Below are positions 1 to 64,000 of a stretch of 64,000 nucleotides of DNA, in pieces. The notes beneath the pieces are model-generated. The model was not told the DNA's origin and did not search any database. It saw nothing but the letters and a program-made list of their open reading frames with translations. The stretch's first letter is position 1. Each line of letters opens with the position of its first letter. The stretch comes from Octopus sinensis (Eukaryota): assembly GCF_006345805.1 (NCBI RefSeq), contig NW_021835990.1, positions 62,001-126,000 on the forward strand, given 5' to 3'. The position numbers and the translations under genes were made by a program.

Positions 1-1230
1 ACTCCAATTGAACATCAATGGAATAAGAGGGAAAGTTCTTGAATTATGGACATACCTCAAAAAACACAACATCGATGTAGCTGCCTCGCAAGAAACCAGA
101 TTAACACTTTTTTCTATTACTCCCTCATTCCCGGGATATAACTGTATCCGTTTGGACCGGCTAAACCGACTTGGCGGGGGCCTTCTGTTCATTATCAAAA
201 ACGGTTTGCACTATACGGACTCCACAGATGACCTCAAGGCGACAATTCACGACGGCGAAATATCTGGAATTACCTTGAATACTAAATTCGGAAAGACTAC
301 TATTGCCAACATATATGTTGCACCCCTCCGTCTTGTCCAAAGGGATTCAACCAAAACTTCTCAAAGCTATCCAATTTAAAGAACCTTTTAATTTGCGGAG
401 ACTTGAACGCAAAGCACCCGACTTGGTTTAAATCCCAACGGGCAGACTTAAGAGGATGGTCTCTATTGTAACAACTCTCTGTCATGTCTCTGCCAAGACC
501 CACACTAGGACACCTTATAGGATACCGAACGCTTAACATCTCCAAACATTACACTATCTTCAACTAACTTATGCTCAGCCATTTCATGGTTAGTAGACTA
601 CGATCTTAATTCAGATTACAATCCAATCATCAGGATTAAGAAAGCCTTTCCCCATATGAACAAAACTATGTCCTTTTTCAATTACAAGAGCGCAAACTGG
701 GAGGGATATACTAACTTCACCGACGCAATGCTGCAAAACTTTGATACTAAACTGTTCAAATCAATCGACGGAGCTGTCAAGTGCCTAAATGAAGTGATCT
801 TGTTGGGTAGAAAACTATTTACTCTAAAATGCACTTACTATCACTTCGACGAAAATCTGGGCTAGGAGACAAAAATTCTTATCAGAAAAAGGAACTTTCT
901 TAAAAAGAATCTAGTTTCTATTCCCGGCGGAAGAAAAGAAATAAAGAACCTCAACAATACCATCGCTAAGAAACTTGAGGCATCCCAAAGAAGAAGATGA
1001 GAAAATCAAAACGCTTGGAAAAGAAAAATAGAGCCATCTCACTTTTATGTTCAATTGCAAAGATTCTTAAAAAACTAATTCTCGAAAAACTAAAATTAAT
1101 ATAACTACTTGGACTTGATTCCAACAACCTTGCTAAAGCACCTTGGTCCCATCGGAATTGATGCAGTGATAAACTTTTTCAACTATTCCGTTAACCAGAA
1201 TCAAATACCAAATATATGGAAAAATTCTGT
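1..1230 (+). mobile_element. Degraded Jockey/I-like non-LTR retrotransposon (AP endonuclease plus start of RT)
   Basis: ORF 8..379 has the APE N-terminus (NINGIRGK, DVAASQETRL). A shifted frame gives ICGDLNAKHPTW, and 1109.. gives LLKHLG...IPNIWKNS, typical of the region just before RT. Frameshifted and internally deleted. Confidence 0.85.
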
Positions 1231-3405
1231 TGGACTCTGGACCCAACGCAAGTGCGGGACGGGCGGGGAGAACAAATCAGGCAGAAATGTCACACAAATT
1301 ATTTTAAATTGAAAGTATTAAAAAAGTTTTTATAAAATTCTATTTCGACTGAGTTCATTTAATGCTAGTGAAAAAGTATTTAACTGTTGGCTCATTTTGT
1401 GTAAATTACTTTTGGCTCAAAATCGGTGTTGAAATGTCATTTTGTAAAACGAATCAAATAAGATTGATCCATTGTTATTTTACAGTAAATATTTAATTTT
1501 GATTATATTAAATATATGATTTATTTTAAATGTAAAAATAAATCAGTGAAATGGACCTTCATCCGAGTAGTGAGTAAAATTTCAATTTATTAAACAGTAA
1601 AATTCTTAAAATGTTCAGCAAAAAATAATGACTGGGGACAGAAAGCTCCTGATAGTTTAGTCTCCAAACTTGCAGAAGCCGGGAACCACGTTTCTATTGA
1701 TAACGGAGTCCCTTATGTTCTCACTTTTTTGCTCTTTGTGGATTCCGTCCTTACATGGAAATTGTCGACAACTTGTCAGGTTCATTTATTATTCTTTGAC
1801 GAATTTAGAACTTCCTGAATTTACTAATCTAATAGGAGAGGATAATTCAAATAATTTTGTTTCCAATCCTTCGATAGAAACGTGGAGATGCTGTTTTTCC
1901 AATCTCGTGGACAGAACTAAAAATTCTCTCGAGGTTGTCAAATTTGCACAAAATTCTATTTTGTGTCGGATTAAAAGGAATTTATCAGACAAGGACATGT
2001 GTATTTAAATATAGTTTATTGTTTTTAGCCATTTGGGACGCTTTGATTGGTTTCAGTGGTTGACATTGCACTTTGATGGCGATGTGGGATGTTTTGCGGT
2101 GTTTATTATGAATATCGTAAAAATGGAACCAAACGATTGTATTTTCCTTGATTGTGATGTCGACAATCTTTGTCGTCTTGTGGAATACTTTTCTTTTGAC
2201 TTCCAGAAACAAATGATCATTCCATTTGATGGAATTTATACCCCACCATCGCGAGAGTTTGCACTCGAGAGGATTATGGTCTCATTTTTTAATATTTTTA
2301 GATATTTAAAGGTGGTAGTAAAAATATAACTGCTTTGTCGTCTATTTCGATCTGTCTGGTTTTGTCGGGGTCTGGCGAGATTTCCAATTTGTCGGAAATA
2401 ATGAAAATCTCCAAGGGCTCTGTTTTTATTGATTCTGCAGAGTCGCAATTGTTATTAGAAGCCAAGAATGAAGACTGCTGTGTGTTTCGCGCATTCGTCA
2501 ATCTGTCATGATTATTCTTATTACTTATAATTACTAACACAATTTATTGTTGATAACACATATTGGCTAGTCGATGAGATTTAAATTTGTTTTAGAAACT
2601 TTGTATAAACTTGATTTATTTATTCGACATATTCAAGCATACTTCAAATATATTGAGTTTTTTAAATTTATGAAAATACAATTATTCAAGAAATACTTTT
2701 TTGAATGTTAACTATGTGAGTATCGTAGCATTTTTTGGTACAAACATTACTAGTTTGTTAATATTTTTTAACATGAACATATTGTGTACAAATGCTATCA
2801 AATAGTATTTATCACCACCTTTAGACGTATTTTAGAAAAAAAGTAATTATTACTGGCCGTTCATAAAGATTTAAGGACTGATATTGATAAAAGACATTGA
2901 CTTTGACAAGGGAATTGTCGACGGACTTAATGTTTAAACAAGCTATATTTTTGACAGTTCTGAGTTCTTGTGAGATAAAGTTTAAAAAACTGGGGGTCAC
3001 AACAAAATTAAATAAAGTTTGAACAAAACGTCTGCGAAAGGGAGGATATGTAGTGATGAATTTTTTGAGAATATTCCTCGATGATTTTTAGAGCCAATAG
3101 ACTCTGTGTATATATACAGTGGGGCAGATAAGTCATATTTAATTTGACGTGTTTTATAATGATTACTATGAATTCAAAATAAATATCATTGAAACTCACT
3201 TTAATTAAAAAATGCCAAATTTTATGTAGAAAAAATGATGGGACTTAAAAGAAATATAAATTTTTTCTGCAATAAGATATGAATGACTATCTATTTGTAG
3301 CTTCTTTTTTCTTTAAATGATTGATTAGCCGTAATTTCAATAAAATTGATTAATAGATTATGATTCTTTTAAATACAATTTATTTTTCACTCATTATTAA
3401 AATTA

Positions 3406-3720
3406 TCATGTCGACAAGAAAAGAGCATTCTTTGGATCTAAAACAATGAGTTGTAATGACCTACCAAAGAGGCACAAATTATGAAAAAATTTCTAAATTG
3501 CTGATATTACCAAAAAGTACTGTTTGGAATATTATTACCCGATGGAAACAAAAAGAACTGTCATTAATCAACCAAGATCGGAATAACTCAACGTTCTTGC
3601 TCATTAATGAAAAGAATAGTCGGTACAAAATTAAGAATTACTCAAAAAGAATTGGCTGATGATTTAAAGATGACAGGAACATTATTATCCTTTCCTACAA
3701 TTACTTCTACAGGACGCAAT
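3406..3720 (+). mobile_element. Tc1 transposase N-terminal remnant
   Basis: MSTRKEHSLDLK*..YEKISKLLILPKSTVWNIITRWK is a paired-like HTH of Tc1 transposases. Contains stops. Confidence 0.7.
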
Positions 3721-4804
3721 GGAGGTATGTAATTATGGATATGTCTGGACTTGTTTTAGACATTCTTGATTGAGTTCTTTTTAACTTGGTATACGTTTCT
3801 GGTATTTAAATATTTTTTAAAAAATTTATTTAAAATAATAATAAACTACTCATAATTTGTTTATGTCGCTTTGTGGTCTGTAATTTTGATTCTAATGTTA
3901 GATCAAATAGCAGGGCAGAAAAGATTAATTGACCTGTTTGACTCATCTATCAGTAAAAGGGTCATTTCTAAACTTAAATTAACAAAAGGTTTTTTCATAA
4001 ATGACAATATTTATTCTTTAATAGATCCCATTGTACCTAAAGTTGATATAAGTGAATCTGAACTGGACGTTTTGGTCGATCATGCATTTTTAAAAGTATT
4101 TAAAGGACTGCAAAAAATACGAATCGACAACACTATTAAATATATAGATAGTTGTGCTTGTAGTGGTGATACTGACCACAGTGAAGATCCGGCGAGTAAG
4201 GATCCCACTTTGTCTTCAAAACTCTCAAATATGGAGGAATTTCGTCGATTAAAGATGAAGGTGTAGTTTTTTGAAATACTTTTAATTATAGTATATAAGG
4301 TTTTTAAATAATGATGATTCTTCCCAGGACTTCGTTGTACATGATTTGGGTGGGTTATTTGAGAATTTATTTTTAGATGAGTCTTAAAATACACCCATTG
4401 ATGAAGGTATTGAATTAATTTTATCTTTCCAGTAATAATAATTTTTTTGATAAAGTTTTGATATAAATTGGTATTTTTAATTTTAGAAAACTATTTATCT
4501 TCGGATATGTTTGAATTATTTTTAAACTTACATATGTTTTGTTTAATTTAGAAAGACGTTCTTTTTCATTTAAAGAAACGTTAAAAAATCTAATTTTAAT
4601 AATTAGTTGTGACCCTGAAAAATTCATAAAATTAATTTGTATTTCTGACAGTTTTTTTTGTAAAGTTTCTAAATTTCTTCAAGAAAATATTTTAATAAAT
4701 TATTAATTATCTTAGTGAACTTGTTTCTAGTAAATTTAGATATCGCTACTTTTTTAATCCGTCCAGCAGGTTGGCCCCTATCTTAATAAAAAACTGACAT
4801 TGTG

Positions 4805-5002
4805 TCACTTTTTTCCAAGAAGCTCAAGTTGTCGAAAAATAAGAAGAAACAAAAATTTTTTAACCAGTATTGACTGATACTCTCCAGTTTGAAATTGATG
4901 ATATTTTAAACTTAATGGTCTATTCTGAATGTCAAGAATTAAAAAAAAAAATTCCAGCAAATCATCATGATTGACGGAATTAAAAACTTTTCTCATGTCC
5001 AT
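4805..5002 (-). mobile_element. Short non-LTR RT remnant
   Basis: DMRKVFNSVNHDDLL resembles the RT motif D(L/M)xKAFDSVxH. Confidence 0.4.
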
Positions 5003-5587
5003 TCATGTACAAATAATCTGCATGTGCTCTGTCCACAGAGCTGCATTCACACCCTGACAGTGTCTTTTAGTACTAAACTGAGACTAAATCAGAATATTTG
5101 GAAATTTTTTTATAAAAGCTGTCGTAAATGAGAATATTCTGAATAGCTGTCGAAGTAATATTGATATTTAATTCACTCTATAATTTCAACAAGTTAAAGT
5201 GGAAAAATACATAATACAACCTGTTAGCAAGAATTTGAATTATTTATTATATGAAAATACAACACCCGATCTACTCAGTCTAAATTGCATATGGATTAAC
5301 CATTCTGGGATCCCTAGAAGGCTCTAAAAGAATGATAATATTCGATTAAGATCATAAGTTTTACCTAAAACTATTAAAAAGTATACAATTTCTAACAATT
5401 CTTATAAATTTTTATTATTTGAACCTACAATAATGTTCCATGTCTAATTAAATGGTTTTTATGTTCAAAAAATTGATAGAAATTACAAACAAATTATTCA
5501 AAAAATAAATCGGCCAAATAATTTCGAAACTAGACGATCAAGATTTTATCGATATGAATCTTAAATTGTGAATCTTAAATTCGGTAA

Positions 5588-7104
5588 GGGGACTTGTATG
5601 GACTGGAAGGTCGTGTCCGCAGTATTACCGACCAGACCGTCCTCCTCGAGACCATGCACGGAGAACTGACCGTGATTTTGACTGTTTTGACATACCAGGA
5701 CAAGACAGTGGAAGTACATATATCAGAACTGAGCAAACTAATCAAGATTGGAGACTCAGTGAAGGTCATTCGAGGGGATTTTGTGGGGGATACTGGCATA
5801 GTGTTGCATGTGGATGGACGAAATGTGTTTATCCTATCAGACTCCACTCAACGGGAGGTTTTGGGTTGTATAATGTCAGTTGGAGACATCTTTGAATGAA
5901 ATTCAGTTGAGTAGTGAGAGTCGTAGGGGAGTCCTTAGTTCAGGGATGTTCAAAATTGGGGAATTGGTTCAAATCGAGTACAATTGAGTGTTTCATTGGT
6001 AGACCGCAGCTTGTGGGGGTTATAACTCGACTGGAACGTCAAAACTTTGTGATTCTTAATCAGTTCGGAAAGGTGGATTTTCAGAGGTGATTTTAGATTG
6101 TTAAGAAAAAGAACAATTCGATAACAGTGAGGAAAGTGAGTGCCAATGCAGTGACTTTGGACTCGGATAACCAGGCAATAACAGTGGCCAGTTCGGTCAA
6201 AGTCATCAAAGGGCCTTTGGATGTAAGTATATTACGTAATCAGTAGAATGAGACGGGAACAGTTACATGTATATACAAGAATTATGTGTTTGTCAAGTCA
6301 TCCAATCTGCGACATAATTCTGGGATATTTGTGGTGGTTGGACGGAATCTGCGTCGGATGGTTGGTAGTGAGTGTTAGTCGGGGGTTGGACAGTGAGGCA
6401 CGGAGGAATGCAGTCAAGGGTAAACTGGGTGGTTTTGGGTCTCCATTCCCGATGGCCTCGCCAATGCACTACGCCACCGCATCTACCAAAGTGGGGTCTC
6501 AGAGGAATGTGAGGGATCGTCGTCTTATTGGGAATGCCGTCATGATCATTAAAGGACCACTGAAAGGGAATATTGGTATCATTAAGGACGCGAGTGAAAA
6601 GACTGCACAAGTTGAGCTTCACTGTAGTTGTCGTACCATCAATGTGGATCGTGGCAATTTAATGGCCATTTGTGCCACTAATGATAACTCCTATGATTTG
6701 TCCACACAAGAAGGCAAAACGTTGTCGATTACTCCCACTGTGAGCAATATTCCTGTCCGTGTGGGGGGAAGGACTCCTTTATATCCGCAGACCCCGTCCT
6801 ATCCCCAGACTCCGTCATATCCGCAGACACCATCCTATCCACAAACACCGATGATAGAGACAGAGGAAGGAGCAACCCCTCATCATTTGATGGAGGAGGG
6901 CATGTCTAATTCGTATTGGCTGTGTATGTTAAATTGTAGAGTTCAGTCGAGTCCTGCTACATTTGAGAGAATTATTGGCAGTCCCCATTGGATACTCCAT
7001 GTTTGTGTTTTTTAATATTGTTGTAGCTCATCTACTATTTGCTCAAGACTTTGACACCTTATTCTACTGGGTCGGTTTCCTCTAAACAAAAGTCTGCAGA
7101 TTAA
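5588..7104 (+). CDS. SUPT5H: Transcription elongation factor SPT5, KOW2-KOW5 and short CTR; acidic, NGN and KOW1 regions not found in window; multi-exon
   Basis: GLEGRVRSI (KOW2), IGDSVKVIRGDFVGDTG (KOW3), RLIGNAVMIIKGPLKGNIGIIKDASEKTAQVELH (KOW5), and TP-rich repeats. Interrupted by 22-27 nt GT..AG introns. The 3' end is tentative. Confidence 0.92.
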
Positions 7105-7656
7105 TAATTAATTAATTGTAATTTTAATTTTCATTCTTTTATTTTTGTTAAGAACAGTTTCTCTGACTTTTTTTCTTGTGTATTAATTATCTATTTTTAA
7201 AAAATTAAGAAAAAAAATTATTCGATTAATGACTGATAGGTTTGGATTCGTTGACAAACAACACACCCGATCCTAAACATTTGGTTTGATTTTAAATTGA
7301 ACAGTAAAGAAAATTTTTGTTCGCAAAAATATGTTGTTGGAAACAAAATCAAAAAATAAATTATAAATAATCCACTGTTTCGATATTCCCAGATCATCAT
7401 TTTGCACGAAAATTTAATTAATAGTGCAGATTTGAATAAGTTTTTGACTTGTAAGAATATATTAATTTAATAAATTCTTGGATATTTGAGCATCAACAGA
7501 AAAGTCTCACAATATTCACATTATTTTCAAAAGAAACCCTATTTTTCTAAATTATACCCCTTCACATTTTTATTGACAGATTGTACACACTAACTCGGAA
7601 ACTAGTCTTACATCTAAGAATCAGAAGTGCTATAAAAAATTTCCACAATATAACTA

Positions 7657-9113
7657 CAGTGCTGGTAGAAAAAAACCGGTTTTGCAGTTACTAACTTTTT
7701 TTTTGGCGGATAGCATTTATTTTTTTAACTGAATTGAACTCTTTGTAGTTGATTAGATTTATAATTTTTTTATTTATAAAAAATTCCATTAATCTTTAAA
7801 ATTCTGAAGATTTAAATTTTAGAGTGTGAATAAAAAACCGGTTTTCATTATTGAGTGATATTTAGTAGTTGAATTTTTAGTTTTATAAGCAAATGTTGAA
7901 TAAAATAATTAAAGGGAAGATTCTTGCTCTTTATGAGTTAAATTGGACGATAAAAGATATCGCAGATCATCTAAATACTCCAAAATCGACAATCGGAGAT
8001 TTTCTTCGAAAATTCAAAAAATATGGAACTATTGATAGGACTCCTGTTCTGGACGTCCTAAAAAGCTTCAAAAAACAGACGTTGAAATTTTATTGCATCT
8101 TGTTGAGTGCGATCCAAAAAAATCTTCTAACACGTTGAGGAATGAAATAAATTATTTAACTAGTAAGAGTGTCTGTAAAAAGACAATTGGAACTTATTTA
8201 AATTCCAATTTTCTCTTCGGAAGAGTATGTCAACGTAAACCGTTGCTTTCGAAGAAAAACATAATAAAAAGATATGAATTGTCCAAAATTTTTATTCGGA
8301 TGAACAATGACGCCATGGAAAACTATTATTTTCTCTGATGAAGCATCTTTTCAGATTTTTCATACTAAAAAAGGCAATACAGTTATCGAAAAAAAGTTCA
8401 CGTTATGAATTGAGCCATATTACGCCGACAGTAAAATTTGGTGGAGGCAGTGGTTATGGTTTGGGGCTGTATCTCCTATCAAGGAGTGGGAAATTTAGTT
8501 TTTGTTAATGGAACCTCAATTCCGCTATATATATAAATGTAATAACGAATAATTTGTTCGTTTCGGCGCGAAAAATGGGACTAAATCAGTTCATTCTCCA
8601 ACAAGATTTGGCTCCCTGTCATCAATCTGCTTTGACAACCAAGTTTTTTGAAGAAAATAAAGTTCCAATTCTTGATTGGGCTCCGCAATCTCCAGACATG
8701 AACCCAATGGAACATGTTTGGGGCATGATGAAGCAGAAGTATTCTTTAGATCCTGCAAAAAATTAACTGAATCTGGAAGTCAAATTAACAAAAATTTGGA
8801 ACGAATTGCCGTCTGAAAGTATTCAGAAGTTAATTGATAGTATGCCTAACAGGTCATACGAGCTATTTATTAATCGAGGATATCACACATCATATTAACT
8901 GTTGATTTTGTTAACTCTTTTGTTAAAACCGGTTTTTTATTCACAAGCAAAAATTTAAATTTTTAAAATTTCCGCCGATTATTGAAATTTTTTAAAAGTA
9001 AAAAGATTATACATATAATCAACTTCAAACTCTTTATTTCATTTAGAAAATTAATAGCTATCCGCCAAAAAAAGTTAGTAACTGCAAAACCGGTTTTTTT
9101 TCTACCAGCACTG
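7657..9113 (+). mobile_element. Full-length Tc1 (DD34E) element with frameshifted transposase (~7893-8898)
   Basis: TIRs CAGTGCTGGTAGAAAAAAACCGGTTTTGCAG at both ends, with TA at 7655-56 and 9114-15. Motifs FSDEASF, QQDLAPCH, SPDMNPMEHVW. Confidence 0.95.
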
Positions 9114-9244
9114 TATCATAGATAAAAATCAAAAATGTATTCTGTTTGAAAAAAGTAATCAAATCCATCGTCAATATCGGCACCTTTTATGTTTTAAAAT
9201 AAGGAAAATAACAAAATGTAGAGTTATTAATTTAGTATATTGAG

Positions 9245-9392
9245 TCATTATGCTCACCGAAAAAGGACCAATAGCTCTCCTACCCCCTGGGACATCGTCG
9301 TCGCAGGACGATGCACTTTGCATAGGATTGAACCTTTCCGGAGGATCTCCGTCGAAGTGCGTCGGGATCACACGCTAATTAGTTTGGTCTTA
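9245..9392 (-). repeat. Dispersed structured repeat, copy A (related to 62722-62890)
   Basis: Shares GGAGATCCT..GAAAGGTTCAATCC, ACGACGATGTCCCAGGG and GTCCTTTTTCGGT blocks with copy B. Both copies adjoin a (TTTA)n run and AAGACCAAAC. Confidence 0.75.
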
Positions 9393-9469
9393 ACTGTGGT
9401 CTTATGGTTAAATAAATAAATTAATTTACAAATAAGTTTATTGAAAAGATAAGGATAGTTTTAATTATT

Positions 9470-11365
9470 TTTGATCTGATAAATTATTGGAAACAATACG
9501 AGTAATTAGTTTATTCCATTTCCCGCGATCTTGGGCGACGTCCCGTAGTGCATTGAGATCGTCCCCGTCCTTTAATTCTTAACCAGCCCTCTTTAGGTCT
9601 CTATCTAGCGTACCCGGGAGAGTATTTCTTGGTCGCCCACAGAAACGATGGCCCCCAGCTTCGAAATAGTCCTCCATAGCGGCGTTTGCCGGTGCATCCA
9701 AATCCATCCTTAGAATATGTCCAAACAGCCTCCATCTGCATTCGGTAATTTCGAGTGAGATTGGTTTGCTTGATGTTCTGGCATAAACTGTTCTGCTACT
9801 CAGCCTTGAATGCCACTTGGAGGCTAGAGTACGTCGGAGGTGATCTCTATAGAAAGAGTCTAGGTTGTCTTTGTCTGTAGCGGAAAGTCCCCAAGTTCCG
9901 GCGTTATATAGGAGTATTGGCTTCACTAGTGAATTGTATAGTCGTATCCGTGTTTTTGTGCTGAGTCCTTTGCGTTTTACCCAATTTTCCTTTAAGCTGC
10001 GTAGTGCACTGTTTGCATGTGTTTTCCGAATAATCACGTCTTGTTCATCCCCCAATAGAGATCCGAGTTTCTTTACTTTTCTCCAATGTTCGTCCAGCTT
10101 AGACTTCTGTCTTGCTAGTTCAGTAAATTCTGTTTTCTCCACATTTACAATGAGGAACCACTCAGCAAGTCTATTTGGCATCACCTCCAATAGGCTTTCC
10201 ACTCCCTTGTCCCGGCACAATTTCTGTGAGGGCACGGTGGTGGTGTTTTATGCCCTGTAACCCCGAGGTTTCTTCTCAAGATTTCATTAAATGGGGCGAT
10301 GAGTAGTTGTTCGTTCGGTCCTTGTAGTGCTTTTCGGAAGCGATCTTGAGTTTTCTCGATTTTAACGCGGTTCGTTCCACTGATAAACCCTCCCCCCCAG
10401 AGTTTGGGGAATGATTGATTTGCTTCCACACTTCCCAAATACGTATCAAGGCATTTCCTATAGTTATCTCCCATTTGTTGTATTGAGAGTCCAATTAGGT
10501 CGAGTATTCTCTTCCTAAGGATATCCTGCCTCCCTTTGATATTTGTTTTGTTTTTGTTTAGATGTTTATTCTTGCAATGACCATTTTGTGGTCACTGTCA
10601 ATGTTTGACCACCATATGACCTTGCGTCAGTAAAAAGAGCTTTGCCTTTAGATCGATAGATCATATAATCTATCTGGTTGTAAATGTTTATAAATTCGCC
10701 GTATAAATTCTTCCTAAACCCCGTCCAAGTAGTTTTGTGTCTTGCATGAATGCAGTGTTGCAAATGAATAGACCGTTTGCCTGACAAAAATCGGCAAGTA
10801 ATGTTCCTGCCACGTTCCTTATTCCCCTCTTGTGTTTTCTCATAAAGGTTTCATCTGGGTTTCTTCGTAATCCCACTTTGGCGTTAAGGTCGCCAGCAAT
10901 GATAGTTATTGACGAGTGAACAAGTTCAGAATAAGCTTCAGACAGACAAGAGTAGAACAAGTCTATCTTAGTGGGGTCTTTTTCAATCCATCCACTGTGG
11001 GGTGCGTATACGTTTATAACGGATAGTAAGCTTTTAGATGGGCAAAGCTTATTCATGCTGATCTGAAGTACACAAATCCGATCATTTATGCTCCAACAGC
11101 GATGAACCATTGGTTTCAATTCCTTCTTTATTACAAATCCTTGGCCAAAGTGTCTGCATTCACTTCGGAATAAGATGAAGTGATAGCCCGACAGTTCCTC
11201 TTCTAATCCCCCATGCAGTTTTGTCTCCTGTAAACATCCAACAGAGACTTTGTATCTTTTCAGATCTTCGCACAATGCTGTTCTTTTCCAAGATTTAGCG
11301 ATTCCTCTGACATTAAACGAGAGTAGCGAAAAAGGTGTTAGTTTCCTGGGCTTTTTAGACTCCAT
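9470..11365 (-). mobile_element. RTE-clade non-LTR retrotransposon, internally deleted and frameshifted
   Basis: APE (SFNVRG, VGCLQETKL, VYAPHS, IAGDLNAKVG) and the RTE C-terminus (RLYNSLVKPILLYNAGTW, WRLFGHILRM, GRPRNT). Confidence 0.9.
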
Positions 11366-12072
11366 CTTTAAAGAACCACGTCACAAGTTCAACCGAAAAA
11401 GTAAAAAAAATTATTTCTGAATAATATTGGAAAATCTAAGAAAATTAAAATTGTGTTTGTACGATTTAATTAAACCTTGATCTAGTGGTTGCAAAACAAC
11501 GTTGTATCCCGTGGTAAAGATATTATTTAATTTTGGTTTAATTTAATTAAAACTCAATGTAAATGTTATAAAATTCACCGGTACTTTTCTATTTCATGAA
11601 TCACGAAAATAGGCACTTAAAAATTCCATGCTTTTTTAGAATTAGAATATGTGACATATTGTTTAATAGCAAAACTTTTGAAACGTCTATAATTTTTAAA
11701 TATCCCGATTAATAAGGGTGCTCGTTTATCCATACCATCCACATTTGTACATTACATGACTAAAACTCTGTTTTTAATACTTTATAGCCCGATATAAGAT
11801 TTTTAAAAACACTTTTGAACGGTATCATTTTGTAAAATAAGCCAGTTTCGTTGACATTATAAACAATTTGAACACCTTAGAGGTCAATTTCATTTTTGAT
11901 TAATTTAATAAAATTTAGGGTCAAAATTTAAAGTTGAAGATTCTCCATGGATATTTTGTAACTTTAAACCATTCCTCTTTTTAAATTTGACAAGCCACCT
12001 ATTGCTTTTTAAAATCATTGAATCTTTGTTTCAAAGCAAATATTTTGGCTTTCTTAGTAATAATTTTATTTC

Positions 12073-12745
12073 TGGACGATAATTCAATTTTGTTTAAAGC
12101 AAAGAACATTGCTAATATTTATGGAATTAAAAAGTTTAAAGCCAGCAATGAATGGCTAAGCAAGTTCAAGATACGGAACAACTTAAAATTGAGGACTTTA
12201 CATGGAGAATCAGGATCTACTGCAGTTGATCAGAAACAAGAAATTGATGCATTTACTTCTTTGATCTCTGCAAAGATTCAACAATAGAATGCTGAAAACA
12301 TTTATAACGCTGATGAAACTGGGATTTTTTTCAAATCTATCCCTTCAAAAAGTGTTTGTCAGAAGGTTTGATATGTACATAAAATCCTTAAAGAACGATT
12401 TAATTTTAATTTATTTTTCAGATTTTCTTTGTTGCTATGCTCAAATATGACTGGGATAGACAAATTCGTTGGAACTAATCGACACCGTTATTAGAAATAT
12501 GGCTGAATTAAAAAAAATATTAAAGATTTTTTTAGTTAATTTTTCCTTTTAATTTCTTTCGATTCTCTTTGTTTCTTTGCTCAAATATGACTTGGAAGGC
12601 TCATTATGATCGGAAAGTATCGAAAACCGAGATGTTTTTAAAATTTCAAAATCAAATTTATTGATTATTTCCATTGCTCGCCAAATTCTATTGCTTGCCA
12701 TTTTTTCTTCGGTCCCGAAAATGGCGAGCACCAGAGGTTTTACTG
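12073..12745 (+). mobile_element. pogo/Tigger element, partial copy with right TIR
   Basis: FKASNEWLSKFKIRNN..LHGES (CENP-B HTH), NIYNADETG and LLCSNMTG. Ends GGCGAGCACCAGAGGTTTTACTG followed by TA. Near-identical to 31478-32756. Confidence 0.9.
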
Positions 12746-12844
12746 TAGTTAAATTAGCTATTCTAAAACACTACAAAGTATTGTTAAAATCAATTATTTT
12801 CATAACAAAATTCAACTTTTTCTGCAAGCATATGTTTAACAATG

Positions 12845-15259
12845 TCAATATTGGCATAAATGGCCACAACCAGGGCAGGAATCGTGTTTTGAAAACCACT
12901 GGATCATGTGTTCTATGTGTCCACCATGGTTACACTCCTGACACCAAACTCCCAACTTGTTCACGGGTCCCTCACTATACTTAGAATTATGCATCACAAC
13001 CAAAAACAGCACATAAAACCATATTCACCACAGCTAGAACATCTTGAAGACCCCAAATTCATCATTTCACAATGAGACTCGTTTAGACATCGAGGAATAT
13101 AAGAAGCATGATGCAAACTTAATTCCCCGATCTCTTTATAACCACAAAACTTTACAATCTCCGCCTGTTCAACCCAAAGCTCGAATTTTGCCATCAAATC
13201 TAAAACATTAAGTTCCAAAAACACCCAAATAATGAAGAATATATCCAACAGTTCTATCATGATTCAATTTCCCCCTAAACCAGTTTCCGCCCAGTGTGAG
13301 TATCGTCATGACTGCAGTCTGAATGTCTCCCTAAATCAATACGATAAAAAATAACACCATTTCGACAAAATCTTTGACAGTGTCGGTTACATAGCTGATC
13401 AGAATATCGTGACTATCAGCAACGTCTTTGGAATATTCAATTTTCGGCTGGTTTCGTGGAATCAAATACTGATACGAACTGCCACATGTCTCTTCGTCAG
13501 GGTCAATCTAACAATCCAAATTTATGTCTCAAATACATTTCCAGGCCTATCGGGGAAGAAATCAAGCGGATGTTCGTCTGGAATATAATATTCCCGGTCA
13601 TTCTCTTCTGGGCTATCCACACAAGGACTCTCCTTTTCGATAGTCTCGTAAATATTTTTCAATATCAACCAAAAGTACGACGCCTAAAATATAAATATAA
13701 ACCAACTGTGTTTCTTTCCAGTTTTTTGGCCACATCGGAGTTCCTCTGGCATAAAGCCGGAATTGGATCGCCGTGGAATTTCAGTTTTTTAGCCAATTCT
13801 ATAAACCAAGAATTGCAGTCGCTCTAAACCGGTAACTTGTGGTTGTAAACCTCAACACAAACAATATCACTGCATATACTAGCCTTGCCCCAAAAAGGCT
13901 CAATTGAACTCTTTTTCTTTCTAATTGATTTTTTGAGTGCTAAATTCGTCAGAGTTGATTTGTAGTGTTCCTGAGGTCCGTATTTTACATAAACTAGTGT
14001 TCCATCTGATCCTAGTTGAACACAGTTGTTTAATTTATTCATTGATGGAATCGACGACGGTTTTTGGAGTACAAACCGAGTTAGTCGATAGTTTAAACTT
14101 CCAGTGAATAATTCGTCGCCATTTCGACCTCTCCATGTAATATCCACTGAAAAAAGCAACAAAAATACTTGTCGATCTGTCCTGTTGGCTGGAAATCTGA
14201 GCATGCGGAGAAAAAGGGTTTTTCATATCCCAAATATAAATACTACGAGTTGAACAAGTCGAAAGTGTCAAAAACTGGGTTCTTCTATAAAAAATATTTA
14301 TAAAAACCGTGATCCTGGTCTCCAACGGACTTTTAGGACGCTTTCAGAACCAAGATTTATTCGATTGAGTATTTTAGGCTGTGGATCGAAGTCCCATGCC
14401 TAAATCTTAAGAAAGACGGTCACATAAACGTGATTTTGACCATCTCCAGCGGAAAGAATGACATTATAGTCAGCGTGCCAGTCAATTGAGTTTATTCTTC
14501 CCATATGTGCTTGAAAATCCCAAATTGGTTTATTAAAACGGCGTAAATCCCATATTTTGATCTGTCCGTTGACCATCGCTGTGGCCAAAAAATGTGAACG
14601 TGTCTTTTTTGAGAAACGGACGTCGGATATGTCCGACTCGGCATAAATTGACTTAGTTGGACGTCTACATCTTCTATCCTAAAAATCTAAAATATAAATA
14701 TACGAGAATGTTGACTACTCCGTGTTTACGGGCCAGTAATAAATCATTTTTATTGAAAGGGTCGAATGTCACGTGTTCGACAATGTGGGTATTTTCAGGC
14801 TCTTTAGACACTAATTTTTTATAAATATTATAGAATATGTTTATGTATTAAAAAATAAATAATTAATAATCAATTATTAATTACCGTAACAAGGTGTTCG
14901 TGTGTATGGGTGATTGAGGTCCCAGATATAGCAGCTACCACAGTTGTCAAGAGAAGCAAGGATATTTACTATTTTAAAAAAACAAATTCCTTACAATCTA
15001 CTTTATTCCAACTCATATCCGTAATATTCTCCGTTGTTTCCGAACTCGTGAAATTGCTGAGAAGATCGTGAATTTCCTCGGGAAATCCGGTAGACTGGTT
15101 GACGGAATATACGGAAAAAACTGGCTTATATATAATAAGGCTACTATTTCGACCTCCAAGGGCGCAGTGAAACCCTTTCGAGTCGCAGCTGATGACGCTT
15201 ATACGTCCACGTGTCAATAATTGATATTCTTTACAAGAAAGGTCAAAATCTGGGTCCAT
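12845..15259 (-). CDS. WDR24: GATOR2 subunit WDR24, multi-exon
   Basis: WD40 motifs IKIWDLRRF..AHMGRINSIDWH, SVLKVRWRPG and IYIWDMKNPFSP. C-terminal zinc-binding GVWCQECNHGGHIEHMIQWFSKHDSCPGCGHLCQY* fits WDR24 rather than WDR59. Frame is restored by 22-26 nt introns where checked. Confidence 0.92.
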
Positions 15260-15573
15260 GCAAAATAATTTTTTTATTATTTAAATAATTTTCTTTCGTA
15301 AAATAATAAATTTAAAAATTATATTTTTTAATAAAACCATCATTAAGACTTTGTGAATATGATTTACTGTATTTTGATTAAATGAATTTATAATTAGTTT
15401 TCTTATCAAAATTTGTATCGAAAATCTTAAAAAACAAATATCGATTAAAAAATCGCTTGGTTTAAAAATACAAAATTGTCAAGTAAATTTAAATAATTTC
15501 AAATCTAAATAAAAAAATTCAAAATCGAATACAGCAAAAAGACAAATTAAATTAGACAAAATCAAAATTACTT

Positions 15574-16132
15574 TTAATTCGAAGACCAGTATTTTCCAAT
15601 TGTAAAACAGTTTTCAATAGTACTGAGCAAATTAGTACGATCTATTTTATGCTTAGCAAATTTAAACCTGTCATAGTCTGTTTGAGAAGTTTTTTGTTTA
15701 CTGGCTTTATATAGTAAAAAATAAGACCATAATTTGCTATTACAAGCAAAATAATCAAACAAATGAAACATGAATAATCCAACTCGGCACGGATTTTAAA
15801 TTCTTACATTCAAAATAGTCCCAAATATTAATTACTGTGTTGATTGAGAGTTGGACGTAGTCGTAGGTGATTCCACGGTAAACAACAGAGTGACCGCAGT
15901 TTTCCACAATCTAGTAGTCAAAAGAATACTTAAATGCCATTTTTCCTCTAATTTTTTGCACTTTAAAAAGCAACTTTTTGCAATCAATGCAAATGCTAAA
16001 AGGACGAGAATATTTTCCAGCACAATCCATGAAGGACCCCAACTCTCGGCAGTAGTTTACAAGATGCTTGTTACATGTCGATTTATCAGAACTGAGTGCA
16101 TAGCCTATTAAAACGATCGTCAAGACAAGCAT
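15574..16132 (-). CDS. OSTM1: OSTM1-like type I membrane protein (compact)
   Basis: Signal-like MLVLTIVLIGYALS, then Cys pattern C..CRELGSFMDCAGKYSRPFSICIDC and CGHSVV..VINIWDYFEC, similar to the OSTM1 luminal domain. A TM-like segment (IILLVIANYGLIFYYI) plus a basic tail requires one indel in a T-run. The 3' end is approximate. Confidence 0.6.
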
Positions 16133-16154
16133 TGTGGTAAAGTTTTGAAATAAT

Positions 16155-19100
16155 TTACTTTTGATGGTGGAATAACATTGGTCACAAACACGTTGATTTT
16201 TCGAAGCAGCTGCCAACTGAAGTCTACCTGTAGTACACGCAGCGCAGAATATGGCTCCACAACAATGATGCTACCCGATTAACTACTCCTCTAACCTTCT
16301 TACTGTCAGAGAAAAAACTATTTTACAATTAGCACACAGTCGACAATCCTTATCCAAATGCCACTGAGTGTTGGATACTCGATTGGCTATTATCTAAATG
16401 TCTTGGTTACTCCATGTACCTGAAGGGACGAGTTTTCCGTGGCCAATTCACGGATTCCGGTGGTCAGATCAACGTTTTTGAGTTTCATTGCTAAAAACTG
16501 TTCTCTGGTCTCTTCGTCCCGTTCTTCAATCTTGAGATACCAGAGATTTCTTATATTAATACAGTGAATACTTCCAAATTCGCCATTCTTAAATTCGCCA
16601 ATTCTTAGATTCGCCTTTTCAAAAAAAATTCTAGTTTCAATGGAAATTCGCCAATTCTGAAATTCGCCACAATTTTTTAAAATTTTTAAATAAAAAATAA
16701 AAAAAATATGGATAAATAATACATTTTTTAAAAGTTATTGTTCAAGTTCGAAAAAAGACATGAATTCCGTCTGAGAAAATTGCATGGGCAGATGAAAACT
16801 GATAAAAAAAGTTAACATCGAAGGATTTTTAAATGAATTTCAAAATTTATCCAAGTCCTATACTATCGATGAAATACTATGAATTTCAAAATTTATCCAA
16901 GTCCTATACTAACCAGTCAGTCAACACACAACAACCTTCTTTCTCGCTTGTTTGAATTTGTAGTTTGTCTAAGCTTATTTTGAATGAATTTGTTGATTGT
17001 GTCAGCTCAAAGTTTAATTTTGTGATTGAATTGCAATTTTCGTCATTTTTTGCTGTAAATCAGCATTTTGTATTAAAAGGCAGTCAATCTCCTGTTTTCT
17101 AGATATATGGACAGCGTCGGCTTGGTTAATTAGTTCTAAGTATAGGGTTTTCGGATCAATATAATAATTTTTCGAACCAATATAACTTTTCGAATCATAT
17201 AATAATTTTTCGAATCAATATAATAATTTTTCGAATCAATATAATAATTTTTAAATTAAATAAAATTTAAATTTTATTGACCTGAATTTACTGTTAATGG
17301 ATTTACATAATCAAAATGCTTCTGAATATTCAATCGAACCAGCGATGGTTCGCCGACAAATAATATCTAATGATGTGAGGAAAGTTAACAGTATTTTGAA
17401 AAAATTCTTTAAAACGGGGGAAGTTATTCCATCTAAACGTGGTGGAGATAGAAGGTCTAAGCTAACAGACGAAATGAAACAAGAATTAGTTGATTATGTT
17501 GATGAAGATTGCACCAGATCTTTGAAGGATTTGTGCGAATGGATATTTTTTAAATTTAATTTGAAATTATTACTGAGCACCGTCGCCAAGGCTTTAAATT
17601 CTTTTCATTATACTCTTAAAAGAGTTACATTAATGCCAGAAAGAAGAAACTCAGTTTCAACTATAGAAAGCAGAAGACAATATGCATCAGATTTCACAAA
17701 TTTGGAAGCTTTGCATAATGATAAAGCTTTAATATTTTTGGATGAAGTTGGCTTTAAGGTCGTTACAAGACCTTCTCGAGGAAGGATTCATCACTACCGT
17801 GGACTGGAAAATGATACTGAAGTATCAACTATAATCAGGAAATTTTTGCCACCATACTGTCCATTTTTAAATCCTATTGAAAATGTTTTTTCAGTATGGA
17901 AAAACTTGGTAGTCCGTGGGAAAGCCAAGAATGAAAAAGATCTTAGATGCCTAATTACATCTAAATTCAACGAAATAACAAGTGAACATTGCGGATCCTT
18001 CTACAGAAAGATGTTAACGTATTTGAATAGATGCTCAAATTCTGAAGTGATTCAAGAATAACGATAATTTACTCTTTTGATCTTTTTTTCTTTGAATTTC
18101 TTTGAATTAAAAAATTCTTTGAATTTAAAAATTATTATATTGATTCGAAAAATTATTATATTGATTCGAAAAATTATTATATTGGTTCGAAAAATTATTA
18201 TATGATTCGAAAAATTATTATATTTATCCGAAAACCCTATATTATAAAATAGTATTTACAACCTTAAAAACTGAATTTAAATATTTAAAACGATTCAAAA
18301 CATCGAAAAAATAGCATTTAATATGTTCTCCCCTGTCAGCTGACTCCAAACACAGTTCTTTCAGTTCGACTGATCTAAAATGCAGTCTTTCGGCATTGAC
18401 AATCAAATTTATTAGAAAAAGACGATTCTTCTCGGTTTTTGCTTCCCAAATCCTAATCTGATTGGATTGTGATTAACATTTTAATATCAATTTTTGTTGC
18501 GTAAAATTAAAGTTGTATAAACTTTTTTGTGTAATTCGAATCATTCTCAAATCCATCATTCTGAGACACTCGTAAAACTTGTCAATTGATTCGACATTTT
18601 GTTTCAACAAAAGTAGCAAATTAGAATGCTTGTCCAACGTTCTTAATTGAGTACGAACGGAGAACACGAGATTCGTCATTTTTTCAATAATTGGAGTTGT
18701 TTGGGATGCAAAAGTCTCGATTCTCGACATTGTCAATTCAGTCTGATTCATTAATATCCGGATTCGTCGATTACAGTTAATTACTGGCACAAGAAGACGA
18801 CAAGAATCGAATCAATCTCATCTCGATGGCAAACCAGCCTGCCACGTGTCTCATCAACCAATCCTTTTAGGCCAATAACTTCATCTTTCAATAAATTCCA
18901 AGACCCAATTTTCACTTTATTCACTCTAAGGGAGTGTCCAATTATCAGGTTCTTTAAAACTTGTAAATTTTGACTCATTGAACACTGATTGGCCTCCGCA
19001 ACTTGTTTAATATTCGAATAGGCTAAAGATATGTTCGTAAGCCGTGATTTAAAGAGGCCAAGACAAGTCCATTTCCACTCCGCAGATCTGGCAAGTTCAA

Positions 19101-20600
19101 TTTGACGTATAGAATGAGCAAATGTGGCAATTTCCTCGCTTGTAATTTGGAAATGAGACGATATTAATAGTTTTGTGGTGGTCATCTCTTCACGAATTAA
19201 ACTGGCTGTCCTTTTTAATGACTCTCCTGACAATTTCGACTTTCTCCTGTTGACTGTACAACTCAGGATAATTGAATCAAGCATGTTTTTGGACGAAAGA
19301 AGCGAAGTGGCGAGTTTTGGAAGGAAAGTTCGGATTAAACTCATTTTTTGCTCAAGATCACAAAATATCGACATTTTTTGGCCAAGCTTGGCATTTTCTT
19401 GTTCGGTAAAACTGATTTGTTTGGTCAAATCTTCAATCTATGTAAATAAAGCACGTTTTATTCAACTCGACAGGAGCATTCCAGTTCCTTGCATTTCATA
19501 GCTTCGTCAAAAGACGCGGTTTGTTCGATATTCATAATTCGGACTGCCTCGACTTTATTTAAGAGTTTTTCCTAACAAAAACAAACGACTTTCCGACCTG
19601 TTCTGTCCAGAGGACAGTTGGAGACCACCACACTCACTACACTGAAAGGGGGAGGATGTCCATTTATTCAGTGAGGAGAGGACAGTCAGCCAGATTGAGT
19701 GACTCAATGAATGGACAAACCCGACTGACTAGACTACTCCATTACCAACTACTCATCACATCAATTCCATGTTCAAGAAAGTAAAACTAATATCCAGGCT
19801 GCGGTAATGCCATGAGACGTCTCATCCGTCCCCGCCGACTGGACAAAAAAAGAAATCTGAGTCTCAAGTTGTCCAATCTAACCAAAAAGTGTCTCATTTT
19901 TATAAAAAGTCTAAAAATCAGTCCAAACTTAAGACACCTTCTTGAAATAGTAGTCATACTTTGAATATTGGAGACTGTTGACAAAAAACATTTAATAATC
20001 CATTTAATAAACATAAATGAATTAGAAAACAAGTTTTTTGATAGTATTTGTGTTATTGTCAAGTTTTTTCTTAGCGAAATTGCAAGTTTTTGTGATTTTT
20101 TGATATATTTTTGCAGGTTTTGGGCCAATTTATTGACCCGACTTTTTGAAACTTCAATACAAGTTGATTTGGCATGTTTTTTCATCAAATCGAGCCTTCC
20201 TCTCCAATATTCAATCAGATCGGCCTGCTCTTGTCTAAATCGTGCCAAATCTGCTTTGATCTACTAATATAATACATTAAAACAACAAAATTCAATTTTT
20301 TGATGTGCTTTTCTCTGAAAAGTGCCGATTCTGCTCTTAATTTTTGACATTCTTGCTCCAAGTTGGATTTGTGCTTTTCCAACTGTTTCTTTATTAGTTG
20401 AAGGCTGTCAATTTGTTGTTGCATCACATTTTTGTCGTCGGTCAACAATTCTTGTTGTCCATTCTAGTATATATATTTGTGGACTTGATGGGTTGAAAAG
20501 TGAACTGATAATTCTTCGCAAGTATCAAAATTCCCGAAACATGAAGGGCAGACAAATCCTTGGAGGTCATTATTTGTGGATAATTCGTCTTGTGTTGGTT
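16155..20600 (-). CDS. EEA1: EEA1-like long coiled-coil protein with C-terminal FYVE domain; TE-filled intron ~16531-18300
   Basis: ELATENSSLQ/IIANRVSNTQWHLDKDCRLCANCKIVFSLTVRR..HHC.CGAIFCAAC..RVCDQCY matches the EEA1 C-terminus (ELGRENQSLQI..FSVTVRRHHC). Linking it to the coiled-coil ORFs at 18473-20448 is inference, and the 5' end is not located. Confidence 0.62.
16562..16700. mobile_element. Isolated terminus of a pogo-like element with subterminal AAATTCGCC repeats
   Basis: TA followed by CAGTGAATACTTCCAAATTCGCC and about five more AATTCGCC motifs. Same architecture as the pogo TIR and CTCGCC repeats elsewhere in the window. Confidence 0.5.
17143..18239 (+). mobile_element. IS630/Tc1-superfamily element, internally deleted transposase (ORF 17297..18061)
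   Basis: TIRs TAGGGTTTTCGGAT with TA flanks and arrays of ~21-bp TCGAATCAATATAATAATTTT repeats at both ends. Motifs PSKRGGDR, FLDEVGF, FLPPYCPFLNPIENVF. Confidence 0.9.
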
Positions 20601-21342
20601 TTTTGTTTGCGTTTTTACCTTTTTTTAATTAATAATACACGTTCATTGTGGTCGAAATGATTTATACTTCTCAGCCGGATATCGCCCAAAAAGTACCAAC
20701 ACCAGTCCCTTCCTACCTAACAAACGCAAGAAATGTAACATATTACCCAAATCACCTAGATTGAGAAGGATTCCTCTTCCCTCGAACAGGAACCCAATTC
20801 CCAGCTAACCAACGAAATGAGACAGCTTGCTTCTCAGGTCACAACTACCTAACTAAGCAAAATAAAAGCCCAAATAAGCACATATCAACTAATCAAACGT
20901 GGATTACCAATCCCTTCTGAACTCTAATGGTGATTTAGGAATCATAAACCCACTTGTATTCCTGAAAAAATAATCACCACTAGAAAATAGACATGAACAT
21001 ATTATTAAAAGAGCGGGAAAATATGTAATATATTTTATCGATTTTTCAGAATAAAACAACAATTAAAATATCGATCGGAAAGTCTGGCGGGAGTTTTGAA
21101 CAGTCTTAGTGAGGACAATCAAAGGATAGGCTTTGATCGAGTAGAAGGCGATTGGACTGCTTGATCTCCAAAAGCAAGTGGGGGAAGAAGTGTTGTGTGT
21201 GATGAAGGAGTCCTGTCGAATTGAGGGACCTGCCTTTGGTCGTCGAGCCAAGAGACAAAGCCTCCGTGATTCCAGAATAACAGAAAAAATGGAAAAACAT
21301 GAAAAATGGAATCCGAGAGACTAAGAAGACAACAATTTATAG

Positions 21343-21857
21343 TTAAAACTTTCCTCCACCATACTCAACAGTAGGTATGATATTGGACTTTTCATATGCA
21401 GTACCGTTTTTTTTGCTGTTATAGATCCTTATTTTGCTGATATAAACCTCAAAACATGACTCATCGGAGAAGATAACTTTCTTCCATTCTTCGTCAGATA
21501 TGGCTAAAAATCTGGAATTGATGTTTTTTGATGTTAAAAGAGGTTTGTGTTTTGCAACTCGGGCATGTAATCCAAATGAATTTAGTATACGACCAATTGT
21601 TCTGGGAGATACGTCCACATTAAATTGAGTTTTTGTTATCTCAGAAAGAGACACAGCAGAAATTGAGGGTTCATCCCTCGAGATTAATTGTATTGTGTTT
21701 TTTTGATCTGAAAAGAGTTTCGGTAAACGTCCAGATCCAATTTTTCGTGTAGTGGTGCCTTCTTTGGAAAATTTTCTTGTCACAAATCCCACGGTCGAGC
21801 TGGGAATTTTCAGTATTTTAGATATCTCTTCAATTGTTTTTCCTGAAGAGTAATATC
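21343..21857 (-). mobile_element. Tc1 transposase fragment split by insertion of the adjacent Tc1; N-terminus continues at 23331-23375
   Basis: Joining across the TA restores HLSDFTKGVIIRYYSSGKTIEEISKILKIPSSTVGFVTRK..GSGR..VIFSDESCF..TVEYGGG. Confidence 0.88.
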
Positions 21858-21859
21858 TA

Positions 21860-23328
21860 CAGTGGGCGCAAAAAAAATCCGGTTTTCTTATTTTTCGAAT
21901 TTTTCAATATAAATTTTATATTATTTTTTTTAATTTAGTATCATTTTGAAATGTAAATCGAGTATGTTTTTAATTTTAAGTATTTTTTTATTTTTCATAG
22001 AGATATCTTGAATTTAATTTTAAAATGCGCAAAAAAAACTCGGTTTTTTTAATTATTGAGTCTTTTATTCTCAAAAATTTGAAATTGTTGTCATTTTTGT
22101 TGTTGTTGGATGTCGTGTATTTCAGAAATTGTGAAAGGACAAATTATTCAACTTTATTTCCTTAATTGGACATATAAACAAATTTCAGAAGAAGTAGAAA
22201 TTCCCAGATCAACAGTGGGAGATTACATACGTAAATACAAAAAATATGGAACAACACAGAGACTGTCCGGTTCTGGAAGACCTAGGACATTAAATAATGA
22301 TGATATAAATACTTTATTGACGCTTGTTTCTGACAATCCGAAAAAATCTTCCCGTTGCCTGTCAAAGGATCTTCATTCTTTGACAGGAAAAATCGTCTCA
22401 AAACGAACAATTGGGAATTATCTGAAACAAAAGGAAATATATTCACGTGTGTGTCAAAAAAAACCGTATCTGTCTAAAATTAATATCGAAAAACGATATT
22501 CCTTGTCAAAAAAATTTATCGCACTGAATATGACGTCATGGAAATCAACTATTTTTAGTGATGAATGCTGTTTCGAAATTTTTAATCACAAAAAAAAGGA
22601 ATTTTGTTATAGGAAAAACAACACACGTCTAGAAAAATCGCACTTATCTCCAACTGTTAAATTTGGAGGGGGAAAAATAATGGTGTGGGGATGTTTCGGG
22701 TATTATGGAGTAGGCAATCTAGTATTTATAAATGGAACTATGAACTCAGCAACTTATGTGAACATATTATCAAATAATCTGTGGGAGTCCGCTGCGAAAA
22801 TGTGCTTGAATGAATTCATATTCCAACAAGACATGGCTCCTCCACACACATCAAAGATCACGAAAGATTTCTTTGCCGAAAGAAGCGTCAAACTATTGGA
22901 TTGGGCACCGCAATCGCCAGATTTAAATCCAATAGAACATCTTTGGGCATATATTAAAAGTAAATTGTACGAAAATCCTCCAAAAAATATGCATGAGCTG
23001 AAAGATAAAATTATCGAAATTTGGGAAAATATGCCGAAAGATCTAATACAGAAACTCATAAACAGCATGCCGAGAAGGGTGTACGATGTTTTTATGGCTA
23101 AAGGACGGCATATTAAATATTAATTTGACATTTTTTTAAAAAACCGGGTTTTTTTTTGCGCATTGTAAATTTAAATTGGAAATATCTCTTGAAAAAAATA
23201 ATGAAAATAATCAAAATAAAAAAATAAGAGTTACTTTTCACTAAAATTTAAGATTAAAAAAAAATATTATATCGCACAATATAAAAAAATAGAGAAATTA
23301 GAAAACCGGATTTTTTTTGCGCCCACTG
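21860..23328 (+). mobile_element. Complete Tc1 element
   Basis: TIRs CAGTGGGCGCAAAAAAAATCCGGTTTTCT at both ends, with TA at 21858-59 and 23329-30. Confidence 0.96.
22110..23123 (+). CDS. Intact Tc1 DD34E transposase, 337 aa
   Basis: Uninterrupted ORF with HTH, GSGRPR, FSDECCF, QQDMAPPH and SPDLNPIEHLW. Confidence 0.95.
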   Translation: MSCISEIVKGQIIQLYFLNWTYKQISEEVEIPRSTVGDYIRKYKKYGTTQRLSGSGRPRTLNNDDINTLLTLVSDNPKKSSRCLSKDLHSLTGKIVSKRTIGNYLKQKEIYSRVCQKKPYLSKINIEKRYSLSKKFIALNMTSWKSTIFSDECCFEIFNHKKKEFCYRKNNTRLEKSHLSPTVKFGGGKIMVWGCFGYYGVGNLVFINGTMNSATYVNILSNNLWESAAKMCLNEFIFQQDMAPPHTSKITKDFFAERSVKLLDWAPQSPDLNPIEHLWAYIKSKLYENPPKNMHELKDKIIEIWENMPKDLIQKLINSMPRRVYDVFMAKGRHIKY

Positions 23329-23959
23329 TAATTATTACTCCTTTTGTAAAATCAGATAAATGGATTTTTGAATCACGAAGTGGTGGTGGAAATGGGTATA
23401 AGTGGGTTTACGATTGAACTGGCGTATAAGCTACGGCTTGATCAGGATCTCCCCAGAGAGCTAGACGAACAAACTCAAAACATTCGGCAAGTCCTCTGCT
23501 CATTGCAAAGGGCATGAGAAGTGAAAAGGAAAGCAAGGAGGAGGCTTTCGGTGTCTCGATTTTAATAAAACCTTTTCATATAACTCTTCTCTTTCGGTTG
23601 CTAAGTCAATAAAATCTGTTCGTTCGTTCGTTCGGTATTTGTCAATTTATAGATTTGTTGATTGATCGGATCTAGAAATTGGATTTTTGAATCACGAACA
23701 GCCTCGCCAGTTTGTTACCTCACTAACAGCCTCTCTAACTAATTATCTTAATAATAAAATGGTATGGTGTGTGTCTGTCTGTCTGTCTGTGTGTCTGTCT
23801 GTCTGTCTGTGCACACCCACATTCAAATTGTTACAAACCAGATCAAATTGTCAAAACCTTCCCTTTTGTAGTTATTCGATAATGAGGCACAATAAAAGGT
23901 TGATATCCTCTAAGAACCTTCCTGTCAAAAAATTTTAATAAGAAAGAATATCCTCGATG

Positions 23960-26900
23960 ATGAGGTCCCCCAAAACCTTCAAGTCAATTTTCTGCGTTTT
24001 TGTTAAAATGAACAACAAGAAAGTCCTCGACTCACATGATGTGGTCCCCCAAAACCTTCAAGCCAAAAAATTAAAAAAAATTATTTTCTGCGTTTTTGTT
24101 AAAATGAACAACAAGAAAGTCCTCGACTCACATGATGTGGTCCCCCAAAACCTTCAAGCCAAAAAATTAAAAAAAATTATTTTCTGCGTTTTTGTTAAAA
24201 TGAACAACAAGAAAGTCCTCGACTCACATGATGTGGTCCCCCAAAACCTTCAAGCCAAAAAATTAAAAAAAATTATTTTCTGCGTTTTTGTTAAAATGAA
24301 CAACAAGAAAGTCCTCGACTCACATGATGTGGTCCCCCAAAACCTTCAAGCCAAAAAATTAAAAAAAATTATTTTCTGCGTTTTTGTTAAAATGAACAGC
24401 AAGAAAGTCCTCGACTCACATGATGTGGTCCCCCAAAACCTTCAAGCCAAAAAATTAAAAAAATTATTTTCTGCGTTTTTGTTAAAATGAACAACAAGAA
24501 AGTCCTCGACTCACATGATGTGGTCCCCCAAAACCTTAAAGGTAAAAAATTAAAAAAATTATTTTCTGCGTTTTTGTTAAAATGAACAACAAGAAAGTCC
24601 TCGACTCACATGATGTGGTCCTCCAAAACTTTCAAGCCAAAAAATTAAAAAAATTATTTTCTGCGTTTTTGTTAAAATAAACAACAAGAAAGTCCTCGAC
24701 TCACATGATGTGGTCCCCCAAAACCTTCAAGCCAAAAAATTAAAAAAAATTATTTTCTGCGTTTTTGTTAAAATGAACAACAAGAAAGTCCTCGACTCAC
24801 ATGATGTGGTCCCTCAAAACCTTCAAGCCAAAAATTAAAAAAAATTATTTTCTGCGTTTTTGTTAAAATGAACAACAAGAAAGTCCTCGACTCACATGAT
24901 GTGGTCCCTCAAAACCTTCAAGCCAAAAAATTAAAAAAAAATTATTTTCTGCGTTTTTGTTAAATGAACAACAAGAAAGTCCTCGACTCACATGATGTGG
25001 TCCCCCAAAACCTTCAAGCCCAAAAATTAAAAAAAAATATTTTCTGCGTTTTTGTAAAAATGAACAACAAGAAAGTCCTCGACTCACATGATGTGGTCCC
25101 CCAAAACCTTCAAGCCAAAAAATTAAAAAAAATTATTTTCTGCGTTTTTGTTAAAATGAACAACAAGAAAGTCCTCGACTCACATGATGTGGTCCCCCAA
25201 AACCTTCAAGCTAAAAAATTAAAAAAATTATTTTCTGCGTTTTTGTTAAAATGAACAACAAGAAAGTCCTCGACTCACATGATGTGGTCCCCCAAAACCT
25301 TCAAGCCAAAAAATTAAAAAAAATTATTTTCTGCGTTTTTGTTAAAATGAACAACAAGAAAGTCCTCGACTCACATGATGTGGTCCCCCAAAACCTTCAA
25401 GCTAAAAAATTAAAAAAATTATTTTCTGCGTTTTTGTTAAAATGAACAACAAGAAAGTCCTCGACTCACATGATGTGGTCCCCCAAAACCTTCAAGCCAA
25501 AAAATTAAAAAAAATTATTTTCTGCGTTTTTGTTAAAATGAACAACATGAAAGTCCTCGACTCACATGATGTGGTCCCCCAAAACCTTCAAGCCAAAAAA
25601 TTAAAAAAATTATTTTCTGCGTTTTTGTTAAAATGAACAACAAGAAAGTCCTCGACTCACATGATGTGGTCCCCCAAAACCTTCAAGCCAAAAAATTAAA
25701 AAAGATTATTTTCTGCGTTTTTGTTAAAATGAACAACAAGAAAGTCCTCGACTCACATGATGTGGTCCCCCAAAACCTTCAAGCTAAAAAATTAAAAAAA
25801 TTATTTTCTGCGTTTATGTTAAAATGACCAACAAGAAAGTCCTCGACTCACATGATGTGGTCCCCCAAAACCTTCAAGCCAAAAAATTAAAAAAAATTAT
25901 TTTCTGCGTTTTTGTTAAAATGAACAACATGAAAGTCCTCGACTCACATGATGTGGTCCCCCAAAACCTTCAAGCCAAAAAATTAAAAAAAATTATTTTC
26001 TGCGTTTTTGTTAAAATGAACAACAAGAAAGTCCTCGACTCACATGATGTGGTCCCCCAAAACCTTCAAGCTAAAAAATTAAAAAAATTATTTTCTGCGT
26101 TTATGTTAAAATGACCAACAAGAAAGTCCTCGACTCACATGATGTGGTCCCCCAAAACCTTCAAGCCAAAAAATTAAAAAAAATTATTTTCTGCGTTTTT
26201 GTTAAAATGAACAACATGAAAGTCCTCGACTCACATGATGTGGTCCCCCAAAACCTTCAAGCCAAAAAATTAAAAAAAATTATTTTCTGCGTTTTTGTTA
26301 AAATGAACAACAAGAAAGTCCTCGACTCACATGATGTGGTCCCCCAAAACCTTCAAGCCAAAAAATTAAAAAAATTATTTTCTGCGTTTTTGTTAAAATG
26401 AACAACAAGAAAGTCCTCGACTCACATGATGTGGTCCCCCAAAACCTTCAAGCCAAAAATTAAAAAAATTATTTTCTGCGTTTTTGTTAAAATGAACAAC
26501 AAGAAAGTCCTCGACTCACATGATGTGGTCCCCCAAAACCTTCAAGCTAAAAAATTAAAAAAATTATTTTCTGCGTTTTTGTTAAAATGACCAACAAGAA
26601 AGTCCTCGACTCACATGATGTGGTCCCCCAAAACCTTCAAGCCAAAAAATTAAAAAAATTATTTTCTGCGTTTTTGTTAAAATGAACAACAAGAAAGTCC
26701 TCGACTCACATGATGTGGTCCCCCAAAACCTTCAAGGTAAAAAATTAAAAAAATTATTTTCTGCGTTTTTGTTAAAATGAACAACAAGAAAGTCCTCGAC
26801 TCACATGATGTGGTCCTCCAAAACTTTCAAGCCAAAAAATTAAAAAAATTATTTTCTGCGTTTTTGTTAAAATAAACAACAAGAAAGTCCTCGACTCACA

Positions 26901-27312
26901 TGATGTGGTCCCCCAAAACCTTCAAGCCAAAAAATTAAAAAAAATTATTTTCTGCGTTTTTGTTAAAATGAACAACAAGAAAGTCCTCGACTCACATGAT
27001 GTGGTCCCTCAAAACCTTCAAGCCAAAAAATTAAAAAAAATTATTTTCTGCGTTTTTGTTAAAATGAACAACAAGAAAGTCCTCGACTCACATGATGTGG
27101 TCCCTCAAAACCTTCAAGCCAAAAAATTTAAAAAAAATTATTTTCTGCGTTTTTGTTAAATGAACAACAAGAAAGTCCTCGACTCACATGATGTGGTCCC
27201 CCAAAACCTTCAAGCCCAAAAATTAAAAAAAATATTTTCTGCGTTTTTGTTAAAATGAACGACAAGAAAGTCCTCGACTCACATGATGAGGTCCTCCACA
27301 ACCTTCAAGCCT
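23960..27312. repeat. Tandem minisatellite, 95-96 bp unit, about 35 copies
   Basis: Unit TTTTCTGCGTTTTTGTTAAAATGAACAACAAGAAAGTCCTCGACTCACATGATGTGGTCCCCCAAAACCTTCAAGCCAAAAAATTAAAAAAA(A)TTA, repeated head-to-tail with few substitutions. Confidence 0.98.
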
Positions 27313-28019
27313 CGTGAGGCCATTAATTAGCTTAGCTATCTTTTTTCGATGACATAAATTCTTTTTTGTTAAATTTTCGTTAAAAAAATAAAATAAAAGC
27401 TCTAATTGTTATCGACCATGAATAGACTGTGCAATTATCAGATTTTGAAAACCACTAAAAAGGAAAAAGCAAAAATTATTAGAGATTTACATAATTGATT
27501 CTTTTTAACTGCCGAAACTGACAAATTCGATTATGCTACTGTTTAGATTTCTTAAAAGATAGAGGCAAATAAAATTTAAATTAGTCATGTAAATTTCAAT
27601 TTGCCTATATTTAAATCTCCTTGATTTAACAGGCTTTAATTTTTTTCCTTATAATACTACAAAGATGAAGCTGATTATCATTTTCTTTACCGAAACAGAC
27701 AAGTTCGATTATGCTAAAGTTTCAATTCCTTTAAACATAGAGGCAATTAAGTATAATGGCTTTGATTGGATAATACACTTTACATAAATTTCACTAAATA
27801 AATTTACGTAGAAAATTTAATATAAATTACTGATTCGCGTTTACAAAATCATAAGAATGTCCTATAAAGAGAGATCTGAGAATGTTAACAAACAAGAGAA
27901 TATGAACCATATAACAAAAAAAGAGAAACGAGGGAAGATGTGCTTAAATGGTGAGAGAACTTAGACAACAGTTGAACAAGGTCAGGACTGCTGTTAGACT
28001 CAACTACGGGTAATAGAAT

Positions 28020-28829
28020 TATGCATTCTAGGTTAATTGTTTGGGATGAATGTACGATGGCTCATAAAGGCGCATTCAAGCAGTTGACCGAACATATAGA
28101 GATATCAAGAATTGTAGCGACCATTTGTTTGGGGGAGCATTAGTTGTATTGGCAGGTGATTTTAGACAGACGCTGCCAATTATTCAAAGAGGGACGCCTG
28201 CGGATGAATTGAATGCCTGCCTCAAATCGTCATATTTGTGGACACACGTGAAAAAGGTAAGCTTAGATGTAAATGTACATGCACATTTACAAGGCGTTAA
28301 TAGCATATTCCCACAAATCCTTCTAGATATTGGAAATGGGGCAATCACTTCAGAAATGCACGACCAGAAAATTAGGCTACCGGAAGAATTATGTATTTTC
28401 GTAGAAACAGCAGAAGAATTATTGAATGCCGTCTATTCCGAACTATCTGAACACTACGTGAATTTCGACTGGCTGCGTGAACGAGCTATATTAGCTCCAC
28501 TTAATGATGAGGTACTTAATATAAATTTAGATTTATTAATGAAAATCCCTGGCAGAGAAAGAATATATAAATCGGTCGACGTTATTATGGACCATGAAAG
28601 GGCCTGCGATAGATTTAAGAGACTACAATTTCCGCTGAAGATAAGTTTTGCTATGACAATAAACAAGGCCCAGGGACAGTCTTTAAAGGTAGTAGGCTTA
28701 TTTTTAGAGAACGAGTGCTTTTCACATGGCCAGCTGTATGTGGGGTGCTCAAGGGTAGGTAGAAGAGAAATTTATTTATATTTGCCAAGGATGGACGGAC
28801 TGCAAACATCGTTTATCCACAGGCCTTAG
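28020..28829 (+). pseudogene. Helitron PIF1-type helicase remnant
   Basis: IVWDECTMAHK (motif II), LAGDFRQTLP (motif III), QFPLKISFAMTINKAQGQSL and FSHGQLYVGCSRV. Frameshift and internal deletion. Confidence 0.92.
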
Positions 28830-30519
28830 AATAAGGTTATATCAAAGCAGGTCGCATTTATATATCTACATAAATTTATAGTTATTTAAGGAAACTGCGA
28901 GCGTAGCGAGCAGGGCCTCCGCAGGAGCTAGCTCGCAGTGAGCGAAGCGAACTGCTGAGCTAGTTTAAAATAAAAATTTTCCTTCCTTCCTAAAATCCCC
29001 TTTTGGGTATTTCAATTATTAAGTGTATGAAATATCTAATTAGGGTAGGGTCCCTTCAAACTTGGGGTCGTTCGATGCCTGTGACAATAATTTTAAAAAT
29101 TAAAAAAATAATTCTAATTTTGCCAAGAATGATGTAAGAAAATTAAATTATAATTTATTTTTAAAAAAAGTCGATTTATTACAAATCCAATTTTTTTTGT
29201 CAGGCACTGTACAATCTGTGGAACTATTTACTGCAGAAAAATAATTAGTTTCCTTTTCCGATTCGAAATTAGTTTTTAACAAATCTGGACTTTCTGAAGT
29301 TTGTCGAATATTTCGGTCTTTTAAAATATCATAGCCATAATAACTGTTACTGAGAGCTACAATGTCCTCTAATTTACAATCTCTTTAAGATAATCAAAGT
29401 TAACTTACGGGGCTGATGCAAGTCGGCAATAAACCGTATCTTCATTTAGAGGAAGTTGTTTCTAGAATGTGATATAAGGATAAAAGAACCAGAAGGTCTG
29501 ACTCAGTAAGCTGATTTGTCATATATTCAAAAACCTATTTAATTGATGTTTCAGAATTCTAACTGTTTTAAATTCCTCGTTGGAATCGAAATTTTGGCGT
29601 AATAATTTTAATATTTCCAAAATACACTTGGAATAAACCTGAACAGACATACAAGCGCGAATATATTTATTCTTTTAATTTAATTTCACACAAAATAATA
29701 ATAATTGGAATAAATTGAAATTAAATATATTGTGTTATAAACTCTGGGAGACTCATTGAAAAATTTATAAGATACAGGCAAAAGCTAATAAAAAGACAAA
29801 CTATCTGTTTCCCTTGATATTTCATGTAAAATACAAAAAAAATTTACAATTATAGTCTGCTAGAAATTCAAGTTGGATTTTATCGGGGGTGACAGATAAT
29901 GCGACTGGCTGTCGTATTTGTTCAAACGACAGTCTTGAAACTACAGAAACAATTATTTAACTAGCAGCAGAGGATAAGATGGAATGGCAATTCCCACGCA
30001 AGATGACTATTGATATGCGTTGGAAAAGCCCGATGATAATTTCTCCTTCTGCTCGCCAGGTCCCCCAGTTTAATAAGAAATTTTTTAGTTATTTGACAGA
30101 TAATTGTAAATGAGCGAATCTAAAAATTAAAAGTGAAAAGCATCATGTAATAAGATATTTTGAAATGTCAATTACAATTTTATTTTTTATATGCCAATTC
30201 CATTAAATTATCTGTAAAAAATACGTAGTTCACAAGTTTTAAATAATCTACGGTTTTAAATAAAGTAATTATATTTTTTTATTTAGAGCCTTATTTTTTG
30301 ATGCATGAGATGCACAAGTACAGAAATCTTATCATAAAGATGCATTTTAAAATGAATTTTTTAAAACTTCCTTTACAAAAACGGATTTGCAAAAATTGAC
30401 AAAATCTTCATATTTTATTGCTGTCAGAAATTTATTTTTGACTTTTTAAAAATTAAAAAAACATTCTTGTTCTTAATAAGTAAAAGTGGTCTAGAATTTG
30501 CTAGTAATCTCATTGGTCA

Positions 30520-30823
30520 AGGGTTCGATTCCCAGCGGCTGCCTGTGCAGGAAGCTCCGATTGGGTCTGAATGAATTTTATGACAAGTGACGCCGTCATG
30601 ACATCTCACCACATACAGATTCCAAACATGAATGGACTTTTGGATGTTTGTCCCCCTGGCTGTTGAGACATCAGGAATACAGGGGCCTTCTACTCGGACC
30701 CTACTCCAGCGGATTGCCTCATTAATCGAAAGGGTTACCGGCGACCCGTGTGAGCACCGGTATTTAATCGAACGAATATCTATAGCCATAGTCAGAGGAA
30801 ATACTCTGGCTATCTGCCAATGA
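30520..30823 (+). mobile_element. CRE-like (restriction-like endonuclease) LINE 3' fragment
   Basis: FVPLAVETSG...LIERISIAIVRGN is the typical C-terminus of this group. Confidence 0.75.
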
Positions 30824-30957
30824 CTTTTCAAATTCCTCATCTTCATTTTTCAAAATCCATTTGAGGTGAGTGGAAACTATCTCCGTGATTGCGAAGATAA
30901 ATTAAGTCATTAATCTTTAAATAGTTTCTTCCAATCGTGGTTAGATCTTCGAATAAA

Positions 30958-33160
30958 CTACTGGAAAGAATTGACTTTTTGGCCTATCATTATTATATAA
31001 ATATTCACCTTATTAACTAATATTCCGTCTCCACTAAAATTTGATACAATTTTAATGACTTCAGGAAGATTTTCGGAATAATATTTAGCTGCTGATAGCC
31101 AGCTACCCCATCTTGTGACAACCACATCAGGTGGTTGCCCAATTTGTGAAAACATTTCTTTCCGTCCCCTATTTTTTTACTATTGCCGCCTTGATTCTTG
31201 AAATTAATTCATCCACATCTCCAAAACTTTTTGCAGGATATTAAATATAGTTTTTTCGGAAATTCTATATTCCCCATCAAGGATACCAGAAAACGTGACC
31301 CATTAATTTGAGCCTCATCAATGACCATGGAAACATATACGCCACGACAATTTACTTTAAAACAAAACCTTAAGGAATTCATAATTTGATTAATTTTATC
31401 TGTAAAGATTTCTTTGACACACGACCTGCATGTAGATTCAGAAGGGAGAGTAAAGGTATCATTTTGAAACAAGCGTACAGTAAAACCTCTGGTGCTCGCC
31501 ATTTTCGGGACCGAAGAAAAAATGGCGAGCAATAGAATTTGGCGAGCAATGGAAATAATCAATAAATTTTTCGACTTTGAAATTTTGAAAACATCTCGGT
31601 TTTCGATACTTTCCTTCCAAGTCATATTTGAGCAAGAAACAAAGAGAATCGAAAGAAATTAAAAGGAAAAAATTAACTAAAAAAATCTTTAATAGTTTTT
31701 TTGAATTCAGCCATATTTCTAATAACGGTTTTGATTAATTCCAACGAATTTATATCAAAATTTTCATTTTGATAAAAGAATGACTATTCTTTTCAACATT
31801 TTCAAAGCCTCTTCCGAATTAACATGTGATTCATCATTATGAGTATCTTCATCGTCATATTTTTGTGGGAAAGAATCTCCAACAATATTAAGGTAATCTT
31901 TAATTTCATCTATTTCAGTAAATTCATGATTAATAAAATCATCTTTATCCACCGGGCCCAATATTTTCAAAATATTTACCATTTGATCATAATTTTGAAG
32001 GGATAGATTTGTAAAAAAATCCCAGTCTCATTAGCGTTATAAATGTTTTCAGCATTATATTGTTGAATCTTTGCAGAGATCAAAGAAGTAAATGCATCAA
32101 TTTCTTGTTTCTGATCAACTGCAGTAGATCCTGATTCTCCATGTAAAGTCCTCAATTTTAAGTTGTTCCGTATCTTGAACTTGCTTAGCCATCCATTGCT
32201 GGCTTTAAACTCTTTAATTCTATAAATATTAGCAATGTTCTTTGCTTTCAACAAAATTGAATTATCGTCCCCCTTCTAAGCTCAATGTATTCCATCCAAG
32301 TTAACAGTTCGGTGTCAATAACAGAATAAGTTAATTTAGATAATCTCTTCTTATTTGAGAAAATAGGATCAGTAGACATTATTTTCTCTTTTCAAAGTCT
32401 AAAATCGTTTACAGCCCTTCGAGATATTTTTTTATTCAAAACAGAAGAAAAAATGTAAGCTATACGGTCCATCGTGAGACTTTTGTTCTCCTCCATGTAC
32501 GGAATAATGCGACGTTTTTCATTAAAAGACAATCTTGTGCTCTTACGCATGTTGAATTTAGCATGGTTGAAATATTTTATATTAAAAATAGTTTAACCAA
32601 AAAAAATGTTTTTAAAAATTAATGGCGAGATTTAGAAAATGGCGAGCAATAGAATATTTATCAAAATTTACTAGAAATTTTTAATTTTTTTGAAAATATG
32701 TGGCGAGCAATAGAGGTGGCGAGTAACAGAGGTGGCGAGCACCAGAGGTTTTACTGTATTATGGAAAAATGCCTCAGTTTATATAAAGGTATATTGGCTT
32801 CTAGAAATGTTCTTGTGACCGTCAAAGCCCAATTATGTTTACTAGAAATAAATGTCTGTACATTTTGGGATGAATGAATAGAATCTAATTGTGTTTGAAC
32901 GTGTTTTTTTGATAAACGATGGGCGTCAACAGAAAATTTCTTATCGCATCTTACGATTGTAGAACAATAAGAACAAAATAATTTCCCTTCCGGATTAATA
33001 ACAAATTCGGGAAATTTTTTGGCAAAATATCGAGCCTTCTGAGAAGCTGTTTTCTTTTTCATAACAAGAATTATAAAAAACACGCTAAAAATAATCTATT
33101 TCAATAAAAAAATTAAAATTAAGCATTTTTTTAGCATTTAGCATTTGGTTGCCCTAATTA
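30958..33160 (-). mobile_element. hAT-like / CGGBP1-type transposase gene, interrupted by pogo and deleted
   Basis: N-terminal LFCSYCSTIV..H..SKKH zinc finger, FLEANIPLYKLR, VIDEAQ and PDVVVTRWGSWL. Candidate end TAGGGCAACC near 33155. Confidence 0.7.
31478..32756 (-). mobile_element. pogo/Tigger element with both TIRs, deleted transposase (ATG at 32550)
   Basis: TIRs CAGTAAAACCTCTGGTGCTCGCC with TA at 31476-77 and 32757-58. Motifs FKASNGWLSKFK and NIYNANETG; DDE core largely absent. Confidence 0.93.
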
Positions 33161-33465
33161 TTACTCATCCTCATCGATCATCAATAACAGTCTACATCAC
33201 AAATTCTATTTTATTGTTATACCTACTTTATATAAACCCCAAATTGACAAAAAGTAGAACAAAATCAATTTTCTAATCGACACTAAAAACTTATCTTTTA
33301 TCCAATCCTCCTTCTAAACTATAATTAGTAACTAAATAATAAAATCCTCTTCTATTTCAAAGTTATTCTTAACTTTTAAAAAAGGCCTAATTGAACCAAT
33401 AACTCAATTCAAAACATATTTGATTAAAAAAGTGATTAAAAGATGAATAAATAAAACAAACAACG

Positions 33466-33873
33466 TCAAATTGTTGCCCTACAATATGGACAGGATGATT
33501 GAGCAGTCGGACATGCAGACAACCATTTTTTCATGCAAGAATAATGAAACACGTGTCCACATTTAAGTAGACATACATTTGAAGTGGATTTATAATCTAT
33601 AAGACAAATAGAACAAGAATTTTCATCCTCGTAGTTCACAAGTTGGCTAAAAATGATCTTCTTGATTTGATTTCGCGGGTCTTTTGTCATTTCTTTTGAA
33701 AGTAAATTTTTCATGTGTCTTCGATCGACGGTCGAATTGTGGGACACTGCGTGATTTGGAAAGATTATTGGAGTATAAAAGTAATATACTGGATAGGAAT
33801 TAGCATAAGGAGTGTAATGGCCACGAATTGAGGCATCATCATTAGGAAGAGGAGTAAAAGGGTGAAGAGGCAT
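33466..33873 (-). CDS. Small intronless RING-H2 finger protein (probable E3 ligase)
   Basis: CSICLIDY..LLKCGHVFHYSCMKKWL..CPYCR (C3H2C3) at the C-terminus of an open ~135 aa frame. Confidence 0.85.
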   Translation of the reverse strand: MPLHPFTPLPNDDASIRGHYTPYANSYPVYYFYTPIIFPNHAVSHNSTVDRRHMKNLLSKEMTKDPRNQIKKIIFSQLVNYEDENSCSICLIDYKSTSNVCLLKCGHVFHYSCMKKWLSACPTAQSSCPYCRATI

Positions 33874-34466
33874 GACACGTGAATATGACAACAAAAACAA
33901 ATTTGAGATTCTTTATTTTTATTTATTTACAAATTGCTTCTCCAAAAAATATTTTGAATTTAAATGTAATAAATGTGTAATAAAACATATTAATTCTAAA
34001 CAAATTACAAATACATATTTAGCAATTAAAAATATATATAAATGTTAATCTTGACGTTCTAAATTCATTTCTGTATTCAGAAATCTCATCAGATCTTCCT
34101 AGAGAGAGTTATGAATTCTGTCCTTGATTTCTTTAGGAAGGTCTGAGGAGAAAACCGAGGTGATTTTCGAACTCAGAAGCAAATTTTAGTTAATTTAGTT
34201 ATAAATTATTATGTTTTAAAGCGATTAAATTTGATGGTTGTTAATTGTTTCTAGTGGGTGCACCACGTGCGATGGCATTCAGGGTCAACTTCGGATCTAT
34301 TTGAGTCCCCTATTGTAATATATCAAACCGCAAGTATCTTACTCAATTTGATCAAATACGTCAACAAAATTTACCTTAGTGGCAAGAAACATAATAAATC
34401 ACTTCTAAAATAATAGCGTTCTATTTAAATCTAAAAATGCGTTTTTATTTTCACCAAAAATAATTT

Positions 34467-34569
34467 CGAGATCTCCACTTGTGTGCAACTAATCGACCTG
34501 ATTTTTCCAGGACAACTGCCTCCCTTGATTGTCTATTATATTAACTTGTTCAACCTCCTCTAAACCTTT
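34467..34569 (+). repeat. 103-bp direct repeat, left copy
   Basis: Matches 36661-36763 with 2 substitutions seen. Confidence 0.9.
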
Positions 34570-34679
34570 TTACTATCTCATACTAAGGAACTATGTACGA
34601 TGTAACCTAAGATGTCATACTTACAGTGTAAATGAGAAAATAAATTAATTAAAAATATTGTTCCACCAATCATTTCTTC

Positions 34680-36316
34680 TTTATTGACGATCTGAAAATA
34701 GTTGCCCTCAAAGAAGATGTGTTAGTCAAAATGATGGAGGCTGTTAATGGATTTTTTGAAAGTGTCGGCCTAGAGATGAATTCCGAAAAATCAGCATCTA
34801 ATGTGGAATCTTTATCATGCTGTGAGACTGTCGATGGAATCAACGGATATCGCTACTTGGGTGTACTTGAAGATGGCGGAAGTAATGTTCTCAAGAATAA
34901 AGTTATGGACTCCATATTGGAGAATGTCAAGAAGAGGATAACTATGTTGTCAAAACAAACCTGAATGCTGTAAATTTGTTTCGTGGAATCAATGAATATG
35001 CATTATCCCTATATAATTATTATATTGGGCTAATCAATATTGAACCTTACGAATTTGATGAGATTGACCAACAAATACGCCGATTACTTACGACTCTCAA
35101 GTTACACCTCCAGCCTGCAAATAAGGAGAGGTTGTATTTGGACCGCAAGACCCTTGGAAGAGGACTTGCCTCAATTTCTTTCAAAAGCGAATTAATGCTC
35201 TTCCAGTTTCTTAAAAGTTTGGAAAAACAGTCGACTACCTGTCTGCGGAGGTCGGGTATTCTGCGAGTAATAAAAGGAAAAAAATGGCACTTAGCCACAA
35301 TCGCAGAATTTCTTGTCTCCAAATATGCAGCTGTCGGCAGGGAAAATCTGACCATTGAGTTACTGAAGGACGCACAAAGGAAACTCTTGCTTAACCGAAT
35401 TAACAGTAAATCACTACACTCGGTGATGTTCAAATGTATGGAGGAATCAGATGTCGACATATCTACTTCTTCGCAATGGCTATCGAAAGGGAACAATGGT
35501 CCACGAAGCGAAGCATTGTACTGTCTTTTGCAAGATAGGAATTTGTTCTTTGCATACACGGGATCACTATGCGTCCACTGCAAAAAAAGCAGGCAGACTG
35601 TTGACCATCTAGCCACGCGGTGTGGTAGGATGCTAAACAGTGATTATCTCCGAAGACACAACGAAGTGGTAAAGTGTATTCATCTCCACTTGTGTCGAAT
35701 GTATGGAATAAAACGAAGCAGGAAATTGAAAGGCCATTCAGTCGTGTCAACAATGTCGACCCAAAATGTCGAAATCAGAGTTGACACTTCAATTATGACT
35801 GAAACAAAGGTTCAATTCAATAAACCTGATATCTTCGTTTATGACAAGAGGAAAAGAGAAATTCATTTAATCGAAGTGGGAGTTACCTCGCAAGACCGTT
35901 TAAAGCAAGTTGAAGTGGAGAAATTTCACAAATATGACCTGCTTGCAAACGAACTGTCGGTTCTCTATGAAGCAAAAGTGAAGATTATTCCAATTGTCTT
36001 GACATGGGATGGAGTTGTCTCAAAGTTCTTTAAAAGTCATATGGACAAATTATCCATTGAAGAAGGAACGAGGACATACATCCAGTCGGTTGTGCTGAAG
36101 AGGACTCTAGAGAGTATGCTTATTGAACACAGACATGGGATGAAGGTAGACAACGAGGAGTACGCCTCTGCCGCCAATCAACTTGCAGAGCTGGCATGTC
36201 GTGAGGACACTCAGTTGAACAATTACTTTGACGCAGAAATGGAAAATGATGAGAATTTTGTTGCAAACTCTTCTTCCAAGCGAAGAAGAGAAATCACTGA
36301 CAATCTGGATTCTTAA
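34680..36316 (+). mobile_element. 5'-truncated R2/NeSL-type (REL endonuclease) non-LTR retrotransposon
   Basis: FIDDLK RT motif near 34680, YRYLG, CCHC finger (CVHC..TVDHLATRC), RHNEV, KPDIFVYD, and IEVGVT..KYDLL. One frameshift near 34950. Confidence 0.9.
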
Positions 36317-36660
36317 ATAATTTAAGATAGAATTTACATAATTAATTTTTTACTAAACATTGGTTTTTATATCAATTTTGATGTTTTATGAACGTTTTTG
36401 CATGCAAAACTGGAATCAGACGTTCCTAGACCTTAGTTTCTTTATAGGCTACTACAATGTATGCTAATGGACTATCCATAAGGACCCTTCTACAAGAGGC
36501 CTAGAATTATGCAGTTTATTGATAAAATCTCTAGAATACATTAACAAATTCCCTAAAAATATTATAAATCAGTCAATTAACAAATTTGAAAAGCTGAACT
36601 GTCTGAACTTTAGATAATTCTAACTAAAAATGAGTCTTTATTTCCCGACAAAACACCCCC

Positions 36661-36763
36661 CGAGATCTCCACTTGTGTGCAACCAATCGACCTGATTTTT
36701 CCAGGACAACTGCCTCCCTTGATCGTCTATTATATTAACTTGTTCAACCTCCTCTAAACCTTT
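36661..36763 (+). repeat. 103-bp direct repeat, right copy
   Basis: Matches 34467-34569. Confidence 0.9.
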
Positions 36764-36984
36764 GAGAGAGGCTTCGAATTATGCTGATAATGTGAGGTCT
36801 CTCACTTCTGGAATGGTGGAGTTGAATTGTGTGGGCTGTCGATATCTCCCCGTATCTGCAGATGAACAGACCAGAATAATTGATTTGACTCGCTAATTCA
36901 TTTTTTTAGTTATTCATTCACAAATTATTATTTGCATAAAAATAAAACTAGCCAAGTAAATATAACTGATTGTAGTGATGTTTT

Positions 36985-37660
36985 TTGACGAGTGCAGAGC
37001 TTCGACTCGTTGACGACAATAATGTCTGGATGGCCGCTGTTCACCATCTCAACGAAGTCGTGATGCCGTCTCTTGATAGATCAGGCATTCACAGCGATTA
37101 TTTTGATCGTGGCTATGTTGCTGAATTGCTCCCTTCTAGCAGGAGCTCTTGCAGCATATCCATATCCACTCCAAGTTTGGTCAGGGCTCCTACACAACGG
37201 CGGAAGAATTCCAGTTGGGAATCTCTGTTGTGTAGGTCCTGATCCGAGTGGGGACCTCTTTGTGGCAAAGCTTTGTCACGGTGAGGTTTTGCCTTCTTAT
37301 GAGGCACAGGCAAGCGGACCACTTCTGAGTTATGGCACTCATTAGTGGTTGTCTTCGAGCTTGTGAGTGTGCTGGGGGCCGGCGACGTCTGAGTAGAGAC
37401 ATCGACTTTGGACGGACTTGGGGAGACCCTTTTGTCCAGACTGACTTTATCGGTTCGGCTTTTACCCAGCGTACTGGGCTTTTAGTCTGTGGCTTCTTCG
37501 CAACCCTTGAGGCTGCTGTTGCTGCTTTGGCAGACGGACATCCACCGTAGCACGCCAAGTGCCCAGTGTTCTTGCAGTTAATGCAAGTTTTTGCAGCTGG
37601 GACACTTCGCTTGAAGGAAAGATCGTAAAATATAAATTTGCGTTCTTTGGACATTTCGCC
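36985..37660 (-). mobile_element. Jockey-like LINE remnant: gag zinc knuckle and APE start
   Basis: CINCKNTGHLACYGGCP knuckle, followed by IKIIAVNA*SIK..PDIIVVNESKL. Confidence 0.7.
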
Positions 37661-38194
37661 AGCTCTGATTCATCAAAGAAAACCATGATGTTAAAAATAT
37701 TACTGAAAAGAAAAGTCATGGCCAACCGAGGACTCGATGTGTAGTCTAAGCACTATAGTCAGGAATATGGCAAAGTGTGCTTTTATATTTATCTTATAAA
37801 TCCACATCGGCGCTGTCAAATGCGTCCAGAGTGTGGTTATCATGACGATATTCTCTCCACGGGAGGTAATATGCAGGGATTAGCATGGATTCACTTAATG
37901 CTGCCTGCACTCAGTCGAATTGGCGGTGTTCCTCTCAATTTTCTCTTATTGGGGGAAATTAGGGATGTCTGCGCTGATTTACTCTCAGTCTTTTGATAAT
38001 TAAACCGTCTCTGCTTCACTAGTTGTATCAATTAGGACGCGATGACACACTAATTCCATTAAGTTTTAAATTTTCATGATTTTCCTAGTGTTTTTTCTCC
38101 CGCTTACACCACAAATTGCTAATGATCTTTATTTATTTTATCAATTTTGTCGAAAATCTCTTGTATTGTGGAGCCATTCTTTTCATTGCTTAAG

Positions 38195-41100
38195 TCAGTA
38201 GAAAATTACACTTATTGAATGTCCATAGTACTCCTCATGTTTGCAATGCGGTTGACCTATGATCGAAATTTGAGTGGAATCGTCCTCCAGGTTTGTCCAA
38301 GTGGGAGGGATGTGCAGTGCATGAATAAGTGATAAAAAAACAAGTTCTACTCGTAGTAAAACTGCTGTTAAAGGCATTAATAGGGGGAGCAGGCATATAT
38401 GTGAATTCTTCCATCAAGATCGGCGACAGCCAGATTGTTCTAACGTAGATAGATAAAGCAACATTTCCCTCGTCGAAAGCAATGCGAGTGTTCTTGGCGA
38501 ATTTGATGCAACGCGTCTTTAAGAACTTCATGTTTCTACAGTTTATAAACTGAATGGAGGAATCTTGACTAGAACTGAATATTATGACATCCTGATCAAC
38601 CAGGCCAAAAGGTTAAATGTAGAATGATACGCAGAACATGAAATACTCACGGGAAATCTAAATTTGTCGACGAGGCGTGTGAGCTGAGAATCATAGGAGG
38701 AAATCTGTCCGTTCTGTCTTAAAACATAAGTATAAACACATACAGTACACACATCAATGGGATGACATGGGAAGAGTCAAATACAATCAACGAGACAGGA
38801 GAATCCCCCACTTTCTTGATTTTGGAGGGCCAAGAACTAATTTATGACAGCAAACGTGGTAAATTTGGTGCGCAAGTCATATAACAGCATACTGCCCGTG
38901 GAAGTGCCAACAACGAGAGTTTTAGTCCCAAATTCGTCAAAAGCCATGCAAGTGACGAGACAGTGAGCAACATCCAAATTCTACTCGCACTGCCAGACAA
39001 ACGACAACCTCGTGAAAAAGTTCAGTCTCCAGATTCCACATTGAAATGCTTTGTTTATGAGAGATGGCCAGTAAACCACACGACTGACTCCAGGATGAAA
39101 GAACATTCATTTCCTCGCCTACAAACAAACAAGTACAACTCGAGGCAGCCATCCATGACCGGACGCGCTCATAAGTGGGTTGCCGCGATATACACAAACA
39201 ATGTGGTTATCTGACTACATTAATGCAATGCACTGACGAGATATTGTCAGCAAGTGGGCATTGTCGTGCTCGTTTATAATTTCCAAACAAGAAATGTCTG
39301 ATTCCGAGGATATTATGTGGTTCAGTGCTCCCTTCCTGTCCATCACACTACCCCAATGAACAAGTGAGGTATACCTAATTTCAGTCCCATCGTGCACTAT
39401 GAATAGTTCTGACGTGAATTTGTTGTATTTTAACAATATACGACACTCCTTTGTCACGGACAGCGTCAACGATTTAGTTTTCTTGAAAGAGGAATGATCT
39501 GCCCATCAGAAACCTCAGTAATACCGTCAAAAATACAATTCTGGAATTTAAAGGACAAGAAAGATCTGATTTGGTGTTCGTTATCTTTATTGCACAAACG
39601 ACATTGGTTGATTAAGGACGCGGTGTTGAAGCTGGGGCGGACAAACTCGTCAATAAGTTTATCGAACAAGTCCAATTTTTGAGTGACACGATCGAATTCG
39701 GTTTTGACGGACTTAATAAGCATTAAGCGTACCTCCGGGTTGGTCATCGAGTTTTCATAGAGGGAGACAATGGCGAGTATAATTTCCGTTTCGGGGGTGG
39801 TTGTTTGAGGAAAATTAAGTTGCTTCCCAAATTCTAGGCATTTCTTCAAAAAGTAAAAAATCAATCCCCGTCGATCTGGATCTACTGAGGGAGCTAGGAA
39901 ACAAGGAAGATAGGCGATGAGTATTCCACCCACCAAGAATAATGACTCCTACAACTCCTAATGAAGCACATACAAGTTGATTGAGGAAACAAATTTCTTT
40001 ATAGTAGACAGTCCGAGCAGTATCGACTGCCTTGTTGAGAGATTGGAGTGTGTTTAGACACATGTCCGCCCGCGAGTCCCAGTCAACCAGAATTGATCGA
40101 ATGGAATACATCGCCACTGACCTGATCTTGTCGTAATTCACCACGATATACCAGAAAACAGGAATCCTTCACGAGCTGACAAAGTTGGTAGATCACATCC
40201 AATTTGAGGGCGACTGATTGACGGTATTTGTTTTTCTGGCATATCTAAAGTGAGTTTGACAGTAAACACTTTGGCGAGCAAGAAGAGGTAGACCAACAAA
40301 TATTGGCGATCGGCGGATCGTAAATAGTCGAGGCACAGGTCGACTACATCCCTGGCATTAATGAAATACTACAGTCACGAGGAGAGGCTAACCTGGTTGG
40401 AGGGCATGGCACTTGCCAAAATAGCCAGGAAATAGGCCGAATATGCCCTGATTTTCGGGGAGGAGGCACCACGCAAATTGTAAATAAAAAGCTTGTAGAA
40501 ATCGTCATTCATGCAGGCCTGCCGCGTTTTCTAAAGGAAATAATAAGTGAGAGAGTGCATTATCCGCTCTGAGCAGTTTTCCCCAAATATAAAATAGTTT
40601 TCTCTGCAGCTCATTCTCTGCCACCGGCAATAAGTGGATGAGATAACTGGAAAACCCCACGGCCACCACCTCACAAGTAGGGAAAATAACAACCTTATGA
40701 ACTTGCTCCTCGCCCATTGTCTCGACGTAGTCTGCAAGAGCACAGATAGCCCGAGTGCGGTTGGTTTGAACCAAAATGGCCCGCAATGTCAGAAATGTGC
40801 AAACCTGGAGCATTGCCGGCAACAGTTGTCCGTTGTTTCGGTGAAGTTGAGTGTAAGCCTGGAACGACGTGATCACTTTATCAAAAAAATCATTCCCAAT
40901 GGTTATCCCTTCGGAACTTTCTCCCTCTTTCAGGAAAGAGATTGCTTCGTCGAGGACAGAGTGCCAGAGATTCCACAGGTTGTGAGTTTTCGTGTAGGGG
41001 AGTGAGGGGACTGAGACAGGGTGGGCATCCAGACAGCCCAGAATGTGAGTGGCCAGCATATAATTCCTGAATAGACAGGAGGAGAGAATATCCCCTCTGA

Positions 41101-42101
41101 ACAATTTGGTGAACTGGGCTGAATTGAATCCCCACGGCAACCTGGAGGAAGAAGGTCGAATGCAATGCAGTCTTGAATGGCCGTGAGAATCCACTGCAGT
41201 TGTCCGTGCAGAGTCTTCCGGTCTTTCGGGCTGCCGGCCAGTCTATGTGAGTGAAGTGAATGCAATACTCGACTGGCAGGAACTCCCCGTGGGACGCGTG
41301 CCTGCTCCACATTTGACTAATAATGGGAAGCGAGGTCGTACAAATTGAGGGACAGCAGCACTGGCGATAAAAGACAGCACGTGAACAAGTCGGCGGGGAG
41401 TCCCTCAGCGCGAGGAAGTGACTCGCCGTGTGAGCAAGCAGCGAAATGAATAAACTCCTTATCGGGGAATGAGTTCTGAATGGGCCAGGAGGACTAACCT
41501 GGAAACGACTGACGATGGTGGCTGCAGATGACGTGTCGAATATGAAAATGGACGGGGCCTTGAGGTGTTCCACCATCAGCTCGTTGTCCACCTCGACCAT
41601 CCGCCCCCTGTCGACGACCCACATCTTGTCAGAGGGAGGCAGATTAACTCCACAGTAGTGGAAGACTGCCCAGTTGTCCTAATGCGTCTGCATTGCCCCA
41701 ATCACCCCAATGTGCTTCCTCGACTCTGCGCATTTGTTGAGCAGTGACGGCAGGTCAGGCTTAGTCAGGGCCTCGAATACTGTCCCTCTGTTGTCGAGAG
41801 TCCGGTAGAGTCCTTTCAGTCTATTGGCAATATCTCTGAAGGTGTAGAACGGGAATCTCACACGGACATCTGCAGTGTGGTGGGCAGATTAACCAATCCA
41901 AGTGAAGAGGGGGCAGATATCTATGAATAGTTCGTTCAGCTCGTCCTCCCTAATTTCGTGATTGAGCACTGCGATGACGCTCAGAGTTCTTCTCTGTCGA
42001 TAATATTACATTCCCACCTGCTCAGAGTGGCCACTCTCACGAATTACAGTCTCCTTGCATAGTTCTAATATGTAATTCACATATGACTCCGCAGTGTTCA
42101 T
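38195..42101 (-). CDS. RPTOR: Regulatory-associated protein of mTOR (Raptor), divergent, many tiny introns
   Basis: RNC domain (VFHYCG, APSIFIFDTSSAATIV, GLPADLFTCCL, GQLQWILTAI, KLFRGDILSSCLFRNYMLA..PVSVPSLP..LWNLW), then HEAT-like and WD40-like regions. The ATG at 42101 and the N-terminal frames join through 23-27 nt introns. The 3' end is approximate. Confidence 0.92.
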
Positions 42102-42149
42102 ACACTTAATTATTTATAACATTCTAATTATTTATTATTTAAGACAGTA

Positions 42150-42880
42150 GAAAAGTCTCAAGAAATAAGTGCCATCAGATGCAGGCAACTCAAAGACGGT
42201 TTGGGGGAATTGAGATCACTTACAGATGAATAAACTAATATTGTTTCTTCGAGTGCTGCACATGCGGGTGTTGCACATCCAGGGATATAAACAAAGTGCC
42301 ATAAGACAAGTCTCCATTCCTCACCAGACGGAGATAACTAAACTCAAACCAAATGGGCATTACACTGGTGGATCTGACATGATAGGTTCGTAACTTTCAG
42401 GACCGCGTCAAGTTATAATAATTGCAGAGCAGAAGATGGAGAGACCTCAGCATCTGGTTATGCCTTCATGTGTAATCATGGTAAAGCATACTCCCGCACT
42501 CCGTGACTCTCGTCTTTTACTGTGATTACACTGTTTCCGTTGACTATTAAAAAATTCCTAATCCGCCAATATGAGAATAATTCTTCTGATTGGGAGAGTT
42601 ACTCTGCCACGTTGACGACGATAATAGTCACTCTGCGGGTTTTCCAGGCAACAAAAGAGAGTCTTTGAAGACTTTAAAGTATTTATTAGGGATTCCCTCT
42701 GAAGTTTGATCAATTCCTTCACATTAACTTGAATGGCACTTGGACCATACTTGCCGACACGTAGCTTTTGTGGTACCAAGGTGTGCACCACGCGCTTTTT
42801 TAACAGCAAGGATGGCAGCATTCCTTTAGGATACACTCGACTCACTCCACAAAGTGTCGTCCATCTTGGTAAGAATTCTT
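42150..42880 (-). CDS. Unidentified probable multi-exon gene immediately upstream of RPTOR
   Basis: GC-elevated open frames (e.g. 42558..42845) with composition like RPTOR. No family recognised. Confidence 0.3.
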
Positions 42881-42981
42881 TTACTTAAGTAGACAATGTT
42901 AGTTATTTCACGTCCTAGCTGTTCGCAAGACAAGTATAATCTCTATTTTTTGTCAACACAATAAGGTCTATTTTATCACAC

Positions 42982-43266
42982 TCACTCGGCTTGAATTCGA
43001 TCATACCAATGTAGTAGTAGTGAAATCGTGTACTCGTTCAATAGACGGAATAAGTTTCGTGTATTGCATAACATTGCTCCCCTACTACGCACACTCTCCT
43101 TTTCGATTCGGGCGTGGTCAACCAAGTCATATCCCTTCTTCACATCCACCCACGTCGACACTAGTAAGTTTCCGTGGTTTTCGCAATGTATTTGTTGACC
43201 AATGTCTGCTTCGTAACTCCCTGACAAAGTCTCATTCACCTCAATCTCGTACCTCAGAGCCGACAA
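42982..43266 (-). mobile_element. R2/NeSL-type RT remnant
   Basis: STWVDVKKGYDLVDH resembles the WID(Y/V)KKAYDSVxH RT motif. Confidence 0.55.
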
Positions 43267-43419
43267 TAGTCCTCAACTTTTCACCGGGTGAGTTATGAAA
43301 CCAGAATTGATCAAAATAATAGTGTCAACATTAAAAAGTAGAATTGCTAGTTAATCAATATCACTCAGATATAACTATTTTTTCCAAATTAATCAATTAA
43401 ATTCTAATTCATCCACGTT

Positions 43420-43830
43420 AATTCTTTGATTGAGAGGACGAGCGAATAGACAGGCAGTTTCAGCGCATTTCCCTCGCGATATTACGCTGAAAAAGCCAGC
43501 TAGACTCACGTCTCTTGTGACTCTTCCTCGAGATCATCAAGCCGATCTCCGAAAGGAATCGCCGATCTGCGATTTTTCCGATTCGACATGTGCGAAGGGT
43601 GAGCCAGGGCGGGAGGCAGAGTCGATGAGAGATGACGAGGAAAACGAGTCGAGACAGGTGACGTCCCAAACGAGAGCGAGTCCCCCCTTGAACGGGAATA
43701 GCGTGGACCCATAGGGACGTTTTCCGTCACCACGGTCTAACCCAACCGGTTCCAGGACCGAAGGAAATCCAGCGGCGTTGAGCGCGCGCTTAACGAAATG
43801 TAAGATTGACCAGTCCTGTCCCCTCCACAA
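43420..43830 (-). mobile_element. CRE-like LINE REL-domain fragment
   Basis: KRAL..AGFPSVLEPVGLDRGDGKRP..LVWDVTCLDSF, and a degenerate FQR..ARGNA. Confidence 0.78.
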
Positions 43831-44900
43831 GCCATATCCGGCCGGGATCTGTTCTCAATGTCAGCCTGGGGCCATCACGTTGAATCGACAGGTTTATTTT
43901 TACATGAAATGTGTGTTTTGAAGGAGTATAGACATGTGGAGTTTGTTTCTTTCGAAAATGATACAATGGTTCAGAGGTTTCTCCATTTTTAGGGGGAAAA
44001 CTGGAAATCGAAGGGCTGGAATCCTGTTTGGGAGGTATGAAGTGATGGAACAATTTCCTTTGGGAATTAAAGCAGTCGTAGTGGCCATTAATGAGCCTCC
44101 TCAAGTGATTGTTGTATTTTTGGAGGGTTAGGTGTCCAGTCGTGATGGAATTGAGTTGTTGGAGGATTCTCGGGAAGAGAATATTCGGTGGATATCCGCC
44201 CAGTTGGGATTGGTCGTTGTTGGGTGGATTTTTATGGATTTGGTGTCAGCAGATTCGAGTGCTGGGACTGTAAAGCACTTTCGGGGGAATGATGTTGTTT
44301 GGAGTGTTTATATTGCTAGAAATCGTATTATTTGAGCTCGCAGGAATGTATAACTGCGGCCTATCATCAGAACAAGTATCCGAATCCGTGCAAATTGGCC
44401 GACGGGGGTTATTATGTGTCCAAATTTGTGACAGTCGTGGCCACTGGTTGTTCTAATAGAAATACTTGCAGGCGGACAAGACATGCAAATCCATCTCGAG
44501 GCATACCAGGCTTCTGTGCAGTGTATGGTGAAGGAAGGACTGCTTGTGCCCACTATCGGGTGTTCTGGGATGTCATACGTAAAGGAATCAACTGACAATC
44601 AGTATGTCCCTGACGTATTTTATGTGGTCGGTTACTTGGGGTAGAAATGTCTAGAAAACTGACTGTTACGGCAATAATGTAAAGCAACTGACCAGACCAG
44701 TACCCAACGAGTTCCTCATTACTGATTTGTGAGTGGGAACTCCCAAGACCAATGTCTCACTCTCTCTTGCGTGCGTCAAACATTGTCATAAAAGAACTTC
44801 CTCCAATTGATTTCGATAACGTCGATTTTTACTAAAATGTTCGAATTGTTTTGATACGCGGGTAATGTATGTCGCGCTAATATGTGGATGACTGACCCAA
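43826..44900 (+). pseudogene. NPLOC4: NPL4 (p97 cofactor), 3' part only, with an apparent stop and frameshift near 43990
   Basis: HKPYPAGICSQCQPGAITLNRQ, AINEPPQ, GWIFMDLV, ECITAAYHQNKYPNPC, SKFVTVVATG, QYVPDVFY, RPVPNEFLI. Begins abruptly at the CRE-like fragment. Could be a real gene with assembly errors. Confidence 0.85.
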
Positions 44901-44949
44901 TTGTTCGGTGCAATCTCGGGAGTTTAGAAGGACAGCAAAGGAGTATATT

Positions 44950-45430
44950 TACAAGTCATCGCCTACGCCTGCCTCGAGTACGAGGAGTACCCAACTGGAA
45001 AAAATATCCATCTCGAACATTAGGGAATTTGTCCCTGCATTGAGAAATGAGCGAGGAGGTCAGTCAACTGATCTTGCAGTTCACTCACAACCTTATCAAT
45101 CCACCAACACATACTCGTTCATTCTTTTCCTTGGTATTCTTCAATTGCATGTCCATTTCGGCCTACTTAGCATTCATTTTGACTCTGTTAGCAATGAGTA
45201 GTTCATTGTGACTGGTCACCTCCCGCACTTTACTCATGGCCTCCCTCAATGCAGCTGCACATGAAACACACCAATGCCCTCCAATTTATTTATTTGTTTG
45301 GACTGATTATCGACTTGTATTTCACCCAATTCCTTATCCTACTATGCCCAGGAAAGCACACTTTGGCCTCGATGGCGTCTTTCATTTCTGCAAACTTGGT
45401 CTGATAGCACATGTGTTGTCTGTCGAGTTG
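44950..45430 (-). pseudogene. BRAP: BRAP/IMP C-terminal coiled-coil fragment, convergent with NPL4
   Basis: NELLIANR..VVSELQDQLTDLLAHFSMQGQI aligns by eye to BRAP NKCLRANQ..EIQEQLRDVMFYLETQQKI. One in-frame TAG; RING and UBP regions absent. Confidence 0.55.
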
Positions 45431-45555
45431 GTTGATGTACTGCAATGGGCGGGGGGATTTTTTATTTCAAATGTATTTTTTTAACTAAAAATGTATTATT
45501 TATATAAAATAAAAATTAATAATAATAATTTCAGTGTTTATTGTTGTATGCAATC

Positions 45556-46045
45556 ATGGAGAATACCAATGAAAATGATTTAATCGTCCCATATTACAGG
45601 CTACGAAGGATTGATGTTTACACTCAGAATGATCTCCTTAAACCATGGAGAACGAGAACATGTATGATTTTACTAATCTAGTGTAGATTCTGCACCCAAA
45701 CCTTCACAAAGAACGAGTACAAGTACCCAAACCTCCCCGACAAAAACGGTAAAAAATACAAGTAGTTTTGAAAATGTATATTTTGTAGATTTTTCTAGTC
45801 AAGGAAATAATGAAAATACCCAGTCATCAACACAAAAACGAAAGCGACGAGAATTGTTCACTCCTGCTCAAAATTTAGAACTTGAAAAACGATTTAGAAT
45901 CCAGAGATATTTGTTGGCCACCGAAAGAGACGAAATCTCACGGAAAATCAACCTGAGTTCAACTCAAATAAAAACATGGTTTCAAAATCAACGCTATAAA
46001 AACAAAAAAATGATTCAAGAAAGAGAAAAGAAACCTTTATTCTAA
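45556..46045 (+). CDS. NK2-class homeobox protein
   Basis: KRKRRELFTPAQNLELEKRF..YLLATERDEI..QIKTWFQNQRYK, with the Tyr54 characteristic of the NK2 class. Upstream exons are tentative. Confidence 0.88.
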
Positions 46046-46429
46046 TTTTAATACCAAAAAATTCAATTGGCATTGAAAGTTCATTTTTTAAACTTCAAAT
46101 CTATTATAATAACTAGGCCGATTTTTTAAGCTAAAAATAAAAAAAATAAACCAAAAAATAACTTGATTACCCTAAGAACTAGAAAAATTAACCTAAAAAT
46201 TTAAGTTAAAGATTAAATAAAAACACTAAAACTTTTTGTTACACATACAAATTACAGAATTTCTGAATTTTCCGCTTGAAAATTTCGGTTGGATCTTGGA
46301 AAATTTTTTATCTCAAAGAAACATCTTTCAACTGAGCACGAATATATGCACGAGCATATATTTAAGAAATATAAAAACCTAACCATTAGAGTCTAATAAT
46401 CTTTAGTTAGACTCTAATGTTTCTTCTTT

Positions 46430-46720
46430 TAGGACAGCTACTCCGCTGACATGTTACGTATCAACATCTCTTCTTTTCTTATTGTAGTAAGAGAATCAAC
46501 TCCTCTGATGGGTTTACTGACATTCCCAGTTCTTTTCTTCTAGCGATAAGACTATTGGTTCCCTTTGAAACTTGATGGTTGTCAACCCTCTTGCCATGTC
46601 TATGTTCAGCGTTTATTCCCTCCATGCTTTTCTTGATTGTCTTATAAAGTGTCAAACCAGTGGTAAAAATCTTGTTGGTGCAGTCGTAGAATATTTTAAA
46701 ACGAATTTTATTTCGCTTAA
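46430..46720 (-). mobile_element. 3' remnant of the same R2/NeSL-type family as 34680-36316
   Basis: KKSMEGINAEHRHGKRVDN resembles KRTLESMLIEHRHGMKVDN. Confidence 0.55.
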
Positions 46721-46809
46721 TAAAATCGTTAAAGCTAATTAAAAAGAGAATTGACCATGAAGTGATTACTCTACATTGTATTATCCACCAAGAAACACTA
46801 TCTCTGCAA

Positions 46810-47762
46810 ACGTTACCTAAAGAAATTTTAGAAGTGATGGAATTGGTCATAAAGATTACTAACTTCATTATATCATGAGTAATATATTATTTAGTATATA
46901 TTCGAGGGACTTAAACATCGGCTATTTAAAGATTTGTTAAACGAAACCAACAATGAGTATACTGATCTTCTTAAATACAACAAAGTTCGTTGGCTTTCGA
47001 GAGAGAACGTTCTTAATTGGTTTGCATCTTCAAACTTTTTTAAAATGAAAAAAAAATTATGATGACTAATTAAGACCAATGGCTGCAGAATTTTTATTTT
47101 ATAGTTGACATAACATCTAAATTAAACAAACTTAATTCAAAATTGCAAAGAAGTGGATTCAAAATCATGTTTGATCAAGTGATAATTTGAAAAAAATTAA
47201 TCTGTTTGAAGAGGATATAGTACAGGATATTTTACATTTTCCTAAATTACGCCAATATTTGGAAGAAAATAATCGAACTATAAATAAAACTTATTTTTAA
47301 AATGAATCTTTCAATGACAGTTTCAAAATGAATGTTTAAATGTTAAAATGTTTAAGGATTTTAGAAAAGAAAAGGCAACTCTATCGTTCGTTATAAACCC
47401 TCTATGTGCTAAAGTCAGCATTTTAAATTTATTGCCATTTGGGTCGTCTTAATATGTGTGAAAAAAGTTTTTCGCACATGAATTATATAAAATCGAATTT
47501 AGAAAAAAATAGATTCGAATCTGGAGTCTAACCTCAGGTTAAAATTAACGGGTTACAACCCAGACATTAGCCAACTCACCAGAGAAATGAGAAATCACAT
47601 TTCTCATTAATGAGTTTAATTAATTTTATTTTTTAACTGAATGTCTAATTAATTTTATGAATTATTGATTTGAACAAGTGGTAAAAGAAGGCTCTTCCAT
47701 TTTTCAAAATTTCCAAAAATGTTAAAAATTGGCACTTCTCTAAAAGTATTTGCCGACCCCTG
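46810..47762 (+). mobile_element. hAT (Charlie/Buster, GTF2IRD2-like) remnant with right TIR
   Basis: Degenerate LN(H)RLFKDLL..EYTDLLKYNKVRWLSRENVL. Ends TTGCCGACCCCTG, the reverse complement of CAGGGGTCGGCAA. Confidence 0.75.
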
Positions 47763-49369
47763 ACCTATGTGATGTTAAAAAACTTATGATTCCAATCAAG
47801 GCCGATAAAGCCTAGAACGACTAACTTATTAAAAGAAAACGCAGCACATTTGAACGTGGAAATTTCTAAATTCAAAACTTGTCTTGAGGAACTAAATGTA
47901 CAAGTTAAAAAAGTGAACGGTAGTCTTGGAAACCAACGAAAATTCTTTTTCGGATAACCATAAATCTGTAATTGTAATATATAATTTTGGCGTGTTTCTT
48001 ACTTGTTGTTTATGACGCGTTATTTTGTAAAAGATATGGATTTGTATCGCTCATTAAAAATTTCGAAAATCAATACAGACAAAAAATCTATCGCCTTAAA
48101 AAGAAAGCTGAAAATTTTATTTCAGAATCAAATTATTCTAAATTGCAGATAAGGATTCAAAAATAATATAATATAAATCCCTCACTTGCACTCAAAAAAT
48201 TCGAAAGTCCATACGGGAAGTTTGTACAATAATTGAAATCATGCCACATAATATGGTTAAAGTACAAATGGACGATAGAACCACGAAGAAGACACTTATG
48301 AAAAAAATTAAATAACATAAATTGTCTTAATTGTTTGTCAATAAAAAACTAGTTCTTTAAAAAATCATAATAAACAGAGAAGAATTTATTACTTAGGCAT
48401 ACCACGATTTTGTGATATTTAAAACAATGATGTTAGGCGTACCTTAAATTTCTTTTCAAACTGTAAAGATGGAGCTTTCAAACAGACAGACGAATAAAAA
48501 ATATAGATTGCTGCGTTAGAAATTATTTGTGAAGCATTTTCAATTTTTCTTATATGTAAAAAATATCGAGTTGTTTGTTGTAGCGTGCGAGAATGGTTGT
48601 GTTTCCTGTGGTGCACAAAAATAAGAATATTAAAGGAGAAAAAAGTGATGAAAAACGATCGCGAACAGGATGTGATGTGGAACTTACTCAGGTAGCCCTT
48701 GAGGACGGCTGGCGTACCGTGGGGAAACCTAAACGTGTCGCTTGCCGTCCGGTCTCTAACACCCAATTCCTGCTTGAGTGGGAGAAGTATGAGGGCTTTT
48801 GCAGCTTTGAAGGGATGCTGGAAAAAGCATTAAATGGTTAAGACGGAAAAAAGATTGAATTATTGTCAAAAACCCAATTCGTTTACAGAATATCGAATAT
48901 TATAAGAAATTCTGTAAGTCAACAATATATTTAATCAAACGAGGCAATATTCAATCTATTTTATTGTTATATCAGACTCCCCTTTTATAATCCAGTCCTT
49001 CTATGCGGAGGATCGACTCCACCACCTGGTTCTCTCCATAACAAAGTATGTAATGGAACGAAACCAAATATCAAAATTCAAATAAACAGCTGTTCTGTTT
49101 TACAATGCCCTAAAAATTCACTAAAGCCGGAAGTTAAATGACGGTGTAGTCAACTGGCATAAAGAGGAGAGTGTTGACTGAAAAGAAGACTTGTTTACTT
49201 CCAAGGAGACGCACAATCCACGAACCCAATTGGTGGCAGTCACAACGTGTGTCCGAATAAGGATAATTATTAATTATATTTGTGTAACTACAAACAAACA
49301 TGTTGGGTGGTGTGCCCGGAATACAATAAAATACATTCTGGGCGAACATTGTCGGGTAGCAACCAATGA

Positions 49370-49772
49370 CGGAGATTTTACTCAACTTGGATGCGTGCAA
49401 GGAGGGGTTCGGGTTTGGGCTGATTGAGGACGAGGAAACAAAGAGTCAGCGCATCTCGAACATCGTCCTGCGGGAATGTCAGGACTGCAGGAAGGGGACA
49501 AAGTGCTGATGATTGATAAATATGACATCAACAAGTTGTCCTACAAAAAAGTCCTCGGAAAAATCAAAAAATCCAAAAAGAAGCTGCGCCTAAAAATATT
49601 GCGAAGAGAAAATCGAGGAGTCACAGAGAGTGCCCAGAGTGAGGGGACATCCGAGGAAGTAATAGTGCAACAATGTGAGGAGGGATTAGAACAAGTGCCT
49701 GAGGGTGTTCCCGAGGGAGTGCTGGAGAGAGTGCCCAATCAGAGTGTATACAGACTAATAATGGAATATTGA
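49370..49772 (+). CDS. PDZ-domain protein (NHERF/PDZK-like), frameshift near 49470
   Basis: EGFGFGLIED..ISNIV/AGMSGLQEGDKVLMID..SYKKVLGKIK..LRLKILRR has the PDZ fold pattern. The 5' extent is unknown. Confidence 0.7.
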
Positions 49773-49913
49773 AGGAGTGTGCACTGGAGAGGGATGGTGA
49801 AGAAGTAATAGTGGAAGAGGAGATATTGGAAGGAGTGTATTTAGTTCGACCTCATCGCCAACGTCATTGTCTAGTCAAGACTATATTTTGGATGTAGTAA
49901 TAACACTAATATC

Positions 49914-50434
49914 TTAATAATAATAATTCGAGTCATAATAATTCCACTGACTAGGGGGATACCCCAGGAAGTACGGATGGGGTATTGAAGGAAGCTCTGG
50001 GGGGACCACGAACTGGTGGTACTCGAATGATTCGGCAGGATGACTGGGGGTAGGGTAGACAGGGTAGGTTGGGGGGACTGCCCCCTTCACCATTCGAGGC
50101 AACTCCCGTCGTCGGGCGTTGATGAACCTGAGTTGAGTGGGGACAATACCAATTGGTCAATTGCAGCATTGTGAGCTTTGTTTGCTCACACAACTTGCGC
50201 TTCTCGTACGCGTCGGGTAGGGATACTACGACCTTGGCAGCCAATACTCACCTCCATGTGCACACACAGCCACGTCTTCAACTTGAGGATGACGTCCTTC
50301 GGAAACAGTCTTGGCTTCTTTCGATGTTTCCGAGTGTTGCTCACTGCAATAATAAGGCCACACATTTTCACATTCAGGAGAGGCCTCCGTTCCGTGCAAT
50401 CTAAGGAGTTACTCACGTGGCATACTTGCTCCAC
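49914..50434 (-). CDS. TGIF-like TALE homeobox protein
   Basis: FPKDVILKLKTWLCVH/YPYPT.YEKRKLCEQTKLTMLQLTNW/FINARRRELPRM, with 26 and 22 nt introns. Needs one extra base near 50210. Confidence 0.85.
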
Positions 50435-50769
50435 TCGACTTGATTTGGAAACTGGAAAGATTAACTCATATCAGTGACATGTCAAAGCATAGCAATACCA
50501 ACCTCCGAGTTGTTCTGAAACGACATTTCGTGCCACAACTTGACGGCAATGACTTACTTATAAGTCGACAGGAGCTGACCGAGATTTTGACACTCCAACA
50601 AATGTTAATATCTTTGATCACTTATTGGTTTGACAGGGATTATCATTAATCAACATTGCACGGCCAGGCTAACATCACACACATCCACAAAACGAAGGCG
50701 GGTTAGTGAGATAATAAAAAAATTATATTATATAAATTTTGTTTAATTAAATAAATACAATATAAAAAT

Positions 50770-51319
50770 GGAAATAATATTTTGTTATATTTTGTGGTCG
50801 TTTTCTATCAATTTACGTTACTCACAATGAAATATGAACAAACAACAAAAAATTGAAAAAATTTTAGAAAATATTATTAATTTCAGTTACTCAAAATATC
50901 CAAAAGTTATCATTCATAAACTACTTTTAAAAGGCATATCATCTCATCAAACAACAAATGATAAAATCACAAATATATGTCATTTAAATATTTTTTACTA
51001 ATTAGGATATCATAACTGAAAATCTCCGAGAAAAGTCAACTCAAATTGAAAAGAATTGCTATGATAATTATGATGATGAAGGTTATTGATTAAAATAATT
51101 CAAAGCTCAAAATTCCTCTGAAAGTAAATATAAAAAATTCTGAAAAAATCCAAAAAAGATGTCTCTAAAAGAAGGAAATGGACCATTGAAGAAGAAATAT
51201 GTTTTTATCGATGTGTGATGGAGATTGGTTGTGGAAAATGGAGCGAGATAAGGGATTTGGGTTATTTTCCTGGGAGAACATCCGTCATGCTTAAGGATAA
51301 GTGGAGGTACATGATCTAA
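50770..51319 (+). CDS. Small TRF-like telobox Myb protein
   Basis: KRRKWTIEEE..GCGKWSEI..FPGRTSVMLKDKWRYMI* is a C-terminal telobox (LKDKWR). Upstream exons joined by short introns; start uncertain. Confidence 0.85.
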
Positions 51320-51377
51320 CAAGATAATAAAATTCAAAATATAAAAAAATGTCCAAAAAATCAAAAAAATGATTTCT

Positions 51378-51880
51378 TTATATTTTTGACAGGTCGCTGT
51401 CCTCAGTAGTGGAAATACCGTCCATACTTGAATCCAAATAACAAGTTCTCTTATTCTTTGAAGTTTTGACACTTTTTAAACATCCTGACAAAAATTTCCG
51501 TTTGAAATTTACGTCGATTTTGAACTTTATTGGATATTTATCATTAACACCACGTTTCTGTAAATTAGAACTCGTAAAATCAATGTAGTGTATTGGAATA
51601 AATTCCGATGACTCATTAAAGTAGTTTTCACCGCCCAAAATCTCACATTTTCCTATTTCAAACTGAAAAATGTTGTCCAAGTTAGATTCTGTGACGACAC
51701 TTGCTTCAAAAACTCCAATTTTGTGTAAAATTCGCAGTCTTTCGAGTTCAATTTCTTCATTTGAGAAGTTTCTATCACGTATTTTCCATCTCAACGAACA
51801 AATGAATCACGCGTATTTAAATTAGGCCTCAATGGGAGCACATCACGAGCTCGTTTAAAAGGGTTTCTTTTCATCACATG
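51378..51880 (-). CDS. Hypothetical protein convergent with the TRF-like gene
   Basis: 138-codon open frame with no family recognised. Confidence 0.3.
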
Positions 51881-52249
51881 AGAAGAGAAATAAATATTGT
51901 GAAAATTTGACATAAAACGGTTATTAACGCTGTTTCTCATTAAATGTCGCAATAATAAATCAATAATAATTATTTTAAAAGATGTATCATCATAATGATA
52001 ATTTAATATTAATCTTCAAACTACTTTGAATTATCTTAAGCACAGGGTCAATCAATTTGTCGGCTATTTAAAGATCAAAGCAATTTATCTTGTACTTTTT
52101 TTAATCAAAGAATCTGTTATTTAGTATTTAATTAGATCCCAGAATCTGTTATTTAGAACAGATCCCAGAATACGAGCCAAATATGAGCCAATATTTAAAG
52201 TATTTTATTCTATTTGGTTATATTTATATAGAAAGCCTGTTTTGACTTA

Positions 52250-55200
52250 CAGGATGTAGAAAATAGACTTAAGTCCTTAATGGAGGACTCCACTGGGCTT
52301 GATGAAGGTCTTAAATCCAAGGCAGTGGAACTGGAAAGAGCAGTTTTTGAAGCAAAGTCCTTCTTTGAAGAGCAGCTTAAACAAAATAAGGTTTTGGAAG
52401 AGAACGAGCACAAAACAAAATCAAAAATCGACGAATTATTCTATCAAGTGACACATTTTGATGAAAAATTACAAATTTATGAAATTATTGAACACGGAGA
52501 CGTGAAAGGGGCCATTTCTGAGTTGAAAGTATTTAATTTGTGTATTTTTTAGACATTAAAAACTGATTTAATTCAAATTAGATTTGATTTTTTTGATAAA
52601 ATTGAATTGTCAGTAGAAATGGCAGATTCTTTGGAAAACTTAAAAAATCAAATTCAGAAAATTAAAGTAAAAAACGACAAAATTTGCAAAAATTTGGAAA
52701 TTTGGAACTGTTTTAGCAGTTTTTGTGAGCAAATTGAGGTCAAATTCTGCCAATTTTAAAAATAGATTTCGATTTGTCGTTGGGAACAAACAGAATTTTT
52801 GGAAGAATCAGACTTTGATGGAGCAAGGAGACAAATTGAGGAATTTGGACGTCAGATTAACTCTTGGGAGGACTCTTGCAGTTCCTGTGACATTGAGCAA
52901 ATTTTAATTCCGTTAACGATCACAAAAAACGGAGAGAAAATTACATTTAAAGTAATTCCCAACACTAAAATCAAATTAGTCCCAATTTTTACAACTAAAA
53001 ACAAAAATGACTAAATTTTACGACAAAATTGAAGCTCAGGAAAACAAACTTCGAGCAAATAAAATTCTAAAAAACCAATTTGATGCAAAAACTGGCGAAT
53101 TGAAAACTTGGCTGGCATCTTGTCAAAGGAAAGTTAATCGACAAGACCGGTTGGCTGTGACTTGAATCACCTGAAAGAGCCGTGTGAAAATTGTCAAGTT
53201 AAATAAAATTGTTTAACAATTCAAAGGGTATTTTGAATGAAATTGATGCGAATAAAAACGAATTTTCACTCGTTATATCACTTTCAGAACAAATGTTAGA
53301 CACTGATCCAAATAATTTAGCAATCAAATCTTTTTGCACATTTTTTGGAGAACATCTGGCGGATCTTGAAGCTGAGACGACAAATCAGTCAAAGGACTTG
53401 CAGGATTTGTTTGAAAATGGCCGGGAATGTCAGAACATGTATCAAATCTGCCTAGAAATGCTAAACCACTAGATGACGATATTCTTATGAGGAACGTGGA
53501 AGAATTGGAAATGGAAAAATTCAAAACTAATTATTCTGTGAATTAATTTATTCATTTTAAGAAAATAAATCAAGAAATTGGACAACTTGACAAGTCAATG
53601 ATTGGACTAAAACAATCCGTGGATGTTTTCCGATCAAAATTACGCAATTTCAGAGTTTTTGAGGAACCCTTTAAAGCTGTGATTGATTTAGAAAAGTCTA
53701 AAATAAAGAAAGAACACGTTGAAATTGTTTTAATAATAAATTTCTTAGAACTGATGGTAGACGACCCGAATAGTTCAGAGGCAGCTCGGAATCTAGAAGT
53801 GGTTGATTATTAATTTGATCTTATAAACAGGACATTGAACGACATTTTACGGAAGGGGAATTAACCATAGAAAAGATTCTTACGCTGACTGATCAATTTG
53901 GACAAAATAAACAAAGAATTGTAGAAAAACATAAAAATGGGAATTTTTGAGAGAAAAGTTCAAAACGGACAAAAAACGTTCAAACAAAATTGAAGAAGCA
54001 TATCAACTTATTGCACAATTTTCCGATGAATTAGATCAAAGCAAATCAAAAATTGAACAATAGCAAGCAAAGACAAAAAATATTTCTCACAAACCACTTT
54101 CTTGTCTTCCCGAAGTGATTTCAAGCTCACAAGTTTGTTAATTACACTAAAATCAAAGCAAATCAAGAGATCCCTTGAGAGACTACATCCTTTGTTGATA
54201 GAAATACAAAATTTAGGATCATTTCCTTTAAATAATAAAATAAGTCAACTTGTATCGGAATATGAGGAAATGAAACAGAAGAACCAAGTCAGTTCACGTT
54301 TTCTCAGGTCATATTCTCCGATGCAAAGCGAATAAACCAAATCATCAACTTAGTCAATGAACCAAACTATCCAATACAAAACAAAATCTAAAAAAGACCG
54401 CTTTCGAGATTGAACATCTAAAAAAACAGTCTCCAGTGAGTAGACAAGATTTCATCAATTCTGAGAAAATAATCAACGTTTTTCTATTAAAACGAATAAA
54501 TCAAATTTAGAAAGTGACAGAGGCATTGAGTGAATGTAAAATAAGTTTGGAACAGTTCAATATGGACTATTACGATGTTCTCTCTAAGGAAGGGACTGTC
54601 GATTGTGCTAACTTTTTAAAAAACTCATTTGAGGATAGCCAAAGAGAAATGGCTCAACAAAAATCAGAATTGGACGGATATAGAAAATATTTGGGTGATA
54701 TAATAGCATATGACTGGTTTATAGACGAAATATCTAAAGTTATCGACCAAAATGAAGCCAGGAAGAAAGATTTGAAGGAATGGATCGAAAGATCGGAATT
54801 TTTTATTAAAAATTTACCACCAAAACTCACCTTTGATCAAATCAAGGAACTGAGGGTCTATTTGACTGTAAACATTGTCAGAAAATACGATCGGATATTC
54901 CAAGTTATTCGGTTACCATTACCCAACTGTTGGGAAGGGATGACTCCGAACTGGCCAGTATTCGGAATAGATTAAACGAAATTGAAGCAATGTGTAATTT
55001 AGTCATTTTGATAGAATGTAAATGTGTATTAGAAGAGAGATTTTGGGGATAAAGGTAACTGTGATCTTCTCGTGGAAGCAAATCAGTTCCTTCAGTGGAT
55101 ATCTGAAATGTGGAGAGAAATCGAGGCTGTAAATGACACTACACAGAACCTCCAAAAGACCAAAGAAAATCTCAAATCCATAAACGTGTGTTAACAGTGT

Positions 55201-55930
55201 CTAAGCCAATAGGAGCTGATAAAAAGAATAGAACGAGGAAATTCAGATCTTGATGAGATTGTAAGAAAAAGCAGTCCCAATGAAGAATTTGAACTTAGAA
55301 CCGACACTGGAAAACTAACGTCGGAGTATAATTCCCTTCTCCAATCAGCCACTGAAATACACGATAAATTAGAAAAATTTGTTAATGAGACGACGAAAAC
55401 TAATTTGGCTGATAAATATCTATGGGAAGAGATCGAGAGATTGATTAGTCAGACAGAACAATTTATTCGAGACGACGACCGAGTCGAATTGGCTGATATA
55501 ACATCCAGAGCTAATGAAATTTCGGTTTTATGATATTGTGGCTCAAATTGTAAGAATTGCTTCACAAATGCATGTGAATTGGCTCAAAAAGTCGATTCCG
55601 TATTTCAGCCAAGTTTGGGGCAGATGGACGTGATTGTGGACAAGGCACAAGTCTACATGGGGAAATTGAGAGACCAAATTGTTAAATTGAGGGTTAGGTC
55701 CTTCAAAGAGTTATTTAAAAGACGTTGAAGGAATATTGGGATACCGTTCAAAAAACATGCAAAATATATTTTGACAAGAAAAATCAGTTTATTGCCGAAA
55801 AAAGAAAATTTGAAAAAATTATAAAATTCCCGCCTTCTGCAAAAACAGGGGAATTGATAAACGAAACAAATTTCAGAGAACTATGTTACGTAATATCAAT
55901 TTATATGAATTTGACAGGAAATGAGTGAAA
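52250..55930 (+). CDS. Spectrin-repeat / long helical protein (nesprin-, dystrophin- or plakin-like), multi-exon
   Basis: Successive helical E/K/L-rich ORFs with periodic Trp motifs (ELKTWL, DLKEWIE, FLQWISE), separated by short GT..AG introns. Some in-frame stops are unresolved. Confidence 0.55.
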
Positions 55931-57083
55931 GTAAAAATTCAGCAGACAACTACTTTTCCATTTTCACGAAATCTTATGAAAATGCAGAACAAACAATAAA
56001 AGGAAACTTACTCAAACAGTCAATCACACAGGATTATGACCTGGAAGAGTAGGGATATAAAGAGCGTATGAATAACATAAAAGTGGTGTGGTGTGGTTAT
56101 TGTGTGAATGAAGTTTGTGAAAGTGTGTGATGATGACTGTTCGGAGGTGATTGAACTGCCATTGGAAAAGTGTGGAAACTTGTTGGTGGGGACTTTAAGA
56201 ATCTGCGACTTTATACGATAAGAAAATTTAAATTTGACTACAGTGGGTCATGTATTTGACTGATTAGTGGACGGGTATCTAAAACCAAAACTATTTTAGA
56301 TTATGTGTTATCCTGAGCTGATTTGTTCGCTTTTTATCAAGAGTGATCTCGTTCGGACTGTTTAGATGATCGATAGGGTCACTTTTATGATGAGAACGTG
56401 TATTATTTTTTTAAAAAAGTCGTGTTAACATTTTTGGGCCTCTTAAATTACAGTCAAACCTCTCTAATTTATCACCTCTATGATGTGCCACTATTTTTTC
56501 ACCAAAAAAATTGAAATTCTTTTTTCTCTTATGTTTTTCTATTTTTTTACTATTTTTCTAATTTTTACAGCTTGTTTCAGCTTATTAAAATTTTTTATTA
56601 ATGTTTATTAATTAATTTAGCTAAATGCTTAATTAATTGGTTAAAAATTAATCACGTCCTCTTGTCTGTTCTTGTGGTGAATCGTTATGTTTTTATATGT
56701 AAGTTTATCAAAATACAGGTTATTTCCATTAAAAAACTATGTCGCTGGTAATTAACAGTCGCTCTAAATTTAACAGAAAAATTCGGTATTATTGAATACT
56801 GCAAAAAAACAAACATGTAAAATATACTTTTTCTCTAAATGAAAATTTGAGTTCTATACCACGAAATCTGAATTTCAAAACTATTGTCTCTAAGTTAAAG
56901 GAATGCGTCGCTTTATTTAGTCGTTCATTGATCGCATGCTTAGGCAAGAGTTTGCTCTCCAGTATTTGCTCCAGTGTTTTTTTGATTACGACATGAATTT
57001 GCGCTAAATTAAGATTCTTTGACAATTTATTAAGTTTAGGGCTGGCTATCCATAAATTTTAATTTTAACATTTATTATTTTTT

Positions 57084-58339
57084 TCAAACTACTTTATTAC
57101 CCCAACAAAGGAGATTAATTAAAAATAAAATTAACTTAATCAAAGGAGCTGTCCCCTTCCGAAGTCTGGAGACCAGTCTCTTCTGCTTCTGGTCGAAAGA
57201 ACACCTCGAGAAAGTGTTTTCCAACCGATCCTGCTGCCTATAAAACATTAAGGGATGGATCTGCGTGTAATATACTTTCTGGAGTCCTCTTGGGGACAAT
57301 GGACTGCATATAGGGCTGGCCGTAATTTTATATCAAATATCCATTTGAATATTCTATAGTTCAAGTTCTCGATTTATTTTCGGTATTATTTCAGGAATCA
57401 ATAACTAACAGAGGTCAGACGATGAATAATCAACGTAAATTATTTTCCCAGTAAGAAGCCCAAAGGTGTCTTAGAGCCCTCGTCCACAAAAATTCAAAAA
57501 AGATTCAAAGCCGATTAATTTATTATTTATTAACTCCAAGATCACAGAGAAAGATAGATCAGAACTAACTTCTATCAGTAGTAAAGAGGGTAAATTGAGA
57601 TTTAGATGCAGACACACACAACATGTTTGCAGATAGCCAATCACATACACGGTTGAGGTGTGACTGGACCATTGCGACAGCCACAGAAGGAGATTTATCC
57701 CTTGCAGCGATAATCAGGTCGTCCGCATAGAATAAGAACATAATTTCCGGGTCATTAGTAATGGGTAGGTCATGTAAAAATAGGTTAAAAAGGAGGGGAG
57801 ATAAAGGGGAGCCTTGTGGGACACCATTGGGCAGTAGTATTGATCTTGAAGTAGTATTGTCAATACGGACCCTTCCGCGTCGGCCAGTTAAGAAATTTTC
57901 CAACCACAGTTTGATTTTCGGATGTAAGTTCGAATCGAATATCTTCCGCCTTAGGAGTTTCCTCGGGACAGAATCAAAAGCCTTTTGTATATCGATGGAT
58001 ACTAAGGCCGTCCGTAGGTGTGTTCCCATGTTGAAACCGTCAGTAATAAACTGGGAGACAGAACATAAATGGGTCGTTGTAAAACGGAATGGTCTAAAAC
58101 CGTGCTGGAATTCTGGCAGTTGTAGAAAAGGACAGCTTTTCCAGTACTTTCGATAAGATACAAGTTATTGAGATCGGGCGGTATGAAGAGGGGACATCCT
58201 TTGGTTTCCCAGGCTTTAGAATTGGCGTAATTAGGGAGTTTTTCCATATATTAGGGATAATCGGGAATGACAATGTGGAGAATATTTGCATGGACAAATT
58301 CGATCGAATGCTGGATATTAATTTGCGGTTTGATTGCAC
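57084..58339 (-). mobile_element. Jockey/I-like LINE RT fragment
   Basis: WKNSLITPILKPGK..SYRPIS, DIQKAFDSV, GVPQGSPLSPLLFNLF, YADD. Confidence 0.92.
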
Positions 58340-58374
58340 ACACTAATAAAGTGCCCCACTCTACTTAATCAAGT

Positions 58375-58860
58375 TGGCCACTCCTGGCTGAGACTGAAGG
58401 GAGTATTGTCAATGTGTCCAGCATAACTGGCACTCGAGCTGTAAGTCCTCTCCCTACTCTCCAGTTCCCCAATGTCCTCTCCTACTGCATCTCCAAAAGT
58501 GCTCTTGACCAACTCACCAAGTGTGCTTCCCTCGGTAGATTCCCCACTCACTCCATAGAGTTGGGTCCCCGCCAAATCAGGGTTAACTCAGTCAAGTCGG
58601 TCATTACTCTTTAGTCCGGGGATCATCCTCACACAACTCCACAGGTCTTCGGGCATTGAGGAGGAGGCCTACCAGCAAGTACAACCTCAGTCATATTCAC
58701 AGTTCCTCGAACGTGGGAGACAAGTCCACCCTCTTCGTAGAAACGGACTGCCCGAGGAAGTAGCAGAGGCAGTTCTCTTCTTGACCGACAAAAACAAGAG
58801 CGGGTTCATCACCGGAGAATTGCTGCATGTGGATGGGGGTAAATTAAATAATGTGGCACT
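58375..58860 (+). CDS. Classical short-chain dehydrogenase/reductase (FabG-like), 3' half; 5' replaced by the LINE
   Basis: GSIVNVSS, YCISK (YxxxK), IRVNSVNPG, HPL.R.G.PEEVA..V.FL and FITG....VDGG. Introns of 24, 24, 19 and 24 nt. The 3' end is approximate. Confidence 0.88.
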
Positions 58861-58936
58861 TAATCATAATAAAGTAAAATATTTTTTTCAAAATGGATTT
58901 TATTTTGCAATGGTGCAAGTCCATAATATGGTTTAG

Positions 58937-61312
58937 TTAATCTGGAGGATCACATTTCTCGTCAAACGAAAACGAGGAGGTGCCAGTATTAAAAAAACAG
59001 AGACATTCACACCCATAGACCGGACAGACACTAAAACGTCTCTCGATAGAAAATTCAAAGTACCGAAACCAGTCTACGAGATGTTGACTATGTCCCCCAT
59101 GGTGACAGTGTAAACAGAATGCGAACCACTTGCCAACACGAGTGGCCTTATCCCCGCTGTCCAAAGAGTACACGTTGACTATCCTCCTGCATACTGAACA
59201 ATGTGGCTGAGGGTTGACACAATACTGGCATGCCCCTGCCTACAATATATCGAGACTCCTTCCTTGTTTACACGAGCCTGTGGGTAGATTCGCTTCACGT
59301 CCTCTTGGTTCGCTTCCAGGTCGATTTTAAACTTACGGAATGAAAGACTCCGGTGACATAATATGCACAGCAAATCCACTCTCCTGTGACAAACTCTCAT
59401 TCCTCGGGACTCCAAAAATCGATCAAACTTAATCCTTCAATATTCAGACATTCACCACCTCAGCTCCCACCAACGCAGGGAATTTAATAAGCTTCTGTAT
59501 TTTTTAATGTTTTCTTCGAAGAATCGGTTTTTCTGGAAGTCTACCCCCACTGAAAGGGCCATCGAGAGACTCGTTTGGTAATCCCCCGTCATTTCCGTGT
59601 AATTCTTTAACAGCTCAGGTACTCGATCAGCCATTCCTGCCAAGAACAGACCAGTCAGGTCAGCCTTGTCCACACAAACTTGCACGATTCTCTCTAAACA
59701 AGGTTCCAACTGAGAGATCATTCTATTCTAAATAACCTGTTCGTCCTGAAATTGGCCAGTCAACAACATGATTCGGTCCTCAACTTTGAGACCAGATTCC
59801 ATCGTGATCGTCTCAATTGACGATTCCATTTCGCGAGAAGACGTCCTGCAGTTTACTCTCGCTTGATTGTAGCATATTGAGAGCAACTGTTTCTTGTTCA
59901 ATCCTTCTTTTTTAGACATCATTTTGAGGGTGAGTACTGAAAAATAAACTCAGAGGAATACAGCAGTCCAACTGTCTCCAACCTTCACAAAGACATGTCC
60001 CTTCCTCCAACTCTTTGGGGGACTATCATGTGAGTAATCCACCACCAAACTGATAATATTCCATAATCTTCCCTTATTTTAGATTCTTTTCTTTTCTGAT
60101 AAATTGATGTTGATGATATGTCTTCCCGATAATCATGAGAATAGTCCAAATAGTTGTGAAAATTGAAGGAACAGTCCAAGTCTGCCACCTCCTTTCCAAC
60201 TCCGTAAACGAAAGTATCAGCTAATCCTGAGAACAAAGCAAAGTCTCGAATCTTTCTCTCTGACTTCATGACCATAGTGCCCTCATGACCTCCAATCTTC
60301 CTCTCGACTGATCTTCTTTCATATATCATATTTTCCGTGACAACGACGGAGACTCCATGTTTCACTGGAGACCAGTGGACGGATACAAGTTTTGGATAAT
60401 CAGCTTGTTCTATCTACCAGCATATCATCACAAATTAACTGGAGTCCTCGAATTTCTCAAATCCCACCAAAAAATGGCATTTTCTTTGGTAGAAATAAAC
60501 AAGTGATCAACTTGGGGACAGACTGAGAGGGATTTTGTTCGAGGAGAACTTGCCAGGTGAACACCAGACTGTCCTGAAAATATCGAGAAAGGGTACCTCT
60601 TATGTCGAGTATTTTAATATTCAAAGGGTTACTGAATATGACAACTCTACTGTCATTGTGGCAAGAGAAGCAGTCAATCATGGCTGAGGACTCTACACGT
60701 AACAGATGTGGTTATCCACGGAGTTGGTAGATCGGACTGAGATTAGAACAGGTTCGATCAAAGTGCCAAACAGAGAGGACAGATGAGGAAAATGAGTTGT
60801 GACAGTCGGATACGCCGATCAGCTATGAAATATAAAAATATATTTATACTGAGGGAGACTGGTATTCTCTATTCCACCCAAATAGTCTAGTTTTGGGAGG
60901 GTTGTTGGCTGCAGTTTAGAGGAAAGTATACCATAACAGAGGGGTGACCGAGTCTCTTGGTCGTACGACAGACTAAGAGTTATATAATTGGAGAATAAAC
61001 TTAACAAACATGTCAGTGTCATTGTGGCTGGAATATGCTATCAGATCTTGGAATTGTCCCAATTTGAACCATGCAATGGACTTAATAAATAATCACGTGT
61101 TACCAATGTTCCTCCCTGGTGTTTGAATGTACGTACAAGACGGGAATATTTGTGGGCAGGTTCATCACCGACTGTAGGCTAATTGGGAGGACTATACATG
61201 TTCCGTTGATAAGGGGGCAGTACTCGGGGGAATACTTGTATATCAACAAACTTTTTTCGCATTTGAGGGCAAACTTTCTTGGACTATTCAGTGGCCATTC
61301 AAGCCTATTCAT
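58937..61312 (-). CDS. MIOS: GATOR2 subunit MIOS, multi-exon
   Basis: N-terminal LEWPLNSPRKFAL..LLIY, DLTGLFLAG..LLKNYTEMTGDYQT, KYRSLLNSLRWW, and C-terminal WFAFCLHCHHGGHSQHL.DWF..CPVYGCECLC. Confidence 0.92.
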
Positions 61313-61489
61313 GCACCACTAAAACCCAAAATAATTGTTTTTTGAAGAAATTAATTAATATATTATTAATATAAATCGATATTTGATAAATCGATAACAA
61401 AAAATATCCAAGACATTTTAGGTTTTTTGTTATCTAATATATGTCATTCTTAAGATTGTTTTGCTTGTGTTATAAAATTAACAATCTAT

Positions 61490-61753
61490 CTCTGTATAAA
61501 CATTACGATGCTACTCCGTTGTCTCAAGAAATCGTTGGAGGCCGGCGGAAATTATTTGGCCATATTTTGCGAATGGACCGCAGAGCTCCGGCCAATGGAC
61601 GATTATTTCTCCAAACATGGAGACAAATATCGTGGAAGACCTAGATCCACTCTTCCGGCAGTTCTGGAAAGGGATCTCAGACTTCATGGCAAAAGTTTCA
61701 AAAACTGGGACGACCTAGAATCTTTGCGGGATCTTATGTCATTCTTAACTTGA
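61490..61753 (+). mobile_element. RTE 3' remnant
   Basis: LFGHILRMDRRAPAN..RGRPRSTLPAVLERDL, homologous to 9579-9750. Confidence 0.8.
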
Positions 61754-61929
61754 AAAAGTCATTCTTAACTAGCAAGCGACCGGAGGGAGACGAGCTGGCT
61801 TTTTCAAGTCTCGGTCGCTATACTCCGCAGAAACCATCCAATATGCAGCGGGGCGTAGTTGAGTCGAACTATCCGTTCAGCTAGTTACCCTAGCAGCTAG
61901 GGTTTCTTTTGTATAACATTAATATCATT

Positions 61930-62420
61930 TTTATTTTACCAGTTTTGAAAGGCGAATAAACTTTGATGCCCATAATTCCTTACATGTCAAGTTCAATAGC
62001 TGCATTTCGAACTCAGCTGCGTTAATTTCAAATGGCAATAAATTTAAAGTGCTGACTTTAGCACATAGAGGGTTTATAACGAACGATAGAGTTGCCTTTT
62101 CTTTTTTAAAATCCTTAAACCTTTTTATATTTAAACATTCATTTTTAACCTGTCATTGAAAGATTCCTTCATATACAAAAGAGCATTTTTAAAATAAGTT
62201 CTATTTATAATTCAATAATTTTCTTCCAAATATTGGCGTAATTTAGGAAAATGTAAAATATTTTGTTCTATATCCTCTTCAAACAGAATTAATTTTTTTC
62301 AAATAATATCACTTCCTCATACATGAAAATGCAATTCTCCTTTTAATTAAAGGTATAAATCCCTTTCTCGATCCCAGCATGCTTGCAGCACGTAAAATAT
62401 GAGCACTGCTGCTACTAATA
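61930..62420 (-). mobile_element. Second hAT remnant
   Basis: Reverse-complement similarity to 47150-47420 (e.g. GGCAACTCTATCGTTCGTTATAAACCCTCTATGTGCTAAAGTCAGC). Confidence 0.75.
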
Positions 62421-62721
62421 ATGTAAACGTGAGGTTTCAATTTATTATGGACAAATAAGTTTAGTTCTCGATTATAGTATTAAAGACCCATGAGTTTCAT
62501 AGCATGTCAATCGTCAGCAACAGATTTCCAAAGAGGAAAATCTGAAGGCCAGATAATAATCAGCAATCAGTGCAAGGATGACAAACATCATTCGATTATT
62601 AAATTAACCCAAGCCATAATATAAAATGACTTATATACTAATTATTAACATATATGTGGTGTACACAACGAAGTAACACTAGATTTATTTATTTTTTTTT
62701 ATTTATTTTTTTATTTATTTA

Positions 62722-62990
62722 TTTAAAGACCAAACACGGGCAAAGCCAGTTAATTATAGTTATTCCCGTGATTGCCGATCCAAACGAGGGAGATCCTTCT
62801 GAAAGGTTCAATCCTTCCCGCAAGATCGGCCTGAGACGACGATGTCCCAGGGTCTGAGAAGCTAAGAGTCCTTTTTCGGTAGGCATTAAGTGCCTCCTGA
62901 GCGTTGCCATATCCGGAAGAATTTCCAACTGACATGGTGGACCCCGTAACGCCACGCTAAGCCCGGAAGGTAAGAGGTTTAATAACATTG
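62722..62990 (+). repeat. Dispersed structured repeat, copy B
   Basis: Shares conserved blocks with 9245-9392 (minus strand) and extends further 3'. Confidence 0.75.
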
Positions 62991-63499
62991 ATTAAAATTT
63001 TCAAATCTCCTAATTTTCTATTATTAACTGATTAATTTAATTAAATGGAATTTTACTCCAAACCGTTTGTATCCACTTTCTTTTAGAAGAAAAGCATACT
63101 TTTGGCTAACTCTTATCTTCAATCATCACATTTAATTTAATCATTTTAACTTTTCGAGTTTCCACCACCGCATGTTATCCTCACAAACCGGTCGAAAGCA
63201 GAAGCTTACTTTTGTGTTCAATTAGCATACTACCAAGAGTTCTTTTCAACACAACTAATTAGATGTATGTTGCTTCTCCAATAGATAATTTATCCATTTA
63301 ATTTTGCAAGCATTTTTTGACAACTCCGTCTCAGGGCATAACTAGAGCAACCATAAAATTAACCTAAAAATCAAAAATTGAATATAAACCCTCCAAAGAA
63401 CCATTGAATATAAACCCTCCAAATACATCCGACTGCCTCTTAATCTCCAAACTAAATCTTTCGTGCACGTGGACAATACCCTATATCAGTCATCGTCAG

Positions 63500-64000
63500 G
63501 CCGGTTTTTCTGTTATGTTTCATGTCAAAAATCCTGGAAAGGCTGGTTCTTGGAAGAATAGAAGAATTTTTATTCAGAAGACATTTTCAGCATAGGTTCA
63601 AAAAGGCAGGTCCACGTCTTCATACTTACAATCATTGTCGGATTTCATTTGTACCGGTTTTGCAAGCAAACCGAAGCACCAAAAGACCTTTCTTTGCTCC
63701 GTAGACATTTACAAAGCCTTCGACTGTCTTGAAGAAGCTCTTATCAAGGAAGATATTCCAAACTAAATTTCCGCCGAAACTCAAACTATGGATCACTAAC
63801 TTTTAAGTAAACGAAGGGAAAGGGTGTGCTTCGGAGGACTGAAGTCCACGTCTCGTCTCCTGCCCAACAGAGTACCCCCTTATCCCCGGCCCTTTTCAAC
63901 TTTTTCATGGAAGATCTCCCGCCCTCTCTCGACAATAATGATATTGTCCTCTCATATGCGGATGATATCGTAATAGCCTCACGGGACATCCAGAAGGCCT
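63500..64000 (+). mobile_element. Degraded Jockey/I-like RT fragment running off the window
   Basis: MSKILERLV, VDIYKAFD, YADDIVIA. Multiple frameshifts. Confidence 0.85.

What the first reader, a model, noticed from the sequence alone, without database searches (positions are those of the whole stretch)
12845..61312. Three TORC1-pathway genes (WDR24, RPTOR, MIOS) co-located on one strand
Seen: three apparently full-length genes, all on the minus strand within ~48.5 kb, among only about 16 host genes. Established: WDR24 and MIOS are GATOR2 subunits acting upstream of Raptor-containing mTORC1 at the lysosome, and the human genes are on different chromosomes. Two further neighbours (OSTM1-like, EEA1-like) are endolysosomal. 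Inference: this may be a functional gene cluster for nutrient sensing in a reduced parasite, or it may be chance or scaffolding.
Basis: partly seen in the sequence, partly recalled or inferred. Interest (0 to 1): 0.75.

Follow-up and report, generated by a model that had tools for sequence, protein, structure and literature searches.

The report
Three TORC1-pathway genes lying close together
Genes for WDR24, Raptor and MIOS really do lie within 48.5 kb on one strand of what looks like a dicyemid parasite genome, but nothing tested shows more than a coincidence of gene order in a very small gene set.

Summary
Three intron-containing genes lie on the minus strand:
- WDR24-like, 12845-15259, 686 aa.
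- RPTOR-like, 38235-42101, about 1152 aa.
- MIOS-like, 58937-61312, about 681 aa.

Each matches its named human protein best, along most of its length. The EEA1-like neighbour is well supported. The OSTM1-like one falls below the Pfam threshold.

Introns have a median length of about 26 nt. GC is 35.7% and transposons are abundant. This fits a dicyemid such as Dicyema (inference; no close relative is in any database searched).

The three genes are not an operon. At least 10 unrelated genes, six of them on the plus strand, five kinds of transposon and a 3.3-kb satellite lie between them. Their upstream regions share no k-mers.

Under random gene order in a 5,012-gene genome, a pre-chosen pathway of 12-30 genes gives such a triplet in 0.5-8% of trials. 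Across 50-150 pathway-sized sets, 1-3.5 triplets are expected genome-wide.

Chance is therefore the best-supported reading. Selection for clustering, or an inherited old linkage, cannot be excluded without the whole genome and a relative. RPTOR carries one in-frame TAG that only an unusual intron would remove.

The parts
12845..15259 (-). WDR24-like gene (GATOR2 subunit): 13 exons, 686 aa, stop TGA, introns 22-74 nt (median 25.5), intron GC 21%.
   Evidence: Reading of three frames and the curated model. PDB: human WDR24 6.5e-58 over nearly its whole length, WDR59 4.3e-15. Pfam WD40 families.
15574..16132 (-). OSTM1-like small gene. The ATG is at 16132, followed by a hydrophobic leader and then a cysteine-rich stretch. 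The 3' end is uncertain.
   Evidence: Pfam OSTMP1 is the only hit, E=4.9e-4, 19.9 bits, below the 25.8 cut-off. No PDB match. Sequence read.
16133..20570 (-). EEA1-like gene: coiled-coil exons at about 18.2-20.6 kb and a C-terminal FYVE finger at about 16.14-16.4 kb. A Tc1/mariner copy (17264-18058, + strand) lies between them. Limits are approximate.
   Evidence: PDB 1JOC EEA1 9e-14, including the coiled coil ahead of the FYVE finger. Pfam FYVE 1.1e-8. DDE_3 in the inserted ORF.
23987..27311 (.). Satellite array with a 96-bp unit, about 35 copies, 97% matches. It lies between the WDR24 block and RPTOR.
   Evidence: Tandem Repeats Finder.
33466..33873 (-). Single-exon RING-H2 finger gene, unrelated to TORC1.
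   Evidence: Pfam zf-RING_2 1.6e-12.
38235..42101 (-). RPTOR-like gene: 17 exons, about 1152 aa, stop TGA, introns 22-34 nt (median 25.5). The 5' half has 50% GC. The 3' limit is approximate.
   Evidence: Curated from three-frame reading. PDB RAPTOR1 2.6e-53, human RPTOR 1.5e-48. Pfam Raptor_N 62 bits. 535 Raptor-family hits among 1.84 billion representatives, all at most 41% identical. The named ones are Raptor or Kog1.
41317..41319 (-). In-frame TAG inside RPTOR exon 5. It follows a stretch (VLLSLNLYDLAS) that aligns with a segment present in plant and human Raptor.
   Evidence: It would be removed only by a 27-nt GC-AG intron (41305-41331) or a 45-nt GT-AG intron (41317-41361).
40531..40558 (-). 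A 28-nt GC-AG intron is needed to join RPTOR exons 6 and 7.
   Evidence: No GT donor is available, and the junction restores the frame and the homology.
43295..45404 (+). NPL4-like gene, next to RPTOR on the opposite strand. Limits are approximate.
   Evidence: Pfam NPL4 2.1e-59.
45677..46045 (+). Homeodomain exon. The NK-like class is judged by eye and was not tested.
   Evidence: Pfam Homeodomain 3.4e-16.
49428..49769 (+). Exon with a PDZ domain.
   Evidence: Pfam PDZ 3.4e-5.
49914..50526 (-). Candidate TALE-class homeobox gene. It is called by eye from the motif WF(I)NARRR, with no Pfam hit.
   Evidence: ORF translations. The Pfam hits on the joined query fall in the neighbouring homeobox part, not here.
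51100..51319 (+). Exon with a Myb/SANT-like domain.
   Evidence: Pfam Myb_DNA-binding 4.6e-9.
52280..56052 (+). Long coiled-coil protein gene (about 1046 aa in the model) with no family assigned.
   Evidence: Model. No Pfam family above threshold.
58290..58936 (+). Short-chain dehydrogenase gene (C-terminal part). Its stop codon TAG (58934-58936) directly touches the MIOS stop codon.
   Evidence: Pfam adh_short_C2 1.4e-16. Sequence read.
58937..61312 (-). MIOS-like gene (GATOR2 subunit): about 13 exons, about 681 aa, stop TAA, introns 23-42 nt (median 26.5). The N-terminal exons are the least certain.
   Evidence: Curated model. PDB human MIOS 8.9e-28, yeast Sea4 6.9e-12. Pfam zinc_ribbon_16 6.2e-9.
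5654..7015 (+). SPT5-like gene, C-terminal half (KOW4, KOWx, KOW5 and a TPSYPQ repeat). It lies outside the span of the finding.
   Evidence: Pfam KOW5_SPT5 1.2e-21, KOW4_SPT5 1.4e-10.
57568..58164 (-). Reverse-transcriptase ORF of a retroelement, between the coiled-coil gene and the dehydrogenase/MIOS pair.
   Evidence: Pfam RVT_1 6.2e-28.
28068..28826 (+). PIF1-like helicase ORF. Whether it belongs to a Helitron-type element was not tested.
   Evidence: Pfam PIF1 1e-19.
22083..23120 (+). Tc1/mariner transposase ORF.
   Evidence: Pfam HTH_Tnp_Tc3_2 3.9e-14, DDE_3 3.7e-8.

Best explanation
The window holds ordinary, very divergent copies of WDR24, RPTOR and MIOS. Each occurs once in the window. 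The source is an animal with ultra-short introns, most likely a dicyemid.

By homology, the proteins should do what they do elsewhere. WDR24 and MIOS are part of the GATOR2 complex, which relays amino-acid sufficiency. Raptor is the substrate-recruiting subunit of TORC1 at the lysosome.

Their closeness in the genome is most likely an accident of gene order. With only about 5,000 genes, mostly conserved housekeeping ones, members of one pathway fall near each other fairly often. They are separate transcription units, not an operon or a co-regulated block.

Shown: gene identity, structure, strand, spacing and the intervening content. Inferred: the organism, the protein functions, and the absence of co-regulation.
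For: Identity:
- Searches give best matches to the named proteins over most of their length.

Same genome:
- All three genes have the same intron length signature (medians 25.5, 25.5 and 26.5 nt). The window has no N.

Not one unit:
- Between WDR24 and MIOS lie at least 10 unrelated genes. Six are on the plus strand: NPL4, homeobox, PDZ, Myb, coiled-coil and SDR.
- Also between them are Tc1/mariner, PIF1-helicase, pogo, endonuclease and reverse-transcriptase ORFs and a 3.3-kb satellite.

No shared cis signal:
- No non-trivial 7- to 10-mers are shared by the three 400-bp upstream regions, against about 5.7 shared 7-mers expected from shuffles.

Chance:
- In 5,012 genes, a pre-chosen pathway of 12-30 genes puts at least 3 members within 15 genes in 0.5-8% of trials.
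- Across 50-150 sets of 20 genes, 1.1-3.5 such triplets are expected per genome, and the probability of at least one is 0.68-0.96.

Controls:
- In three other compact eukaryotic contigs, the 10 kb on each side of Raptor hold no GATOR2 or NPL4 gene.
- One of them has ATG12 next to Raptor. That shows pathway-related neighbours do turn up by accident.
Against: - For this one pathway the spacing is nominally rare: 0.5-8% by gene order and 0.03-2% by base pairs.
- Two more neighbours are endolysosomal (EEA1-like, and more weakly OSTM1-like), giving 5 of about 17 genes. For a category that makes up 3-10% of genes, the probability of at least 5 of 17 is 1e-4 to 0.02 per window.
- Dicyemids feed by endocytosis (PMC6736024), so a nutrient-sensing neighbourhood has a plausible biological story.
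- The gene number used (5,012) is that of Dicyema japonicum, and the organism assignment is an inference.
- The absence of a shared motif in three sequences is weak negative evidence.
Confidence: 0.65

Rival explanations
1. This is a selected nutrient-sensing neighbourhood. In a parasite that lives by endocytosis, the genes for GATOR2 subunits, Raptor and endolysosomal proteins (EEA1-like, OSTM1-like) are kept together. They would share a chromatin domain or long-range regulation and so be co-expressed.
For: - Nominal rarity of the triplet for one pathway.
- 5 of about 17 genes are endolysosomal or TORC1-related (binomial).
- WDR24, the OSTM1-like gene and the EEA1-like gene are directly adjacent on one strand.
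- Dicyemids take up nutrients by endocytosis (PMC6736024).
Against: - The category was defined after seeing the data.
- Unrelated genes on both strands and many transposons are interleaved.
- The upstream regions share no k-mers.
- Several such triplets are expected by chance per genome.
- No conservation or expression data exist here. No paper was found that reports a cluster of TORC1-pathway genes with one another.
- OSTM1-like is below threshold.
Confidence: 0.1
2. This is a remnant of old linkage. The genes already lay on one ancestral chromosome. Massive gene loss and compaction in the parasite removed what lay between them. The proximity would then be non-random but without function.
For: - The genome type is strongly reduced (PMC6736024: 5,012 genes).
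- RPTOR lies next to NPL4 here. From my own knowledge, the human genes RPTOR and NPLOC4 are both at 17q25.3.
- Also from memory, and not tested: human RPTOR (17q25), MIOS (7p21) and EEA1 (12q22) lie on chromosomes of the Hox paralogy group (2, 7, 12, 17).
Against: - I could run no test of ancestral linkage groups.
- WDR24 (16p13.3 in human) does not fit the same paralogy group.
- Dicyemid Hox genes are reported as not clustered (PMC6736024), which suggests heavy rearrangement.
Confidence: 0.17
3. This is an assembly artefact. A misjoin inside a repeat (a transposon copy or the 96-bp satellite) brought together blocks that are not neighbours in the real chromosome.
For: - The blocks are separated by repeat-rich stretches and a 3.3-kb satellite.
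- Composition differs between blocks: WDR24 introns are 21% GC and RPTOR introns 44% GC.
Against: - The window has no N.
- All three genes share the same ultra-short intron signature, so they come from the same kind of genome.
- Even if one junction were false, two of the three genes could remain linked.
Confidence: 0.05

Closest known systems
GATOR2 (WDR24, MIOS, WDR59, SEH1L, SEC13) and mTORC1 (MTOR, RPTOR, MLST8) of human; SEACAT and TORC1 (Kog1) of yeast
   Same: Domain order and best sequence matches agree with these proteins.
- WDR24-like has a WD40 propeller, a helical region and a C-terminal zinc-binding RING with the ...WCQxCxHGGH...CPGCGHxC pattern.
- MIOS-like has a WD40 part, a helical part and zinc_ribbon_16.
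- RPTOR-like has the caspase-like Raptor_N domain, a helical middle and a C-terminal WD40 region.
   Different: - The sequences are very divergent. The Raptor exon tested is at most 41% identical to any of 535 family representatives.
- The proteins are shorter than the human ones: 686 against 790, 681 against 875, and 1152 against 1335 residues.
- In human the three genes are on chromosomes 16, 17 and 7 (my own knowledge). Here they span 48.5 kb.
Ancient linkage of Nprl3 (GATOR1) with the alpha-globin genes in vertebrates (PMC11933693)
   Same: An mTORC1-pathway gene is held next to other genes.
   Different: - There the partner genes are unrelated in pathway, and the linkage is explained by enhancers embedded in Nprl3.
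- That linkage is demonstrated by conservation over more than 500 million years.
- Here there is no conservation or enhancer evidence.
Operons of nematodes and tunicates; metabolic gene clusters of fungi and plants
   Same: Genes that are not homologous but serve one process lie close together.
   Different: - Those clusters are contiguous and either co-transcribed or co-regulated. In operons the genes are also on one strand with very short spacers.
- Here the spacers are 23 and 17 kb. They hold genes on the opposite strand, transposons and a satellite.

Membership tests
WDR24 (GATOR2 / Sea2) | Closer to WDR24 than to the paralogous GATOR2 subunits WDR59 and MIOS. | tested here: met
   Human WDR24 6.5e-58; WDR59 4.3e-15; MIOS 1.8e-5, through the RING only.
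WDR24 (GATOR2 / Sea2) | An N-terminal WD40 propeller, a helical region and a C-terminal zinc-binding RING, covering the protein end to end. | tested here: met
   Residues 43-454 align to 44-456 and residues 530-686 to 636-789 of the 790-residue human chain, ending on the same ...CPxGCGHLC.Y. Pfam finds WD40 families at 69-326.
MIOS (GATOR2 / Sea4) | C-terminal zinc ribbon / RING and helical region of MIOS type. | tested here: met
   Pfam zinc_ribbon_16 6.2e-9. Residues 416-664 align to 601-860 of human MIOS. Overall E=8.9e-28; Sea4 6.9e-12.
MIOS (GATOR2 / Sea4) | N-terminal WD40 propeller of MIOS type. | tested here: inconclusive
   Residues 142-277 align to 165-307 of human MIOS, with a per-stretch E-value of only 7e-4. 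Pfam MIOS_WD40 was not detected. The N-terminal exon junctions are uncertain.
RPTOR / Kog1 (TORC1) | Raptor N-terminal caspase-like domain. | tested here: met
   Pfam PF14538 scores 62 bits against a cut-off of 27, covering profile positions 6-151 of 151. Residues 27-539 align to 105-604 of Arabidopsis RAPTOR1.
RPTOR / Kog1 (TORC1) | C-terminal WD40 propeller. | tested here: met
   Residues 895-1047 align to 1124-1277 of human RPTOR. Pfam beta-propeller families match at 883-1088, all below their own cut-offs.
RPTOR / Kog1 (TORC1) | An uninterrupted reading frame (a working gene). | tested here: inconclusive
   An in-frame TAG lies at 41317-41319. A 27-nt GC-AG intron or a 45-nt GT-AG intron would remove it. 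All other junctions keep the frame. Transcript data are needed.
Functional gene cluster or operon | Members are contiguous, or nearly so, without unrelated genes on the other strand. | tested here: not met
   At least 10 unrelated genes lie between them, six on the plus strand, together with transposons and a satellite.
Functional gene cluster or operon | Proximity beyond what random gene order gives. | tested here: inconclusive
   0.5-8% for one pre-chosen pathway, but 1.1-3.5 such triplets are expected per genome over 50-150 gene sets. The real genome-wide gene order is not available.
Functional gene cluster or operon | Shared regulation or co-expression. | not testable with these tools
   Only a proxy was tested: the three 400-bp upstream regions share no 7- to 10-mers. 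No expression data were available.
Functional gene cluster or operon | Linkage conserved in relatives. | not testable with these tools
   No relative is in the collections. Distant Raptor loci show no such neighbours.
EEA1 | A long coiled coil followed by a C-terminal FYVE finger, with the best match to EEA1. | tested here: met
   1JOC (EEA1) scores 9e-14, against 6.6e-9 for the next FYVE protein. The alignment includes the pre-FYVE coiled coil. The N-terminal zinc finger of EEA1 was not examined.
OSTM1 | The OSTMP1 domain above Pfam's threshold, with a C-terminal membrane span. | tested here: not met
   19.9 bits against a cut-off of 25.8, covering only profile positions 1-41 of 240. No PDB match. 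No clear C-terminal membrane span in the models.

The most novel reading that the evidence does not exclude
In dicyemids, which feed only by endocytosis, extreme genome reduction has been accompanied by selection. That selection keeps lysosomal nutrient-sensing genes (WDR24, MIOS, RPTOR) and endolysosomal genes (EEA1-like, OSTM1-like) in one co-regulated chromosomal neighbourhood. This would be a pathway-level gene cluster, which is rare in animals.
Probability: 0.07. Interest if true: 0.65.

Novelty: new member of a known kind. Interest (0 to 1): 0.2.

Why it matters
If the linkage were conserved and co-regulated, it would be a rare animal example of a pathway-level cluster of non-homologous genes. 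It would also tie genome architecture to an endocytic parasitic way of feeding.

As it stands, the useful results are more modest:
- This very reduced animal keeps the amino-acid-sensing branch (GATOR2) and Raptor.
- Gene models are given for three very divergent orthologues that word-index homology searches miss.
- In a 5,000-gene genome, three pathway members in one 64-kb window is about what random order produces somewhere.

Tried and rejected
- **Word-index homology searches.** These gave nothing useful. A 245-aa RPTOR ORF gave no hit. Full RPTOR gave 7 distant hits, the best a plant protein at 27% identity. A joined WDR24+NPL4 query gave none. So no synteny test through relatives was possible.
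- **Exact look-up of two single-ORF products of the window.** Neither is on record.
- **Automatic gene models from my own dynamic-programming script.** Longest-ORF scoring and a small codon table both mis-spliced. They skipped true stop codons, read wrong frames in the GC-rich RPTOR 5' half and merged neighbouring genes. The three focal genes were therefore curated by hand from three-frame views. Neighbour models are approximate.
- **Rfam and tRNA scans.** Nothing found.
- **Literature.** No paper reports a cluster of TORC1-pathway genes with one another, or TOR in dicyemids.
- **Rejected: a ciliate-type genetic code as the explanation for the in-frame TAG.** It is the only in-frame stop in the three curated genes, and the gene content is animal-like (homeobox, DAXX-like, OSTM1-like genes).
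- **Rejected: a myxobolid origin, as less likely.** No close Raptor exists among 1.84 billion representatives. From memory, one myxobolid proteome is public.
- **Rejected: the 25-nt GT-AG intron at the TAG.** It shifts the frame out of the conserved DRKTL..L.W segment.

Full report
**What the window is.**
The 64-kb window has 35.7% GC and no N. It is eukaryotic and rich in transposons:
- endonuclease and reverse-transcriptase ORFs of retroelements;
- three Tc1/mariner copies;
- a PIF1-like helicase ORF;
- a pogo/Tigger fragment;
- a 96-bp satellite of about 35 copies at 23987-27311.

The host genes have extremely short GT-AG introns. In the three focal genes the medians are 25.5, 25.5 and 26.5 nt. 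Among animals, introns under 30 nt are reported only for myxobolid myxozoans and the dicyemid Dicyema japonicum (PMC13644364).

Dicyema sp. has a median intron of 27 bp (PMC6543705). D. japonicum has 36.7% GC, 48.9% repeats, 67.5 Mb and 5,012 genes (PMC6736024). No close relative of the window's Raptor exists among 1.84 billion representative proteins: the best is 41% identical, and the named top hits are scattered over protists and fungi. The window's own products are not on record.

I therefore take the source to be a dicyemid. This is an inference, not a demonstration.

**Checking the observation.**
I read the three regions in three frames and curated the splice junctions by hand.

| Gene | Span (minus strand) | Exons | Length | Best matches |
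|---|---|---|---|---|
| WDR24-like | 12845-15259 | 13 | 686 aa | human WDR24 6.5e-58, nearly end to end, down to the C-terminal ...WCQxCxHGGH...CPGCGHLCQY; WDR59 4.3e-15 |
| MIOS-like | 58937-61312 | about 13 | 681 aa | human MIOS 8.9e-28; yeast Sea4 6.9e-12; Pfam zinc_ribbon_16 |
| RPTOR-like | 38235-42101 | 17 | about 1152 aa | Arabidopsis RAPTOR1 2.6e-53; human RPTOR 1.5e-48; Raptor_N 62 bits against a cut-off of 27; a C-terminal WD40 part |

- The propeller part of the MIOS-like protein is only weakly recognisable.
- A full HMMER search with one RPTOR exon found 535 family members. Every named one is Raptor or Kog1.

One caveat applies to 'full-length'. RPTOR exon 5 has an in-frame TAG at 41317-41319. 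It lies just after a stretch that aligns with a segment present in plant and human Raptor. Only a 27-nt GC-AG intron or a 45-nt GT-AG intron removes it in frame. The gene already needs one GC-AG intron, at 40531-40558. Every other junction keeps the frame, so I regard the gene as probably intact, but this needs transcripts.

**The neighbours.**
I count about 17 non-transposon genes.

- Minus strand: WDR24-like, an OSTM1-like small gene, an EEA1-like gene, a RING-H2 gene, RPTOR-like, a candidate TALE homeobox, an unassigned gene at 51.4-51.9 kb, and MIOS-like.
- Plus strand: a DAXX-like ORF, SPT5-like, NPL4-like, a homeobox, PDZ, Myb/SANT, a long coiled-coil protein, a short-chain dehydrogenase, and an unassigned gene at 61.5-62.2 kb.

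The EEA1-like call is good. 1JOC scores 9e-14, and the alignment extends into the coiled coil before the FYVE finger. The OSTM1-like call is weak. OSTMP1 is the only Pfam hit but lies below threshold (19.9 against 25.8 bits, first 41 of 240 profile positions), and there is no PDB match.

**Is it one unit?**
No. WDR24 and RPTOR are 23 kb apart, and RPTOR and MIOS are 17 kb apart. The spacers hold genes on the opposite strand, transposons on both strands and the satellite. An operon or a single transcript is therefore excluded. The three 400-bp upstream regions share no non-trivial 7- to 10-mers, where shuffles give about 5.7 shared 7-mers. Their GC content also differs widely (19%, 40% and 35%). 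No structured RNA or tRNA lies in the window.

**Is it more than chance?**
I assumed 5,012 genes in random order and a span of 15 genes.
- A pre-chosen pathway of 12, 18, 21 or 30 genes has at least 3 members that close in 0.5%, 1.6%, 2.8% or 7.9% of trials.
- Counted in base pairs the figures are 0.03-2%.

That is nominally unusual. However, the pathway was chosen after seeing the window. With 50-150 disjoint sets of 20 genes, random order gives 1.1-3.5 sets with such a triplet per genome, and at least one in 68-96% of genomes.

Counting five 'endolysosomal or TORC1' genes among 17 gives 1e-4 to 0.02 per window, depending on how broad the category is taken to be. That is 0.03 to about 7 windows per genome.

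The data therefore do not reject chance. They cannot prove it either, because the real genome-wide order is not available here.

As an illustration, a yeast contig fetched as a control has ATG12 directly next to Raptor. None of three distant Raptor loci has a GATOR2 or NPL4 neighbour.

**Explanations.**
- **Best (0.65).** These are genuine, separately transcribed orthologues whose proximity is a coincidence of order in a small gene set.
- **Rival: remnant of old linkage (0.17).** Ancestral linkage was condensed by gene loss. The only hints come from my own knowledge of human map positions: RPTOR and NPLOC4 are both at 17q25.3, and RPTOR, MIOS and EEA1 lie on Hox-paralogy chromosomes. This was not tested.
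- **Rival: selected, co-regulated nutrient-sensing neighbourhood (0.10).** It is attractive because dicyemids feed by endocytosis (PMC6736024), but no positive evidence supports it.
- **Rival: misjoin in a repeat (0.05).** The window has no N, and all three genes carry the same intron signature.

**Comparison with what is known.**
The proteins are members of the WDR24, MIOS and Raptor families by the features I could test. They are very divergent and somewhat shorter than the human proteins. The arrangement is not a member of any known class of gene cluster: it fails contiguity, and conservation and co-expression could not be tested. The nearest documented case of an mTORC1-pathway gene held in linkage is Nprl3 with alpha-globin (PMC11933693). 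That linkage rests on embedded enhancers and 500 million years of conservation, neither of which is shown here. I found no paper that reports a cluster of TORC1-pathway genes with one another.

**Verdict.**
The 'functional cluster' reading is unsupported and chance is adequate. Interest is low (0.2). The decisive tests are a genome-wide permutation on the real gene order, synteny in a second dicyemid, and RNA-seq.

Noticed in passing
window 41305-41361 (minus strand): RPTOR has an in-frame TAG (41317-41319) in a homologous stretch. It could be a sequencing error, a nonsense allele in a heterozygous genome, or an unusual intron (27-nt GC-AG or 45-nt GT-AG).
   Followed up: partly
window 40531-40558 (minus strand): RPTOR exons 6 and 7 can be joined only by a 28-nt intron that starts with GC (GCACTC...TTTAG). 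Two GC-AG introns in one gene would be unusual.
   Followed up: partly
window 15911-16200 (minus strand): The EEA1-like reading frame has no stop after its FYVE finger. It runs in frame into the ATG (16132), the hydrophobic leader and the cysteine-rich start of the OSTM1-like gene. The two are either overlapping genes or a fusion protein: cytosolic EEA1 part, then a membrane span, then a luminal OSTM1-like part.
   Followed up: partly
window 58934-58939: The stop codons of the convergent dehydrogenase gene (+, TAG 58934-58936) and the MIOS-like gene (-, TAA 58937-58939) touch each other. Their 3' untranslated regions must therefore overlap.
   Followed up: yes
window 23987-27311: A satellite of about 35 copies of a 96-bp unit (97% matches) carries open reading frames through many units. 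It is a likely place for assembly collapse.
   Followed up: partly
window 36000-46000 compared with 12000-16000: There is strong local composition contrast within one contig. RPTOR's 5' half has 50% GC and its introns 44%, whereas WDR24's introns have 21% GC. The intron lengths are nevertheless the same.
   Followed up: partly
window 38235-45404: RPTOR-like and NPL4-like are direct neighbours, head to head. From my own knowledge, human RPTOR and NPLOC4 are both at 17q25.3. This may be an old linkage.
   Followed up: no
window 17264-18058: A Tc1/mariner copy on the plus strand lies between the coiled-coil exons and the FYVE exons of the EEA1-like gene. Either this gene has one very long intron in a genome of 26-nt introns, or it is disrupted.
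   Followed up: no
window 3895-4387 (+): A small ORF matches the histone-binding domain of DAXX (Pfam PF20920, E=3.2e-7).
   Followed up: no
window 12552-12981 and 31212-32275: The same repeated element (translations share ...TVKPLVLAIFGTEEKMASNRIWRAMEIINKF...) lies directly downstream of the WDR24 stop codon and again at 31-32 kb, next to a pogo/Tigger fragment.
   Followed up: no
L003 8862-15726 (Rhodosporidiobolus lusitaniae contig): An ATG12-like gene lies directly beside the Raptor/Kog1 gene. This is an example of pathway-related neighbours in an unrelated genome.
   Followed up: no
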